Assembly: GCA_950097015.1 (NCBI GenBank)
Contig: CATNEN010000002.1
Location: 3,286,001-3,350,000 of the forward strand
Length of the DNA: 64,000 nucleotides
Origin: Macrostomum hystrix
Taxonomy: Eukaryota > Animalia > Platyhelminthes
Reading direction: 5' to 3'
Part shown: piece by piece, positions 1 to 64,000 of the stretch
How the letters are laid out: every line of letters starts with the position of its first letter
How positions within the stretch are numbered: position 1 is the first letter of the stretch
Made by a program: the position numbers and the translations under genes
The notes under the pieces: generated by a model
Told to the model about the DNA's origin: nothing
Seen by the model: the letters and a program-made list of their open reading frames with translations, nothing else
Databases searched by the model: none

Positions 1-37
1 TTGTTTCTTGTGTCGCAGGTTCACATGTCTTATTGAA

Positions 38-215
38 CGGGCCACCGCCTGCCGCCAGCAGTTATTGTTAAAACCTGAAAAATGCCCTGAAAAATCGCCT
101 AACGCTCTTCCACAGATCCTACGAAGATGTTTGCGTTAATTCTGTTTGCGCAGAAAATTGATTTGCGCAATCTTTCAGGGGCCAGGTTGCTGCCCGGGCC
201 ACCGCCTGCCGCCAG
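38..215. repeat. 100-bp intronic tandem repeat, short version in copy A
   Basis: One full and one partial unit of gatcctacgaagatg...gggccaccgcctgccgcca; same unit at 22.7-23.3 kb and 50.6-51.3 kb. Confidence 0.75.
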
Positions 216-660
216 CAGCTGCGTTTAAAACCTGAAAAATGCGCCCAGCATCTTAGGAGGCCCTGTGAAGTGGGCGGCATGGTGCCGACTTGCAAAGATG
301 CAGAAATGCAAACGTGACCCCTGGTACGGGTTTAGTCTTTGTTATAAAAACATGGAAAACTGCTTTGACCTTAGATTTGCTTGCTGAACCCTTCCGCCGA
401 AATTCAGGTTTCTCTTGTCATTTGTCCCGTCCTATGCGAATCATTTGCTAAACCAGCTTTATCAGTTGTAAAACTGCTCCAAAGTGATCCAGGTGATGGA
501 CCCAAGCCTTGCATTTTCCGAGGTTCAATTGCAAATAGCTGCTTCTCTGACAAAATTTGTGAATTTCCCCTGTCCCTCGGCTCAGAACCTTCGTGCAACA
601 ATTGCGCTAACGTCAACTGTGACCTTAAAAGGGCACCCGTCTGCTGGTTTTTGGCCTTAC

Positions 661-3541
661 CTCACAGAAAGCGCCCTGGTAGGGATCGGGGCAAACAGTG
701 CAGCGCTCTACGGGAGCTGGTTCAGCACCCGAGCTGGTGTTGGTACTTGACTGGTACGTGATGTCCAGAATGCACACGTTTATCTGGCCCTGGAATTGGT
801 AGATCCGGAAGAAAATTCCACGCAGATCAGCGAGGGCGGTCATCACGTCCATTCTAGTGACGGCCGAACCGTCGATGGCACGCAGGTTCTGCTCGTCGAG
901 TGTCACGGAGAAGCGAGTCTCTGGGGCGCGGTTGGTGGTTCGGTCCCAATACACCAAGGTCTGGCCTCTCCAGCCCTGTTAGTTGGATGAACAATAATGC
1001 ATTTGAATGTAAATAACAGATGCCATTGTTGAGCAAAGCACTCTGATTTTCGACATTTCCTAAATATGACTGTCATTCTTCATCTCAAGCACGCTCGCTG
1101 TTACGATCGTCTTCCATTCTGCTAAGCAGTTTTTTCACTTTTCCCAACGGCCCCTGTCAATTTTAGCATAGACGCTGTCGCCGTACCTTGATGCCGAAGA
1201 TTGGGAACGCCGTATCGGCCGTCAGCGCTGTGTCCATGCGCACGTTGACTCGCACGGTGAAGCTCAATTTGCCGCCGTAGGCTGCCAGCTGAAAATGAAA
1301 GTTCACACGATTTCTTTTATTTTACATCACGAACTTGGATTCAGAGTGTCCCAGACTGTTGTCTAGCCGTACCCGCTTGCCAGACAAGCTCGTCAAGAAC
1401 ACGTAGGACTCGTCATCGTCTCGCAAAGCTGACGAGTCGTCTCCAGTTGGGGCCACGGCTATCTCCGCTCCGGACTGTACTGTGAGCTTGGCGCGTGAAG
1501 TAGCGTCCTCGTACACTCCGTACAGGCCCCAGCCCATCAAACGCACCGCGGATGCTTCCACTGGTACTCGCTTCTGCAGTCGTGTGTCAAATGAAACCAT
1601 GTACAGTTGATAAGCATGTCGAGACAAATTTATTAACCTATTCTAAACTGATGAGAGACTTTTCTGTACCTCTTCGAAGTAAAGGCCGGCATTTTCGCAA
1701 GCATTCGATCGGTCGGAGCAGAAGCAGGGCACGCATCCATCCGGGTGGTCCCGCCTGAGACTGTGGAAGCCCGGCTTGCACTTGTCACAGTTTTCACCTT
1801 TCACGTTCGCCTGAATTCGAAAGATGAAACAATTTCCAATTAGCTTTTTTCGTTGCACTTTATGCTCATGTGGCTCTGTACTTTTAGTATTTTCTTTAGG
1901 ATGAAACAAAATCTGCAATCAGCTGCTCACCTTGCAATTGCAGACGTTGTTCTGACAAATGCCACCGATGTTGCAGGTCTTGTTGCAGTCGATGCCAGTG
2001 GCGACTAAATTCAGTTATCAAATTGTTGCTCAAGCTTTTCTCATTGCTTTCTATCTGGCTGCGAAGAGCCAGCTAGTCTCTAATAATTATACAAAAAATG
2101 AAATGCCTGCTTGCTTGCTGCAATCGAGTAACTCCGGAAGGGCTTTACCGACTTTTATAACTCCTTGACTAAAATATGGCCATTCACTTATATAGAAAAT
2201 TGATTCTCTGATACTGGGGCACATTGGTTCTCTGCTGCTGGGGCACATTGGTTCTCTGATGCTGGGGCGCATTGGTTCTCTGCTGCTGGGGCACATTGGT
2301 TCCCTGATGCTGGGGCACCTCTGATGCTGGGGGAGAGTAGGGTTTTTCTGCTCAGGTTGCCAGCCAATATGTGATTATGCTTGGGGCAAACAGGTGGTGG
2401 CGTATCAGCTTTTTGAGAGGACAAGTGCGATTTGCATTAGAGAATTGTATAAATCCTGAAATCCTGAAGTTACCTATTGCTAGTAAAAATGATAATATAT
2501 ATGTTATTCATTTAAATTTATGAAACGTGCTACTGCATTAAAGGTCATTAAATATAAAATGCCGACGGTTTCAACTGGTCCATTGATAATAGCACCAATG
2601 AACTCGGAATTCGTAATTTTGTCAGGGCATCAAAGCTAGTTCTCCTTTACTCCGTCCCTCCCTCAAAGGGGGAATCTATTTGCGCGTTACTTGCGCGTTA
2701 CTTGTACAAGCCCTTGTGTGCAGGGCGTTAGATTAACAACTATTATCGTTTCTAGTGTATTTTCTATCGAAACGTACTAAAACTAATGCGTTGCTTATAC
2801 TTGCAACTGACTCACACATTGGTTTCTTGTCTTTCCACATTCATAATTTCGTGCCTACCTACTTCCTTTTAAATGACTAGCCGCTTATTTACCATTAGCT
2901 TGCAGTCATTATTTAAACACTTGAAGGTTAGATTAGGTTAGATTAGGTTAGGTTGGCTTAGGTTAGATTTTATCAGATTATCAAATAATGATTAAACGCT
3001 TTATAGTTATAGCTCGTAGACATCACATCTGAGATTTGTTATTGGATTAAAAAATTATGCACAAGAGATCCTATATAACTTGTGAAAAAAGCTCACGTGG
3101 GTCCTTAACAAGTGGTACAGGATCCGAGTATCTCCTTGTGCCAGACGGATCCACACCGGAACACCTGTACCAGTGATTCCCCCTACTTGGTCTGTGATAG
3201 TTGGAGCTCAGGGTAGAGGAAAAAGTTTTGTGCGTAATCGCCGGCGGCCCGATGGGATCATTGCGCTCATCGTTAAAGTGAAACTTGATGTCTCGGAGGC
3301 GCACATCATGAGTGCAGTTCACAAATTTGAACCCGGGGAACGGTGACGGTCCGACTGTCACGGCTGAAAATTCAAGACAGAAAAAGCTTGCCAGTAAAGT
3401 ATTTGGAATCTACTGTGAATAACAACAGAACGTACTAATCTGAATGGGGTCGTTGACGGCCAGATCCTGGGCGTTGGCGATCATTGGCGACAACAGAAGG
3501 CCAAGGAATAGGCAGGCCAGGACAACTGCTGGCTGGCCCAT
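661..3541 (-). CDS. Ig/laminin multidomain secreted protein, paralog A (5' part; continues off the left edge)
   Basis: Exons 3436-3541 (MGQPAVVLACLFLGLLLSP signal peptide), 3097-3363 (Ig-like), 1931-2004 and 1670-1810 (laminin-EGF, CNCK-ANVKGENCDKCKPG), 1373-1573, 1187-1288 (LAAYGGKL, laminin IV) and 661-975 (end of laminin IV, CTVCPDPYQGAFCE). All junctions are GT-AG with matching phases. Near-identical to B at an offset of 23126. Confidence 0.85.
2206..2330. repeat. 24-bp intronic minisatellite, copy A (about 5 units)
   Basis: Unit ctctg(a/c)tgctggggcacattggtt repeated. Confidence 0.9.
2926..2968. repeat. (ttagg/ttaga)n simple repeat
   Basis: ggttagattaggttagattaggttaggttggcttaggttag; also present in copies B (about 26155) and C (about 54196). 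Confidence 0.8.
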
Positions 3542-3656
3542 GGCTTTGCGCTGCTGGTTGAAAATAATTTCTAGTTAATGCCTAAAAGATCCTCAAAGAT
3601 TGAAGATAGAACTCCGTCGCCTAGATTTCTACTGCAAGTGTCCATATATTTCTAGC

Positions 3657-3745
3657 AACGGGTCTTATAGTGGACCCGTTCACACTGCTGAGGTGGAGAG
3701 CGAGGCGACAACCAATAGAGCGAGTGCTTCGCTGGTCGCTATTGG
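3657..3745 (-). promoter_or_regulatory. Putative core promoter of paralog A (inverted CCAAT pair plus TATA-like motif)
   Basis: ccaat at 3712 and attgg at 3741 face each other; minus-strand ctataa lies about 40-70 bp downstream and about 125 bp before the ATG. Conserved in all three copies. Function is inferred. Confidence 0.4.
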
Positions 3746-4287
3746 CTGGAGCTAAGGCATGCGCATCAGGAATATCTGGAGTCGAGTTCAACCCTCTTGT
3801 TGAGGGAGGCGCACTGGCCTGCGCCCGGTACAGTTTTAGTCCATTTGTAAAAGTGGATTCAAAACTAACCATCTGAAGTGTTTTGTAATGTCTGACCTAA
3901 TACAGCACTAAAACAAATTTATTACTGAATATACCAATATTGATAGGCTGCAGAGGGCTGAAACGAGGTAAAACGTTGAGGCGCGTACATATTGGTGTTG
4001 TAGTTAGACAACAGTAGCGGGCGGGCTGCCGTTAGTTTCAACCTCGTTTCAACACGCGTAGGCTAACTACAATGGTATTAATATATCAATATTGACAGGC
4101 TGCAGAGGGCTGAAACGAGGTAAAACATCGAGGCACGTAGCGCCGAGGCGTTTCACCTCGTTTGAGCCCGAGCAGCCTATCCATATTGGTGTTGTACGAG
4201 CGTAGTTAGCGGGCGTGAAACGCGTTTCACGGTCCGCTGAGACTTTCTATGGTAAAATCGCTCTGAGTTCTATGCCTTCAGTCGGTT

Positions 4288-4906
4288 TCACGGCCCGGTG
4301 AAAGTTTTGTCATACTGTAGTTTTGTGGGAGTGGTACGATCGAAGTAGTAGCGTAGTTTTTCTAGATCGCACGTTTCAATCGACACAAACTGACGTACGG
4401 CGCCTCCGTTATTTACAAAAAGGCTGGCAGTGACTCGGAGCATCCTGTTTGCCTTTGCGAATTGTTCATCAGCGATTATGTTGATCCCACGATTGTGCAG
4501 AAGGTAGCGAAAAAGGCCGGCTCTGGCCGTGATGAGCGTAGCAGGTGCATACAACGAGCCGTCCAGCTTCCGAATGAACGCATAGAAAATGCGTAAGGCC
4601 ACAGCTAAATGATCTACTTCGGCAGTAGCCAAAACACAGGCAACACCCTTCGCTTGCAAGACTTCACCAAACTTACGGACAGCCCAGTCCTCCTGCTTCA
4701 TAGCTGATTTCGGCAAATTCTCCATTTCAATTTGGTTCAGCTGTTCAGTCATTGCCTCAATCATCGGATCATCTTCTTGAAAAAGCCGCAAGAGCCGCCT
4801 GATCCATATCGTCCACATCGAGTACCATGGCGTCCATATCCTTTTCACGATCCATGCGATCCTTTATTTCGTATAAAGTAGAACCAGTCACATCACCTTG
4901 CGACAT
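4288..4906 (-). pseudogene. N-terminal half of Crypton recombinase (DUF3504/ZMYM-KCTD1-like)
   Basis: FYAFIRKLDGSLYAPATLITARAGLFRYL..GINIIADEQF resembles the Crypton N-region. ATG at 4906 with a frameshift near 4785. Confidence 0.7.
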
Positions 4907-5019
4907 GTGAATCAACCCTAATGGGAATGGACAACACATGCCTCTGCCAAAGGTTTTATACGATTATCACAGCTTAATCTATTCTTAGTGTGCCAGTTTT
5001 CTGTCACTTTCTTCCAACT

Positions 5020-5742
5020 AATCTGGACAAGAAAACTTCGCCCATATCGACGGTGTCCGTGCCTTTAAGCTTAGGCCATTGCAATTGAAGAATGTGCAAG
5101 GAAGCCTTGAGCCCCGTTGCGCAAAACATAATTGCGGAAACTGGGTGCCCTGGTTGTCCGTACACCGCTCTAAATATCTACATGGCAAAGATCGAAGAGG
5201 CTAAAAAGGCTGCCGGAATTGAAAACCAGGTTTTCTTCCTTCGGCCTCGTGTACGAGGTGTCAACAACTCTTGGTTCTTCGCTAATCAGCCAGTTGGACA
5301 TAACACGTTAGGCAATATGATCGCGTCGATATCGACAAATGCGAAGCTAAGCAAGAGATACACCGGTCACTGCATTCGTGCGACCCTGGTGACTGAGCTG
5401 AATGATGCGGGAGTGTCCATTGCTGACATTGGAAAGATCACTGAACACAAGTCCACTGAGGCTACTCATCGCTACATTCGCAAAACCGCAAAGCGTGATG
5501 CTGATATGGCAAGGCTATCTAACGTAATCAGCGATGTTAGTGCCAGTTCATCGAAAAATAGCGCTGAGACAACTTCACCTTCATTGGATATTGCACATTC
5601 TGGTCAATCGGCGAGTGATGGATCTAATGTGAGCACGGATAAAGTTGGTCTGGAGAGACGCGCAGGGCTGCTATTGGCATCTGGAATAAGCGGAACTTTC
5701 GACAATTACACCTTTCAGGTATTTCTTAGCAACGGTCGATGA
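5020..5742 (+). pseudogene. C-terminal catalytic half of tyrosine recombinase
   Basis: CPY..IYMAK, FFLRP, QPVGHNTL, YTGHCIRAT (H-x-x-R), EHKS..HRY (catalytic Tyr). An upstream KNVQG segment is in another frame. Confidence 0.8.
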
Positions 5743-7295
5743 GAGGCAGGAAAATTTTTATGAGACTGTTTGATCTAAACAAGAAACCTTCGTTACTTGT
5801 GTTTTTAGCCGTACTGTGTTTGAAATAATTTTTAGCTTAATTAGCCTTTTTTCATATCGTTGACTCGCAAGCGTATTCAAATGCATGAAATATATGGGTT
5901 TCGGTCATAGAAACAAGTCATTAATGAAATTATTAAAGACCACTTTTATCGTTGGAACTTTACCGGTTGGGTGCCGAGCAAGTTAATGGCGGTCGATCGA
6001 GGCGCGTAGCGCCATATAATCGCCATTAACTGCGAGGCAGCCAACCGGTAAAAGCATTATAAGGCTTCAGGCCATAGACAAATCAACTCCCCCTATAACG
6101 CTATCTGGCGGCTGTCGGTCGGTGGCAACGTAGGCGCATTGGGTGGTGGCGCTACCCTAGATCATCTATCCGCTTTGCCGATAGCCTTTCCGCAGTTCTG
6201 TGACAAGAGCCTAGGCCGATTCGACCACCGCTACCAAGGTTAGGAGTCAGTTGCGCACGTACTACTGACGACAGTAGGCTGTCTAGCCCTGTCCTGTCCG
6301 ATTCCGGATAGTCCGACGTCTCTCTTTAGACTTTTAGCCGGTTTCGAGCATTGCTTGGGGTAGGCACGGCAGTCATGCCTGTGGCCTATGGGACGAGTGG
6401 GACTGGCCAGCCTGAGGCCGATAGGACCACTCCCTGCATCTACTGAACCTCCTCCTCTCTCTCCCTTTATCTCCTCTCTCCGCGACATCTCGCGAGTAGT
6501 CAGGCGGATATTTAATCGACTATGTCGCCCGCCTCAAGGGATTATCTTTCATGAGGGCAGGTCAGCGGCTGCAAAAACACCCAACCATTTCAACAACGTT
6601 AGGCAAGTCGATAATTCGTGATTTCCATTCGATAATTTTGCTTTCACTGGATAATTCAGGATTCTCACTCGGTAATTCACGCTTTTACAGGATAGCTTAT
6701 TCTTGCCTCAGTCTTTATAGTACTCGCGCCCTTGGCCATAGACTAGAGATTTACATTTTCCCATGAGTCCGCCTTATATACGCTGTCCCTCGTTCGAAAC
6801 GAACCTTCTCTTTTCAAGAAATATAACAGCCAACTCATCAAGATTAAAATTCAACCGTATTTTCATTGCAAGTGCAATCCCCAAGCTTGGGCGTCACAGC
6901 ACTTTTCATTGGATATCTCATGCATTGCTCTGGATGTAACACGCTATCTCTCTCGGCATTCAGGCTTTCCCTCGATATTTTAATGTCCTTCCTCGATAAT
7001 GCAGAGTACCCTCTCGATAATTCCTGCTTCATTGGATATATCCTGCATTCCCCTAGATGCATGATATATCCAGTTGTCGTTTCGTTGTAATTCTCACGCT
7101 GCTACCCGATTCGTCAATGGTGACTGACAGGACGTGTTCCTTCACCCGCCAATTGACACCTAGAGCCTTGCTAGTCTGTAGCCTCGTCTGTATGTAAAAA
7201 TCCGATTGCGAGGCTCGCTCGGACGCCCGAATCTTGGCTAGCACTTCTGCTGAGTTCGATTTCCACTTGCGGGCTCGCATTCCAGCTCTTCTCTA

Positions 7296-7544
7296 CTACT
7301 CGGACAGCTGCTCAAACAGTTGAATCGCTCTGCGTTCTTCTGCCGACTCCAACGTTCTGGGAGCTTTCTCCGGCACCTTTTCGATTTCGCAGAATTTCTT
7401 GAGCACCTCCGCCACGTCTTCCTCGTGCGCGAAACTGAAGAATTCTTGCTGACCCTCAACCATGCTGCTCGCGGGCGCGGGATCCATCAGTACAACGCAG
7501 GTCCAGCCGATTGGTGTTAATCTTGCGATCGGTTCGCCTGGCAA
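7296..7544 (-). mobile_element. BEL/Pao LTR-retrotransposon polyprotein fragment
   Basis: PIARLTPIGWT...LKKFCEIE...ESAEERRAIQLF matches the recalled pattern preceding RT in BEL/Pao elements. Confidence 0.55.
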
Positions 7545-7627
7545 TCCGCGAAGCCTTCTGAACAGGCGGTGTTAGCTGGTATTGGTGTTGTTGGCTAGTG
7601 GTGGTGGATTTACTAGAATAAACGTGA

Positions 7628-7768
7628 AGCTGTGAACAGGTGAACAGATACAAGCTGTGAACAGGTGAACAGATACAAGCTGTGAACAGGTGAACACATG
7701 CAAACTGTGAACAGGTGAACACATGCAAACTGTGAACAGGTGAACACATACAAGCTGTGAACAGGTGA
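7628..7768. repeat. About 25-bp minisatellite
   Basis: gctgtgaacaggtgaaca(g/c)atacaa repeated about 5-6 times. Confidence 0.85.
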
Positions 7769-8184
7769 ATAGCCTGCTGAAGTGGACATTGGTAATGGGC
7801 GAGGCTGCACAATTCTGAATTTAGTCAGCAATTTTTGTCATTTTTCCTTCATAGTCCTGGCGAGGTTCTTGTCCAGGATGACTGTCGCAGGACCAAGAAA
7901 ATATCTAGCATCTATCGAGAGTGTCAATTGGGGCATAATGCGAATAGCGGTAGCAACAAGTTAGATTTACTCAGAAACTATCTCAAAAGCATCTATTGAC
8001 TGCTGGAAGAACTTTGTTGGCAACTTAAAACGCAGTTGTTTCGCTTAATTCATATTGTTTTAGATTGAGATAATATATTTCATAAAAAAAATTACCAGAT
8101 AATGAAATTTCAAATCGAGTACATTATGTAAAAGTATACTTCGTGCCGCTTCGGTTTTCGTGTGTACTTTTCTTCATCAGCCAA

Positions 8185-11100
8185 TCAGAGTGGACTATTA
8201 AGAATAACTCCGAATGACGCTGTCTCTGCGTCCCAGGTTCTCTTAAATTCCGCCTTGCCGAGAGAGTTTTCAGCGGAGCACACGTAGGTGCCATACGCGT
8301 TGTCGCGGCCGATGTTCTCTGCAGTTGTGAAGGTGTCAAGCGATGAAAATTTGGGAGTCAAAATGCAGTGTGTCACTTCAGCCAATACCTTCTGACTAGT
8401 TTTCCTTAGAATATATTCTGGCTTAGACGGTTCTATTTCTTCGCGGAAATTCCATGGACTGCCCATACTATTTTTAGCACACGGGAAACCCACTTTAAGT
8501 GATGCTTTTCAACCAATGGGAAAACAGGAATCATTTTCTCTATTCCAATGTCCCTATTTGTTAATGCGCATCAGATCATTCGGTGGAAAATGGTAAAATT
8601 ATATTTTAGAAAAATATGATACACCTTTTTCTTTTGATAATTTCAACAGCCTCACAAGCTATATCTTGGCTTCCCTCCATAGGAAGCCAAAATCAATATT
8701 AATCCCTCCATATTGATAAATATTTTATTAAGGCTATTAAGGCCTTATCCTCTTAAGTCCATGGACTGAGGGGGACGCCACACCACCCTCAATTACCCCA
8801 CCTAATGCTGGTACAATTAAAACAAATGGATGAAGCGAAGCAATTTAAAGATAAGTGTATTGCTTATCTTTATAAATTGTTCTCTCTTTAGAGTCTCTAT
8901 CCCTGGACTCTGATTTTATCAGGTTCTAAACCGGACTCTCTCGCTGGGGTCAGGAATCGAACTTCCGACCTTTAAGTCGAGAGCTTCACGCTCTAATCAC
9001 AAGGCTTCAACCACACGCGCTGATTGGTTGAACCAATCAATCTAGATAAAACGAGTAACAAGTTCACAAACCTATCTACCAGCTATGTTACTTCCTTATC
9101 GCTCCTTTCCGATTGAGCAAGCAAGTTGATGTCCTTTCCTTACCTTTTGGTAGTCTGAAATGGAAGGGGTGTTAGAATAGCCTTTAGAATCTGTTTGTGT
9201 ACTTCAATTCATTAAACCACAATGCTTCTAAATCTAAACACTCACTTGTAAACTAGCTGCGACCCGTATCTGCCGGAGTCATTTTGGTCGAAAAAGGTCT
9301 TCTCATACTGCCTGATCCACCTTGGGGTCTCCAGTTGAACATTGTCCGCGTCGCGCTTGGTAATATCCAGATCCGGGTACGGGTAGCCGGTAAAGAGGCA
9401 TTCAAAATAAATGTCGCCTTCGTCCGTCTTCGTGATGTAAAAAAAGCCGTAAGTCCCTTGCCTCAACTCGCCTTCGCCAGGTCGGGCTAAGGGGTCGAGG
9501 TTTAAAGTACGTTAGCCCGACTAACGCACTTAGGGATGTCAACTTAAGACTCCAGAATGGAGACCTATGGTCAATAATCGAACCAAATCAACTGAAATCA
9601 GCAGCTGGTCGATCCAGTTGACCCAGAGTATCCCCAGGGTACCCTGAAATAAAGCGAACCCTAATACTGAGAACGAAACCCATTTCCCTGACTCCTGAGC
9701 ACACAGTACACAGATGATGTACACAGACCCTGATTTCAGGAAAAGTACTATCTTACTGCACCTTTAAGCTGGCCCTAAAGCGTGCCAATTGTACAGCAAG
9801 ACCCTTAAACCTTCTCGCTGCGGCTGCGCCCCAAGTTAGTGTGGGCATGCCGCGAGTTCGAGCAGGAATCTTGGTGCTCTGAGAAACTGAGACCGCTCTG
9901 CCACTCACCCCCTCCTAACAAACAATGTCCAAGCTACTCGGTTGGAAAATGTGACAGGAACGGAATCTTCGACAACGCCTTGAAAGCGTCTCTCATAATG
10001 CAATCTTGAAGCTTACTACGCTATAACTGAACCTAATCCGAATTAGCTTTCACAGCTTTCAGCAGAATCATGTTGCGCGAAAAGTTCTTACTTTGCATGA
10101 AAGCCTTGATGGGCACCGACTGAATATACAGATCTTTAACGCCCGATACGTTGATGAATGACCTGACGGCCACGCACATGAAAATGCCCGAATTGCTCAC
10201 GGAGCCAGTCTGCAGCGTCAGGGTCGCCTTGCCGCCCTCCAAACGCTTTTTCATGCCGGAAACCTCGGTGGCAGTGCCGGCTTCCCTCTCATCGTAGAGA
10301 CACTTGAAGTTCTTGCACTTTTGTGGGTGTGCGTGTGATAGGATGCTTGCAAAAATATTCCAAATAGAACGGCTATTTACAGGGCTCTCCAGTTTAACCT
10401 ACCTTGACCCAGTCCAGGTAGCGATATGCGTCTGAAATTATATCCACTTCTGCGTCGTAGTTCTGCAGAGTGCAAGTCAGCTCAATCGGTTGTCCATCGC
10501 GGCGCAAATCGACGATGTCCGGATTTCGAATGATCAACGAAGAGTTCACGGTGTCCTTCATTGTGACGACGATGTTGGGCCTCTCGGGAATCGCTAGAGA
10601 AAACGATGGTGTGAGAACATTATCTTAGTGGAAGGCTGGTGGGACTTCTTCTAAACCGGCCGATCTCTTTCTGTACGGACTCACAGACTGGTTCTCTGAC
10701 TCACTGCTTTGGTCTCTTCACTCACAAAGATTTAGTAGGCCTGTGCTTAGAGATTCAGGCACTAATCTGGGGGTCGGGAGTTTGCCAAACCTCAGCCAAG
10801 AAAAATTAATCTGTATTCCCGATTCGCAGCCAACGGAGAGACAATTCAGCACATTTCGCTGACTTCTGAACATGCACAGGTACATGGATACTGTATTCTG
10901 GCACAAACTCACAGGTGATCGTATCTGCCTTGAAGTTTCTTCAGGCAGTGTACACTCTCAATGTACCTTGGGGTTCGGCTCTCAAGGGCATAAATGGCAT
11001 GACAAGCCCCGAAGCCTCGGAATCGGGCTCAGGGACATTGGTGAAGGAATGAAACTAAAACAAGTGTCGCCAATGTGTATCTCTAATTCTTACTGAACAC

Positions 11101-14100
11101 AGTGATTTTAAAGTAGCGCTGCCCGATGCCCTGCGAAGGAATCTCGGAAGCATTCTGAGGCCGGACAAAGCAGACAATCTCCTTGTTGTTGAGCGTGTCG
11201 GGGATGTCGCTGATTGTCAGAGTGTTGCCCTCCTGCTTGGCGTAGTGAGGAAGTCCGCTCTGGCCGACTAGATAGAACTCGTACTGGTGCGGGAATGGGA
11301 TCTCAGAGACTCGACCGCCCCTTCAGAATGGAAAAAGCAGAACAGCTGATATTGTAGTTGTAGTGAGCAAACAAAAATTTCTTTCAGACGTTTGGGTTTA
11401 ATAAAAGAAATTCTATTTTCGATAAGAGACTTGTTTCTATGAGTTGATCGAATCTGCAGTGTTTGATGGATTCAAAAAACTATCCAGGCAATAAATGTTG
11501 CCTAGTCTCCACTAACCTCACTAACCTCAGTCTCTCAGTTTTTCTCCAAATCATGTCAAGACCACCACTACTCCGCTCCAATTGTTATACGAGTATATGC
11601 AAAATACGATACAACTTCATCCGCCGTTCAAAACGCATATTTAAAAGTTAATTCCAATTATGTTATAACAAAAATAGCTAAATAGTAAATGATGTTCTCC
11701 CAGCCACCCTAACTCCTCCTAGATCATCGTACAACCACGGGCCAATCAGAGCGCGGACTAGCTCTCTTGCTGTTCGGGCATTCTTACTCATTGTATTTAG
11801 CGTCGCATCGGATCAGCGCCACTCCACCGCGGGTCATGTAGAACTTGAGGTAGCGGTCATTGTAGCTGTACCACTTGTAATACTTCATGCGAATGCGGAT
11901 TTTCGACTGCACTTTCACAAAGTCGAGCTTTTTTGTGTAGGATGTCACGGCTTTGGTCTCAGGATTCTGTTGTTTAGCTCGGCACTGCCATTGGTAATCG
12001 GCGTACCTATCGTAGCTTGGCACCCGACAGTAGACAATGTTCGCCGCTACCTTCATATTGTCGCATTGCTTTATTACTAGAGGCACGTCCGACGATGTGT
12101 ATGGATCATAGTGCACCAGCTCCAGGTCCGTGCCGTACGGATTTCCAGTCATTTGGCAGTATATGGTCACATTCGGGTCATAGTAGCCGGCACCAGTCCA
12201 CCAGAACCAGTCCATCGGAGAGTAGACAGTGTCGGTCACCGCGAGGCTGTCGTTTTGCACTTTGTACATCATGCCGTAAGTGTCTTTCACGATGATCTTC
12301 AGCTGCAGTGGATCGTCTGAGGATCCGAATTTTTACAGAGACATTGTTATGAAGGGTTGAGGTAGACTATCAAAACTAAGTATTTTTTTTCAAATGTTAA
12401 AAGGCGGGTAAGAGAAAAAGTGACAAAAGTTATTATATAATATTATACACACTAAGTCAAAAAATCCGTAAATAAACTTACAGTCCATCGACTCGAAGCG
12501 CATGTTGATCGACCTGGTTTTGTGCGCAACGTCGTTTTTCGCATTGCAAGTGAAGGGCAGTTGATGTACATGCTTGTCCATAATAAAAGTAATGTTCGCG
12601 TAGCTTCGGTTTCCGATCTGACCCGCGTCAGCCAACTGTTAAAATAAATTCGGAATGTGTGAAGCTAGTCAAAAGGCTACATTGAATTTTGGGCTTTCGC
12701 AGTGCACCACTGCCTGACGGGGACAAATTTGGAACAGTAATACAACCTGGAAGGAGTTTGCCTGTGCAAGCATCCGTGTGTAATTTTACACAGTATATCT
12801 ACTACCCGTGAGGGGAGGAGTGGCAGAGCGGTCTATCGCATTTACCTCTAGCACCAAGGTCCCTGAGCTCGATTCCGTGGCGAGGCCACATTCATTTGGG
12901 GCGCAGCCACAGAGGATGCCCTTGAGGGCCAACCTCCGAGGCACAGTGAAAGTGTACACTGCCTGACGATGAGAAATTCAGGGCGATGTACACACCTGTG
13001 TGAGCATGTGTTTGCGTACAGTATCTGTGTACTTGTGTACTCAGGAGTCAGCGGAATGGGCAGAATTGCCTCCTTGCTTGCGCCAGGTATAGTGTCACCA
13101 AATTATGTGCCGTTGACTGCAGCCCTCGTGCAATTAATATATTATTACTATTGTTTATATAGTTGATATTTTATTTGAATTTTGGCTGTTCATCAAAACT
13201 AAAGGTAGGAACTAATTTTCGAAACTTGCGATTTTCTAAAATTAGATGTACATTTGGTCAGTGTCTCATTCAGTCTAGTTAGCGCGCTCATTGTACATTT
13301 GCTATGCAACTAGTGCAGTCTGACCATGAGCCATTCTCAATCCGACTCCTCCGTACCGAAGGAATCTCTAGCGCCAATCGCAGCACAGCATGAGCAGTCT
13401 CAGCGGAGCGGCAGCCTGTACAATCGCTCGTGTTGGAAGACAGGTGGTCCGTGCTAACTGTGTCAGAAGGAGATCAGCCACGACACTCAGATGTTCCATT
13501 CCTGTATTGCTACGACTACTTGGGACCTGAGCACAAAGTACTATTCGAAAAATTGCTACAGAGTACACCATGGGAAGCATGCAAATGTAAAATCAAAGGA
13601 ATGATATGCGACGAACCGCGGCGCACATTTGCATACGGAAAGCCGTACACTTACGCAGGAGTCGAATGGCCAGAGAACGAAAAGTGGCCTGAAGAGCTCC
13701 TAAAAATTCGGGACCAATTATCCTTAGAGACTGGAGTCGAATTTAACAGCGCTTTGCTCAACCTCTACCGAGATGGCAAAGATTCCATCGGATTCCACAA
13801 GGACGATGAAGATTGCCTTGGATGCTATCCAACAATCGCTAGCCTCCCGCTTGGCTCTGTAAGAACCTTGGTCATTCGAAATATCAAGGAATCGAGAGAC
13901 TACAGCCTCGTCATGAGTCCAGGAAGCTTACTGTTCATGCGTGGGCTCTCTCAGACTGACTTCCTACACTCTGTGCTGAAACAGCAGCATAGTGCACCGC
14001 GTATAAATGTCACTTTTCGCTGCGTTCAGAAGCGAAACTGCGGTTGACATCTCATTTCTAAGCCGACAAGCCAAACAATCAAAAACAAGGTGGCGCAAGA

Positions 14101-17100
14101 GACAATCAGTGACAGGCAGCAGCTCGGTGGCAGACTCAACATCTGCAGAGGAATCGAGCTTATGTGACGGACAGGCGACAGCTCAATTCAAAGTTCCGAA
14201 AAATAAGAAAGCAAAGAAAGGACAAGCGCTGGGAAAATCAAGTGATAGACCGGAAATGCGAACGTTAGCAGTGAAAGCGACCCAAATCGAAGTAGTGCTT
14301 GTCGACACTGCATGCAACACCGACTCCAGTCTACTGATGGACACGGACCTTAAACGGTTGAAAGCGGTTGAAGAAGGTGTCGCAGCGGTCCTGAGTGAGA
14401 TCAAGCAGCTAGCACACCGGCTTTCTATGGATGACTATATACGAGTACAAAAAAACCCGAAATACGCTCCAGTCGTTGATTTCTTCACTAAGTCACAATA
14501 CTGAGGCCCGGCTGCTGGCCAGCCAAGCAGAGATTCTTAAAACACTGAACACGAGTAAAGCAGAATCAACTAACCAAAGAAAGCAAATGATTGCTTCAAC
14601 CAAAGACTTACTCACTGCCGAAGAACGCGCAACAAGAGAGGATATTCACAAGAGTAAAGCAGCGATCAAGGAGTTCCATGATAAAATCACAGAGATGCAT
14701 AGCCAGCCAAAACAGGTGTCAAGCCCAAGCAGGACATATGCGGAAGCCCTAAAATCTCAAACAGCATCATCAGCACCATCGAGAAGCGAGCAGCCGACAA
14801 GACCTCCAGAAATCTCGTTTCTGGCAGCGCCAGCAGAACAAGCAGCTCGACACCCAAAAAGGTCAACGCAATCGCAACACGATGTAATCGTTCTGAGTAC
14901 CAAGCGAGGAAAAAAATGATCGACTACAGAAGGATTTTCCATAGCAACACATTGCGAGATGTGTACTACGAGTGGCAAAGTAAATTTATATAAATCCTAT
15001 GAGCACCGAACTTTGTCGCTCGCTTAGATATCGACTTAGATCCGGGTCTCTCAGTTGAGTCGACATACAAAGTAGTGTCAGCGATTGCAGAGGGATCGGC
15101 AAACCATCATGCGAGCTGTCAGCACCTTGTCATTCTTCCCGAAAAGAACACCACAGTCGCACAGATATTCGAAGGCGAACTGAAGGACTACAATGTAAAC
15201 CATCGCCTACTGGTTATCGATTTCGCCGATCACCACCATCAGTTAGATGGAGTACTGAGTGGAAGCGGAGTGCATCTTCATACAGCAACTGCAAGTTGTG
15301 TGAAAGACCTACAAATTAAAACAAGAAGCTATGTAAGCCATCCAGTGCAAAACAGAAGAATTCCAACTAATTCGAGAAGTAACGAAAGGCTGGATTACTT
15401 CCAAAGAAACACTCACGCTCAGTACCAGCCAGCTCGAAGTAAATATCACCAGAACTCCTTCGACAGAAGTCACAGAAATTTCACGTCTCAAACTTACGAG
15501 GAGAACTATCGTGCAGATATGGAGGACAGCCGCGGATGCCGCCACCGTCGCGGTTACAATCGCTATCCCAGATATGGTCTCTCTGGCCACAACAACGCAG
15601 CAAGCGCACAATATGAGACTGCTCCCTACTGGGAGAGGCACTCAAGAGGCACTCGAGACGATCGCGACTTCGGTGGTGCTGGTGGCTGGCAGCCGTCCGA
15701 TTGCCATACCACCCGCTACAACGGACGCTACGGTACCAGGCCTTGGTAGATCAACAAAGCGGCAACAAAAAGATTTGCGACAAAGGAGGAGCGGAGTCGA
15801 GAAGGCTCATGGTTAACGTTTATCGTAGAAACTTCTGAACTTCTTCTTGTTGCTTCGCTGTAGTCTTCTCTCACTGTTAACTTCTATCTATTCCTTTTTG
15901 TGATAACTTGTTATCTCATATTAAGCGAAACATGCTATCTCATTCAACCGCGAATTTTAAATTCCATATAACCCAGGCAGCTCAGGGCAGTCGCAATCAG
16001 TTCACTTCCAAGTATTACGATGAGGGTGTCTGGGAGGATATAAAAGGTCTCATTCAGACGTATTCCACAATAGGAATCGTTCTCACAATCGGTGATTTTA
16101 ATGCAAGGACGAGGTCAATGCAAGCAAATTGTGGTCCTCATTTCCAAAGAGTTAATCAGGACACGGGAAAAAACAAACATGGCCTCCAACTCTTAGAAGT
16201 GTGTTGTGAAACAAAATCAGCCATCCTCAATGGGCTACGAGCGTAAGTGGAGTAGCTGAAGGGGATATTTTGGGAACCTACACTTACAGCTGGGACGCAG
16301 CACTATTGTTTATGCCATTATTCCATAGATAGTCTTGACATGGTGGAAGATTTCTTCGTCCACCCTCAAAACTTCCTCTCAAAGCACTCTCTATTGGCAG
16401 TCAAAGTGCGCATACAAGACATGAACCCTCAGGAAGTCGTACGCGGGAGCAAGACCATAAACTATCCAAGGCCACCCACCTGGAATCCCGTTGCACAGCA
16501 GCACTTCATCGAAGCTCTAGAAAATCAACAGAGTCAACAGTCAACAGAGTCTGGACTTCATAAAGCAGATTGTTACACAGGAAGAAAAGGAGACCTCATC
16601 TATTGACGATCTCACATCTAAGTTAAACCGTCTGCTGGAGGAGTCCGTTCCCAAGAGCGGGGGTAAAAATATTATTCCCAACAAATTCTGGATAAACAGA
16701 GACGAAAATCTTTGGGATTTGGCTAAATCATTAAAGTACGTAGCAAGGAAAAAAGTCGAAAGCCAGCGGACAGATCACTAGTCACAGAATACGATGAGCT
16801 TGCAAAGAATTATAGGAACCATCTAAAATACTGAAAAAAGCTGACATAAATTATCTTATTTAGAAAATGGCATGCTCAAACACATCCAGGGGATTTTGGT
16901 CAGGTTTAAAAAGAGCCGAGGAATTGCTGTTTCAACAAGCGAGTTTCCAGGGCACAACCCCCAATAGCAGATATTCAGAAGCACCTTAGCAGCATTTTCA
17001 TCATGCAACCCTCAGTCAGATGCCTCCGAGGGCATCCTCCAAACCCAAAAATCTTTACAGACACAACAGTCGCACCCAGGAAATTGATAAGGCAGTGAAA

Positions 17101-20100
17101 AAAACTAAAGAAGAAAAAGGCAACAGGAGTTGACGGAATAACAAACGAGCACACGATAAATTAGAAACACATTTCAAAGACCTGAATTTACTATCAGCTA
17201 ATCAAATAGGAAACAGAAAAGATTGCCGGACTTCTGATAACATCGCAGCCCTATTGACATTAATTCATAAAAAGAAGAAAATGAAAAGACCTTTCCATTT
17301 AGTTTTCTTTGATTTAAAAGCGCCTTTGACCACCCAACCCTAGTCACGCGATTAAAGCAGTTGGGCGTGAACCCAGCAATAATAATTATCATTGAGAGTA
17401 TGTACTCAAGCGCGAAATTTCACCTCAAGGTGTCAGAAAGCACAGCTACTGAGACGTTTTAAATTACTAATGGCGTCAGGCAAGAATGACCCTATCTCCA
17501 CTGCTATTCTCCCTATACATCGACCCGCTAAGCAGAATTCTATCAAACTCATTTCAAAGCCATACCTCCATATTGAATGAAGAAGTAAACAACTTGCTTT
17601 ATTGTGACGATTTAGTCATTTTTGGTGTAGACCTGACAGAATTACAAAAAGGCCTCGACGAAGTAGCCGATTTTTGCAATACTCATAAATTAGAAATAAA
17701 CATTGAGAAGACAAAGCTTCTGAGCTTCAATCTCCAATCTCCATCTCAATCTCCATCTCAATCTCCATCTCAATCTCCATCTCAATCTCCATCTCAATCT
17801 CCATCTCAATCTCCATCTCAATCTCCATCTCAATCTCCATCTCAATCTCCATCTCAATCTCCATCTCAATCTCCATCTCAATCTCCATCTCAATCTCCAT
17901 CTCAATCTCCAACACAATCGAGCGTAGACAGTTTTTACATGGTCAACTGGTTGAACCCGTACAGCAGTGGTAATATCTTGGGTTTCACATGAACGTGAAG
18001 GAAATAATAGATGCTCATTCCATAGAACTAGGCAAAAAATGGATATCCAATAATGCTTATGAGAAAGTTAGCGGGATTTCAGAGAGTAAAACACAAACAG
18101 CTCATCTTGTTTAGCACAACTTGATTGAATGCATAGTTCTCTATGCATAAGAGGCCTGGGGAGCTTTTGTCTTCTGAAAACTGGGTACTTGGGATGGGAA
18201 CCTTAGAGAGAACTAATTTTAGAATCTGCAAGTCGATTCTGCAAGTTAGTCCAAACACTGACAGCAATGGTGCTCGGTCCGAATTAGGAAGACTACCACT
18301 GTTATATAGTATTCAAAAAAGAAGCCTTCAATACTGGTCCTCAGTTCGGAGCCGACCAGACTCCATCATCGCGAAATTGGAGGCAGATACAGAATACAGC
18401 GATGTTGGCATTGGGGAAAAATGAGTAGTGAAGTAATGCGGAATTGTCAACAGACTAGAAAAACAGTCCATCAAAACGCACAGGGAGAACTTGAGTCGGA
18501 GTTCCGAGGGCACTGGACTCAGAGGATGGGAAAAGCAGCCAAGCTCAGCCACTTCTTCTACACGTTTAAGAAAGATTTCTCTAGAGAAAAGTACCTAACA
18601 ATAATCTCTAACCCAGAACAAAAGCGCACAATGTCCCGATTTCGTCTAGGAAACCACAAACTGGCCTGTGAGATATTGCGCACTGTAAGACCGGAAATCG
18701 CCTATGAAAACAGAACATGTCCAAAATGTAGAGTCGAGGTAGAGAACGAAACTCATATTCTCTTTAGTCCGTTGGTCCATTGGTCGGCTTATGTTCCAAT
18801 TAGAAATAAAACACAATAGCTATTCTCCTTTCGGGAGCAAAGTGATTTCAGTCACAGTTTTAATTTTATCTTTAAATTTAAATATTTCATTTTTAATGCC
18901 TTTGTTTACAAATTAAAAATATTTATTCACCTAAAACTGATCTTATGCATGCTAGTGTTTTTCTATCGCCGTTTTTATCGAATCGTTCAGCCTTGTTACC
19001 AACATCAAATAAACAAAAAAATCAGCACCCAATCGGAGCGCGCGCTTCAATAATAATAATAATAATATATTGTCTTATAATATATTATTATTATTAACGT
19101 CGTCAATAACTGGCGGCGAATCGAACGTCGTCAATCTTGTACAAAATAATTTCAATACTTCAAGATCCAGAACACTTACAACCACGCCAGGAACGGTAGT
19201 AGCATTCTTCCCCCAAACATCCCACCAGATCTTGGCTGGCGGCACAGCGTTTTCATCGTAGCAATAGAACCACTGACGCCCGCCATTGATGAAAGTCCCC
19301 TCCGCCATGATGCATTTCGGTACGGGCGGCTTCTCTGAAGGTGGAAATTGAAACGAAGAGTGCCTAGAACAAAGACTACATGCAACTTGTTGGTGCAAAC
19401 TAGTCCAAAGGCTTGACCGTGACCTCATTAAGGCTTCAAAAATGCCTTGCCCAAGGCCACATATTGTTTTTCTTTCGGCTGAATTTCGAACTCCAAACCT
19501 CATAGTAAGAAGTTCGAAGCTCTAACCATTGAGCTAAAGCCACTAGCTCCAAAGTTACCCCTAGCTCCATCTCATAAGCTTTCTTTCCAATTCAGGCCTG
19601 GTACCTTCAACTGCAGTGATAAAGACGTTGTATTCCATGACCTTGGAGAACTGCGACTCGCGGCCAGGTTGAAAAAAGGTGTGGCAACGGCAATAGTACA
19701 TGCCAGAGCTGTCGTGCTTCGCGCCGGTGATGTTCAAAGTCGGCTGAGTCTCCGAGTACAATGGGATCATCTTGGGCCGAGTGCGTCCGAGCAACTGCCG
19801 GGCACTTTTCAGCGGCGTGTACACCCAGGAATAGCGATGACATGGCAGCCCGTCGTCATCCAGATTGTTGCTGCTAGGCAAGCATGATAAGTTGACGCCT
19901 GCACCCTCTTTTAGATAGATGTTTCTGGTGCCTGCGAGTTTTGGCAAGACTTCAATGTCCGCTTTCTTCGAGTCAAAATTAGACACCGCTATTGTTGACT
20001 CTGGCTGACGCTGGCAGCTGAATGTGCCCCAGTGCTCCACGCCCAGCGGGTTCAGTACAAGATCGTCGCCATCGCGAGACACTCCAGGCGGTAGCAAGTC

Positions 20101-23100
20101 TGCCTCAGTCTCGTCCATCGAGCTGTAGCGCTGCTTGTTCTGCGCGCCCAGAGGATTCCCCAGCGATACCGCTGAGTTTGCGTTGGCCGGCGTGAACTTC
20201 CAGTGGATGGGAATGCTGACCTCGTTTGGACTGCGGACGATCTTATTGCACTTGAGGCGCATCGCACTGCCCACAGGCTGCTCCACCTTGCTGGTTGGTG
20301 ACGTCAGTTCCCAGTTGAAGGGCTGCCCTGTGTGTGGGAGACAACAGAAATACTAAATCCAATGAAAGCAGGTCTATTGGCGATATAATCAAGACATGTG
20401 AAGTGGGTGCTCAGATTTGAAATGGTGGAGTACGACGACATAATCGCCAAAGAATCATAGCCAGGAGGGTCAGGTTTAGGAGAGGAACAGGGTGCCTTAT
20501 GCATTCAACCTTTTTTAGTTAAAAAGACCTCCGGGTACTGAAGTATTTCAAATACAGAATAATATTTTTTCTGCATCTCTAAAGATATGAACAACCAATT
20601 ACAATGAAAACACAGAACGCTAAAATTTTCTGTTCATTCCAATAAACAACTTGAAAAATAAAAAATCATCGGCATCAGCGAGATATTCAACGATTCTCGT
20701 CGGGGTGTATGCTGGCAAAAACCACCAACACCTGTAAAATTTTTCTGCAAAGAAAATTTCACCATATGCCATGCATTCATGCATTCAAATTAAACTGTCT
20801 AATTAGCACACTTACGTGGCTTAAGAATGATCGGCATTCTTCGACTAACAGTGACATTGTTGACCATGTCGCTGACGTGGCATGTCCAATAGCCGGTGTC
20901 ATTGTCATTATTCATGTCGTGGACGACTGTGTCCGTAAAATTGGCGCCGTTGGCCTGCTGCTTGATGGCTTCGAAGCGCTCCGAAAGACGCCCAGTAGGG
21001 AACGGGAGCCGTGTCAAAGTGGCCCTGAACTGGGCCGGTCGCGACGGCTGCATTGTGGAGTGGACGGTTGTGGATTATTGTTAAGTTTCTTAAGTTTTAA
21101 TGTCATTTAGAGAAGAGCGACGAACCTCCTTGGCCACAACTGAGCACTTTAGAGTGGTGGTGTCGGGGTCCTTGGGATCGCTTCGCAGCACCACCCTCTT
21201 CACCGAGCTGCTTTGCACCGTCAGGTTTGAAAATGCCACTGCGGACCCGGATCGTCTGTTGAAGCCTTCGCATCTGTACCGACCACTGTCTGACGGGCTG
21301 GCGTCCTTGATCACAAGGCGGGTCGACTTCTCATCGCGCACCTGGTAGATTCGGGACGTATCTGCCAAACGACGTCCATCAGAGTCCTGCCACTCCAGCA
21401 GCCAGGCGGTGCCGTTGTAGCCGGGTTTTTGTCGCCTGACCAGGCAAGTCAGCACCACTGTACGACCGGACGGCACATTCAGGGTCTCTGGCTCCACGGT
21501 TGGAACCACGTCTGTGAATGCATCGGCCACGGAGTTGACAGTTATGGTACACAATATGCTGATCCCGGGATATTACACACAGTATAAGATCCTTAGATAT
21601 GAACTGCTTTGAATCTGGTTCACTTTATTCAGCTTTTAAAACTTTGGATTTACACTGAACTAGTTGATTTTGTGAACCACTTATATTTTTCTTGTCTGAG
21701 AAGTAGCGTAGTCATGCAGAGAAAAATTTTGCAACAAAAATTGACAACTGTTTTTCTGCTATCAGTTTCTAGATCCAGACTAGCTAGATAAAACCTGCAT
21801 GTGATGCTGCAAATTCCCATCATAGCATGGTCTAGCCTTAGTCAGCAGTGGCTCTTATTTGACCAATTTTAATATGAGCCGATCAGCTCGGCTATAAACA
21901 GCACCCATATAGGCAAAACCAGTGCACTTGATATCGCTATTATATACTTAGCACATTGAACTCGGCCATTCGATTTGAATGGAAATAGTTAGGTTAAATG
22001 TAAATGGAATGGAAACAAAGCTATTCGTTAGCTTACACTCTTCACAATCGGGTCGCTGTCCTCTTGGTCGGCCCACAATCTTGTCTGCATAGCCTTCCTC
22101 GCAGCTGAAATCGTTGAACAAGGAGAGCAAGCAGTACATGTACCATGCATGAATGAATGCTTGTTTCCTATGTAGAACTTTCGCTTTTCGAATGTGAAAT
22201 CTTATCTAACCACGACTCGGCAAGCGACTATTAGACTCTGCTGAGGTACTGAGTTTTTTACCTGATTTTCCTCCTAGACTCTTAAAAATAACGAACCATG
22301 TAATTTTATTGCTATTTTATCTTCTGTCTGAATTGAACTGGAATTTGGTCTTACGTGTCACAACCCGGAGAGTTCCTGTAGCCTTCTAGGCAGGGAACAC
22401 ACTTCCACCTGTTCACAGTTGAGTTGTAGTCCACAATCTTGTGGAAATCTCCGGTTGTCTTGCAGTCCTGACGATGAAATTGTTAAGTCTTGATGTAAAA
22501 CATTTTTGAATTACGGTTTGCTGCCAAACCATTTGGTGATATCAGCTTTAATTTGAGTTTATCTTATTCCACTGTTTAGTTACATCGGTCTTGCTTGCAA
22601 TCAACATGGACTTCGCTTGTGACTACTTGATGCTAAAACAAATTCATGGTACTTCACAATTTCAGATGCGGAGATAAAAATTGTGTCGCAGGTTCACATG
22701 TCTTATTGAATGCTAAACAATATCTAGTTGCTATCGAGGATCCGACGAAGATGTTTGGGTTAAATCTGTTTGCGCAGAAAATCTATTTGCGCAATATTTC
22801 AGGGGCCAGCTTGCTGCCCGGGCCACCGCCTGCCGCAAGCAGCTGCTTTTAAAACCTGAAAATGCGCCCAGCATCTAACATCTAACGCTCTTCTACAGAT
22901 CCTACGAAGATGTTTAGGTTAATTTTGTTTGCGCAGAAAATCTATTTGCGCAATATTTCAGGGGCAAGGTTGCTGCTCGGGCCACCGCCTGCCGCCAGAT
23001 CCTACGAAGATGTTTAGGTTAATTTTGTTTGCGCAGAAAATCTATTTGCGCAATATTTCAGGGGCCAGGTTGCTGCTCGGGCCACCGCCTGCCGCCAGAT

Positions 23101-26100
23101 CCTACGAAGATGTTTAGGTTAATTTTGTTTGCGCAGAAAATCTATTTGCGCAATATTTCAGGGGCCAGGTTGCTGCTCGGGCCACCGCCTGCCGCCAGAT
23201 CCTACGAAGATGTTTCGGTTAATTTTGTTTGCGCAGAAAATCTATTTGCGCAATATTTCAGGGGCCAGGTTGCTGCCTGGGCCACCGCCTGCCGCCAGCA
23301 GCGCCCAGCATCTTAGGAGGCCCTGGGAAGGCGGCGGCATTGCTACAAGCGCTGGTAGTGATGCAGCAGCCCACGATCTCCATGAATGGAGTGGATGAAG
23401 GCAATGATGCCGACTTGCAAAGATGCAGAAATGCAAACGTGACCCCTGGTACGGGTTTAGTCTTTGTTATAAAAACATGGAAAAACTGCTTTGACCCTAG
23501 ATTTGCTTGCTGAACCCTTCCGCCGAAATTCTGGTTTCTCTTGTCCCTTGACCCGTCCTATGCGAATCATTTGCTAAACCAGCTTTATCAGTTGTAAAAC
23601 TGCTCCAAAGTGATCCAGGTGCTGGACCCAAGCCTTGCATTTTCCGAGGTTCAATTGCAAATAGCTGCTTCTCTGACAAAATTTGTGAATTTCCCCTGTC
23701 CCTCGGCTCAGAACCTTCGTGCAAAAATTGCGCTAACGTCAACTGTGACCTTAAAAGGGCACCCGTCTGCTGGTTTTTGGCCTTACCTCACAGAAAGCGC
23801 CCTGGTAGGGATCGGGGCAAACAGTGCAGCGCTCTACGGGAGCTGGTTCAGCACCCGAGCTGGTGTTGGTACTTGACTGGTACGTGATGTCCAGAATGCG
23901 CACGTTCATCTGGCCCTGGAATTGGTAGATCCGGAAGAAAATTCCACGCAGATCAGCGAGGGCGGTCATCACGTCCATTCTAGTGACGGCCGAACCGTCG
24001 ATGGCACGCAGGTTCTGCTCGTCGAGTGTCACGGAGAAGCGAGTCTCTGGGGCGCGGTTGGTGGTTCGGTCCCAATGCACCAAGGTCTGGCCTCTCCAGC
24101 CCTGATATTTGGATGAATAATAATGCATTTGAATGTAAATAACAGATGCCATTGTAGAGCAAAGCACTCTAATTTTCGACATTTGCTAAATATGAATGTC
24201 ATTCTTCATCTCAAGCACGCTCGCTGTTACGATCGTCTTCCATTCTGCTCAGCAGTTTTTTCACTTTTCACAACGGCCCCTGTCAATTTTAGCATAGACG
24301 CTGTCGCCGTACCTTGATGCCGAAGATTGGGAACGCCGTATCGGCCATCAGCGCTGTGTCCATGCGCACGTTGACTCGCACGGTGAAGCTCAATTTGCCG
24401 CCGTAGGCTGCCAGCTGAAAATGAAAGTTCACACGATTTCTTTTATTTTACATCACGAACTTGGATTCAGAGTGTCCCAGACTGTTGTCTAGCCGTACCC
24501 GCTTGCCAGACAAGCTCGTCAAGAACACGTAGGACTCGTCATCGTCTCGCAAAGCTGACGAGTCGTCTCCAGTTGGGGCCACGGCTATCTCCGCTCCGGA
24601 CTGTACTGTGAGCTTGGCGCGTGAAGTAGCGTCCTCGTACACTCCGTACAGGCCCCAGCCCATCAAACGCACCGCGGATGCTTCCACTGGTACTCGCTTC
24701 TGCAGTCGTTTGTCAAATGAAACCATGTACAGTTGATAAGCATGTCGAGACAAATTTATTAACCTATTCTAAACTGATGAGAGACTTTTCTGTACCTCTT
24801 CGAAGTAAAGGCCGGCATTTTCGCAAGCATTCGATCGGTCGGAGCAGAAGCAGGGCACGCATCCATCCGGGTGGTCCCGCCTGAGACTGTGGAAGCCCGG
24901 CTTGCACTTGTCACAGTTTTCACCTTCCACGTTCGCCTGAATTCGAAAGATGAAACAATTTCCAATTAGCTTTTTTCGTTGCACTTTATGCTCATGTGGC
25001 TTTGTACTTTTAATTTTTTCTTAAGGATGAAACAAAATCTGCGGTCAGCTGCTCACCTTGCAATTGCAGACGTTGTTCTGGCAAATGCCACCGATGTTGC
25101 AGGTCTTGTTGCAGTCGATGCCAGTGGCGACTAAATTCAGTTATCAAATTGTTGCTCAAACTTTTCTCATTGCTTTCTATCTGGCTGCGAAGAGCCAGCT
25201 AGTCTTTAATAATTATACAAAAAATCAAATGCCTGCTTGCTTGCTGCAATCGAGTAACTCCGGAAGGGCTTTACCGACTTTTATAACTCCTTGACTAAAA
25301 TATGGCCTTTCGCTTATATAAAAAGTTGATTCTCTGATGCTGGGGCACATTGGTTCTCTGCTGCTGGGGTACATTGGTTCTCTGATGCTGGGGCACATTG
25401 GTTCTCTGCTGCTGGGGCACATTGGTTCTCTGATGCTGGGGCACGTTGGTTCTCTGATGCTGGGGCACATTGGTTCTCTGATGCTGGGGCACATTGGTTC
25501 TCTGCTGCTGGGGCACATTGGTTCCCTGATGCTGGGGGACATTGGTTCTCTGATGCTGGGGGAGAGTAGGGTTTTTCTGCTCAGGTTGCCAGCCATTAGG
25601 TGATTATGTTTGGGGCCAACAGGTGGGGGCGTATCAGCTTTTTGAGAGGACAAGTGCGATTTGCATTAGAGAATAGTATAAATCCTGAAATCCTGAAGTT
25701 ACCTATTGCTAGTAAAAATGATAATATATATGTTATTCATTTAAATTTATGAAACGTGCTACTGCATTAAAGGTCATTAAATACATAATGCCGAAGGTTT
25801 GAACTGGTCCATTGATAATAGCACCAATGAACTCGGAATTCGTAATTTTGTCAGGGCTTCAAAGCTAGTTCTCCTTTACTCCGTCACTCCCTCAAAGGGG
25901 GAATCTATTTGCGCGTTACTTGCGCGTTACTTGTACAAGCCCTTGTGTGCAGTGCATTAGATTAACAACTATTATCGTTTCTAGTGTATTTTCTATCGAA
26001 ACGTACTAAAACTAATGCGTTGCTTATACTTGCAACTGACTCACACATTGGTTTTTTGTCTTTCCACATTCATAATTTCGTGTCTACCTACTTCCTTTTA

Positions 26101-28453
26101 AATGACTAGCCGCTTATTTACCATTAGCTTGCAGTCATTATTTAAACACTTGAAGGTTAGATTAGGTTAGATTAGGTTAGGTTTGCTTAGGTTAGATTTT
26201 ATCAGATTATAAAATAATGATTAAACGCTTTATAGTTATAGCTCGTAGACAGCACATCTGAGATTTGTCATTGGATTCAAAAAGTATGCACAAGAAATCC
26301 CATATAACTTGTGAAAAAAGCTCACGTGGGTCCTTAACAAGCGGTACAGGATCCGAGTATCTCCTTGTGCCAGACGGATCCACACCGGAACACCTGTACC
26401 ATTGATTCCCCCTACTTGGTCTGCGATAGTTGGAGCTCAGGGTAGAGGAAAAAGTTTTGTGCGTATTCTCCGGCGGCCCGATGGGATCATTGCGCTCATT
26501 GTTAAAGTGAAACTTGATGTCTCGGAGGCGCTTATCATGAGTGCAGTTCACAAATTTGAACCCGGGGAACGGTGACGGTCCGACTGTCACGGCTGAAAAT
26601 TCAAGACAGAAAAAGCTTGCCAGTAAAGTATTTGGAATCTACTGTGAATAACAACAGAACGTACTAATCTGAATTGGCTGCTCAAATTGCAGCGTCACAT
26701 AGTCAAACTTATCGCCCAGACGGCACTCCAGTCGGTAGTTGTGAAAGCGTGGATTGGCGCGAAATTTAATGGTGACCAGCTGGCTGGAGACGGAGTCCTT
26801 GATAGACGTCTCGAAGCCGCCGGTGTTTCGATTCACTGGAATGTCGAAAGATGGGCTGCCATCCGAAGGCTGAATGCGCCAAACAACGTCGTTGAGCTCG
26901 CCTCCGATGGGAATTTCGCATTCCAGTTCGTTTTCGGCCCCGGGGTACGTCGACAGGTCGTAGGTCGACTTGCCGTAATCGTGAATCGTAGGAACTAAAA
27001 TTTTGTTAATAAATCTTGCGTTTTTATGCCTTGCACACGAAAGTATTACGTTTTATGGACTCTGGAGAATTAGGCTCGCACACTTACCAATGACCCGAAT
27101 ATACAGAAAGGCATACTTCACTATGCCTCCGACATTGCAACGATAGTAGCCCTTTTTCCTTACATCGCAGTTCTTAACCGAGAGCACTGACGAGCTCGGG
27201 CTTTCTTGAATCTCAACGTTGTCCAGTGTACTGATATTGCGGTACGAACCAGCGGAAGCGGTGTCATCACGGAATGACCATCTGGTACTGTCAGACGGGT
27301 CCACCTTGTGGCACTCGAAAGCAACCTTGCTCTTCGGTGTGACGAAAATCGGGACGCTGGCAACATCCACCGGCACGGGCCGCATTCCGTCTGAAAAGTT
27401 GTAACCGTGCATGAAACTGTAGTCAGTACTATGTATGCATGAAACTGTAGTCAGTACTATGTAGGCATGAAACTGTAGTCAGTACTATGTATGCATGAAA
27501 CTGTAGTCAGTACTATGTATGTGAAACTGTAGTCAGTACTATGTATGCATGAAACTGTAGTCAGTACTATGTATGCATGAAACTGTAGTCAGTACTATGT
27601 ATGCATGAAACTGTAGTCAGTACTATGTATGCATGAAACTGTAGTCAGTACTATGTATGCATGAAGGCATCGAATAAAAATTCAGAGTTAGAAACTATAA
27701 GTACATACGCTCGTAGACATTGGTCATTCGGCCGTCAATGACTCGCTGAACGGAATCTTTCACAACTTTGAAAAATATGGCGGTATTCGATGGACTGGCT
27801 GTATCGGCGCACTTGTAGTACGTAAATCCAATGCCGTACTCTCTGCTCAGCTCTGAGTAGGGTAGCAACAGCTGCGGGCCCATCTGCCCGCTGATCTCGT
27901 CGAAACTAAGCGTCACATCGTTGTACTTGTACCACCTGTATGACCCACCGCTGCTCAGCGCGATCGTGCAGGTCAGAGAGGCGTCTCTATTCACCGAGAC
28001 CGATGTCTCGATAATGTTACTCGTCGGTGGCACTTGAAATAGAAAGATTGCGGTTGAAAATGAGTATTGAATGGGTTAGCAGAATTAATAAAAATTAGCT
28101 GACTCACAGTCGGTGATGACGAACAATGAAGCCCTGTACAAATTCGGAGACACGGGCGGGTCGGTCATGCAGTAGTAGGAGCCGAACCTGCTCTTGTCGT
28201 TCTGGCTTACAATCAGCAGCGGCGTCACGCTGACAACAAGGCCGTCCTTCACCCAGGCCTTGAAGCGTCCCGGGGACGACACCGTGCAGTTAATATGGAT
28301 CGGGAGCTCCTGAGCCTGGTAACGGTAGATATTCTGCACCTGGAACTCGAAAAACATTGGTTGGTTGACGGCCAGGCCCTGGGCGTTGGCACTCATTGGC
28401 GACAACAGAAGGCCAAGGAATAGGCAGGCCAGGACAACTGCTGGCTGGCCCAT
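8185..28453 (-). CDS. Ig/laminin multidomain secreted protein, paralog B (perlecan-like architecture, 24 exons, about 1930 aa)
   Basis: Exons 28108-28453, 27709-28032, 27088-27390, 26665-26994, 26326-26592, 25057-25130, 24796-24936, 24499-24699, 24313-24414, 23787-24101, 22355-22467, 22037-22104, 21126-21511, 20816-21047, 19605-20327, 19180-19334, 12482-12635, 11788-12316, 11094-11320, 10403-10593, 10092-10317, 9246-9486, 9144-9154, 8185-8318. All are GT-AG and phase-consistent, total 5793 nt. Signal peptide, Ig C..W..D-x-G-x-Y-x-C motifs (e.g. DSGRYRC), laminin EGF and IV modules, and a stop with no hydrophobic TM segment. Confidence 0.85.
8740..9015 (-). mobile_element. tRNA-derived SINE in last intron of B
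   Basis: Minus strand has an A-box-like tgattagagcg and B-box agttcgattcc; the body resembles the SINE at 40882. Left boundary approximate. Confidence 0.65.
9144..9154 (-). CDS. 11-nt micro-exon of paralog B
   Basis: tttcag|ACTACCAAAAG|gtaagg; bridges a phase-2 donor (9246) to a phase-1 acceptor (8318); identical in C. Confidence 0.75.
12812..13150 (+). mobile_element. tRNA-derived SINE
   Basis: A box tggcagagcgg, degenerate B box gagctcgattcc, unique body and AT-rich tail. Confidence 0.65.
13430..14047 (+). CDS. AlkB-family 2OG-Fe(II) dioxygenase domain (ALKBH2/3-like) at the start of LINE ORF1
   Basis: PRRTFAYG.PYTYAG, FNSALLNLYRDGKDSIGFHKDDE (HxD), LHSV (distal His), RINVTFR (RxxxxxR). 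Intronless; frameshifted relative to the ATG at 13326 and to downstream ORF1 pieces. Confidence 0.9.
   Translation: MLEDRWSVLTVSEGDQPRHSDVPFLYCYDYLGPEHKVLFEKLLQSTPWEACKCKIKGMICDEPRRTFAYGKPYTYAGVEWPENEKWPEELLKIRDQLSLETGVEFNSALLNLYRDGKDSIGFHKDDEDCLGCYPTIASLPLGSVRTLVIRNIKESRDYSLVMSPGSLLFMRGLSQTDFLHSVLKQQHSAPRINVTFRCVQKRNCG
14007..15749 (+). pseudogene. Remainder of LINE ORF1 (coiled-coil, possible SGNH-esterase-like region, RG-rich tail), frameshifted
   Basis: Overlapping ORFs 14007-14504, 14431-14919 and 15075-15749; TYAEAL motif and helical heptad-like stretch. The esterase call rests on weak motifs (VILPEK, GVHL). Confidence 0.55.
15908..18819 (+). pseudogene. LINE ORF2 (APE endonuclease, reverse transcriptase, C-terminal zinc motif), multiply disrupted
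   Basis: IGDFNART, NKHGLQLLEVC, SKHSLL (APE); LSPLLFSLYI, LLYCDDLV, INIEKTK (RT); CPKCRVEVENETH. Confidence 0.9.
17729..17910. repeat. 12-bp microsatellite (ctccatctcaat)n, about 15 units
   Basis: Perfect tandem units inside the RT region, reading as (SPSQ)n. Confidence 0.95.
19477..19541 (-). pseudogene. Degenerate tRNA-like sequence (tRNA pseudogene or SINE head)
   Basis: ggctttagctcaatggttagagc...gagttcgaaattcagcc: A and B boxes are present but the stems are imperfect. Confidence 0.5.
22739..23298. repeat. 100-bp intronic tandem repeat, copy B (about 5 units)
   Basis: 100-nt period is visible in the ORF track starts 22929/23029/23129/23229; one interruption near 22850-22900. Confidence 0.9.
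25332..25560. repeat. 24-bp minisatellite, copy B (about 9-10 units)
   Basis: ctctgatgctggggcacattggtt units. Confidence 0.92.
27409..27665. repeat. 28-bp intronic satellite, copy B (about 9 units)
   Basis: catgaaactgtagtcagtactatgtatg units. Confidence 0.95.
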
Positions 28454-28566
28454 GGCTTTGCGCTGCTGGTTGAAAATAATTTCTAGTTAATGCCTATCAG
28501 ATCCTCAAAGATTGAAGATAGAACTCCGGCGCCTAGATTTCTGCTGCAAGTGTCCATATTTATGGC

Positions 28567-28655
28567 AACGGGTCTTATAGTGGACCCGTTCACACTGCTG
28601 AGGTGGAGAGCGAGGCGACAACCAATAGAGCGAGTGCTTCGCTGGTCGCTATTGG
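28567..28655 (-). promoter_or_regulatory. Putative core promoter of paralog B
   Basis: Same inverted CCAAT pair and hairpin-embedded ctataa as in A and C. Confidence 0.4.
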
Positions 28656-29135
28656 CTGGAGCTAAGGCATGCGCATCAGGAATATCTAGAGTCGAGTTCA
28701 ACCCTCTTGTTGAGGGAGGCGCACTGGTCTGCGCCCGGTACAGTTTTAGTCCATTTGTAAAAGTGGATTCATAACTAACCATCTGAAGTGTTTTGTAATG
28801 TCTGACCTATTACAGCACTAAAACAAATACATTGCTGAACTGAAGATGCACTGGAATCGACGAAAATATTTGAAACTCTTTTTTAGCTAAGAGCTGATCA
28901 TGCGAATCTTCGATCAAAGTAGGAATAATGAACTTTTTCGTAATACGCTCGTACTGCGCGCTAAAACGTGTACCAGAGTACGATATTGAAAATGTAAGCA
29001 CCCTCATTGTTTAACTAATTAATCCAGCATAAGTCCATGAAGAATTTATTTTGTTCACATTTATTGGAGCCTCAATTCAACAAATTTTATTTCCTCATTA
29101 AACATAAGATCGCTTCATCATCAGGCTTAGTTAAA

Positions 29136-29520
29136 GCAACAACAACAAAAACAACAACAATAACAGAAACAATATACGCCAGAGTTAGAGATAAGCATCA
29201 GAAGGCAAGTTTTAAGGCCTGGGCGCGCACATAGGCAAGGTCTCTGGCAGTGTCCGGGGCGCCGGCGTCGGCAAAAGGGGAGTCGACGTACCGCCGAGTT
29301 CGTGCCTACCCACGCCGAAATTAAGTGGGGCCTGCAGCAGGCTGGGGCAGTGCTCCTCGGCACGGATGAGGTGGCCTTCCAGCTGTAGTCGCCGACGGCG
29401 CAGTAGGTCGCTTGGGTGTGCCAGGCCGGCGCGGCGATAAAGTGCCGCCTTGGTGATGAGCTCATCAAAGCCGATTCTAAAGGCAGCGCAAAGCAGGCAA
29501 GCCTGCGCTGCGTTGACTTG
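29136..29520 (-). mobile_element. 5'-truncated RTE LINE 3' fragment
   Basis: Minus translation LYRRAGLAHPSDLLRRRRLQLEGHLIRAE aligns with the C-terminus of the RTE ending at 60174 (LYERAQLQRPSTILRQRRLRLAGHVIRAE); (ttg)n tail. Confidence 0.75.
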
Positions 29521-29779
29521 ACGCTGACATTACATATGCCAAGCCTAAAAATGTCAATGGGGAAAGAATCGACGAGAAGGCCAATGAGCAGTCTTGATAT
29601 GAATTCCACAAAGGATTATAAGCAAAGGAGAGTTGCCTTGCCAGAGACGTGCGTATTGAGTTGACAACTAGCCGTGAGCTTGAGGTATAGCCACAAGCGA
29701 GATCGGCTTTACAACGACGATCGTGTTTTTCTACTTTTTTACCTCCTGGAACTACTAAGCACAAACGTTATGCTGAACT

Positions 29780-30545
29780 GCAGAGGCATTAGTCCTGCAA
29801 AAGCAATTGGAAACCACAGGAAAAATTTCGTTTCTCAGTTCGATACCCATTTGAGACAAAGGACACAGAACTCAAGCAAGCTAAGTCACTTCTATTACTC
29901 CTTCAAGCAATATTATTCAGCCGAAAAATATTTACAACAAATATACAACCCGGAGTTGAGACGTACCATAGCCTCGTTTAGACTAGGAAACCATAAGCTA
30001 GCTTGCGAAACATTGCGAACTGCGAGACCGAAAATTCCGTATGTAAATAGATTATGTAGTAAGTGCAAAACAGAAGTTGAAAACGAGGTCCACTTCCTTT
30101 TTAAGTGCACTTGGAATAAGTATAGCGCAGCACGTTCGAAATTTGAGACGGAAGTTTCTGGGAAAACCCCAATTTCATATCCTTAACAGCAGAAGAAAAA
30201 TCTAACTACATAATGGCTCAAGACGATCGGGAAACCGCTGAAGCTTTAGCAAAATACATCATAGAAATATCTAAAAAAAGGGAACAGCTGCCCTGAGACT
30301 ACGAGATCTTACTAGCATTCAACAATAGATATTTCATATTTTGTTTTATCCCTGGCGTCCCTTGTGTTTTTACTGCTCTTATTTTTAATACCTTTGCTTT
30401 CCCTTCCCAGCTCGATATTTGATTCCTACTAAACTTCGCTTTTTATGTTGCTTTTCGTTGTTCATTTAAATGTGTTGTTTAAAAATATATATAAAAAAAA
30501 TCAGCACCCATAGATGGCGTGCGCGTTTTTATAATAATAATAAAA
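29780..30545 (+). mobile_element. 5'-truncated LINE 3' fragment, relative of the 13.2-19.1 kb element
   Basis: ASFRLGNHKLACETLR..CSKC..EVENEVHFLFKC; 3' motif aaaatcagcaccc and (taa)n tail. Confidence 0.85.
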
Positions 30546-31060
30546 ACAAAACAGTATTTAGTACAGCCCTGCAAGGCAATAAATGCCTTTAAGCCGAATG
30601 AAAAAATTACCGCAGGAAAACCATGTTCCATATTTGAGATTGCAGATGTTTGCTAGCAATCGGCATGTACAAATGCTTAAGTATTATGGCAAGAATGGCA
30701 ACGCCATATAATGATTCCGAAAATGCTTATTCTCAGAATCTGCAGTGTGGGAAAAGGCTGTGGAACGAATTAGCTTAATAATGCAACTTTGCTTTAGGAC
30801 CACATCAGTTCTTTTATTTGAGCCAAAAAATGATATATTGTGTTGTTTTACTTATTAGTATGAATAAAATGTAAACTTTGAGCAATTCTATTCTTGTCCA
30901 AAGGATGGAGAATCAGGGAAACTGTTATTTTTGGGGACAGTTACGATTCTAGCAGCCATGGGGAGCTTGTAGCTGCAAGGATAAATCTGTGCATTTACGA
31001 AGGTTTTCACTCTGTAAACCAATGGTACCCTTCTGATAAATCATACTAACCCTCCATAAC

Positions 31061-31319
31061 TCATGCTACCCCTCGATATATCATGCTACCCCTCGATATA
31101 TCATGCTACCCCTCGATATATCATGCTACCCCTCGATATATCATGCTAACCCTCGATATATCATGCTACCCCTCGATATATCATGCTAACCCTCGATATA
31201 TCATGCTACCCCTCGATATATCATGCTACCCCTCGATATATCATGCTACCCCTCGATATATCATGCTAACCCTCGATATATCATGCTACCCCTCGATATA
31301 TCATGCTACCCCTCGATAA
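31061..31319. repeat. 20-bp minisatellite, about 13 units
   Basis: tcatgcta(c/a)ccctcgatata units; only about 2 units in the duplicate at 63821. Confidence 0.95.
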
Positions 31320-31331
31320 TTTGCAGTCCAC

Positions 31332-34300
31332 TTAAAGAATTTGTGCTACCACATCGATAGATAATGCTGCTTCCCGATAAATCATGCTACTTCTCGATAG
31401 TAAATTACGCTTTGAGAGATGGTTCACTGAGCTGGCCTCAGGCTTTGAAGTATGATTCACTGAGCTGGCCTCAGGCTTTGAAGTATGGTTTACTGAGCTG
31501 GCTCTAAGCTTTGAATGATGGTTCACTGAGCTGGCTCTAAGCTTTAAAGTATGGTTCACTGAGCTGGCCTCAGGCTTTGAATGATGGTTCACTGAGCTGG
31601 CTCTAAGCTTTGAATGATGGTTCACTGAGCTGGCCTCAGGCTTTGAAGGATGGTTCACTGAGCTGGCTCTAAGCTTTGAATGATGGTTCACTGAGCTGGC
31701 CTCAGGCTTTGAAGGATGGTTCACTGAGCTGGCTCTAAGCTTTGAAGGATGGTTCACTGAGCTGGCTCTAAGCTTTGAATGATGGTTCACTGAGCTGGCC
31801 TCAGGCTTTGAAGGATGGTTCACTGAGCTGGCTCTAAGCTTTAAAGTATGGTTCACTGAGCTGGCCTCAGGCTTTGAAGTATGGTTCACTGAGCTGGCTC
31901 TAAGCTTTGAATGATGGTTCACTGAGCTGGCTCTAAGCTTTGAAGGATGGTTCACTGAGCTGGCTCTAAGCTTTGAAGGATGGTTTACTGAGCTGACCTC
32001 AGGCTTTGAATGATGGTTCACTGAGCTGGCGTCAGGCTTTGAAGGATGGTTCACTGAGCTGGCTCTAAGCTTTGAAGGATGGTTCACTGAGCTGGCCTCA
32101 GGCTTTGAAAGATGGTTCACTGAGCTGGCCTCAGGCTTTGAAGTATGGTTCACTGAGCTGGCTCTAAGCTTTGAAGTATGGTTCACTGAGCTGGCTCTAA
32201 GCTTTGAAAGATGGTTCACTGAGCTGGCTCTAAGCTTTGAAGGATGGTTCACTGAGCTGGCTCTAAGCTTTGAAGGATGGTTCACTGAGCTGGCTCTAAG
32301 CTTTGAATGATGGTTCACTGAGCTGGCTCTAAGCTTTGAATGATGGTTCACTGAGCTGGCTCTAAGCTTTGAATGATGGTTCACTGAGCTGGCTCTAAGC
32401 TTTGAAGGATGGTTCACTGAGCTGGCTCTAAGCTTTGAAGGATGGTTCACTGAGCTGGCTCTAAGCTTTGAATGATGGTTCACTGAGCTGGCTCTAAGCT
32501 TTGAATGATGGTTCACTGAGCTGGCTCTAAGCTTTGAAGGATGGTTCACTGAGCTGGCTCTAAGCTTTGAAGGATGGTTCACTGAGCTGGCTCTAAGCTT
32601 TGAAGGATGGTTCACTGAGCTGGCTCTAAGCTTTGAAGGATGGTTCACTGAGCTGGCTCTAAGCTTTGAAGGATGGTTCACTGAGCTGGCTCCAGGCTTT
32701 GAATGATGGTTCACTGAGCTGGCTCTAAGCTTTGAAGGATGGTTCACTGAGCTGGCTCTAAGCTTTGAATGATGGTTCACTGAGCTGGCTCTAAGCTTTG
32801 AAGGATGGTTCACTGAGCTGGCTCTAAGCTTTGAAGGATGGTTCACTGAGCTGGCCTCAGGCTTTGAATGATGGTTCACTGAGCTGGCGTCAGGCTTTGA
32901 AGGATGGTTTACTGAGCTGGCTCTAAGCTTTGAAGGATGGTTTACTGAGCTGGCTCTAAGCTTTGAAGGATGGTTCACTGAGCTGGCTCTAAGCTTTGAA
33001 GGATGGTTCACTGAGCTGGCTCTAAGCTTTGAAGGATGGTTCACTGAGCTGGCTCTAAGCTTTGAAGGATGGTTCACTGAGCTGGCTCTAAGCTTTGAAG
33101 GATGGTTCACTGAGCTGGCTCTAAGCTTTGAAGGATGGTTCACTGAGCTGGCTCTAAGCTTTGAAGGATGGTTCACTGAGCTGGCTCTAAGCTTTGAAGG
33201 ATGATGCCTTGAACTAGCCAATGGCTTTGAGAAACGGGGCATGGATTTGTCCACAGTCTTTAAGGGATGGTTCCCTGCACTCGCCTCACGCTTAAACGAC
33301 TCTTTCATCCTGCTGGCTCCAGGCTTTGAAGTTGGATGTTGATGTTGGACAATAGAAGTCTGTGGCTTTGTTGAAAAAGTGATGCGTTTTGTTTGCGCAC
33401 GTGTCGGCAAATTAAAAGCACGTTCTTTTTCGCGATTCCTTCGATTGATTGGTAAGTGAGCATTCTTATTCTCTGAAAGGTGGTTCAACTTTTCTCTCAC
33501 CCATTGAATGTTCTGTTCATCGTTCGTCTTCATGACAACGCGTCTCTCGTCCCTGATGGTCTCAATCTGCTGCAGACAAAACTGCATGTGTAAGCGCTGG
33601 TCGCTGTAGTGAGCCAGAGTGAGCAGTTCCTCCAGGTCCGGGTCGTCTAGCAGCTCTGACAGCCACGCATCAAAGTCGATGCCTTCAGCAGTGCGGAGCC
33701 GCTCAGCTTGCAGGCTCCAGATCAGGCAGCGGAAGTTCACGTACAGGTGAGATGCGCGAGGATGCGACAGTCTGGCTGTGAGCAAAGTCCGCGTGAACTC
33801 GGGAATGAACGGAAAGCTCGGTGGAGTGTCGGCTGGGAGGCAGAACCTCCACGCCCAGTCCGAGTCAGTGCGATCGAAGTCTCGGTGTTTGATCTCAGCC
33901 GGCTCCCAGCCTCTCTTGACTTTGTGATGCAGCAGAGCCATCAGGTGCGCATCGGCTTTTCCGCAGCGATGGAACTTCAAATGCGCCATGACGGTCAAGC
34001 AGACGGCTGCGCACTTGCACCAGGGCAGCCCACGGATGAGCTCGATCTGCTTCATCAAGGCTTCTTCGTCACAAAAGTCTGATTGCAGCTCAGTCAGACA
34101 ATGGTACACAATGCTATACACATCTAGGCACTTCTGTGAGAATTCAATACATCCATCTCGGACTTGGGAAGCCAAGGGCGGCTGCGTCAGCGTTAGCAGA
34201 GTAAACAGGTGGAAATAAAATTTCTTAGACTTCAACGGTTTTAACTGGCTCATCATAAATTTCAACACTACACCACTGTCGTCTCTCAGCTCACTCAGTC

Positions 34301-36260
34301 GGTCTCGCACCTTCCGCTTCGTGTTTTCGAACTCTCCTCCGATTCCAGCGTTCTTAAAGTAGATCGGAGCGTCAGGCATGAAGAAGTGCGGCATGCACTC
34401 ATCGGGCGAGCTGCTGGAGTCGATGAAGCTCAGCATCATGTCGAGGGACTCCTCCAGCAGAGCCACCAGATTCTTTGGCTGCCACGCTTCGTTTGCGTCG
34501 CCGAGGTGCTTCTCTAGCATGAAGAAGAGCAGAGTCTTGGCATGGTAGGTCTTGAGTCCAGGCGTTGCCAGGAAGAGAGGCAAATGTCTCTTAAAGATGT
34601 ACTTGATCAGTACAAATAGCTGGCCTTGAACTGTACTCAGACTTCGCATGATCTTCTTCTCATGAAAGCTGAAGCTGACCCTGAGCTCGTTTCTCTGATT
34701 CGGCCTTGTTGCTCGGACCAGGTGGACGAATATGAGTGGGCATTCGGGCAGCAGTGTCTTCGTCCTGAGAAGGCAGAGTCCGCTGCAGCACTGAATCGCT
34801 TGGCAGATGTCTAGTGAGGGCCGGGAGCCACTGGCAGGAGTTGACACTGCAGGCTGGCTGCCTGAATTATTAGCCATTGTGGCGAGACTTTCAATGTTTA
34901 GTTTAACTGTCTATTAGCTGTCAATCATGGACCAACTCAAAAGGAAAAATTTACCAACTAATCTGCGAGCTTCCCCCGCATGGAGAGGTAGAGAGTAGTT
35001 TGCTTGTAGGTTGGGTAATTTGTGAACTCTGGCCCACACAGAGCTGACTAAGTGTTTGAATAATGCTATAGATTGTATCTTAATTTTCTCCTTCGTAAGG
35101 AGGCTGTATTTGCTAGTCGTCGCTTCCAAAACGAAAGTTCTAATCGAAATCTGAATATCATTGTGCAGCCTCAATTGGAGGTCTCATCAGACTCACCAGA
35201 TCCGACTGGCACAATGGCGTGGCCTTGTATAACCTTCAGCCTGACGGCATCGTAACAGCTGATCTCGCTCCGTCCGTTGCAGCCGCCATCCAGATGAAAT
35301 CGCTGTCTTGCTTCTAGCACAGTCCAGTCAATGTCGGAGTCTGCCGCGGTCCTGCCGTTCACCTGCTGCAGGTTGTTGGCCCAGCCCTCCGCGAAGCTGC
35401 CCGTGATCTGTCTGTCATCCTGAGCCAGGACTCGATCGACTCCTTCCACACTGTCAGCCAGGTGCTGGAGACAGAGGGCCCGCTCCTCAGTGAATCCTGA
35501 CTCGCTGAGCAGCGGAGACAGATCGATAACTGGCCTTTGTTCCAATTTTGGAGGGGACCTGCACTTAACAAAAAGGCAAGATTTTTTGTGATACAATTCA
35601 GGCATTGCTTTTGCGTTAACTCGACAAAGTTACTTGCGGTTTGATCAGTCATTTGTAGTTAGTTTAAGTAAAAAACTGTCATATATACATTTTTACACTG
35701 TCTCTCTGCGCAAATTACCTCTGTAATCACAGCTAAGCCAGCTATATTTTATGTACATGCGCTCGTACCTGAGAATCATGCAATGCTCTCGACAAGCTGT
35801 GGACTCGCGAATTTCATTTGGCTCATCTCGCTGACCCAACTTGGCTCCTCGGTCTGTGAGAGCCTTGGAGGCTCTGGCGTGACCCGCTGTGCGAGCTCGC
35901 AACAATGCCGTCCGACCTAGGTCGTCCTCAGCATCCACTGACGCACCGACGTCCAGCAGCTGCTCGATGAGCTCATGGTGTCCTTCGTCGGCTGCCAGCA
36001 TGAGCGCTGTGGACCCGCTGCTGTCTCGCAGGTCGATGTTTTCGCAGCTGAGTTTTCCACAGTCGATCAGAGTTGCAGCCAGTGCGACGTGGCCGTGTCT
36101 GATGGAGAGGCGGAGCAGCTGTGCCACCTGAGCTGGCTGCATCTGAGCCAGAGTGCAATCCAGGATTGAGTTGTCCCCAGAGGCGGTTAGGTGCGAGAGC
36201 AAGGCGAGCAGGGGAGAGTCCTTCGTGAGCCAGTCCGGAGGAATGGCTTCGACTTTATCG
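31332..36260 (-). CDS. Ankyrin-repeat plus Mab-21/cGAS-like (cGLR-type) nucleotidyltransferase with a long C-terminal repeat
   Basis: Exons about 36260-35769 (ANK: GSTALMLAADEGHHELIEQLLDVGASVDAED..GRTAL), 35558-35197 (GSFAEG..DSDID) and 34861-31332 (SLDIC, LRVSFSFHEK, LKTYHAKTLLFFMLE, MPHFFMP). GT-AG junctions with matching phases. The 5' end is unresolved. Confidence 0.85.
31421..33205 (-). repeat. 33-bp coding tandem repeat (SSVNHPSKLRA)n, about 54 units
   Basis: Uninterrupted reading frame through the array, with LRA/PEA/PDA and HP/HH/HT variants. Confidence 0.95.
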
Positions 36261-36261
36261 C

Positions 36262-37590
36262 TTAACTAGCATTTGAGTTTTCGTATGGTTCTTTTACCAT
36301 TGCTTTTAGGATTTCTTCAAGTTTTAGCACGTTTATTTCTTTTGCGGCATGCTTTACAGATTCATGCCAGATTTTTCGTTTCAAATCATTGTCGCTGATC
36401 GTCGAAACCAAGAGATTCAAGGCATTTAAACCAAATTCGCTTGATGCCTTTGAATTAAAATTCGTTAGAATGCGATCTTGAATTCTTTGGTCAGACACCA
36501 GATTAAAAAAGTAATTAAGGCATGCACCATTTTGTTCAAATGTCGCTCGGGTAGCATACTTCAGACAAAGTTCATCGCGGATCTTTTGATTTGAAATTTC
36601 CTGCACCATAAATTTTACTTTGTCCCAATTTCGTTCTGTCGCTGCTAATTCTGCAGCCTTTTTGCAGCAAGAATCTTTCTTTGCTGTGTCGGTAATGTTG
36701 CTAAGAAGGTAGGCTATTAATCTGAGTGGAGCAGTGGTGTTAGAAACAAGTTGAGAACAGAATTCATTTCTTTGCTCTACGTCGGTCATAGTTTGCAAAT
36801 ACATTGCTGCATTTTTTATTTTTTTATTTTCTGATACCACTCGTTCTTGGGCTTCGACTCTACGAGTTTCGGTCGAAATTAGAAGAGGTGCGTACTGTTC
36901 TGTACAAACCTTGAGTGCTCGAATATTTTCGTACTGAAAATCACAACGGCCTGCCGGCATCAGTGTTAGATTCGCATCCATGGCTGAGTTACAAACAGTG
37001 ATTTTATTCTCAGAGAAGCAGTTGTCGAGAGCGCTAGCTGAATCATTCTTGTCATAGCCGTCATGCTCGGGCGGCTTTGGTGTGTATATTATATCATCGT
37101 ATTCGTTTTCGCTGTTGACAGGCAGGGCGGAATCCGGAGAATCGGTAATTTCATCGTACTCAGAATCTCCATGCATTTCTGCACAATTATAGCTCGCTTC
37201 TCCGATATCCTCGCGCGTGAAAGGATGCGCTTGCCGAAGGCCTGGGACTAATAGTAAAGGCATGTGATCGCACACTTGATAATTCGATGTATTCGTACTC
37301 GACATTGTCACACCATTCACATTTAACGATAGGTCGCGAATCACAGGTATATTTCTATTGACCATCTCAAATGAAATTTCTGTTTCAGAATTTTTTATTG
37401 TGCTCTTTAAGTACTCTAGAACATTGGATCGACGGTTTGTTGCTGCAGAGTCAGCAGCAAGTCTATAGACCGTTATGCGTATTTTTCTGCTTCGTATGCG
37501 GCTAACTTTGCGCTGAAGTCTACTGACGTCTCCAGCCGCTGCTGCATCTTCGATTCTCTTTAAATCCTTAATAGTTAGTGTATTTCCCAT
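36262..37590 (-). CDS. Uncharacterised ORF of about 440 aa, probably the 5' exon of the ANK-Mab-21 gene
   Basis: Long open frame from MGNTLT with degenerate helical/ANK-like repeats; stops within a few nt of the ANK frame, on the same strand. Confidence 0.6.
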   Translation of the reverse strand: MGNTLTIKDLKRIEDAAAAGDVSRLQRKVSRIRSRKIRITVYRLAADSAATNRRSNVLEYLKSTIKNSETEISFEMVNRNIPVIRDLSLNVNGVTMSSTNTSNYQVCDHMPLLLVPGLRQAHPFTREDIGEASYNCAEMHGDSEYDEITDSPDSALPVNSENEYDDIIYTPKPPEHDGYDKNDSASALDNCFSENKITVCNSAMDANLTLMPAGRCDFQYENIRALKVCTEQYAPLLISTETRRVEAQERVVSENKKIKNAAMYLQTMTDVEQRNEFCSQLVSNTTAPLRLIAYLLSNITDTAKKDSCCKKAAELAATERNWDKVKFMVQEISNQKIRDELCLKYATRATFEQNGACLNYFFNLVSDQRIQDRILTNFNSKASSEFGLNALNLLVSTISDNDLKRKIWHESVKHAAKEINVLKLEEILKAMVKEPYENSNAS

Positions 37591-38039
37591 CGTTATGTTA
37601 GACTTTTTCAACAGCAAGAGGTGTTAAAGCACCTGTGCGCCTAGTGCGTAAGTATTCCTTGCCGTGGAAATACCGGATGAATTTAAATTGTTAAGGATCA
37701 GGATAAAACCCTCGTTTCAGTTAATTAAATTGTTTATTCTTATTGAAATATAGTTGTCGAGGTTTAATAAATTTGAAGGATTTGGCGCAACGGATGTATT
37801 ATAGCTCGTTTTTATAGTAGTTTATAGTAGAAAATTCCGGAATAATGTAATGCTCTAGAGAAACCTATTAGGGCAGCGACGCCACGGGGGCTGGCCAGTT
37901 TCTGAAAGTGTTTTCTTTGGATTCCAGGGGTCGGATTCCAGCCGCGGAGACGTTGTGGCCAAATAACATGATTTCGTTCACCCTGGAAACACATCGTTCG
38001 CTGAATTTTACTTTCAGTCCGGTACTGCCAGGCGTGTCA

Positions 38040-38520
38040 GTACGGCTTTAAGATGCTGAAGGTGTTGCTGCTCGCAATCGTAGACAAAGAGGTGTATCTG
38101 TGTTAATCTTGACTCGGCAGGGCAGGGCCAGTACTTGCTCCGGGGAAGAGCTCTGCGGGGTGAGCGAGGTAGCGCGAATCGGGCAGATGAAAAGATTCGC
38201 GACCGACTCCACCTCGTCATGGCACCGCGGGCAGGTGGCAAGGTGACTCCTGGTCGAGGCGGTGTTTGTAACTGGCAAGGTGAGAGCCGAAGCCTGACCG
38301 GAGTTGAGCAAGCGTCACACGGGCAAAGCGCCGCAGTTGAGTCTCTGACGTCTCTGAGTCTCGAGTTTTTGTGACGTGACCAAGAGTGATAGGGCCGCTG
38401 GAGTTAGGGCCGCTGCTTGCCACGCTGCATGGCCAGGTGCAGGGCCCGGGTTAGGTTCAATGCCAGCGAGAGGCAAAAGCAAGCGGATCAGAGAAGCCGG
38501 CCGTCGCTGATCCGCGAACG
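38040..38520 (-). mobile_element. Internally deleted LINE remnant with a 2A-like motif
   Basis: LLLPLAGIEPNPGP (core 38441-38464) is followed within about 150 nt by RVTLAQLRSG...CPRC..LFICP, a LINE ORF2 C-terminal motif. Confidence 0.6.
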
Positions 38521-38856
38521 AAAAAACATAAAGCCGAGGTTCCCGAGAGAGAAGGTAGTGACCGTGCGGGCCTTGAAGGAGGTTCTGCAGCTCTTGGCCA
38601 CCATGGTGGGTGGAACCGTGACGAAGACGCGGCTGCAGTTTAGTTCCTAAACAAATAGATCGTCGAGGTAGTCGATGACACCTGTCAGTCCACGAAGTAC
38701 GGAGTCGATAAATCTCTGTTAAGTCCGAGTGGCATTCAAGTCCACTTGAAAAGACTGAATGGTGTGATGATATGGCAGTTTTTTGGAATGTCCTCGTCAG
38801 CAAGTCCTCAGGATTTGATGGTATGCACGTACCAGTTTACTGCAGCTTACTGAAGA

Positions 38857-39524
38857 CTAATTTGCTCTGTGGAGCTTGCGGCTAAATATAGATAGTTGGA
38901 TGGATGTGTGGTACTGGGTAGTTATCGGGTTCAGTGGCGCTTTTGAGAGCTCGATAGTCACCACAGGGCCCCACTTATCGTTGAGTTGATCGTCTGACTG
39001 CTTTGGTACCATGTGCAGTGGTGATACCCATGAACTTTTGGATTGACGGATGTAACCCGGCATCGGTAAGTTGCTGAAATTCGTCTTTGGCGATCGTCCA
39101 TTTCTCTGGGCGTAGTTGACGAGCATTCGCGTTACTGATCGCTGATTAGTAGTGTCGATCCGTTGGATTGTGTCATGGTTAACCTTGTCTGATGGAGAGT
39201 GAACGACGTGCTGAGCGAGGTAACTAGCAGGTGGGTTGTGTGGAGTTGTGCTGCTTGGTCTACCAGTTGTCTGGCTTTGCAGTACATCAGTAATCCGTAG
39301 TGTGATCGGAAGTCATAGCCGAGAATCGGACGAATGACGGAGACGATGAGGAAAGTCCAACGGAAGAATCGTCGTAGTCTACGGATGCCGACTGATATTT
39401 CACAAAAAGCACTGGAATCGGGTGAAATATTTTCTGCTACCGCGAATTCTGTCGATATTCTGTTGCGCTTATGTTGTTGGAGAGCGGCCTCGCACGGCCG
39501 CAGCCAACGTAAACAGCCAGCCAA
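38857..39524 (-). mobile_element. Gypsy/Ty3 pol remnant (protease and start of RT)
   Basis: GIRR..FRWTFLIVSVIRPILGYDF.SHYGLL (protease); GYIRQSKSSWVSPLHMVPK (RT start); stops and frameshifts. Confidence 0.75.
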
Positions 39525-40881
39525 CGAGCATCGGCATCGGCATGCGTAATATATTTGCGCATTAAAACAAACATCGAAAAATTAAATGATATTGGCACGA
39601 ATTTGAGCTTAGCAAGATATTTTGTGATATTTCGCGGATTTGATTACAGTATAATATTTTGGGATAATTCGGTATATTACATTCGCTATAAAAATTCTCG
39701 TGTTTGTTTAAATGTTTTGACAAGGTGGCCTGTTACAATTTTTAGTGCTACTGGTAGAAATGACGACATTCGTGATACCCTCAGTCAAACGTGACGACGA
39801 TGTAATTAGGAACCACGCATTCAGTATGTAACTGTAAACTGATAGATCTTCAGACTGACCGGATTTAACATAGCGTGTTGTTCCGCATGCTATCCGTTTG
39901 TGCTTCTGTATGCTCTGACATGATGTGATGTGATGCCTCACCGTACCAGTTTTAGCTGGGTGAAATGACTGACGAAATGGTGGTTAGATTATTGATGCTT
40001 CTTGAAAGACAGTTGTCGAGGTTGGAGAAACTTGGTGCAACAGATGCATTATGTTTATAGTACTCGTAGTTGACAGAGAGCATTCAGGAATACTGTAATT
40101 TCTAGAAAATCATTTTCAATCCAATTGGTGGGACATCTAGTGATTCATTTTCCCGAATATTTGCCATTGCCTACACTTTGAAGACTAGCGATTGAAACCG
40201 AAAAACTGTAGTCATGCTTAAACAGTCGAGCTTGGTCTTCGTGCTGTTATTTTCCCTTAGATTCTATTTCTAGGTCGCATTTGAGGCATTCCTGAGTCTA
40301 AGCCGATTTGTAATTCCCAGTTAAAATTAGATTCACCAGTTCTAAAACAAAGCCTCTAACGATCTCCACCTCACCGGCACCCTTTATCTCCGCCTTGACG
40401 GCTTTTGGACAAGGTGTTTTGTACCTATGCCAGTTGAGCCGCAGACCTCCGTTCAGTATTGTTTCGTAGCCATTGGCTAATGCTGCGTGCAAGCCATCGT
40501 AAGAGCGAACAAACTCAAGCTTTCTTTATTGCCCACTGGCTCGATTTGCCGCTCATTCTCTACGAAATTCAAACCAAGTAAATTTAACCTCCTGCCTATG
40601 CTAGGATATCGGCTAGAAAGACAGGCGCCATCTTCTACCCCAGAGATAATAAGCCAGGTTTTTTAATATGAGTACAATGGCAATTCCTCGCAAATTATCT
40701 GCTAGACTGCATAGACACCCTTATGGCTTTCGGGTCCCGCTCAGAGCTGAATTTGCTAACTTATCCTTGTAGTTAGTATACGCTATGTTAGTTTACCTAT
40801 TAGTATACCTACGCTCGTATATGTGGGATATATAACAGGGATAATGTGGGATAGTATACCAAAATTGTTCCAGTGTCCAGT

Positions 40882-41040
40882 GGAGAAGTTGTAGCCTAGT
40901 GGTTAGCGCGTCGGACTCACGACTTGAAGGTCGGGAGTTCGATTCCCGACTCCACTGGAACAATTTGTGTCCTTTAGCAATGCACTTAACTCTGCATTGC
41001 TTCATTTCACCCAGCTGTTAAATGGGTTCCAGTTAAATGC
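40882..41040 (+). mobile_element. tRNA-derived SINE with conserved-core-like body
   Basis: A box tagcctagtggttagcg, B box gagttcgattcc, then gtgtcctttagcaatgcacttaac and cacccagctgttaaatgggt, reminiscent of V/Meta-type SINE cores (from memory). Confidence 0.75.
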
Positions 41041-42660
41041 TATTTGTCCCACTTGAAAAATATATCTAGGACGTCAGATCCTATAATTTAGCTAGTATTA
41101 AGTTTTTAAGGGCCAAGCCCGGCACAATAGCTTTAAAGCCACACATTTTTTTACCTGACTAAGCGGTGTGGGATTTTGTCAATCGTATTATTGGTCGTTA
41201 TTAGTCGTTTTTAGTCGTCCTATATATTCCAAGTCTAATAATTATTATGAACCCATTGAAATTTCTTGGTTTCAAAGGTTTCGCTATAATTTTTCTGAGG
41301 GAATTTTCTAGCAGCAATTGAAATTTCCAACAGGAACCAGGTTTAACAGTTTGTATAAGAAACTTGTATAAGACGCTGACGGCAAAAGAAGCCGGGATAG
41401 ACGAAGCCGACTTCAATGCCAAATCAGCAAACTTATAAAGGAAGTTTGTTTGCCTCAGCGCATACTGTAGCAAACAGCTTTTCACTGGAGTTGCGACTCC
41501 ATTGCAAAGAGCTGCATGTTAATACTTATCGTTTCGACTCTCAAAAAACAATGAATAAAGTTTCCTGAACGTGCGTACTACTATGGCGAATTGTGACAGC
41601 AAAATCGGGAACCAGCGAGCGTGGGTAATGGCAAAAGTGCACAGGTATTCGCTAAGTTATTTTATGGAATCCTTTATGTACTACTTTCAGCAAATGTTCT
41701 GACCTGCACACATATCCACGGCAATACTCACTTTGCCAGCAAATATGTTTCGTTATCTTCAGCCGACTCTTGATTTTGTAGTTTTGTTTGTCTCGAAAAA
41801 TAGCGCTCGAATGACACTTATTAAGCATATGCAGTACACTCATGAAGTGTAGTAGCAAAGTGTATCCGTAAGGCCTCAAACGCGATTGTACATCCTATTG
41901 TTATAAAAAGCATTTGAACATCACACAAATGTACACCAAAGTAAGTGGAAATTTCCGCGGAGATTCCATGGAAAAACACAGTTTATATTCGTACTATACT
42001 AGGTATACCATCTAGATCCGCGATCGTTAAAAACGGCTCAACCGATCTTCACCAAAAGTGCAGTATTCAATCTTGTGAACTTGTATTAGATATTTTATTA
42101 TTTTTTTGCTCTTTCTAATGTTTAATAATGTCTTTTCATTTCCAAGCATTCTGACTTTAATATGAAAACGATCGCATTGTAAGCCACCTCTAGCATGGGA
42201 TCGCGAAAACTGCTCGAGGATACTAAACATTTAAGGTGTACACTGATTGCATAATACCCACAAACCGATTCATTTTGGAACTGGCTAAATTATCCCCTCT
42301 CCTGAAAGACAAAATTGTCGTGCACTGAGAAATTTTCTCATTAACTCTTTTAGAAGCATGCATTTAATTGCTGCAACACCTTTTTCGTGCAACTTTGAAC
42401 GCAGATATTGCGCTTTAGTTTTTATTTTATTCGGATAATATATTTCATCTATCGAAACAAATATCTAAGGTTTCTAAAATATAAATAGATGTCGAAATGA
42501 ATCTTAGCACTAGAGAAGAAAAAATTATTTGCGAACTGTGAATTGAAGTGTCTATATTTGTTATAAAAAATTACCTAGTAATGGAGTTTCGAATCGAATA
42601 CATTATGTAAAATTATATTTCGTGCCACTTTGGTTTTCGTGTGTACTTTTTATCAGCCAA

Positions 42661-45600
42661 TCAGAGTCGACTCTTAAGCCGAAGTGCAGACAAACGTGCT
42701 CTCTCCGCGTTCCAGGTGCTCGTAAATTCCGCCTTGCCGAGAGAGTTCTCAGCAGAGCACACGTAGGTGCCATACGCGTTGTCGCGGCCGATGTTCTCTG
42801 CAGTTGAGAAGGTTTCAAGCAATGAAAATTTGTTAGTCAAAATTCAGTGTCTCACTACAGCCAATGCCTTCTGACTAGCTTTCCTTAGAATATCTGGCTT
42901 AGATAAATGAATTCTAGTGTCAATATTGAATTTGTGCTTGCTAGGCGATTCTATTTCTTCGCGGAAATTCCATGGACTGCCCATAGTATTTTTAGCACAC
43001 GGGAAAACCACTTTACGTGATGCCTTCAGCCAATGGGAAAACAGGAATCATTTTCTCTATTCCCATGTCCCAATTTGTAAATGCGAATTTGATCATTCGG
43101 TGGAAAATAGTCAAATTATATTTTAGAAAATAATTATACAGTTTTTTACTTTTGATAATTTTAACAGTCTCATAAGCTATATTTTGGCTTCTCTTTAGAG
43201 TTTTTTATCACAAATACTTCGGGTGTGTCATAAGTAATGTCACTGAGGGTAAAACAGACCAACTAACAATCGCAGATGAACGAAACTGTATCAATCAACA
43301 ACATAGTGTCCCCCAATATCAATCACCCTCTGGCAGTACTCGTACAGCTTCTCAACCTTGTCTTGATTTCTTATGCTACAAATTGAGTCCTCGCAGTAAG
43401 AGCCCGTTCATACGGCAGTGAGCCAATTCAGGCCGAGAGTTAAAATATATTTAAGTTTAACAGAGCGATAAGGAAGGGGGGTTGGCGGTACGATAACAAG
43501 AGTGCGCGACTGAGGGTAGGAGAGGAGGCTAGAACGTGAGCGGCGGACCAATCAGAGAGGAGGAAAGAAAGAAAGGATAGAGAATGAGAGATCAGCCGCA
43601 GAGATAACGAGAGAGAAAGAACTAGATTGAACTGGACGATGTAAACAAGAAAAGTGCAGAGAACGAAAGAGTGAATAGAGGACAGAAGGCAGAGACGAAA
43701 GTCGCGACAACCTCAGCCTGCAGGTGTTTTTCCTCCAGCTGTCGGAACCAGTGCAACGCGGCTTCTTTGACCTCATCATGGTTTGCGAAACTTCTCTGGG
43801 AAAAGTCTGCCTTCAGCCATTTAAAGAGAAACCTGTCGCACAAGTTGAAGTCTGGGCTGTAGGGACTCTGCCAGAGCAGATTTACTCGCCGTCCAGCCAG
43901 AAAATCCGAAACAGCCTGACAGGTGTGGGGCCGTGCGTTGTCCATCTGCCACAGAACTTCGTTCAGGTGAATCGGGTTTGACCGGAGCGTGCGCCAGAGG
44001 TTCCCAGTGTGTCGGACAAAGTCGATGAAGTACTGGCCATCGACCTTGGTGTTTGGCGGATTTGTACAGATGGAGACTCGTTTGTTTGGCGTGAATGCCA
44101 CCAGCAGCATGGTCTTCTTGTCTGAGATGGACCTCCTGGTCACAGTCAGCCTGGAGTCCCCAGCTCCCAGCCAGCAGCGATTGTCTGCCTTGCTGCTTTT
44201 GCCATCCAGGTGGAGCCAGGTCTCATCCTCAACAACCAGGCAGTTCAGGATGTCATCCAAGCCCCGGCTGCTGAACACCTTGCGGATCTGATTGGCGCAG
44301 TTCACACGGGCCTGACGTTGGTCCGCAGTGAGGTCATGGGGCACCCAGACCGAGCAGACGTTTCGGAGATGGAGATCCTCTGTCAAGATGCGATGGACTG
44401 TCTTGAAATCAATCTCCAAGCAGTCCGCTAGCTCCCTGACAGACTGCCGCGGGTCTTCCTTGACCAGGTCGCTGATGACTTCGATGTTCTCTATTGTCCT
44501 GGTTGAACATGGTCGTCCAGATCTGGCGGCATCTCCCAATTCGAACCCAGGATGAGTAAAGTTCTGAAACCACCTGTAAATTGTCCTGCGAGTTGGGCAG
44601 TTGTCTGGCAGTGTGTTCCGGAGATCCTCCTCTACTTCAGATTTTCCAAGCTTGAAGCGAATGAAAGCGTAGAACTGGATGTGCGTCTTGTCGTGATTCA
44701 TGTTGAGTTTTGCTCGTTGCAAAAAGAAGATTTCATCGCGTTGCGCTTGCTAAATCTGATTAACAAATTCTTGCGACAGTTTTGGCCATAGACATTAAAA
44801 TTGCTGCTCAGGTGTGGTGGCGACTTCTCAATAAATGTACTTTCAGAATATAATATATTTGGATGATTATTGCTTTGGGTTCCCGCACAACAACCACAGT
44901 GACATTACTTATGACACACCCGTAGTATCTAACCAATAATAATAATTAAAATTATTTTATTAAGGCTATTAAGGCCTTATCCTCTTAATGCTGCGTCGAC
45001 CGTTCGGCGCCACACCACCCTCAATTACCCCACGTAATGCTGGTACCATGTAACAAATGTATGAACTGAAACAATTTAGAGAGCAGTGTATTGCTAAAAA
45101 ACATAAATTGTTCACTATTAGAGTCGGGAATCGAACTTCCGACCTTTAAGTCGAGAGCTTCACGCTCTAATCACAAAGCTTCAACCACACGCGCTGATTG
45201 GTTGAACCAATCAATCTAGATAAAACGAGTAACAAGTTCACAAACCTATCTACCAGCTGTGTTACTTCCTTATCGCTCCTTTCCGATTGAGCAAGCGAGT
45301 TCATGTTCTTTCCTTACCTTTTGGTAGTCTGAAATGGAAGGGGTGTTAGAATAGCCTTTAGGATCTGTTTGTGTACTTCAATTCATTAAACCACAATGCT
45401 TCTAAATCTAAACACTCACTTGTAAACTAGCTGCGACCCGTATGTGTTGGAGCTCGAATTGCTGTAGTAGGCCTCCTCAAACTGCCTGATCCACCTTGGG
45501 GTCTCCAGTTGAACATTGTCCGCGTCGCGCCTGGTAATATCCAGATCCGGGTACGGGTAGCCGGTAACGATGCATTTTAATTCCAAGTCACCGGTGCCCG

Positions 45601-48600
45601 TCTTCGAGATGAACATCCTGCCGTTCATCCCCGAATCGTCGCCTTCGCCAGGTCGGGCTAAGGGGTCGAGGTTTAACGTACGTTAGCCCGACTAACGCAC
45701 TTAGAGATGTCAACTTAAGACTCCAGAATGGAGACCTATGGTCAATCATCGAACCAAATCAACTGAAATCAGCAGCTGGTCGATCCAGTTGACCAGAGTA
45801 TCCCCAGGGTACCCTGAAATAAAGCGAACCCTAATACTGAGCGAAACCCATTTCCCTGACTCCTGAGCACACAGTACACAGATAAAGTACACAGACCCTG
45901 ATTTCAGGTAAAGTACTATCTTACTGCACCTTTAAGCTGGCCCTAAAGCGTGCCAATTGTACAGCAAAACCCTTAAACCTTCTCGCTGCGGCTGCGCCCC
46001 AAGTTAGTGTGGGCATGCCGCGAGTTCGAGCAGGAATCTTGGTGCTCTGAGAAACTAAGACCGCTCTGCCACTCACCCCCTTCTAACAAACATTGACCGA
46101 GCTACTAAGTTAGAAAATGTTACAGGAACGGAATCTTCAACAACGGCCTTGAAGGTGTCTCTCATAATGCAATCTTGAAGCTTACTACGCTATAACTGAA
46201 CCTAATCCGAATTAGCTTTCACAACTTTCAGCAGAATCATGTTGCGCGAAAAGCTCTTACTTTGCACGAAAGCCTTGATGGGCACCGACTGAATAAACAG
46301 ATCTTCATCGCCCGATACGTTGATGAATGACCTGACACCCACGCACATGAAAATGCCCGAATCGCTCACGGAGCCAGTCTGCAGCGTCAGGGTCGCCTTG
46401 CCGCCCTCCAAACGCTTTTTCATGCCGGAAACCTCGGTGGCAGTGCCGGCTTCCCTCTCATCGTAAAGGCACTTGAAGTTCTTGCACTTTTGTGAGTGTG
46501 TGTGTAATTGGATGCTTGCAAAAATATTCCAAATAGAACGGCTATTTACAGGGCTCTCCAGTGTAACCTACCTTGACCCAGTCCAGGTAGCGATATGCGT
46601 CTGAATTTCTATCCACTTCTCCATCGTAGTTCTGCAGAGTGCAGGTCAGCTCAATCGGTGGTCCATCGCGGCGCAAATCGACGATGTCCGGATTTCGAAT
46701 GATCAATGAAGAGTCCACGATGTCCTTCATTGTGACGACGATGTTGGGCCTCTCGGGAATCGCTAGAGAAAACGATGGTGTGAGAACATTATCTTAGTGG
46801 AAGGCTGGTGGGACTCCTTCTAAACCGGCCGATCTCTTTCTGTACGGACTCACAGACTGATTCTCTGACTCACTGCTTTGGTCTCTTCACTCACAAATAT
46901 TTAGTAGGCCTGTGCTTAGAGATTCAGGCACTAATCTGGGGGTCGGGAGTTTGCCAAACCTCAGCCAAGAAGAAACGATCTGTATTCCCGATTCGCAGCC
47001 AACGGAGAGACAATTCAGCACATTTCGCTGACTTCTGAACATGCACAGGTACATGGATACTGTATTCTGGCACAAACTCACAGGTGATCGTATCTGCCTT
47101 GAAGTTTCTTCAGGCAGTGTACACTCTCAATGTACCTTGGGGTTCGGCTCTCAAGGGCATAAATGGCACGACAAGCCCCGAAGCCTCGGAATCGGGCTCA
47201 GGGACAGGGATCAGAACAAAGACTACATGCAACTTGTTGGTGCCAACCAGTCCAAAGGCTTGACCGTGACCTCTTTAAGGCTTCAAAAATGCCTTGCCCA
47301 AGGCCACATATTGTTTTTCTTTCGGCTGAATTTCGAACTCCAAACCTCATAGTAAGAAGTTCGAAGCTCGAACCATTGAGCTACAGCCACTAGCTCCAAA
47401 GTTACCCCTAGCTCCATCTCATAAGCTTTCTTTCCAATTCAGGCCTGGTACCTTCGACTGCAGTGATAAAGACGTTGTATTCCATGACCTTGGAGAACTG
47501 CGCCTCGCGGCCAGGTTGAAAAAAGGTGTGGCAACGGCAATAGTACATGCCAGAGCTGTCGTGCTTCGCGCCGGTGATGTTCAAAGTCGGCTGAGTCTCC
47601 GAGTACAATGGGATCATCTTGGGCCGAGTGCGTCCGAGCAACTGTCGGGCACTTTTCAGCGGCGTGTACACCCAGGAATAGCGATGACATGGCAGCCCGT
47701 CGTCATCCAGATTGTTGCTGCTAGGCAAGCATGATAAGTTGACGCCTTCACCCTCTTTTAGATAGATGTTTCTGGTGCCTGCGAGTTTTGGCAAGACTTC
47801 AATGTCCGCTTTCTTCGAGTTAAAATTAGACACCGCTATTGTTGACTCTGGCTGACGCTGGCAGCTGAATGTGCCCCAGTGCTCCACGCCCAGCGGGTTC
47901 AGTACAAGATCGTCGCCATCGCGAGACACTCCAGGCGGTAGCAAGTCTGCCTCAGTCTCGTCCATCGAGCTGTAGCGCTGCTTGTTCTGCGCGCCCAGAG
48001 GATTCCCCAGCGATACCGCTGACTTTGCGTTGGCCGGCGTGAACTTCCAGTCGATGGGAATGCTGACCTCGTTTGGACTGCGGACGATCTTATTGCACTT
48101 GAGGCGCATCGCACTGCCCACAGGCTGCTCCACCTTGCTGGTTGGTGACGTCAGTTCCCAGTTGAAGGGCTGCCCTGTATGTGGGAGACAACAGAAATAC
48201 TAAATCCAATGAAAGCAGGTCTATTGGCGATATAATCAAGACATGTGAAGTGGGTGCTCAGATTTGAAATGGTGGAGTACGACGACATAATCGCCAAAGA
48301 ATCATAGCCAGGAGGGTCAGGTTTAGGAGAGGAACAGGGTGCCTTATGCATTCAACCTTTTTTAGTTAAAAAGACCTCCGGGTACTGAAGTATTTCAAAT
48401 ACAGAATAATATTTTTTCTGCATCTCTAAAGATATGAACAACCAATTACAATGAAAACACAGAACGCTAAAATTTTCTGTTCATTCCAATAAACAACTTG
48501 AAAAATAAAAAAACATCGGCATCAGCGAGATATTCAACGATTCTCGTCGGGGTGTATGCTGGCAAAAACCACCAACACCTGTAAAATTTTTCTGCAAAGA

Positions 48601-51600
48601 AAATTTCACCATATGCCATGCATTCATGCATTCAAATTAAACTGTCTAATTAGCACACTTACGTGGCTTAAGAATGATCGGCATTCTTCGACTAACAGTG
48701 ACATTGTTGACCATGTCGCTGACGTGGCATGTCCAATAGCCGGTGTCATTGTCATTCTTCATGTCGTGGACGACTGTGCCCGTAAAATTGGCGCCGTTGG
48801 CCTGCTGCTTGATGGCTTCGAAGCGCTCCGAAAGACGCCCAGTAGGGAACGGGAGCCGTGTCAACGTGGCCCTGAACTGGGCCGGTCGCGACGGCTGCAT
48901 TGTGGAGTGGACGGTTGTGAGTTATTGTCAAGTTTCTTAAGTTTTAATGTCATTTAGAGAAGAGCGACGAACCTCCTTGGCCACAACTGAGCACTTTAGA
49001 GTGGTGGTGTCGGGGTCCTTGGGATCGCTTCGCAGCACCACCCTCTTCACCGAGCTGCTTTGCACCGTCAGGTTTGAAAATGCCACTGCGGACCCGGATC
49101 GTCTGTTGAAGCCTTCGCATCTGTACCGACCACTGTCTGACGGGCTGGCGTCCTTGATCACAAGGCGGGTCGACTTCTCATCGCGCACCTGGTAGATTCG
49201 GGACGTATCTGCCAAACGACGTCCATCAGAGTCCTGCCACTCCAGCAGCCAGGCGGTGCCGTTGTAGCCGGGTTTTTGTCGCCTGACCAGGCAAGTCAGC
49301 ACCACTGTACGACCGGACGGCACATTCAGGTTCTCTGGCTCCACGGTTGGAACCACGTCTGTGAATGCATCGGCCACGGAGTTGACAGTTATGGTACACA
49401 ATATGTTGATCCCGGGATATTACACACAGTATAAGATCCTTAGATATGAACTGCTTTGAATCTGGTTCACTTTATACAGCTTCTAAAACTTTGGATTTAC
49501 ACTGGACATGTTAATTTTGTGAACCAGCTATTTATTTTCTTGTCCGAGAAGTAGCGTATTCATGAAGAGAAAAATTTGCAACAAAAATTGACAACTGTTT
49601 TTCTGCTATCAGTTTCTAGATCCAGACTAGCTAGATAAAACCTGCATCGATGCTGCAAATTCCCATCATAGCATGGTCTAGCCTTAGTCAGCAGTGGCTC
49701 TTATTTGACCAATTTTAATATGAGCCGATCAGCTCGGCTATAAACAACACCCATAAAGGCAAAACCAGTGCACTTGATATCGCTATTATATACTTAGCAC
49801 ATTGAACTCGGCCATTCCATTTGAATGGCAATAGTTAGGTTAAATGTAAATGGAATGGAAACAAAGCTATTCGTTAGCTTACACTCTTCACAATCGGGTC
49901 GCTGTCCTCTTGGTCGGCCCACAATCTTGTCTGCATAGCCTTCCTCGCAGCTGAAATCGTTGAACAAGGAGAGCAAGCAGTACATGTACCATGCATGAAT
50001 GAATGCTTGTTTCCTATGTAGAGCTTTCGCTTTTCGAATGTGAAATCTTATCTAACCACGACTCGGCAAGCGACTATTAGACTCTGCTGAGGTACTGAGT
50101 TTTTTACCTGATTTTCCTCCTAGACTCTTAAAAATATCGAACCATGTAATTTTAGTGCTATTTTATCTTCTGTCTGAATTGAACTGGAATTTGGTCTTAC
50201 GTGTCACAACCCGGAGAGTTCCTGTAGCCTTCTAGGCAGGGAACACACTTCCACCTGTTCACAGTTGAGTTGTAGTCCACAATCTTGTGGAAATCTCCGG
50301 TTGCCTTGCAGTCCTGACGATGAAATTGTTAAGTCTTGATGTAAAACATTTTTGAATTACGGTTTGCTGCCAAACCATTTGGTGATATCAGCTTTAATTT
50401 GAGTTTATCTTATTCCACTGTTTAGTTACATCGGTCTAGCTTGCAATCAACCTGCACTTCGCTCGTGACTACTTGATGCTAAAACAAATTCATGGTACTT
50501 CACAATTTCAGATGCGGAGATAAAAATTGCAAGAGCCAACTTGTTTCTTGTGTCGCAGGTTAACATGTCTTATTGAATGCTAAACAATATCTAGTTGCTA
50601 TCGAGGATCCGACGAAGATGTTTGGGTTAATTCTGTTTGCGCAGAAAATATATTTGCGCAATGTTTTAGCGGCCAGGTTGCTGCTCGGGCCACCGCCTGC
50701 CGCCAGATCCTACGAAGATGTTTGGGTTAATTTTGTTTGCGCAGAAAATCTATTTGCGCAATATTTCAGGGGCCAGCTTGCTGCCCGGGCCACCGCCTGC
50801 CGCAAGCAGCTGCTTTTAAAACCTGAAAAATGCGCCCAGCATCTAACATCTAACGCTCTTCTACAGATCCTACGAAGATGTTTAGGTTAATTTTGTTTGC
50901 GCAGAAAATCTATTTGCGCAATATTTCAGGGGCCAGGTTGCTGCCCGGGCCACCGCCTGCCGCCAGATCCTACGAAGATGTTTAGGTTAATTTTGTTTGC
51001 GCAGAAAATCTATTTGCACAATATTTCAGGGGCCAGGTTGCTGCTCGGGCCACCGCCTGCCGCCAGATCCTACGAAGATGTTTAGGTTAATTTTGTTTGC
51101 TCAGAAAATCTATTTGCGCAATATTTCAGGGGCCAGGTTGCTGCTCGGGCCACCGCCTGCCGCCAGATCCTACGAAGATGTTTAGGTTAATTTGGTTTGC
51201 GCAGAAAATCTATTTGCGCAATATTTCAGGGGCCAGGTTGCTGCCTGGGCCACCGCCTGCCGCCAGCAGCGCCCAGCATCTTAGGAGGCCCTGGGAAGGC
51301 GGCGGCATTGCTACAAGCGCTGGTAGTGATGCAGCAGCCCACGATCTCCATGAATGGAGTGGATGAAGGCAATGATGCCGACTTGCAAAGATGCAGAAAT
51401 GCAAACGTGACCCCTGGTACGGGTTTAGTCTTTGTTATAAAAACATGGAAAAACTGCTTTGACCCTAGATTTGCTTGCTGAACCCTTCCGCCGAAATTCT
51501 GGTTTCTCTTGTCATTTGTCCCGTCCTATGCGAATCATTTGCTAAACCAGCTTTATCAGTTGTAAAACTGCTCCAAAGTGATCCAGGTGCTGGACCCAAG

Positions 51601-54600
51601 CCTTGCATTTTCCGAGGTTCAATTGCAAATAGCTGCTTCTCTGACTAAATTTGTGAATTTCCCCTGTCCCTCGGCTCCGAAGCTCCGAAACCTCACAGAA
51701 AGCGCCCTGGTAGGGATCGGGGCAAACAGTGCAGCGCTCTACGGGAGCTGGTTCAGCACCCGAGCTGGTGTTGGTACTTGACTGGTACGTGATGTCCAGA
51801 ATGCGCACGTTCATCTGGCCCTGGAATTGGTAGATCCGGAAGAAAATTCCACGCAGATCAGCGAGGGCGGTCATCACGTCCATTCTAGTGACGGCCGAAC
51901 CGTCGATGGCACGCAGGTTCTGCTCGTCGAGTGTCACGGAGAAGCGAGTCTCTGGGGCGCGGTTGGTGGTTCGGTCCCAATGCACCAAGGTCTGGCCTCT
52001 CCAGCCCTGATATTTGGATGAATAATAATGCATTTGAATGTAAATAACAGATGCCATTGTAGAGCAAAGCACTCTAATTTTCGACATTTGCTAAATATGA
52101 ATGTCATTCTTCATCTCAAGCACGCTCGCTGTTACGATCGTCTTCCATTCTGCTCAGCAGTTTTTTCACTTTTCACAACGGCCCCTGTCAATTTTAGCAT
52201 AGACGCTGTCGCCGTACCTTGATGCCGAAGATTGGGAACGCCGTATCGGCCATCAGCGCTGTGTCCATGCGCACGTTGACTCGCACGGTGAAGCTCAATT
52301 TGCCGCCGTAGGCTGCCAGCTGAAAATGAAAGTTCACACGATTTCTTTTATTTTACATCACGAACTTGGATTCAGAGTGTCCCAGACTGTTGTCTAGCCG
52401 TACCCGCTTGCCAGACAAGCTCGTCAAGAACACGTAGGACTCGTCATCGTCTCGCAAAGCTGACGCGTCGTCTCCAGTTGGGGCCACGGCTATCTCCGCT
52501 CCGGACTGTACTGTGAGCTTGGCGCGCGAAGTAGCGTCCTCGTACACTCCGTACAGGCCCCAGCCCATCAAACGCACCGCGGATGCTTCCACTGGTACTC
52601 GCTTCTGCAGTCGTGTGTCAAATGAAACCATGTACAGTTGATAAGCATGTCGAGACAAATTTATTAACCTATTCTAAACTGATGAGAGACTTTTCTGTAC
52701 CTCTTCGAAGTAAAGGCCGGCATTTTCGCAAGCATTCGATCGGTCGGAGCAGAAGCAGGGCACGCATCCATCCGGGTGGTCCCGCCTGAGACTGTGGAAG
52801 CCCGGCTTGCACTTGTCACAGTTTTCACCTTCAACGTTCGCCTGAATTCGAAAGATGAAACAATTTCCAATTAGCTTTTTTCGTTGCACTTTATGCTCAT
52901 GTGGCTTCGTACTTTTCGTTTTTTCTTTAGGATGAAACAAAATCTGCAATTAGCTGCTCACCTTGCAATTGCAGACGTTGTTCTGACAAATGCCACCGAT
53001 GTTGCAGGTCTTGTTGCAGTCGATGCCAGTGGCGACTAAATTCAGTTATCAAATTGTTGCTCAAACTTTTCTCATTGGTTTCTATCTGGCTGCGAAGAGC
53101 CAGCTAGTCTTTAATAATTATACTAAAAATAAAATGCCTGCTTGCTTCCTGCAATCGAGTAACTCCGGAAGGGCTTTACCGACTTTTATAACTCCTTGAC
53201 TAAAATATGGCCATTCGCTTATATAAAAAATTGATTCTCTGATGCTGGGGCACATTGGTTCTCTGCTGCTGGGGTACATTGGTTCTCTGATGCTGGGGCA
53301 CATTGGTTCTCTGCTGCTGGGGTACATTGGTTCTCTGATGCTGGGGCACATTGGTTCTCTGCTGCTGGGGTACATTGGTTCTCTGATGCTGGGGCACATT
53401 GGTTCTCTGATGCTGGGGCACATTGGTTCTCTGCTGCTGGGGCACATTGGTTCTCTGATGCTGGGGCACATTGGTTCTCTGCTGCTGGGGTACATTGGTT
53501 CTCTGATGCTGGGGCACATTGGTTCTCTGCTGCTGGGGCACATTGGTTCCCTGATGCTGGGGCACATTTGTTCTCTGATGCTGGGGGAGAGTAGGGTTTT
53601 TCTGCTCAGGTTGCCAGCCAATATGTGATTATGCTTGGGGCAAACAGGTGGTGGCGTATCAGCTTTTTGAGAGGACAAGTGCGATTTGCATTAGAGAATT
53701 GTATAAATCCTGAAATCCTGAAGTTACCTATTGCTAGTAAAAATAATCAAATATATGTTATTCATTTAAATTTATGAAACGTGCTACTGCATTAAAGGTC
53801 ATTAAATATATAATGCCGAAGGTTTGAACTGGTCCATTGATAATAGCACCAATGAACTCGGAATTCGTAATTTTGTCAGGGCATCAAAGCTAGTTCTCCT
53901 TTACTCCGTCCCTCCCTCAAAGGGGGAATCTATTTGCGCGTTACTTGCGCGTTACTTGTACAAGCCCTTGTGTGCAGTGCATTAGATTAACAACTATTAT
54001 CGTTTCTAGTGTATTTTCTATCGAAACGGACGAGAAATAGCTCGTACTAAAGCTAATACACTGCATATACTAGCAACTGACTCACACATTGGTTTTTTGT
54101 CTTTCCACATTCATAATTTCGTGTCTTCCTACTTCCTTTTAAATGACTAGCCGCTTATTTACCATTAGCTTGCAGTCATTATTTAAACACTTGAAGGTTA
54201 GATTAGGTTAGATTAGGTTAGGTTTGCTTAGGTTAGATTTTATCAGATTATAAAATAATGATTAAACGCTTTCTAGTTATAGCTCGTAGACAGCACATCT
54301 GAGATTTGTTATTGGATTCAAAAAGTATGCACAAGAAATCCCATATAACTTGTGAAAAAAGCTCACGTGGGTCCTTAACAAGCGGTACAGGATCCGAGTA
54401 TCTCCTTGTGCCAGACGGATCCACACCGGAACACCTGTACCAGTGATTCCCCCTACTTGGTCTGTGATAGTTGGTGCTCAGGGTAGAGGAAAAAGTTTTG
54501 TGCGTAATCGCCGGCGGCCCGATGGGATCATTGCGCTCATCGTTAAAGTGAAACTTGATGTCTCGGAGGCGCACATCATGAGTGCAGTTCACGAATTGGA

Positions 54601-57600
54601 ACCCGGGAAACGGTGACGGTCCGACTGTCACGGCTGAAAATTCAAGACAGAAAAAGCTTGCCAGTAAAGTATTTGGAATCTACTGTGAATAACAACAGAA
54701 CGTACTAATCTGAATTCGCTGCTCAAATTGCAGCATCACATAGTCAAACTCATCGCCCAGACGGCACTCCAGTCGGTAGTTGTGAAAGCATGGATTGGCG
54801 CGAAATTTAATGGTGACCAGCTGGCTGGAGACGGAGTCCTTGATAGACGTCTCGAAGCCGCCGGTGTTTCGATTCACTGGAATGTCGAAAGATGGGCTGC
54901 CATCCGAAGGCTGAATGCGCCAAACAACGTCATTAAGCTCGCCTCCGATGGGAATTTCGCATTCCAGTTCGCTTACGGCCCCGGGTTTCGTCGACAGGTC
55001 GTAGGTCGACTTGCCGTAATCGTGAATCGTAGGAACTAAAATTTTGTTAATAAATCTTGCGTTTTTATGCCTTGCACACGAAAGTATTACGTTTTATGGA
55101 CTCTGGAGAATTAGGCTCGCACACTTACCAATGACCCGGATGTCCAGAAAGGCATACTTCACTATGCCTCCGACATTGCAACGATAGTAGCCCTTGTTCC
55201 TTACATCGCAGTTCTTAACCGAGAGCACTGATGAGCTCGGGTTTTCTTGAATCTCAACGTTGTCCAGTGTACTGATATTGCGGTACGAACCAGCGGAAGC
55301 GGTGTCATCACGGAATGACCATCTGGTACTGTCAGACGGGTCCACCTTGTGGCACTCGAAAGCAACCTTGCTCTTCGGTGTGACGAAAATCGGGACGCTG
55401 GCAACATCCACCGGCACGGGCCGCATTCCGTCTGAAAAGTTGTAACCGTGCATGAAACTGTAGTCAGTACTATGTATGCATGAAACTGTAGTCAGTACTA
55501 TGTATGCATGAAACTGTAGTCAGTACTATGTATGCATGAAACTGTAGTCAGTACTATGTATGCATGAAACTGTAGTCAGTACTATGTATGCATGAAACTG
55601 TAGTCAGTACTATGTATGCATGAAACTGTAGTCAGTACTATGTATGCATGAAACTGTAGTCAGTACTATGTATGCATGAAACTGTAGTCAGTACTATGTA
55701 TGCATGAAACTGTAGTCAGTACTATGTATGCATGAAACTGTAGTCAGTACTATGTATGCATGAAACTGTAGTCAGTACTATGTATGCATGAAACTGTAGT
55801 CAGTACTATGTATGCATGAAACTGTAGTCAGTACTATGTATGCATGAAACTGTAGTCAGTACTATGTATGCATGAAACTGTAGTCAGTACTATGTATGCA
55901 TGAAACTGTAGTCAGTACTATGTATGCATGAAACTGTAGTCAGTACTATGTATGCATGAAACTGTTGTCAGTACTATGTATGCATGAAACTGTAGTCAGT
56001 ACTATGTATGCATGAAACTGTAGTCAGTACTATGTATGCATGAAACTGTAGTCAGTACTATGTATGCATGAAACTGTAGTCAGTACTATGTATGTGAAAC
56101 TGTAGTCAGTACTATGTGTGCATGAAACTGTAGTCAGTACTATGTATGCATGAAACTGTAGTCAGTACTATGTATGCATGAAACTGTAGTCAGTACTATG
56201 TATGCATGAAACTGTAGTCAGTACTATGTATGCATGAAACTGTAGTCAGTACTATGTATGCATGAAACTGTAGTCAGTACTATGTATGCATGAAACTGTA
56301 GTCAGTACTATGTATGCATGAAACTGTAGTCAGTACTATGTATGCATGAAACTGTAGTCAGTACTATGTATGCATGAAACTGTAGTCAGTACTATGTATG
56401 CATGAAACTGTAGTCAGTACTATGTATGCATGAAACTGTAGTCAGTACTATGTATGCATGAATGCACTATAATGCACGAGCCATTATATTTGCGAGCCAT
56501 TATATTTGCGAGCCATTATATTTGCGAGCCATTATATTTGCGAGCCATTATATTTGCGAGCCATTATATTTGCGAGCCATTATATTTGCGAGCCATTATA
56601 TTTGCGAGCCATTATATTTGCGAGCCATTATATTTGCAGAGCCATTATATTTGCAGAGCCATTATATTTGCAGAGCCATTATATTTGCAGAGCCATTATA
56701 TTTGCGAGCCATTATATTTGCGAGCCATTATATTTGCGAGCCATTATATTTGCGAGCCATTATATTTGCGAGCCATTATATTTGCGAGCCATTATATTTG
56801 CGAGCCATTATATTTGCGAGCCATTATATTTGCAGAGCCATTATATTTGCGAGCCATTATATTTGCGAGCCATTATATTTGCAGAGCCATTATATTTGCA
56901 GAGCCATTATATTTGCAGAGCCATTATATTTGCAGAGCCATTATATTTGCAGAGCCATTATATTTGCAGAGCCATTATATTTGCAGAGCCATTATATTTG
57001 CACATCTGTGCAAATAGTGTCGACACCTCCTGGCATCGTGGTCAGCCTATCAGGCCGCGGATGACCTCGGTTGGCTCGGACGGCCGCGCCTCGGCTGCGG
57101 CAGCCAAGATCGGCACATCAGGGACGAGCAGAGGACAGCGCAGCGCACGCCGTCGCACTGAGCGGCGACGTGAGCGCAACCGGCGTGGGCGACTTCGCGG
57201 TGCTTCAAGACGCCAGTTGCCCCCGGTCTCTGCCGCTTCTGAATCGGATCCGCCGGGTGGCGCCGGGGACCGTGAGGCCCAACGTCATCGGGCCCTAGCC
57301 GTACCAGGTGGTCGCCTCAGGCTCGGCACGCTGAACTGCCGGACCCTGAAGGCCCCCTGGCGTCGCACTCTGCTCGTCCAGCTGGCCCACGACCTACAGC
57401 TGGACCTCATAATGCTGCAGGAGGTCTCTATTGTGGCGGAGCCAGGCCTTCAAAATGAGGACCTTGGAGCCGGATGGAGCCTCTTGTACACGTCGGCAGA
57501 CGGCCGCGGGCGTGGCGGCGTCGGCGTGCTGATCGGACCGCGCCTTCGGCAGAGCGTGCACTGCGCCCCACTCTCCCCGCGTCTGCTGCGGGTTGACCTG

Positions 57601-60600
57601 CGCCTGCGCGCTCGCTGCATTCGGCTCTTCTGCGCGTACGCCCCTACGGCTGCCCACCCGGATGAAGCTCTCGCCTTTTTCGAGTTTCTGGCCGGACAGC
57701 TGGAAGAGATGCCAAACCGCGACACGCTGGTGGTGCTCGGAGACCTAAACGCAGTTCCACGTAGGTCCGAACGATCGCCTTTCGTTACGGGACGCGAGAA
57801 CGCCAACACGGATGCGCTGGAGGACCTACTAGAACGGCTGGACCTGATGTCAATTAACACCCGTTTCCGCAAGCCACCGGCCCGCCTGGTCACCTTCGCG
57901 GGCTGCAAGAGGAGACGACGGAACGCGCGAGGACGGAATGCCACGAGGCGGCTGGCGCAACTCGATCATGTGCTGGTCCGCGCTCGCGAGCACCGCCGCG
58001 TCATCAACTGCGACACCATGGCTCCGCTGGCTCTCCGGTCTGACCACCGACTCCTGCTCTGCGACCTGCGGCTCAACGACCCGCTCTACCGACCCCCGAA
58101 GCAGCGGCCACGGCGCTACTATCGTGCCTTGTTGGACCCCCGCGTAAAGTACCAATTCGCGGGCGCCTTCGCTGGCGCGCTTGGAAACCAGCGCGAAGCG
58201 GAGTACGCCGACATCAGCACTGCCGTGAGAACTGCAGCTGAGAAGACGGTCCCGCTGATGCGACCGGCGGAGCGGACGCAGCCAGTCTGGCAGAGCGATC
58301 CAACGATCAGGCAGGCGCGGCTAAAGATCGAGCGACTCCGAAGATCCCGACGGCCCACTGGTGACGCCGAGGAGGCGCTCGCGCGTCTTCTGGACACGCG
58401 GCAGCAGGCCGCAGTCGACGACGCCATCCAGTCCATCACAGCAGCTGGCCCCGACGTTAGGAGCCGCGCAGTGTGGACGGCCGTTCGGACCCTTACGGGG
58501 CGCAAGAGGCGTGTGGCGCTAAATCTGGCCGGCGACACTCCGGAGGAGCGCAGGAATGAATTGCGCGACTTCTTCGCCGGCATTGTGAATGCGCCCTCGC
58601 CCCCGCTGCCAGCCAATTTCGCACTGCCGACGGACACGGCCCTGCCAGCTGAGGAGGATTTTCGCACCAGCCCAGTCACTGTGGAGGATGTTGTACGGTT
58701 CGCTCGGAGAACATCTGGCGGCAAGGCGCTCGGCCCCGACGAGGTTCCGGTCGAGGCGCTGCGGCTCCGCTGTGTGGCTTCCCAAGTCACAAGCGCCATG
58801 AACCGCGTGCTCGCCGGCGCCCCTGCGCCCACCGAGTGGACCGTAGCACACATCGTGCCGATCCCGAAGAAAGCCGGGACAACGCGGAAAGAAGATCACC
58901 GCGGGATCTCGCTTATGTCCTGCACCGCAAAGCTTTTCAACCGACTGCTTCTCGATCGCCTGCAGTCGGTGCTGGACCCGTACCTCCGTTACGAGCAGAA
59001 CGGGTTCCGGCCACAGCGCGGTACAGTAACCCAGATCCTCGCACTCCGCCGTGTCATCGAGGAGGCGCGCATCCGCCAGTCAACGCTGATCGTAGTGTTT
59101 GTCGACTTCCGCAAGGCGTTTGACTCGGTGTCGAGGGCCGCGCTTCCACTAGTCCTTCGTGCCTACCGGGTCCCAGAGCAGCTAGTCGCCGCTGTCATGT
59201 CGCTGTATCGCGACACGCGCGCTGCTGTTGTTACGGCGGACGGCCTGTCCGACCTGTTTGCCACCTCGTCAGGAGTGCTGCAGGGCGACACGCTGGCCCC
59301 GTTCCTCTTCGTGCTTCTCCTGGACTGGGTGCTTCGGACTGCGCTCCCCTCGGCTGAAGACGGCTTCCTGCTACGCAGACGCATCGGTCGCCGCCACGAT
59401 GAGAAGCGCCTCAGTGTGCTTGGCTACGCCGACGACCTCGCCCTCCTGTCCTCGACTGTCGAAGGTGCCCAGCGCCAGATTGACAGGTTGGCTGAGGTGG
59501 CATCAAGCGTCGGCCTAGTGATCAACACGCTTAAGACCGAGGTGCTGACCGTGCCGGCCGACATCCCAGCGGACCTGACGTGCCGCGGCGCAGACGGGCA
59601 GATCATCTCGCTCGCACGCTGCCAGCGCTTCACTTACCTCGGCGGTCTGGTGCCCAACGTGGAAGACGACATCCGGCGGCGCAGAGGACTCGCATGGGCG
59701 GCCTACCGTTCGATCCGGGCCGTCCTCCAGTCCACAGCGCTGCCTGACCGCCAGAGGGCTCGGCTGTGGCAGGCGGTGATCGAGACCGTCCTGCTGTACA
59801 ACGCCGAGTCGTGGACGCTGACGGCTACGCTGGAGCGGCAGCTGGACTCGGCGCACTCGGGGCTGCTCCGTGCGGCCTTTCAAGCTGACGAGAGCGTCGG
59901 GACGGAGGCTCTGTACGAGAGAGCTCAGCTGCAACGCCCGTCCACCATCCTGCGCCAGCGACGACTTCGACTAGCGGGCCACGTCATTCGGGCCGAAAGC
60001 TACTGCCGCCAGCCCGCCCAGGACGTCCTTCTGCTCACCCTGCAGGGCCCGTTCAGGCGCGGCCAGGCTCGGACCCGCCGCTACGTCGACTGCCTGCTGA
60101 GCGACGCCAGGGCGCCCGACACTGCCTCCGGCGCGGACCATGTTCGCGCGCTGGCTCTGCGGCGCATCATTTGACGCCGCCCCCCTAACGTTTGGGGCTT
60201 GCGTATTTTGTTGTTGTTGTTGTTGTTGTTGTTATGCATGAAACTGTAGTCAGTACTATGTATGCATGAAACTGTAGTCAGTACTATGTATGCATGAAAC
60301 TGTAGTCAGTACTATGTATGCATAAAACTGTTGTCAGTACTATGTATGCATGAAACTGTAGTCAGTACTATGTATGCATGAAACTGTAGTCAGTACTATG
60401 TATGCATGAAGGCATCGAATAAAAATTCAGAGTTAGAAACTATAAGCACATACGCTCGTAGACATTGGTCATTCGGCCGTCAATGACTCGCTGAACGGGA
60501 TCTTTCACAACTTTGAAAAATATGGCGGTATTCGATGGACTGGCTGAATCGGCGCACTTGTAGTACGTAAATCCAATGCCGTACTCTCTGCTCAGCTCTG

Positions 60601-61197
60601 AGTAGGGTAGCAACAGCTGCGGGCCCATCTGCCCGCTGATCTCGTGGAAACTAAGCGTCACATCGTTGTACTTGTACCACCTGTATGACCCACCGCTGCT
60701 CAGCGCGATCGTGCAGGTCAGAGAGGCGTCTCTATTCACCGAGACCGATGTCTCGATAATGTTACTCGTCGGTGTCACTTGAAATAGAAAGATTGCGATT
60801 GAAAATGAGTATTGAATGGGTTAGCAGAATTAATTAAATTAGCTGACTCACAGTCGGTGATGACGAACAATGAAGCCCTGTACAAATTCGGAGACACGGG
60901 CGGGTCGGTCATGCAGTAGTAGGAGCCGAACCTGCTCTTGTCGTTCTGGCTTACAATCAGCAGCGGGGTCACGCTGACAACAAGGCCGTCCTTCACCCAG
61001 GCCTCGAAGCGTCCCGGGGACGACACCGCGCAGTAAATATGGATCGGGAGCTCCTGAGCCTGGTAACGGTAGATATTCTGCACCTGGAACTCGACAAACA
61101 TTGGTTGGTTGACGGCCAGACCCTGGGCGTTGGCGCTCATTGGCGACAACAGCAGGCCAAGGAATAGGCAGGCCAGGACAACTGCTGGCTGGCCCAT
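42661..61197 (-). CDS. Ig/laminin multidomain secreted protein, paralog C (20 exons, about 1575 aa)
   Basis: Exons 60852-61197, 60454-60777, 55129-55431, 54706-55035, 54367-54633, 52962-53035, 52701-52841, 52404-52604, 52218-52319, 51692-52006, 50201-50313, 49883-49950, 48973-49358, 48663-48894, 47452-48174, 46572-46762, 46261-46486, 45420-45657, 45318-45328, 42661-42797. GT-AG and phase-consistent; lacks four B exons. Confidence 0.82.
43291..44701 (-). CDS. Mariner transposase, 351 aa if 43357-43711 is removed
   Basis: HTH N-terminus, WVPHDL, EDETW, DNARPH-34aa-D, YSPDF. The C-terminus VEKLYEYCQRVIDIGGHYVVD* lies at 43291-43356, beyond an insertion. Confidence 0.85.
43359..43709. mobile_element. 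351-bp solo-LTR-like insertion
   Basis: TGTC...GACA termini, 4-bp target duplication ACCT/AGGT (43355-43358 and 43710-43713), internal CCAAT and TATA-like motifs. Confidence 0.7.
44965..45195 (-). mobile_element. tRNA-derived SINE, counterpart of 8740-9015
   Basis: Same head (ggaatcgaacttccgacc on the plus strand) and body, with an internal deletion. Confidence 0.65.
45318..45328 (-). CDS. 11-nt micro-exon of paralog C
   Basis: Identical to 9144-9154, including splice sites. Confidence 0.75.
47324..47388 (-). pseudogene. Degenerate tRNA-like sequence, duplicate of 19477-19541
   Basis: A and B boxes; near-identical to the B copy. Confidence 0.5.
50606..51266. repeat. 100-bp tandem repeat, copy C (about 6 units)
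   Basis: Same unit as in B. Confidence 0.9.
53236..53585. repeat. 24-bp minisatellite, copy C (about 14-15 units)
   Basis: Same unit as in A and B. Confidence 0.92.
55450..56462. repeat. 28-bp satellite, copy C, left part (about 36 units)
   Basis: catgaaactgtagtcagtactatgtatg, nearly invariant. Confidence 0.97.
56477..57002. repeat. 16/17-bp minisatellite gagccattatatttgc(a), about 32 units
   Basis: Directly 5' of the RTE ORF; absent from copy B. Confidence 0.95.
57061..60174 (+). CDS. Intact RTE polyprotein (APE endonuclease plus reverse transcriptase), 1037 aa from the first ATG after the repeat
   Basis: GTLNCRTL, MLQEV, AYAPT, LGDLNA, LDHVLV, SDHRLL; GPDEVP, RGISLMS, EQNGFR, FVDFRKAFDSV, GVLQGDTLAPFLF, YADDLAL, FTYLG; no stops or frameshifts. 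Confidence 0.95.
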   Translation: MTSVGSDGRASAAAAKIGTSGTSRGQRSARRRTERRRERNRRGRLRGASRRQLPPVSAASESDPPGGAGDREAQRHRALAVPGGRLRLGTLNCRTLKAPWRRTLLVQLAHDLQLDLIMLQEVSIVAEPGLQNEDLGAGWSLLYTSADGRGRGGVGVLIGPRLRQSVHCAPLSPRLLRVDLRLRARCIRLFCAYAPTAAHPDEALAFFEFLAGQLEEMPNRDTLVVLGDLNAVPRRSERSPFVTGRENANTDALEDLLERLDLMSINTRFRKPPARLVTFAGCKRRRRNARGRNATRRLAQLDHVLVRAREHRRVINCDTMAPLALRSDHRLLLCDLRLNDPLYRPPKQRPRRYYRALLDPRVKYQFAGAFAGALGNQREAEYADISTAVRTAAEKTVPLMRPAERTQPVWQSDPTIRQARLKIERLRRSRRPTGDAEEALARLLDTRQQAAVDDAIQSITAAGPDVRSRAVWTAVRTLTGRKRRVALNLAGDTPEERRNELRDFFAGIVNAPSPPLPANFALPTDTALPAEEDFRTSPVTVEDVVRFARRTSGGKALGPDEVPVEALRLRCVASQVTSAMNRVLAGAPAPTEWTVAHIVPIPKKAGTTRKEDHRGISLMSCTAKLFNRLLLDRLQSVLDPYLRYEQNGFRPQRGTVTQILALRRVIEEARIRQSTLIVVFVDFRKAFDSVSRAALPLVLRAYRVPEQLVAAVMSLYRDTRAAVVTADGLSDLFATSSGVLQGDTLAPFLFVLLLDWVLRTALPSAEDGFLLRRRIGRRHDEKRLSVLGYADDLALLSSTVEGAQRQIDRLAEVASSVGLVINTLKTEVLTVPADIPADLTCRGADGQIISLARCQRFTYLGGLVPNVEDDIRRRRGLAWAAYRSIRAVLQSTALPDRQRARLWQAVIETVLLYNAESWTLTATLERQLDSAHSGLLRAAFQADESVGTEALYERAQLQRPSTILRQRRLRLAGHVIRAESYCRQPAQDVLLLTLQGPFRRGQARTRRYVDCLLSDARAPDTASGADHVRALALRRII
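60234..60410. repeat. 28-bp satellite, copy C, right part (about 6 units)
   Basis: Same unit, after the LINE tail. Confidence 0.95.
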
Positions 61198-61310
61198 GGC
61201 TTTGCGCTGCTGGTTGAAAATAATTTATTGTTAATGCCTATCAGATCCTCAAAGATTGAAGATAGAACTCCGGCGCCTAGATTTCTGCTGCAAGTGTCCA
61301 TATTTATGGC

Positions 61311-61399
61311 AACGGGTCTTATAGTGGACCCGTTCACACTGCTGAGGTGGAGAGCGAGGCGACAACCAATAGAGCGAGTGCTTCGCTGGTCGCTATTGG
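61311..61399 (-). promoter_or_regulatory. Putative core promoter of paralog C
   Basis: Same hairpin/ctataa and inverted CCAAT pair. Confidence 0.4.
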
Positions 61400-61876
61400 C
61401 TGGAGCTAAGGCATGCGCATCAGGAATATCTGGAATCAAGTTCAACCCTCTTGTTGAGGGAGGCGCACTGGTCTGCGCCCGGTACAGTTTTAGTCCATTT
61501 GTAAAAGTGGATTCATAACTAACCATCTGAAGTGTTTTGTAATGTCTGACCTAATACAGCACTAAAACAAATACATTGCTGAACTGAAGATGCACTGGAA
61601 TCGACGAAAATATTTGAAACTCTTTTTTAGCTAAGAGCTGATCATGCGAATCTTCGATCAAAGTAGGAATAATGAACTTTATCGTAATACGCTCGTACTG
61701 CGCGTTAAAACGTGTACCAGGGTACGATATTGAAAATGTAAGCACCCTCATTGTTTAACTAATTAATCCAGCATAAGTCCATGAAGAATTTATTTTGTTC
61801 ACATTAATTGGAGCCTCAATTCAACAAATTTTATTTCCTCATTAAACATAAGATCGCTTCATCATCAGGCTTAGTT

Positions 61877-62250
61877 AAAGCAACAACAACAAAAACAACA
61901 ACAATAACAGAAACAATATACGCCAGAGTTAGAGATAAGCATCAGAAGGCAAGTTTTAAGGCCTGGGCGCGCACATAGGCAAGGTCTCTGGCAGTGTCCG
62001 GGGCGCCGGCGTCGGCAAAAGGGGAGTCGACGTACCGCCGAGTTCGTGCCTACCCACGCCGAAATTAAGTGGGGCCTGCAGCAGTGCTCCTCGGCACGGA
62101 TGAGGTGGCCTTCCAGCTGTAGTCGCCGACGGCGCAGTAGGTCGCTTGGGTGTGCCAGGCCGGCGCGGCGATAAAGTGCCGCCTTGGTGATGAGCTCATC
62201 AAAGCCGATTCTAAAGGCAGCGCAAAGCAGGCAAGCCTGCGCTGCGTTGA
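61877..62250 (-). mobile_element. RTE 3' fragment, duplicate of 29136-29520
   Basis: Near-identical, with a small internal deletion. Confidence 0.75.
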
Positions 62251-62499
62251 CTTGACGCTGACATTACATATGCCAAGCCTAAAAATGTCAATGGGGAAAG
62301 AATCGACGAGAAGGCCAATAAGCAGTCTTGATATGAATTCCACAAAGGATTATAAGCAAAGGAGAGTTGCCTTGCCAGAGACGTGCGTATTGAGTTGACA
62401 ACTAGCCGTGAGCTTGAGGTAATAGCCACAAGCGAGATCGGCTTTACAACGACGATCGTGTTTTTCTACTTTTTTACCTCCTGGGACTACTAAGCACAA

Positions 62500-63275
62500 A
62501 AGTTATGCTGAACTGCAGAGGCATTAGTCCTGCAAAAGCAATTGGAAACCACAGGAAAAATTTCGTTTCTCAGTTCGATACCCATTTGAGACAAAGGACA
62601 CAGAACTCAAGCAAGCTAAGTCACTTCTATTACTCCTTCAAGCAATATTATTCAGCCGAAAAATATTAACAACAAATATACAACCCGGAGTTGAGACGTA
62701 CCATAGCCTCGTTTAGACTAGGAAACCATAAGCTAGCTTGCGAAACATTGCGAACTGCGAGACCGAAAATTCCGTATGTAAATAGATTATGTAGTAAGTG
62801 CAAAACAGAAGTTGAAAACGAGGTCCACTTCCTTTTTAAGTGCACTTGGAATAAGTATAGCGCAGCACGTTCGAAATTTGAGACGGAAGTTTCTGGGAAA
62901 ACCCCAATTTCATATCCTTAACAGCAGAAGAAAAATCTAACTACATAATGGCTCAAGACGATAGGGAAACCGCTGAAGCTTTAGCAAAATACATCATAGA
63001 AATATCTAAAAAAAGGGAACAGCTGCCCTGAGACTACGAGATCTTACTAGCATTCAACAATAGATATTTCATATTTTGTTTTATCCCTGGCGTCCCTTGT
63101 GTTTTTACTGCTCTTATTTTTAATACCTTTGCTTTCCCTTCCCAGCTCGATATTTGATTCCTACTAGACTTCGCTTTTTATGTTGCTTTTCGTTGTTCAT
63201 TTAAATGTGTTGTTTAAAAATATATAAAAAAAAATCAGCACCCATAGATGGCGTGCGCGTTTTTATAATAAAAAT
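62500..63275 (+). mobile_element. LINE 3' fragment, duplicate of 29780-30545
   Basis: Same ASFRLGNHKL..CSKC sequence and aaaatcagcaccc end. Confidence 0.85.
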
Positions 63276-63872
63276 AAAAACAAAACAGTATTTAGTACAG
63301 CCCTGCAAGGCAATAAATGCCTTTAAGCCGAATGAAAAAATTACCCGCAGGAAAACCATGTTCAATATTTGAGATCGCAGATGTTTGCTAGCAATCGGCA
63401 TGCACAAATGCTTAAGTATTATGGCAAGAATGGTAACGCCATATAATGATTCCGAAAATGCTTATTCTCAGAATCTGCAGTGTGGGAAAAGGCTGTGGAA
63501 CGAATTAGCTTAATAATGCAACTTTGCTTTACGTTCATAGAAAATTAAGAAATTCAGGACCACATCAGTTCTTTTATTTGAGCCAAAAAATGATATATTG
63601 TGTTGTTTTACTTATTAGTATGAATAAAATGTAAACTTTGAGCAATTCTATTCTTGTCCAAAGGATGGAGAATCAGGGAAACCGTTATTTTTGGGGACAG
63701 TTACGATTCTAGCAGCTATGGGGAGCTTGTAGCTGCAAGGATAAATCTGTGCATTTACGAAGGTTTTCACTCTGTAAACCAATGCTACCCTTCTGATAAA
63801 TCATAATAACCCTCCATAACTCATGCTACCCCTCGATATATCATGCTATCCTCTCGATAATTTGCAGTCCAC

Positions 63873-63950
63873 TTAAAGAATTTGTGCTACCACATCGATA
63901 GATAATGCTGCTTCCCGATAAATCATGCTACTTCTCGATAATAAATTACG
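63873..63950 (-). other. Duplicate of the last codons and stop of the Mab-21-like gene
   Basis: Encodes RNLLSRSSMIYREAALSIDVVAQIL*, as at 31332-31410; diverges after aaattacgc. Confidence 0.7.
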
Positions 63951-64000
63951 CCACCCCTCAATAAATAATGCCACCCCTCAATAGTTCATGCTATCCCTCG

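Follow-up and report, generated by a model that had tools for sequence, protein, structure and literature searches.

Perlecan (HSPG2, Drosophila Trol, C. elegans UNC-52) is typically encoded by one conserved gene for a basement-membrane protein, with variants made by splicing. In UNC-52, in-frame variants are produced by skipping of Ig exons, and some forms are without the laminin-G end; vertebrate perlecan contains three laminin-B (LamB) domains. Germline-encoded variable Ig families of invertebrates include the FREPs of snails, the VCBPs of amphioxus and Dscam of insects. Closer to the locus described here are several perlecan-like genes of the flatworm Macrostomum lignano, which are unnamed or auto-named and have no recorded function; the identifiers of their hypothetical products, Mlig028090 and Mlig024543, were not found in the main texts or supplements of the literature searched.

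The locus of Macrostomum hystrix resembles perlecan in that its products are predicted to be secreted and to contain LDLa modules followed by Ig (in the copy called D below), laminin-EGF (LE) modules, laminin-B, LE again and a long Ig run. It differs from perlecan in having one LamB and five extra N-terminal Ig domains, in that no SEA domain, GAG-attachment domain or laminin-G/EGF end was found in the family, and in the loss of the LDLa block from copies B and C. Instead of a single gene there are at least seven intact ones, with domain loss fixed in the genome copy by copy. With FREPs, VCBPs and Dscam the family would have in common secreted Ig-domain proteins, a multi-copy or multi-exon organization and hypervariable Ig parts; unlike them, it has no fibrinogen or chitin-binding domain, shows no sign of somatic or splicing-based diversification, and its variable exon comes in just two or three types.

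The window analyzed is a stretch of 64,000 nucleotides from the genome assembly of M. hystrix SR1, an inbred line. Self-comparison of the window revealed a same-strand repeat unit of ~23-28 kb with 96-98% identity. Since acceptor sites of M. hystrix are not pyrimidine-rich, generic splice-site scoring was unsuccessful, and exon models were guided by M. lignano proteins and copy-to-copy comparison. The three copies in the window, A, B and C (Table 1), are on the minus strand and have GT-AG introns. The genes possess separate start codons and signal peptides, and the full copies terminate at a conserved stop codon after exon E22. The signal peptide is the sole hydrophobic stretch exceeding the usual threshold, and hence no membrane anchor is predicted. 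The alternative of one giant gene, with the copies as its exon sets, was rejected, because the copies have start codons and signal peptides of their own, together with conserved upstream regions and stops. The original prediction, which was made from the letters of the window, had described a same-strand array of paralogs sharing one exon set and coding for separate secreted proteins that vary in length by whole domains with frames kept; both the self-comparison and the exon-by-exon models agree with this description.

Counting of copies, which the original prediction had named as a genome-wide check, placed at least 9-11 loci of the perlecan-like family on the contig, in several clusters spaced by up to 0.8 Mb, so the window contains only part of the family. 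Seven copies (B-H) are intact and encode proteins of 1186-2282 aa with six different layouts. Their coding sequences (3.6-6.8 kb each) contain no stop codons, frameshifts or lost splice sites, the latter being GT-AG throughout. Stop codons are present in other family fragments on the contig. Private LINE, mariner and minisatellite insertions as well as exon-block differences distinguish the copies from one another.

Table 1. Exon models and associated features of copies A, B and C (window positions)
Feature	Position	Strand	Remarks
Copy A, part in the window	661..3541	-	exon models
A short exon 1	3541-3436	-	signal peptide directly followed by end of E4
A E5	3363-3097	-
A E6a	2004-1931	-
A E6b	1810-1670	-
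A E7	1573-1373	-
A E8	1288-1187	-
A E9	975-661	-
Copy B, 24 exons, 1930 aa	8185..28453	-	exon models; coding span 28453->8188, stop codon 8187-8185, internal stops 0
B E1-E5, one Ig-like domain each	26326..28453	-	introns all phase 1; Ig weakly supported by Pfam
B E1	28453-28108	-
B E2	28032-27709	-
B E3	27390-27088	-
B E4	26994-26665	-
B E5	26592-26326	-
B E6a-E11: laminin-EGF, laminin-B (domain IV), laminin-EGF	22037..25130	-	Pfam EGF_laminin, Laminin_B
B E15-E18, 355-aa block absent from C	11094..19334	-
B E15	19334-19180	-
LINE retrotransposon in B intron 15	13152..19109	+	D has no insertion at the same place
B E16	12635-12482	-
B E17	12316-11788	-
B E18	11320-11094	-
B E21, first part of last Ig domain	9246..9486	-	hypervariable
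B micro-exon E21b, 11 nt	9144..9154	-	bridges E21 (phase 2) to E22 (phase 1)
Copy C, 20 exons, 1575 aa	42661..61197	-	exon models; B layout minus E15-E18; coding span 61197->42664
C insertion in intron 2: expanded 28-bp minisatellite and LINE	55449..60233	+	intact LINE ORF 56506-60171 (endonuclease and reverse transcriptase)
C deletion junction	47206..47213	-	intron 14 fused to intron 18, ~5 nt filler
C E21	45420..45657	-	second sequence type

The layout of copy B is signal peptide, Ig1-Ig5, LE, laminin-B, LE and then ~9 Ig-like domains; M. lignano has conserved counterparts of exons E1-E5. The sequence of B is mosaic and combines two types of copy. A direct phase-2 join between E21 and E22 is impossible in C and D; this is resolved by the micro-exon E21b, which is found at the same position and is identical in all seven full copies. 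B had been taken for the longest copy, which holds within the window but not overall, as copy D codes for 2282 aa.

Copy C lacks E15-E18 (155 + 154 + 529 + 227 = 1065 nt, or 355 aa) in frame, just as had been predicted from the sequence. In B coordinates, the breakpoints precede E15 by 32 nt and follow E18 by 57 nt. The insertion in intron 2 of C has removed no exon. In copies F, G and H, only E17-E18 of this block are missing.

Copy A has a first exon of 106 nt in which the signal peptide runs directly into the final ~12 nt of E4. Ig1-Ig4 are therefore absent, as originally claimed. The copy extends beyond the left edge of the window with E10 and E11; its E12 is missing the acceptor and the first 66 nt, and the copy stops in E13, followed by small inverted scraps. 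Copy A is a truncated 5′ fragment and not an intact length variant. The short first exon of A is common to four intact copies, E-H, located 650-800 kb away, all of which are devoid of the same part (E1 past the signal peptide to E4). It thus follows that the loss of Ig1-Ig4 is not a private deletion of A but an old variant common to five copies (A, E-H), and the notion of two independent large deletions was wrong as far as A is concerned.

Copy D is located just past the window (window-equivalent positions 74377-92627). It contains three LDLa modules and an Ig domain in the position of perlecan domain II (Pfam LDLa), a block that is absent from B and C and was not seen in A. Along an M. lignano contig, E1-E5, the LDLa block and the other exons are colinear with D, which points to the D layout as ancestral for the family. 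The M. lignano hypothetical proteins Mlig028090 (g1, g4, g5) and Mlig024543 (g1, g2) belong to the same family, with 81% identity in the LamB exon and exons colinear with those of M. hystrix across the whole gene. They also include length variants, but these differ from the M. hystrix ones; in one form, Ig1 is joined straight to LE and the last ~254 aa are repeated threefold. Public M. lignano gene models are partly truncated (in PAA90335.1, ~3.8 kb of upstream exons are missing although its contig contains them) and are corrected by the present exon analysis.

Pfam detects EGF_laminin, Laminin_B, Ig and LDLa domains in the family. A single LamB flanked by laminin-EGF modules is found in copies A-H. 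Cys-Trp-Cys hallmarks occur at 11 (B) to 15 (D) places, and matches to Ig_3, I-set and V-set were obtained with E12, E14 and the M. lignano proteins; for several other Ig exons, Pfam support is weak or absent. For E17, a single-sequence AlphaFold model was poor (pLDDT 54), its Foldseek matches were mostly to Ig domains and not significant, and a PDB sequence search returned nothing meaningful. A word-index protein search with E14 gave no match within its length band, a result that is silent on longer relatives.

Among named sequences, the closest relatives of the LamB exon are without exception perlecans. Matches to the LDLa region of Anopheles perlecan (residues 1119-1240) are ordered along D exons X2-X3 and are followed by matches to the LE and LamB exons. 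Because D has three LDLa modules and Ig in the domain-II position, LamB relatives are all perlecan and the D layout is likely ancestral, the family appears to be perlecan-derived. The original prediction had set the family apart from canonical perlecan for having no LDLa, laminin G or membrane anchor. This is correct for LDLa in B and C and for the other two features, but “not perlecan” is too strong, given the LDLa modules of D.

One can ask whether D is itself the perlecan orthologue of the genus, minus the laminin-G end, with other copies being young duplicates and the entire family nesting within perlecan. Domains of D (LDLa and Ig, LE-LamB-LE, Ig run) follow the perlecan order, the nearest named matches are perlecans, and D is an outlier in core-region distances. 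In addition, a search of the rest of the genome turned up no locus combining LamB with LamG, though exon-wise scans provide lower bounds and may miss a canonical perlecan. On the other hand, D has one LamB instead of the three of the vertebrate protein, identity to perlecan in LamB is just 29-34%, and the five N-terminal Ig domains are additional. A SEA domain was not found, Pfam searches with B E1-E5 and the M. lignano proteins giving only Ig-type matches, and no GAG-attachment domain was found, DSG/SGD motifs being merely scattered. There was no Anopheles perlecan match downstream of the last exon of D (window-equivalent 61000-74377) and no Laminin_G_2 match on the whole contig. We consider direct orthology of D possible but less probable than not.

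The reading we prefer is that A, B and C are members of a Macrostomum-specific, perlecan-derived family of secreted proteins, which probably expanded in tandem and by dispersal from a D-like ancestor with in-frame domain loss. The nine listed differences in exon length between copies, small exon indels included, are all multiples of 3, and the large domain-loss variants, five out of five, keep the frame; at 0.42 per intron pair, the probability of this is roughly 0.01. The frames are indeed kept, as the original prediction stressed when it suggested selection, but this is partly built in: since phase 1 applies to 15 of 26 introns and domain exons are symmetric, ~42% of random intron-to-intron deletions are expected to be in frame. 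The ancestor would have had the D layout, i.e., signal peptide, five Ig, Ig-LDLa-LDLa-LDLa-Ig, LE-LamB-LE and Ig run, with no laminin-G end, and its duplicates, both tandem and dispersed, would have spread along one contig in M. hystrix. Whole domains may then have been removed by break-repair or short-homology deletions and by inter-copy exchange. As most domains reside on exons flanked by phase-1 introns, such removal would leave the frame unbroken. The presumed outcome is the seven intact genes plus dead fragments such as A. We conclude that the family is tandemly expanded and is in birth-and-death evolution.

At the protein level, conservation is strongest in the LE-LamB core (pN/pS 0.25-0.35 between copies), which is apparently under purifying selection. 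In the C-terminal Ig run, pN/pS is ~1. Values above 1 were obtained for E21 (~2.5, p = 0.019) and E5 (2.6, p = 0.015), both pairwise and uncorrected, while in the remaining exons pN/pS was ≤1 or not significant; the tests are few, and gene conversion complicates them. Between B and C, the divergence of E21 is 16.9% versus 2.0-2.4% in flanking introns (p = 2e-12), i.e., 7-8 times higher, with changes concentrated in two patches. Two sequence types of E21 are shuffled among copies, and the same types recur in distant copies despite homogenized flanks. Distance matrices conflict between gene segments, which indicates exchange between copies; divergence at the 3′ end reaches 17-32%. There is at least one hypervariable Ig exon, E21, in line with the diversifying family proposed originally.

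Judging by domain content, the proteins are putative extracellular matrix or adhesion molecules, whose variable Ig parts may bind different partners. A more far-reaching interpretation is a secreted recognition repertoire (immune, self/non-self or reproductive) kept diverse by selection, like the germline variable Ig families. The excess divergence of E21 and its pN/pS, the pN/pS of E5, the recurrence of E21 types between homogenized flanks and a high gene turnover would all fit. However, there are just two or three E21 types, the significance is modest with no correction applied, the domains are those of a matrix protein, and part of the signal could also arise from relaxed constraint combined with tracts of gene conversion, which makes such a repertoire unlikely. 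Its stricter form, a germline repertoire of perlecan-derived binding proteins in which selection would keep distinct E21 and E5 versions and domain numbers against homogenizing exchange, is more doubtful still. If true, it would mean that a basement-membrane gene gave rise to a recognition system for pathogens, self/non-self or sperm/partner. Since insemination in M. hystrix takes place through the skin, a reproductive role is conceivable.

It is improbable that the array is simply decaying, with one working gene, the other copies dying as neutral duplicates and in-frame deletions being luck aided by symmetric exons. The broken copy A, the stop codons in other fragments, the near-neutral C-terminal Ig run and the share of deletions in frame by chance are compatible with decay, but seven copies with uninterrupted coding sequences of 3.6-6.8 kb, small exon indels that are all multiples of 3 and the low pN/pS of the LE-LamB core are not what it predicts. 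Uncollapsed haplotypes or a false tandem duplication of one real gene are most improbable: while the 96-98% identity of B and C across ~20 kb is at a level able to confuse assemblers, the genome paper gives a predicted inbreeding coefficient of ~0.998 for the sequenced line and reports low duplication and k-mer multiplicity, copies differ by private transposons, the 355-aa exon block, the LDLa block and the divergent 3′ end, at least nine loci are dispersed over clusters, and M. lignano also has several family genes. Private structural differences and the homozygous source establish the tandem array as real.

On the preferred reading, that of a Macrostomum family expanded from a D-like ancestor, a perlecan-type gene has turned into a family whose domain number is set copy by copy in the genome. 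Live and dead copies lie adjacent to each other, exchange between them is clear, and the variability of one exon greatly exceeds that of its introns. The array thus offers a compact natural case of domain gain and loss in modular matrix genes, of how exon phase makes such changes safe, and of whether a matrix protein could be recruited for fast-evolving recognition.

The model of copy B was built on open reading frames, with M. lignano proteins as a guide and splice sites read off the sequence; database and family searches were run exon by exon, while joined spliced proteins were used for length, frame, alignment and dN/dS. The model comprises 24 exons (E1-E22, including E6a, E6b and a micro-exon, E21b) with every intron GT-AG, and its 5790 nt contain zero internal stops and encode 1930 aa, as the original prediction of about 1930 aa had it. 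A direct E21-E22 junction was rejected, since the strong donor is in phase 2 and the usable acceptors in C and D are in phase 0 or 1 only. This gap is closed by a micro-exon of 11 nt whose splice sites are very good; B, C and D carry it at the identical place, it is conserved in 7 of 7 full copies, and it encodes the counterpart of the 'LPT' insert of M. lignano. Only with this exon, which gene finders miss easily, does the last immunoglobulin-like (Ig) domain stay in frame. Copy C is B without E15-E18 (1065 nt, phase 1 to phase 1), i.e., the 355-aa internal block reported missing is indeed lost in frame, with intron 14 joined cleanly to intron 18 through ca. 5 nt of filler.

Exons of B were mapped to the surrounding DNA and to two clusters of the same contig (2.45-2.51 and 2.62-2.68 Mb), which yielded eight family loci, A-H. 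Copies B-H all have open frames and GT-AG splice sites throughout, and exon length differences between copies are all multiples of three (-3, +3, +30, +21 and -9). Search matches alone placed more family pieces on this contig (G000:C2) at about 2.516, 2.524-2.548 and 3.613-3.615 Mb; stop codons occur in some of these, and some are oppositely oriented.

Family copies and other features (window positions unless stated otherwise)
Feature	Coordinates	Strand	Description	Protein
Copy B	8185-28453	-	all 24 exons	1930 aa
Copy C	42661-61197	-	B minus E15-E18	1575 aa
Copy D	just right of window		B plus three extra exons, X1-X3	2282 aa
Copy E			short exon 1; without E5	1440 aa
Copy F			short exon 1; divergent E5; without E17-E18	1283 aa
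Copy G			short exon 1; without E5 and E17-E18	1186 aa
Copy H			as F	1282 aa
Micro-exon	9144-9154 (B); 45318-45328 (C)	-	11 nt	
Repeat 1	276-3929; 23400-28839; 51368-61583	same	96-98% identity	
Repeat 2	19366-31235; 47213-64000	same	96-98% identity	
Repeat 3	8949-11037; 45123-47206	same	96-98% identity	
Mosaic part of B	8188-9486 (C: 42664-45657)	-	last exons, of distant-copy type, as is the 3' flank	
LINE, intron 2 of C	55449-60233		intact ORF (endonuclease, reverse transcriptase; 65% GC vs about 45% around) within expanded 28-bp minisatellite	1222 aa
28-bp minisatellite in B	27408-27665		short version only	
LINE, intron 15 of B	13152-19109	+		
Mariner-type DDE ORF	43625-44749	-	last intron of C	
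Tyrosine-recombinase ORF	5089-5739	+	Crypton-like; between A and B	
Mab-21/cGAS-like ORF	31335-37623	-	with ankyrin repeats; between B and C	
33-bp tandem repeat	31406-33203		within Mab-21/cGAS-like ORF	
24-bp minisatellite	25228-25665; 53121-53690; 2090-2436		E5-E6a intron; variable copy number; exact place of LDLa block in D; intronic, though readable as open frames	
Five Ig exons and LDLa block	4649-8430 of M. lignano NIVC01000113.1		upstream of model PAA90335.1; colinear with D	

Exon 1 of copy A (106 nt) fuses the signal peptide to the final ca. 12 nt of E4 and uses the E4 donor in phase 1; Ig1-Ig4, the four domains originally noted as missing, are thus absent. This short exon 1 is also present in E, F, G and H, which makes it an old variant rather than a deletion private to A and so removes one of the two independent large deletions that had been proposed. 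Left of the window, A has a loss of 357 bp that takes in the E12 acceptor and the 66 nt at the start of that exon. The expectation of a signal peptide and an open frame in each copy held for B and C; A is broken at E12 and terminates within E13, with small inverted scraps beyond. The family sequence that A could encode is about 462 aa at most, and we take it as a dead or truncated copy.

Self-comparison of the window revealed a same-strand repeat, in three sets of matches, and the coding signal of the copies lies entirely on the minus strand. It is unlikely that the array is an assembly artefact, because the source, inbred line SR1, is almost fully homozygous (predicted F ~0.998; Wiberg et al. 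2023, PMC10468722), because exon sets and private LINE, mariner and minisatellite insertions differ from copy to copy, and because the family is multi-copy in M. lignano too. Hypothetical proteins of M. lignano are the closest public proteins to the family.

Exon-by-exon Pfam searches placed laminin-EGF (LE) on E6b, laminin-B (LamB) on E9 and clear Ig domains on E12 and part of E14. Pfam Ig matches of the other Ig-like exons were weak or nil, yet the Cys-Trp-Cys hallmarks are present, and exons with weak matches are kept as open exons in M. lignano (41-89% protein identity). The N-terminal signal peptide is the sole hydrophobic stretch above threshold, which agrees with the predicted absence of a transmembrane segment. 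The extra exons of D, each phase 1-1, encode Ig+LDLa, LDLa and LDLa+Ig, and the LDLa matches of Anopheles perlecan (residues 1119-1240) run in order along X2-X3, with matches to the LE and LamB exons next. In a complete HMMER search with the LamB exon against 1.8 billion representative proteins, close matches formed a single cluster, namely the family in M. lignano (81% identity); matches beyond it were distant (29-34% identity), and every named one, from insects, molluscs and vertebrates, was a 'basement membrane-specific heparan sulfate proteoglycan core protein'. The family thus appears to be perlecan-derived (domains II-IV); domains I and V of perlecan are missing, and LamB is present once. 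No laminin-G was found in or after any copy, and exon-wise scans of the whole M. hystrix genome located neither a locus with both laminin-B and laminin-G nor a canonical perlecan. Hence, of the view that the family lacks LDLa and laminin-G and does not have the architecture of canonical perlecan, the absence of laminin-G stands, but D has LDLa and the named LamB matches are all perlecan.

On the M. lignano contig of PAA90335.1, a public model that begins too late, E1-E5, the LDLa block and all later exons are colinear. It follows that the D layout is older than the species split. The ancestral form was probably perlecan-like, with LDLa, and B, C and the other copies would have been derived from the D layout by loss.

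Of the 26 introns of the D model, 15 are in phase 1; its N-terminal Ig and LDLa exons are all symmetric. Since a deletion between two random introns is in frame with a probability of 0.42, one in-frame loss tells little. Five large variants (mid-E1 to the end of E4, X1-X3, E5, E15-E18 and E17-E18) are all in frame, the chance of which is roughly 0.01. Together with the small indels of 3n and seven stop-free coding sequences of 3.6-6.8 kb, this indicates that the reading frames are clearly under selection, a conclusion about the frames and not about the length variation.

Between copies, pN/pS is 0.25-0.35 in the LE-LamB core and near 1 in the C-terminal Ig run; for E21 and E5 it is ~2.5 between sequence types (p = 0.015-0.019, uncorrected). 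E21 gives the strongest substitution signal: 40 of 236 exon positions differ between B and C, compared to 5 of 247 and 6 of 250 in the flanking introns (p = 2e-12), and the changes fall in two patches about a conserved centre. Segment-wise copy distances are mutually discordant, a pattern characteristic of inter-copy exchange. B groups with C up to and including E14, while in E21 and E22 as well as the 3' flank it falls with F, G and H, located 650-800 kb away, and is 17-32% distant from C and D. Because fragments, some with stops, occur alongside inter-copy exchange, the history of the family is one of birth-and-death evolution with gene conversion.

Neither expression data nor a functional record was found for the family. 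Judging from domain content, its members are most likely secreted matrix or adhesion proteins, in which variable Ig modules would change partners. A role in recognition, as originally proposed, is possible, and E21 speaks in its favour.

What the first reader, a model, noticed from the sequence alone, without database searches (positions are those of the whole stretch)
9246..9486. Two hypervariable patches in a C-terminal Ig exon (B versus C at 45420-45657)
B reads ELRQGTYGFFYITKTDEGDIYFECLF-TGYPYPDLDIT..RWIRQ-YEKTFFDQNDSGR-YGSQLVY. C reads DDSGMNGRMFISKTGTGDLELKCIV-TGYPYPDLDIT..RWIRQ-FEEAYYSNSSSNT-YGSQLVY. Two blocks are almost wholly replaced around a nearly invariant core and a conserved Cys, while the adjacent introns and most other exons are nearly identical. 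Exon divergence exceeding intron divergence points to diversifying selection or segmental gene conversion on a binding surface, in the manner of CDR loops.
Basis: partly seen in the sequence, partly recalled or inferred. Interest (0 to 1): 0.8.

Follow-up and report, generated by a model that had tools for sequence, protein, structure and literature searches.

The report
Hypervariable patches in flatworm Ig paralogs
In the flatworm Macrostomum hystrix, tandem copies of a secreted multi-Ig gene are almost identical except for two short stretches of the last Ig domain that have changed about as fast as immune or mate-recognition surfaces do, which marks an undescribed candidate recognition family.

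Summary
B (9246-9486) and C (45420-45657) differ at about 40% of bases in two patches. The core between them, the introns and about 14 kb of the rest of the gene are 96-99% identical.

Three corrections:
- The exon is not the last one. RNA contigs and a Macrostomum lignano protein show it splices to an 11-nt micro-exon and then a terminal exon that completes the domain.
- The domain is a divergent I-set-like Ig fold. The patches fall on strands A/A'-B and D plus the D-E turn, not on CDR-type loops. Strands C, C', E, F and G do not vary.
- Ten copies lie on one contig, in four patch types plus a chimera.

Patch dN/dS is 1.9-2.9, significant under one codon-frequency model only. Patch nonsynonymous divergence is 4-6 times that of the linked intron (p about 1e-10 to 1e-13). 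Intron and exon trees conflict, so copies exchange sequence.

Best reading: gene conversion and crossing-over homogenise the genes, while diversifying selection keeps and widens two surface segments. No free-standing donor cassettes exist. The ligand and the role are unknown.

This is a new member of a known kind, of moderate interest. Earlier notes of this scan report similar local hypervariability in other Ig families of this genome, on other DNA.

The parts
9246..9486 (-). Antepenultimate exon of gene copy B (241 nt; entered in phase 1, left in phase 2). It encodes strands A to E of the last Ig domain.
   Evidence: RNA-contig joints 10092|9486 and 9246|8320; acceptor ttag|CC and donor AA|GTGAGT read; translation.
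9398..9474 (-). Hypervariable patch 1 (codons 5-31 of the exon): the unmodelled A region, strand A', the A'-B turn and strand B, including the first Cys.
   Evidence: 59-77% identity between patch types against 94-98% in the introns; strand assignment from the model of the M. lignano homologue.
9306..9397 (-). Near-invariant core (TGYPYPDLDITKRDADNVQLETPRWIRQ): B-C loop, strands C and C', and the loop before D.
   Evidence: 95-100% identical in all nine copies, with no synonymous change.
9262..9305 (-). Hypervariable patch 2 (codons 59-72): strand D, the D-E turn and the start of E. Every type has an N-x-S motif here.
   Evidence: 61% identity between type I and all other types; alignment; model.
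9144..9154 (-). 11-nt micro-exon (cag|ACTACCAAAAG|gtaagg), which restores phase 1.
   Evidence: Nine extra letters between the two sides of the joint in contigs of X3 and X4 (table 5c). The site is identical in all nine copies. The resulting KLPKENIG matches KLPTENIG in P0001.
8185..8318 (-). Terminal exon: strands F and G with the second Cys (GTYVCSAENSLGK), a variable tail and the stop codon.
   Evidence: Sequence; translation; RNA contigs run through it into the 3' UTR; intact in L001-L007, with tails that differ.
10092..10317 (-). Preceding exon, the second half of the penultimate Ig domain.
   Evidence: Joints 10403|10317 and 10092|9486; omega about 1 among copies.
10403..10593 (-). First half of the penultimate Ig domain, separated from the next exon by an 85-nt intron.
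   Evidence: joints; translations.
45420..45657 (-). The same exon in copy C (type IV patches; one codon shorter).
   Evidence: It is identical to the next tandem copy, L008.
42661..42797 (-). Terminal exon of copy C. The F and G strands are as in B; the tail differs.
8188..28453 (-). Gene copy B as a whole: an apparent signal-peptide exon (by eye), Ig exons, laminin-EGF and Laminin B exons, more Ig exons, and a LINE in one intron.
   Evidence: ORFs; Pfam Ig_3, I-set, EGF_laminin and Laminin_B. Exons at 11784-12635 are matched by P0001.

Best explanation
The window comes from Macrostomum hystrix. It holds tandem copies of a secreted, perlecan-like multi-Ig gene: an apparent signal peptide, Ig domains, and laminin-EGF and Laminin B domains. 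Copies of the family exchange sequence often, by gene conversion or unequal crossing-over. This keeps introns and most exons 95-99% alike and shuffles the 5' and 3' halves of genes. Two segments of the last Ig domain escape this homogenisation and have built up many amino-acid changes: strands A/A'-B, and strand D with the D-E turn. Diversity between copies is favoured there by selection. These segments lie on the A-B-E-D side of the sandwich, and the other elements do not vary. The family therefore most likely presents one constant face and one diversified recognition face. Shown here: the pattern, the splicing, the Ig fold, the excess of nonsynonymous change and the conflicting trees. Inferred: that the patches form a binding surface, and what they bind.
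For: Identity of the genome: total length 220,453,370 bp in 42 contigs matches Table 1 of PMC10468722 exactly.
Pattern.
Selection:
- Nei-Gojobori, B versus C patches: dN 0.67, dS 0.26. Outside the patches: dN 0.012, dS 0.
- Codon model: patch omega 2.85 (LRT p = 0.004, F1X4). Tree length is 2.3 per codon, against 0.13 for the rest of the exon and 0.48 for the penultimate Ig exons, where omega is about 1.
- Patch pN 0.34-0.38 against 0.083-0.090 in the downstream intron, which has the same tree as the exon (Fisher p = 1e-10 to 1e-13).
Exchange between copies:
- The upstream intron groups L006 with L002-4 and L001 with the rest. It rejects the exon's clades (AU p = 0.03 and 0.026), and the exon rejects the intron's clade (p = 1e-26).
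- Positions 9261-8953 carry no difference fixed between types (0 of 91 next to the exon), while the intron further on is 9-10% diverged.
- B and C are only 82-90% alike downstream of 8949. The patch dS of 0.26 is close to that older divergence.
Fold: the model has eight strands, and Foldseek matches I-set domains such as NEGR1, titin/obscurin and TrkB d5.
Integrity: all nine copies keep the exon, the micro-exon and, where seen, the terminal exon open.
Transcription: spliced contigs carry type I exons, and other contigs carry the core with other patch types.
Against: - With F3X4 codon frequencies omega is 1.94 and is not significantly above 1 (p = 0.085). The sample is only 41 codons in 7 distinct sequences.
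- Comparing patches with introns assumes a shared history, and gene conversion breaks that assumption.
- The core's lack of synonymous change is not in itself significant (about 1.3 changes expected), so homogenisation of the core is not proven.
- The structural model is of moderate quality (pLDDT 67.6). It is of the M. lignano homologue, and no coordinates were available, so exposure was judged only from strand alternation.
- There are no population data, no second species and no functional data.
Confidence: 0.6

Rival explanations
1. The family expanded recently and underwent a burst of positive selection, with no role for homogenisation. On this view all copies are young (about 3-5% neutral divergence), and the patches gained 30-45 amino-acid substitutions since then purely by adaptive point mutation.
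For: Introns are uniformly 94-98% identical among all copies. Pure synonymous differences in the patches are few, and patch dS does not differ significantly from the linked intron for type I versus types II and III. The boundaries coincide with structural elements.
Against: Trees of intron and exon conflict, so the copies do not share a single history. B and C are 10-18% diverged just downstream of 8949 but 1-3% upstream. Many codons differ at two or three positions, and there are graded intermediate types, which points to long accumulation.
Confidence: 0.15
2. One recombination event accounts for B versus C, and selection need not be invoked. B is a chimera with a C-like 5' part and a type I 3' part. 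The two 'patches' appear only because the core between them is conserved in every lineage, and the patch types are old, weakly constrained variants (omega about 1).
For: Informative sites switch between 9503 and 9472: upstream, B sides with L005-L009; from the exon downstream it sides with L002-L004. Under F3X4, omega is not significantly above 1. The neighbouring Ig domain has omega about 1.
Against: Patches evolve about five times faster per codon than the neighbouring exons whose omega is about 1, and 4-6 times faster than the linked intron that shares their tree. Relaxed constraint cannot exceed the neutral rate. Positions expected to be buried change conservatively (I/L, F/L/V) while positions expected to be exposed change radically (Y/E, E/K, F/R).
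Confidence: 0.15
3. The patches are mutationally targeted: a local hypermutation or templated-replacement mechanism acts on these two segments, in the germ line or the soma.
For: Synonymous changes also seem enriched in patch 1. By eye in the alignment there are about five on the tree, against none in 28 synonymous sites outside the patches.
Against: No donor cassettes exist outside the ten gene copies. The RNA contig of X3 matches the genomic B exon with no mismatch, so there is no sign of somatic change. Nonsynonymous changes still outnumber synonymous ones.
Confidence: 0.04
4. The copies are an assembly artefact, that is, uncollapsed haplotypes or mis-joins.
For: The assembly paper reports some residual duplication.
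Against: Ten copies sit at distinct places on one contig with different flanks, insertions and deletions. The line sequenced was strongly inbred. More than one patch type appears in RNA contigs.
Confidence: 0.02

Closest known systems
MHC class I/II genes: a divergent peptide-binding region with homogenised introns (own knowledge of the literature)
   Same: Short coding segments are far more divergent than the adjacent introns. dN exceeds dS in those segments. Recombination or gene conversion erases divergence elsewhere.
   Different: Here the contrast is between tandem paralogues in one inbred genome, not between alleles. The fold is an Ig domain, the variable elements are beta strands of one sheet, and trans-species persistence is untested.
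Hydractinia Alr1/Alr2 and the Alr family of unusual IgSF genes (PMC9546547 and PMC8282982; only the abstracts listed were read)
   Same: An invertebrate cluster of divergent IgSF genes in which specificity evolves by point mutation in an Ig-like domain.
   Different: Alr proteins are transmembrane, and it is the membrane-distal N-terminal domain that varies between alleles. Here the protein appears secreted, the variable domain is the last one, laminin-type domains are present, and the animal is solitary. No sequence relationship was found.
Arthropod Dscam1 variable half-Ig exons (own knowledge)
   Same: A separate exon encodes the N-terminal part of an Ig domain and carries the variable strands on the A-B-E-D side, while the rest of the domain is constant.
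   Different: Dscam diversity comes from mutually exclusive splicing of exon arrays inside one gene. Here each gene copy has a single such exon, so diversity comes from paralogues.
Perlecan (HSPG2) domains III-IV
   Same: Laminin-EGF and Laminin B modules combined with a run of Ig domains in a protein with an apparent signal peptide.
   Different: Perlecan is usually a single, very long, conserved gene. This is a short, tandemly repeated, fast-evolving family that has only one clear relative among 1.84 billion representative proteins.
KIR, Ly49 and other tandem immune-receptor families shaped by gene conversion and positive selection (own knowledge; titles)
   Same: Tandem arrays, domain shuffling by unequal crossing-over, and positive selection at ligand-contact residues.
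   Different: No signalling tail or membrane anchor was seen here, and the ligand is unknown.

Membership tests
Immunoglobulin superfamily, I-set-like domain | Two-sheet beta sandwich of seven to nine strands | tested here: met
   The AlphaFold2 model of P0001:472-592 has eight strands (pLDDT 67.6, pTM 0.64). Foldseek matches I-set domains (NEGR1, titin M10/obscurin, TrkB d5) at E of 3e-4 or higher, probability 1.0, TM 0.45-0.55.
Immunoglobulin superfamily, I-set-like domain | Cys in strand B paired with Cys in strand F, inside a Y-x-C motif | tested here: met
   Cys29 of the exon (FECLF) is invariant in all copies. GTYVCSAEN in the terminal exon is invariant in L001-L007 and in C.
Immunoglobulin superfamily, I-set-like domain | Score above the Pfam gathering threshold | tested here: inconclusive
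   The exon alone gives no hit. For whole P0001, I-set scores 25.8 bits (cut-off 23.7) and Ig_3 scores 27 bits (cut-off 30). The isolated domain scores 18 and 15 bits.
Immunoglobulin superfamily, I-set-like domain | Conserved Trp in strand C | tested here: not met
   Strand C of the model reads DLEIIRY, or DLDITKR in M. hystrix, with no Trp. The only Trp (RWIRQ) precedes strand D. This marks a divergent member, not a different fold.
Antibody/TCR-type hypervariable (CDR) loops | Variability concentrated in the B-C, C'-C'' and F-G loops at one tip of the domain | tested here: not met
   The B-C loop (GYPYP), strands C and C', and strands F and G are invariant. Variability lies in A/A', B, D and the D-E turn.
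Dscam-type alternative exon arrays | Several mutually exclusive copies of the exon within one gene | tested here: not met
   There is one copy per gene. DNA and protein searches of the whole genome find ten places, each in its own gene copy.
Gene families under diversifying selection with concerted evolution (MHC-like pattern) | dN greater than dS in the variable segments | tested here: inconclusive
   Omega is 2.6 by Nei-Gojobori for B versus C. By codon model it is 2.85 (p = 0.004, F1X4) but 1.94 (p = 0.085, F3X4).
Gene families under diversifying selection with concerted evolution (MHC-like pattern) | Variable segments more divergent than linked non-coding DNA | tested here: met
   Patch pN 0.34-0.38 against intron p 0.083-0.090, Fisher p = 1e-10 to 1e-13. 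For B versus C the contrast is about 40% against 1-3%.
Gene families under diversifying selection with concerted evolution (MHC-like pattern) | Evidence of exchange between copies (discordant genealogies) | tested here: met
   AU tests; mosaic site patterns.
Gene families under diversifying selection with concerted evolution (MHC-like pattern) | Variant lineages older than the species (trans-species persistence) | not testable with these tools
   Only one homologue from another species is available (P0001). It is about equally distant from all types, at 58-62%.
Perlecan-like extracellular matrix proteins | Laminin B and laminin-EGF modules combined with Ig repeats | tested here: met
   Pfam Laminin_B 36.7 bits, EGF_laminin 25.2 bits, I-set 34.9 bits and Ig_3 37.7 bits on separate exons.
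Perlecan-like extracellular matrix proteins | SEA, LDL-receptor class A and C-terminal laminin-G modules; a single conserved orthologue | not tested
No such Pfam hit appeared on the exons scanned. The family is tandemly repeated.

The most novel reading that the evidence does not exclude
The genes form a flatworm-specific family of soluble recognition proteins, for immunity or for mating and self-recognition. The A-B-E-D face of the last Ig domain would set specificity. The family would work together with the Mab21/cGAS-like genes interleaved in the array. Supporting hints: an M. lignano protein model and one M. hystrix copy (L010) join the Ig gene's 3' end to a Mab21-like C-terminal region.
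Probability: 0.15. Interest if true: 0.75.

Novelty: new member of a known kind. Interest (0 to 1): 0.45.

Why it matters
Flatworms have no described diversified recognition receptors of the Ig type. This family is transcribed, tandemly repeated and confined, as far as the databases show, to Macrostomum. It shows the mark of recognition molecules elsewhere: a constant scaffold with a small, fast-changing surface, maintained against ongoing homogenisation. It gives a concrete and small target (about 40 codons) for binding and knock-down experiments in a genus that already has transgenic and RNAi tools. It is also a clean case for studying how selection resists gene conversion over tracts of less than 100 bp.

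Tried and rejected
- The repeat finder on the whole window was swamped by a 33-nt tandem repeat, so I used a BLAST self-comparison instead.
- Pfam on the exon alone gave nothing.
- The word-index protein search with P0001:470-600 found only the query itself. The family is too rare in the databases for a deep alignment, so the structure model rests on ten rows.
- Sequencing-run search: no run is on record as RNA. Four runs of contigs were laid. Two of them behave as transcriptomes, with GT-AG joints. Contigs can be chimeric between paralogues: the X3 contig has B's exon but an L002-4-like exon two steps upstream. Expression therefore cannot be assigned to single copies.
- Searches for patch-only donor cassettes found none.
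- The first paper search and the Macrostomum Ig and selection search found no description of this family. The sponge aggregation-factor paper is unrelated.
Exons were used one by one by reference, and the complete domain was studied through the stored M. lignano protein P0001.
Full report
**What is at the coordinates**

The finding lies on the minus strand. The window is G000:C2:3286001-3350000 of a genome of 220,453,370 bases in 42 contigs. These two figures are exactly those given for the Macrostomum hystrix assembly in Table 1 of PMC10468722. The only clear database relative is a Macrostomum lignano protein. I therefore take the organism to be the free-living flatworm M. hystrix, sequenced from an inbred line.

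**Check of the observation**

- A BLAST self-comparison shows that the window holds tandem copies of a long multi-exon gene.
- Copy B runs from about 28453 down to 8188. An 8.3-kb stretch (11037-19366) is absent from copy C. Copy C runs from beyond 64000 down to about 42661.
- In the B-versus-C alignment, mismatches per 50 nt are 0-5 everywhere except 9250-9300 (16) and 9400-9500 (31).
- Patch 1 (9398-9474) is 62% identical and patch 2 (9262-9305) is 61%. The core between them is 96% and the upstream intron 97%.
- Over the remaining 12 kb of the gene there are 0-4 substitutions per 100 nt and no second island of this kind.
- Changed codons: 29 of 41 inside the patches and 1 of 38 outside (p = 5.6e-11).

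**Gene structure: the exon is not the last one**

- Contigs of two public runs (X3 and X4, one study) behave as transcripts. They skip 10318-10402 and 9487-10091 with CT..AC ends, which is GT..AG on the minus strand.
- The same contigs join 9246 to about 8320 with nine extra letters in between.
- Those letters lie at 9146-9154. With the GT-AG rule the piece is an 11-nt micro-exon, 9144-9154: cag|ACTACCAAAAG|gtaagg. The terminal exon then starts at 8318.
- The exon is entered in phase 1 and left in phase 2 at AA|GTGAGT.
- The reading across the junctions...QLVY-KLPKE-NIGRDNAYGTYVCSAENSLGK..., is matched by ...QLVYKLPTENIGPDKAKGTYVCTAENSLGK... in P0001.
- The micro-exon and its splice sites are identical in all nine full copies. 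The terminal exon is open in L001-L007 and in C.

**Is it an Ig domain, and where are the patches?**

- The exon alone hits no Pfam family. The complete domain in P0001 gives weak Ig_3 and I-set matches.
- I aligned P0001:472-592 with the separate exon translations (A3) and folded it. The result has pLDDT 67.6, pTM 0.64 and eight strands.
- Foldseek places it among I-set domains: NEGR1, titin M10/obscurin, TrkB d5 and nectin-like proteins. Probability is 1.0 and TM 0.45-0.55.
- Both canonical cysteines are present and invariant. The strand-C tryptophan is missing. It is a divergent Ig domain.
- Patch 1 maps to the poorly modelled A region, strand A', the A'-B turn and strand B.
- Patch 2 maps to strand D, the D-E turn and the first residues of E.
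- The B-C loop (GYPYP), strands C and C', most of E (YGSQLVY), F and G do not vary between copies.
- The variable elements are therefore three of the strands on the A-B-E-D side, not the CDR-type loops.
- Within the strands, positions expected to point inward change conservatively (I/L, F/L/V, F/I/M). Positions expected to point outward change radically (Y/E, E/K, F/R, Y/S). This fits a folded domain with a diversified surface, but it is inferred from strand alternation alone, because no coordinates were available.

**The family**

- DNA and protein searches of the whole genome find ten places, all on contig C2 between 2.46 and 3.62 Mb.
- Nine are full copies, in four patch types: type I (L001 = B, L002, L003, L004), type II (L005), type III (L006, L007) and type IV (L008, L009 = C).
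- The tenth (L010) is a chimera.
- Types are interspersed along the chromosome.
- Among all nine, the upstream 1.5 kb is uniformly 94-98% identical and the core 95-100%. The patches are 59-77% identical between types.
- Patch-only searches find no copies outside these genes, so there is no bank of donor cassettes.

**Selection**

- Nei-Gojobori estimates for B versus C give dN 0.67 and dS 0.26 in the patches (omega 2.6). Outside the patches they give dN 0.012 and dS 0. Other type pairs give omega 1.6-4.5.
- A Goldman-Yang model on the 41 patch codons of seven distinct sequences gives omega 2.85 with F1X4 frequencies (LRT against omega = 1, p = 0.004). With F3X4 it gives 1.94 (p = 0.085). The classical test is therefore suggestive, not decisive.
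- Tree length is 2.3 substitutions per codon in the patches. It is 0.13 in the rest of the exon and 0.48 in the two exons of the penultimate Ig domain, whose omega is about 1.
- The downstream intron has the same tree as the exon for L001-L007, so it serves as a linked yardstick. It differs by 8.3-9.0% between type I and L005 or L006. Nonsynonymous sites of the patches differ by 34-38% (Fisher p = 1e-10 to 1e-13).
- Relaxed constraint cannot push a coding segment several-fold above the neutral rate. That requires positive selection, greater age or local hypermutation.

**Exchange between copies**

- The upstream-intron tree puts L006 with L002-L004, and L001 with L005, L007, L008 and L009.
- The exon and the downstream region put L001 with L002-L004, and L006 with L005 and L007.
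- The intron data reject the clades (L001-L004) and (L006, L007) at AU p = 0.03 and 0.026. The exon data reject (L006, L002-L004) at p = 1e-26.
- Site patterns switch between 9503 and 9472, at the 5' edge of the exon. B is thus a mosaic, with a 5' part close to C and D and a 3' part of type I.
- From 9261 to 8953 no difference is fixed between types (0 of 91 next to the exon). Further down the intron the types are 9-10% apart.
- B and C are only 82-90% alike beyond 8949.
- The region around the exon therefore looks homogenised across all types, with the two patches as the only surviving divergence. The patch dS (0.26, on about five events) is of the order of the divergence in the 3' flank that has not been homogenised.

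**Most likely mechanism**

Old paralogue lineages are kept alike by frequent gene conversion and unequal crossing-over. Selection for difference between copies preserves two surface segments of the last Ig domain and keeps adding change to them. I put this at about 0.6.

The rivals, with their evidence, are in the Rival explanations section:
- a recent burst without homogenisation (0.15);
- a single recombination with old, unconstrained patches (0.15);
- targeted mutation (0.04);
- assembly artefact (0.02).

**What the protein is**

- Separate exons of copy B carry Ig_3 and I-set, laminin-EGF and Laminin B matches. There is also an N-terminal exon that looks by eye like a signal peptide (MGQPAVVLACLFLGLLLSPMSANA).
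- The terminal exon ends without a hydrophobic anchor.
- The design recalls perlecan domains III-IV, but the family is short, tandemly repeated and fast-evolving.
- A profile search of 1.84 billion representative proteins finds one true relative. That is P0001 from M. lignano, at E = 1.7e-26. The other three hits are generic Ig-repeat matches.
- Ligand, tissue and role are unknown. Immunity or reproduction are guesses.

**Comparison and novelty**

- The pattern works like MHC peptide-binding exons with homogenised introns, and like KIR-type tandem families.
- The placement of variability in a separate exon for the N-terminal strands of an Ig domain recalls Dscam. There is, however, no alternative-exon array, and the patches are not CDR loops.
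- It is a new member of a known kind of system, in a phylum where none has been described.
- Earlier notes of this scan report locally hypervariable heads in near-identical copies of other Ig families of this genome, on other DNA. I did not test those.

Noticed in passing
L010:1400-1800 (G000:C2:~2504918-2505138, minus strand): A tenth copy is a chimera. The exon runs normally through patch 1 and the core up to NVQLET, then continues in frame into ...AEGIDFDAWLSELQNDPDLEELLTLAHYSDQR. That sequence is a C-terminal segment of the Mab21-like ORF that neighbours the Ig genes (compare window 31335-34877). The M. lignano protein P0001 likewise continues from the Ig gene's last exon into a Mab21-like C-terminal region.
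   Followed up: partly
window 31335-34877 (-): A 1181-aa ORF between Ig gene copies has a Mab-21_C match (25.6 bits, cut-off 24.1). Its C-terminal half consists of about 55 tandem 11-residue repeats (SSVNHPSKLRA), encoded by a 33-nt DNA repeat at about 31300-33100.
   Followed up: partly
window 11037-19366 versus 47206-47213: Copy C lacks 8.3 kb that is present in B. The stretch holds a LINE-like element (about 13300-18800) and also three coding exons of B (about 19200-19350, 12390-12635 and 11784-12290, all matched by P0001). C therefore encodes a protein about 300 residues shorter, or is defective.
   Followed up: partly
window 10403-10593 and 10092-10317 (-): The penultimate Ig domain also has small indel-variable spots between copies (MKDTVNSSL / MNDSSL / MKDIADSSL; EVDIISDAYRY / EMDINLEPNRYSDVYRY). 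Its overall omega is about 1.
   Followed up: partly
window 8188-8250 (-) and 42664-42730 (-): The tail after strand G differs strongly between copies (KRTWDAETASFGVILNSPL, TSTWNAERARLSALRLKSRL, and a truncated ...ERASF in L005 and L007). This is a third variable segment.
   Followed up: partly
window 9155-9245: The 91-nt intron between the exon and the micro-exon has 0-1 differences among all types, although the intron further downstream is 9-10% diverged. The cause may be constraint on micro-exon splicing or a conversion tract.
   Followed up: partly
window 55449-57002: A 28-nt tandem repeat array lies inside a 4.7-kb insertion in an intron of copy C, relative to B at about 27500. There are also 100-nt direct repeats at 22896-23298 and 50864-51266.
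   Followed up: no
window 276-3929: A third, partial gene copy (A) matches the 5' part of B and C at 96-98%. No copy of the hypervariable exon was found in the genome where A's 3' end would lie.
   Followed up: no

What the first reader, a model, noticed from the sequence alone, without database searches (positions are those of the whole stretch)
31332..36260. Ankyrin-fused cGAS-like receptor with intact catalytic residues inside the Ig array
The spliced model gives ANK repeats, then a Mab-21/cGAS fold with GS (GSFAEG), DxD (DSDID) and a third Asp (SLDIC), plus the typical RVSFS..EK, LKTYHAK and PHFF helices. Animal cGLRs are established nucleic-acid sensors that make cyclic dinucleotides. The ANK sensor arm, long basic tail and position between diversifying secreted Ig genes suggest a possible innate-immune gene cluster in an invertebrate. 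The functional link is inference.
Basis: partly seen in the sequence, partly recalled or inferred. Interest (0 to 1): 0.75.

Follow-up and report, generated by a model that had tools for sequence, protein, structure and literature searches.

The report
Flatworm ankyrin-fused cGAS-like receptor gene
This is a real gene of the flatworm Macrostomum hystrix that joins ankyrin repeats to a cGAS-like signalling enzyme with its catalytic residues intact, but it is one copy of a gene family of well over a hundred copies that was already catalogued in a sister species in 2023, so it is a new member of a known kind.

Summary
On the minus strand, three open exons with canonical GT/AG junctions encode ankyrin repeats, a nucleotidyltransferase lobe (GS, D-I-D), then the third Asp, a Mab-21_C lobe, a family-specific helical extension and a very basic tail.

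The genome is Macrostomum hystrix. It holds at least 144 matches to the catalytic exon. GS and both Asp are invariant in 27 diverse paralogs, and the exon B/C intron position is conserved.

A 62%-identical M. lignano relative folds like cGAS (Z 19.6) and oyster Cv-cGLR1 (Z 19.2).

Li et al. 2023 already list this family as cGLRs, cloned five M. lignano members, and name ankyrin-cGLR as a known architecture. None of the five is marked among their 15 active enzymes.

Earlier notes of this scan describe two other copies of the family on other DNA of this genome.

New points:
- The gene probably extends 5' to 37590, across a stop and frameshift that only an unverified 50-nt intron would bridge.
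- The copy is a mosaic sharing a 2.8-kb block with a broken copy.
- The tail is a 33-bp x 54 repeat found nowhere else in the genome.
- Ig genes do flank it.
- A family of at least 12 STING-like ORFs offers a candidate receptor.

Nucleic-acid sensing and any link to the Ig genes remain unsupported.

The parts
36265..37590 (-). Probable first coding exon (442 aa). It starts MGNTLT.. (Met-Gly, a possible N-myristoylation site), continues with an acidic region unique in the genome, and ends in four or five degenerate 33-residue ANK-like helical repeats.
   Evidence: Open frame. Its repeats match the N-terminal repeat arrays that sit directly upstream of the ANK exon in paralogs. In paralogs L016, L017 and L019 this part is continuous with the ANK exon in one ORF. 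No Pfam hit.
36248..36297 (-). Break between the N-terminal exon and the ANK exon: a TAA stop at 36264-36262 plus a frame shift. A 50-nt GTAAAA..GAAG interval (36297-36248) would splice phase 0 to phase 0 and give ..ILKAM|AIPPDWL... This intron is inferred and not verified.
   Evidence: Read from the sequence. The 94-96% DNA block shared with the C2:2.459 Mb copy ends at 36251, so the break coincides with a mosaic boundary.
35769..36253 (-). ANK-repeat exon (exon A), ending in the donor AG|GT at 35768.
   Evidence: Pfam Ank_2 3.6e-12, Ank 1.6e-10. 59% identical to M. lignano P0001 and 95% to paralog L016.
35197..35558 (-). Exon B, the N-lobe of the nucleotidyltransferase: spine helix, GS activation-loop motif (35401-35396) and catalytic D-I-D (35335-35327).
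   Evidence: G53, S54, D75 and D77 are invariant in 27 paralogs of 30-63% identity. There are 144 genome matches. In the P0001 model GS directly follows the first strand and D-I-D opens the second.
34305..34861 (-). First part of exon C: third catalytic Asp (34811-34809, 60 residues after D-I-D), then the Mab-21 C-lobe (RVSFSxxEK, GLKTYHAK, MPHFF).
   Evidence: Pfam Mab-21_C 25.6 bits against a cut-off of 24.1. The paralog profile hits 40 PDB chains, all cGAS, cGLR1 or MAB21L1, best E 1.2e-8. The third Asp is kept in all sampled paralogs that cover it, except L043 and L048.
33450..34304 (-). Family-specific, mostly helical C-terminal extension of about 285 aa (FYFHxF, DWAWRF, LYVNFRC and DLEELLTLA motifs).
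   Evidence: Conserved in 43 paralogs. No Pfam or PDB sequence relative. In the P0001 model the equivalent region scores mostly pLDDT 80-95. Its fold was not searched on its own.
31335..33449 (-). Basic tail (705 aa, pI 12.0). It includes a 33-bp x 54.4 in-frame tandem repeat (31409-33203, unit LRASSVNHPSK). The stop codon is at 31334-31332.
   Evidence: All 41 genome matches to the repeat unit lie inside this array, and the pre-repeat tail is also unique in the genome. Paralogs and M. lignano relatives end soon after the extension.
8218..21554 (-). Context: Ig-domain gene copy 1, downstream of the cGLR gene in its direction of transcription.
   Evidence: tblastn of the M. lignano Ig protein P0025. 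Pfam Ig_3 and I-set hits above cut-off at 21093-21554.
42685..48133 (-). Context: Ig-domain gene copy 2, upstream of the cGLR gene, interrupted by a mariner-type transposase at 43622-44722.

Best explanation
The locus is a multi-exon gene of Macrostomum hystrix for an ankyrin-fused cGAS-like receptor (cGLR). It is one copy of a Macrostomum-specific radiation of well over 100 genes.

The protein is built, from N to C terminus, as follows:
- probably an N-terminal arm that starts Met-Gly and carries ANK-like repeats;
- canonical ANK repeats;
- a flexible linker;
- a cGAS-fold nucleotidyltransferase with an intact GS loop and D-I-D...D triad;
- a Mab-21 C-lobe;
- a family-specific helical extension;
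- in this copy only, a long basic tail made of a repeat.

Most likely mechanism, by analogy with characterised cGLRs: the repeat arm, the extension, or both bind a still unknown ligand, more probably a protein than a nucleic acid. This switches on synthesis of a cyclic di- or oligonucleotide, which is read by the STING-like proteins that this genome encodes in at least 12 copies.

Shown: exon structure, domain content, the cGAS fold in a 62%-identical relative, conservation of the active site across the family, purifying selection on the shared block, and the presence of STING-like ORFs.

Inferred: transcription and splicing of this copy, enzymatic activity, the product, the ligand, coupling to STING, and an immune role.
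For: - Exons and motifs.
- Conserved phase-1 intron: donor in 32 of 36 paralogs, acceptor in 36 of 36.
- M. lignano ANK+Mab-21_C proteins are 56-63% identical, and their sequence runs continuously across the predicted exon B/C junction.
- AF2 model of P0001 (pLDDT 79, pTM 0.70). Residues 179-494 match mouse cGAS at Z 19.6 (rmsd 3.5, 263 aligned) and Cv-cGLR1 (8gjw) at Z 19.2.
- In that model GS and D-I-D flank the first two strands, and the third Asp lies on strand 306-314.
- G53, S54, D75 and D77 are invariant in 27 paralogs whose mean column identity is 37%.
- The exon C profile hits only cGAS, cGLR1 or MAB21L1 chains, best E 1.2e-8.
- dN/dS against the closest copy is 0.31 over 463 codons of exon C.
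- Li et al. 2023 list M. lignano members of this subfamily (PAA93208.1, PAA68676.1) as cGLRs and name ANK-cGLR as a known architecture.
- STING-like ORFs: Pfam STING_LBD 25.6 bits over 143 of 182 positions. All PDB profile hits are STING. All listed top Foldseek hits are STING (E 1e-7, TM 0.52-0.59). At least 12 copies.
Against:
- A stop and a frameshift separate the N-terminal exon from the ANK exon.
- The copy is a mosaic, and its partner has a 1-nt gap in exon C.
- Neither Pfam PF03281 nor a PDB profile search detects exon B by sequence. The N-lobe assignment therefore rests on motifs, on 59% identity to P0001, and on P0001's predicted fold.
- The spliced protein of the window itself was neither folded nor searched.
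- The five M. lignano cGLRs screened by Li et al. have a blank 'Note' field, so they are not among the 15 named active enzymes.
- The STING-like model has low confidence (pLDDT 57.5), and its Pfam score is below the cut-off (27).
Confidence: 0.6

Rival explanations
1. This is a decaying or non-functional mosaic copy. A 2.8-kb block (ANK exon to residue ~465 of exon C) was copied between two loci on contig C2. Here it sits behind an unrelated N-terminal exon with a stop and frameshift at the junction, and its 3' end has been overrun by a minisatellite. The long ORF would then be a recent relic, not a working gene.
For: - The shared block (94-96% DNA identity) ends at 36251, right at the frame break, and at 33469. 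The flanks are unrelated.
- The N-terminal exon has no close paralog; the best match is 35% identity over the repeats.
- The two other copies of this sub-lineage are broken: C2:2.459 Mb has a 1-nt gap and TGA stops, and C2:3.62 Mb is a fragment with stops.
- The tail repeat is unique to this locus and is followed by a second minisatellite.
Against: - About 745 codons of exons A to C are open with intact splice sites and intact catalytic residues.
- dN/dS is 0.31-0.43 for exons A and C.
- A phase-compatible 50-nt GT..AG interval, or a downstream start (spliced-leader trans-splicing is reported for about 20% of genes in this species), could rescue expression.
- The repeat array keeps the reading frame for about 600 codons.
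Confidence: 0.2
2. This is a nucleic-acid sensor. dsRNA or dsDNA would bind the catalytic domain, the basic tail, or both, much as the basic disordered end of human cGAS does, and so activate cyclic-dinucleotide synthesis.
For: - Characterised cGLRs commonly sense dsDNA or dsRNA (PMC9980059).
- The tail has pI 12.0, with 117 K+R in 705 aa.
Against: - The catalytic domain is about neutral: exon B has 11 K+R against 18 D+E, and the exon C core has 22 against 16. Li et al. report pI above 8.5 for nucleic-acid sensors.
- The tail is absent from all paralogs and M. lignano relatives examined.
- No Zn-thumb equivalent was identified.
- The M. lignano relatives screened with poly I:C and ISD45 are not noted as active.
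Confidence: 0.12
3. This is a non-enzymatic Mab-21-type scaffold. The protein would keep the fold but act as an adaptor, with ANK repeats and the extension as interaction platforms, as is suspected for MAB21L1/2.
For: - No activity has been reported for the family.
- Some family members have lost catalytic residues: L043 and L048 here, and the caspase-fused P0052 and P0053 in M. lignano.
Against: - GS and both Asp of D-I-D are invariant, and the third Asp nearly so, in paralogs down to 30% identity. A pure scaffold would not be expected to keep them.
- The MAB21L1/2/3 genes lack a predicted functional active site.
Confidence: 0.08

Closest known systems
Macrostomum lignano ANK-cGLRs catalogued by Li et al. 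2023 (PMC9980059, Table S3 nos. 92 and 93: PAA93208.1, PAA68676.1; here P0001 and about 60 further proteins)
   Same: - Same domain order: ANK-like repeats, ANK, cGAS-like NTase, Mab-21_C, helical extension.
- 56-63% identity over exon C.
- Identical motifs: TGS[YF]AEGWAN, DSDIDW, GSQPAV, RPxxD, LRVSFSF, GLKTYHAK, MPHFF.
   Different: - Different species (M. hystrix).
- This copy has a unique acidic N-terminal exon, a stop and frameshift before the ANK exon, and a 705-aa basic tail largely made of a repeat, which no relative has.
- It sits between Ig genes and not in a cGLR array.
Vertebrate cGAS and oyster Cv-cGLR1 (PDB 4o6a, 8gjw)
   Same: - Bilobed cGAS fold: Z 19.6 and 19.2 for the M. lignano relative.
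- GS activation-loop motif.
- [D/E]h[D/E] X50-90 [D/E] triad, here D-I-D X60 D.
- C-lobe motifs.
   Different: - About 14-20% identity.
- GS-to-DhD spacing of 20 residues, at the long end of the usual range.
- A shorter segment between D-I-D and the third Asp.
- No recognised Zn-thumb.
- A near-neutral core.
- Added ANK arm and C-terminal extension.
- Ligand and product unknown.
ANK-fused cGLRs of the coral Stylophora pistillata (Li et al. 2023, Fig. 4C)
   Same: An ankyrin repeat module is attached to a cGLR core, in a genome with expanded cGLR and STING repertoires.
   Different: Probably an independent fusion, in another phylum. Whether the two fusions share an origin was not tested.
MAB21L1/2 (PDB 5eog)
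   Same: Same fold and the Mab-21_C lobe (profile E 2.8e-4). The genome also has one canonical Mab-21 gene, on contig C24 (PF03281, 128.7 bits).
   Different: The MAB21L1/2/3 genes lack a predicted functional active site. This gene keeps one.

Membership tests
cGLR (criteria of Li et al. 2023) | Predicted structural homology to cGAS | tested here: met
   Tested on the M. lignano relative P0001, which is 59-63% identical to the window's exons. Residues 179-494 match mouse cGAS at Z 19.6, rmsd 3.5 over 263 aligned residues. The window's own joined protein was not folded.
cGLR (criteria of Li et al. 2023) | G[S/G] activation-loop motif | tested here: met
   T-G-S at 35404-35396. G53 and S54 are invariant in 27 paralogs.
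cGLR (criteria of Li et al. 2023) | [E/D]h[E/D] X50-90 [E/D] catalytic triad | tested here: met
   D75-I-D77, then 60 residues counted across the predicted exon B/C junction, then Asp at 34811-34809.
cGLR (criteria of Li et al. 2023) | Ligand-dependent synthesis of a nucleotide second messenger | not testable with these tools
   This needs biochemistry. Relatives cloned by Li et al. carry no 'active' note.
Pfam Mab-21 family | Mab-21_C (PF20266) at or above the gathering score | tested here: met
   25.6 bits against a cut-off of 24.1, residues 106-169 of the exon C ORF. The profile search against PDB gives E 1.2e-8 to cGAS.
Pfam Mab-21 family | Mab-21 NTase domain (PF03281) at or above the gathering score | tested here: not met
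   No hit for exon B at E up to 0.1. A genome-wide PF03281 search finds only the canonical Mab-21 gene on C24. The exon B profile has no PDB sequence hit. The N-lobe is too diverged for sequence models.
Ankyrin repeat proteins | Ank, Ank_2, Ank_3 and Ank_4 Pfam hits above cut-off | tested here: met
   Ank_2 47.1 bits (cut-off 27.3) and Ank 41.1 bits (cut-off 21.1).
STING (candidate receptor elsewhere in the genome, not in the window) | STING ligand-binding domain (PF15009) and fold | tested here: inconclusive
   Pfam 25.6 bits, below the cut-off of 27. The hmmscan of the shorter ORF gave nothing. The PDB profile hits are only STING, best E 1.1e-3. All listed top Foldseek hits are STING at E 1e-7, but the model's pLDDT is 57.5.

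The most novel reading that the evidence does not exclude
Macrostomum flatworms, in a phylum reported to have mostly lost cGLRs, would run a very large, diversifying cGLR-STING system. It would have more than 140 ANK-cGLR genes, whose N-terminal 33-residue repeat arrays range from a few repeats to open frames of 1,800 aa and act as variable ligand-recognition arms. These would be paired with a dozen or more STING-like receptors. The window copy, embedded between fast-evolving secreted Ig genes in an arrangement hinted at in M. lignano too, would mark a true mixed immune gene cluster.
Probability: 0.2. Interest if true: 0.6.

Novelty: new member of a known kind. Interest (0 to 1): 0.3.

Why it matters
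It confirms that at least one flatworm lineage keeps, and has greatly expanded, cGAS-like receptors. [quoted passage not shown]

It also shows that the active site is under constraint across the family, and that STING-like partners exist in the same genome.

Macrostomum has transgenesis available in M. lignano. That makes it a possible model for asking what non-nucleic-acid ligands ANK-fused cGLRs detect.

For this particular copy the value is modest. It is one mosaic member with an uncertain 5' junction and a tail peculiar to this locus.

Tried and rejected
- A profile of the full-length proteins (A1) against PDB was swamped by ankyrin hits and said nothing about the enzyme.
- Exon B alone (phmmer) and a 27-paralog exon B profile against PDB gave no significant hit.
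- Pfam PF03281 did not detect exon B.
- A profile of the C-terminal extension against PDB gave nothing significant (best E 0.33, an ABC transporter).
- The ESM Atlas gave only weak leads (0.83) to Mab-21_C clusters.
- The word search with the STING-like ORF returned nothing.
- No transmembrane-rich exon was seen within 1.5 kb upstream of the STING-like ORF.
- A search for an annotated M. hystrix protein, to check the gene model, found only M. lignano proteins.
- The big representative search was not run. The operators flagged it as costly, and the claim does not rest on an absence of relatives.
- The joined spliced protein of the window was never typed, searched or folded. All searches were done exon by exon, by reference, and the fold was tested on a database relative.
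- Rejected: reading D-S-D as the catalytic pair. Conservation (SDhD; the first Asp varies) and the strand position both point to D-I-D.
- Rejected: the tail as a genome-wide satellite insertion. The repeat occurs only here.
Full report
**Organism**

The window is G000:C2:3286001-3350000. G000 has 220,453,370 bases in 42 contigs, with contig lengths 35,345,953 (C38) and 13,505,968 (C7). These figures match the total length, contig count, longest contig and N50 given for the Macrostomum hystrix assembly in Table 1 of Wiberg et al. 2023 (PMC10468722).

**Observation**

The list of minus-strand ORFs and the sequence show three open exons.

- Exon A: open frame 36253-35769. It has ankyrin repeats (Pfam Ank_2 E 3.6e-12, Ank E 1.6e-10). 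It ends AG|GTACGA.
- Exon B: 35558-35197. It follows the acceptor ..GTGCAG| and is in phase with exon A (AG+G gives Arg). It carries ..ITGSFAEGWANNLQQVNGRTAADSDIDWTVL.. and ends ..GGATCTG|GTGAGT.
- Exon C: starts at 34861, after ..ATTCAG|. The phase is 1 (G+GC gives Gly). It reads SQPAVSTPASGSRPSLDICQAIQCCS.., then ELRVSFSFHEKKIM, GLKTYHAKTLLFFML and CMPHFFMPDAP. It stays open to the stop at 31334-31332.

Pfam finds Mab-21_C in exon C (25.6 bits, cut-off 24.1). phmmer against PDB finds only cGAS chains, weakly (E 0.05).

**Support for the splicing model**

The support is comparative.

- tblastn shows the same three-exon layout in four other loci of the genome.
- At the position homologous to the exon B/C junction, 32 of 36 paralogs have N|GT and 36 of 36 have AG|NN. 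Intron lengths range from 64 to 1438 nt.
- The predicted junction peptide ..PVGS-G-SQPAV.. matches the continuous ..VGAGSQPAV.. of annotated M. lignano proteins and of the constructs cloned by Li et al..

**Family**

- Exon C (residues 1-554) has at least 78 scored matches in the genome out of 198 candidates. Many lie in tandem arrays on contig C1, for example at 12.71-12.82 Mb.
- Exon B has 144 matches.
- In the protein database the relatives found are M. lignano proteins of 650-2000 aa carrying ANK and Mab-21_C domains, apart from one JGI metagenome protein, P0016.

Li et al. [quoted passage not shown] Their Table S3 lists five M. lignano proteins cloned for the biochemical screen. Numbers 92 (PAA93208.1) and 93 (PAA68676.1) carry exactly this subfamily's motifs..TGSYAEGWANSL.QVNGRTAADSDIDWTVL....GSQPA..RPAQDTC....LRVSF.FQEK...

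The 'Note' column of that table names the active enzymes. It is blank for all five M. lignano proteins. [quoted passage not shown]

So both the family and the architecture are published. Its activity, ligand and product are unknown.

Two earlier notes of this scan (s1-332673, s1-394534) reached the same conclusion for other copies in this genome.

**Fold**

I folded instead the M. lignano relative P0001, which is 59% identical to exons A and B and 63% to exon C.

- The model has mean pLDDT 79.4 and pTM 0.70.
- After the ankyrin matches, Foldseek's best hits are cGAS structures (E about 1e-6, TM 0.50-0.54 on the target).
- VIA-align gives mouse cGAS 4o6a at Z 19.6 (rmsd 3.5, 263 aligned, model 179-490 against chain 146-506) and oyster Cv-cGLR1 8gjw at Z 19.2.
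- In the model a long spine helix precedes strand 218-222, and GS (223-224) follows it directly.
- D245-I-D247 opens strand 246-259.
- The third Asp (D307) lies on strand 306-314. This is the canonical arrangement.
- The ANK domain (7-148) is joined to the enzyme by a low-confidence linker (148-171).

**Active-site conservation**

- In about 53 sampled paralogs, GS, SDhD and RPxxD are kept almost everywhere. The exceptions are L043 (ESNIDW, RPSES) and L048 (DSDVNW).
- In a 27-sequence exon B alignment with mean column identity 37%, the invariant columns include G53, S54, D75 and D77. The first Asp of DSDID varies, so the catalytic pair is D-I-D.
- The spacing is GS-X20-DID-X60-D, which is inside the published ranges.
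- A profile of the exon C head hits 40 PDB chains at E up to 0.01. All are cGAS, cGLR1 or MAB21L1, and the best E is 1.2e-8.
- Exon B is not recognised by Pfam PF03281 or by a PDB profile search. Its assignment therefore rests on motifs, on identity to P0001, and on P0001's predicted fold.

**What is particular to this copy**

(a) The 5' end.

- In paralogs the ANK exon is the end of a long first exon. That exon starts Met-Gly (MGNSIGK.., MGQKISF..) and holds a variable number of 33-residue ANK-like repeats.
- Some paralogs have open frames of 1,256 and 1,810 aa of such repeats.
- In the window the corresponding ORF (36265-37590, MGNTLT..) ends in TAA at 36264-36262 and is out of frame with the ANK exon.
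- A 50-nt GTAAAA..GAAG interval (36297-36248) would restore the frame, phase 0 to phase 0. That is only an inference.
- A downstream start is an alternative. Spliced-leader trans-splicing is reported for about 20% of genes in this species.

(b) The copy is a mosaic.

- Window 33469-34872 and 35089-36251 are 94-96% identical to C2:2.459 Mb (L016). The flanks are unrelated.
- The 5' boundary of the shared block coincides with the frame break.
- L016 has a continuous first exon but a 1-nt gap in exon C.
- A third copy of this sub-lineage, at C2:3.62 Mb, is a fragment with stops.
- dN/dS between the window and L016 is 0.43 for exon A, 0.86 for exon B (only 11 differences) and 0.31 for exon C (463 codons, dS 0.084). 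The block has therefore been under purifying selection in at least one lineage.

(c) The tail.

- After residue ~470 of exon C the protein continues for 705 aa with pI 12.0.
- Most of it is a 33-bp repeat of 54.4 copies (31409-33203, 93% matches) that encodes LRASSVNHPSK.
- All 41 genome matches to the unit, allowing up to 3 mismatches, lie inside this array. The 265-nt pre-repeat tail is also unique in the genome.
- Relatives end soon after the extension.
- Only one of the three minus-strand frames of the unit is open, and it is the one in frame with the gene. With few independent mutations in the array, the open frame is weak evidence for selection.

**Context**

- tblastn with the M. lignano Ig protein P0025 finds Ig exons at 8218-19332 and at 42685-46766, on the same strand as the gene.
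- Pfam confirms Ig domains at 21093-21554 (Ig_3 37.7 bits, I-set 34.9 bits). It gives weaker hits at 19564-20286 and 47411-48133.
- The C-terminal third of P0025 matches the cGLR extension (window 33477-33920, 55-71% identity). In M. lignano, then, an Ig gene and a cGLR fragment are close enough to have been merged into one gene model.
- That is a hint of conserved adjacency and no more. Most family members sit in arrays of their own kind.
- Transposons also lie in the interval: a mariner-type DDE_3 transposase at 43622-44722 and a LINE at 56506-60174.

**A candidate receptor**

- The genome search with Pfam STING_LBD gave a sub-threshold match at C2:9104529-9104996 (25.6 bits, cut-off 27, positions 3-145 of 182).
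- The open frame starts ..GEAFAWNFAFTFLRLILPKL...
- phmmer against PDB returns only STING chains, with E 0.06-1.
- A 10-paralog profile also returns only STING, best E 1.1e-3.
- An AF2 model is of low confidence (pLDDT 57.5). Even so, all of its listed top Foldseek hits are STING ligand-binding domains (E 1e-7 to 4e-6, TM 0.5-0.59).
- There are at least 12 such ORFs, most of them at C2:8.97-9.10 Mb.
- Earlier notes of this scan describe genes in that same interval as soluble double TIR-STING proteins.
- This gives the family a plausible reader for its product. Coupling between the two is inferred.

**Mechanism and rivals**

The best-supported reading is an ANK-fused cGLR that makes a nucleotide signal on binding an unknown ligand.

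A nucleic-acid ligand is not favoured, for three reasons:
- the catalytic domain is near charge-neutral, whereas Li et al. report pI above 8.5 for dsDNA and dsRNA sensors;
- the relatives screened with poly I:C and dsDNA carry no active note;
- the basic tail is a novelty of this one locus.

The main rival for this particular copy is that it is a mosaic on its way to decay.

**Verdict**

The gene is a new member of a known, published kind.

Noticed in passing
window 31022-31318: A second minisatellite (20 bp x 14.8 copies, 93% matches) starts 14 nt downstream of the gene's stop codon, so the 3' end of the gene lies in a tract prone to repeats.
   Followed up: no
L018 3603-5987 (G000:C1:367602-369986): A 795-aa open frame runs without a stop from exon C of one family member into the N-terminal repeats and ANK exon of the next tandem copy. 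This may be a double-cGLR protein of the OAS2/3 type, or simply a missing stop.
   Followed up: no
G000:C1:13854797-13858057 and C1:17374446-17375894: Open frames of 1,810 and 1,256 aa made of 33-residue ANK-like repeats lie upstream of family members. The length of the N-terminal repeat arm varies enormously between paralogs.
   Followed up: no
M. lignano proteins P0052 and P0053; M. hystrix L043 (G000:C1:3121935-3125023): Two M. lignano gene models join a caspase p20 domain to ANK and this cGLR-like domain. Their active sites are degenerate (DDCDINW or DDCDMNW, KPAES). The M. hystrix copy L043, about 45% identical to the window gene, shows similar losses (ESNIDW, RPSES). A kinase-fused model (P0031) also exists.
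   Followed up: partly
G000:C2:8967258-9105038, C39:4.23-4.25 Mb, C39:19.16 Mb, C38:7.50 Mb, C7:13.14 Mb: At least 12 ORFs have a STING-ligand-binding-domain-like sequence and predicted fold, most of them in one cluster on the same contig as the window.
   Followed up: partly
G000:C2:3619256-3620496: A third, fragmentary copy of the window gene's sub-lineage (87-93% identical pieces of exons B and C, with stop codons) lies about 300 kb from the window.
   Followed up: no
window 35198-35557 and 34290-34859 (alignments A4, A5): Conserved Cys and His positions: H88 nearly invariant and C93 invariant in exon B (..FHLxGxC..C..), and a CC pair after the third Asp in exon C. Together they might form a metal site that replaces the cGAS Zn-thumb.
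   Followed up: no
protein P0016 (JGI metagenome contig of 3,238 nt): This is the only non-M. lignano database hit, 50% identical and carrying Mab-21_C. Relatives of the family therefore occur in environmental samples, presumably from other macrostomid worms.
   Followed up: no
window 56506-60174 (+) and 43622-44722 (-): A LINE ORF with endonuclease and reverse transcriptase domains lies in a 65% GC stretch. A mariner/Tc1-type DDE_3 transposase sits inside Ig gene copy 2.
   Followed up: partly
G000:C24:4853213-4853761: The genome has one canonical Mab-21 gene (PF03281, 128.7 bits), distinct from the expanded ANK-cGLR family.
   Followed up: no
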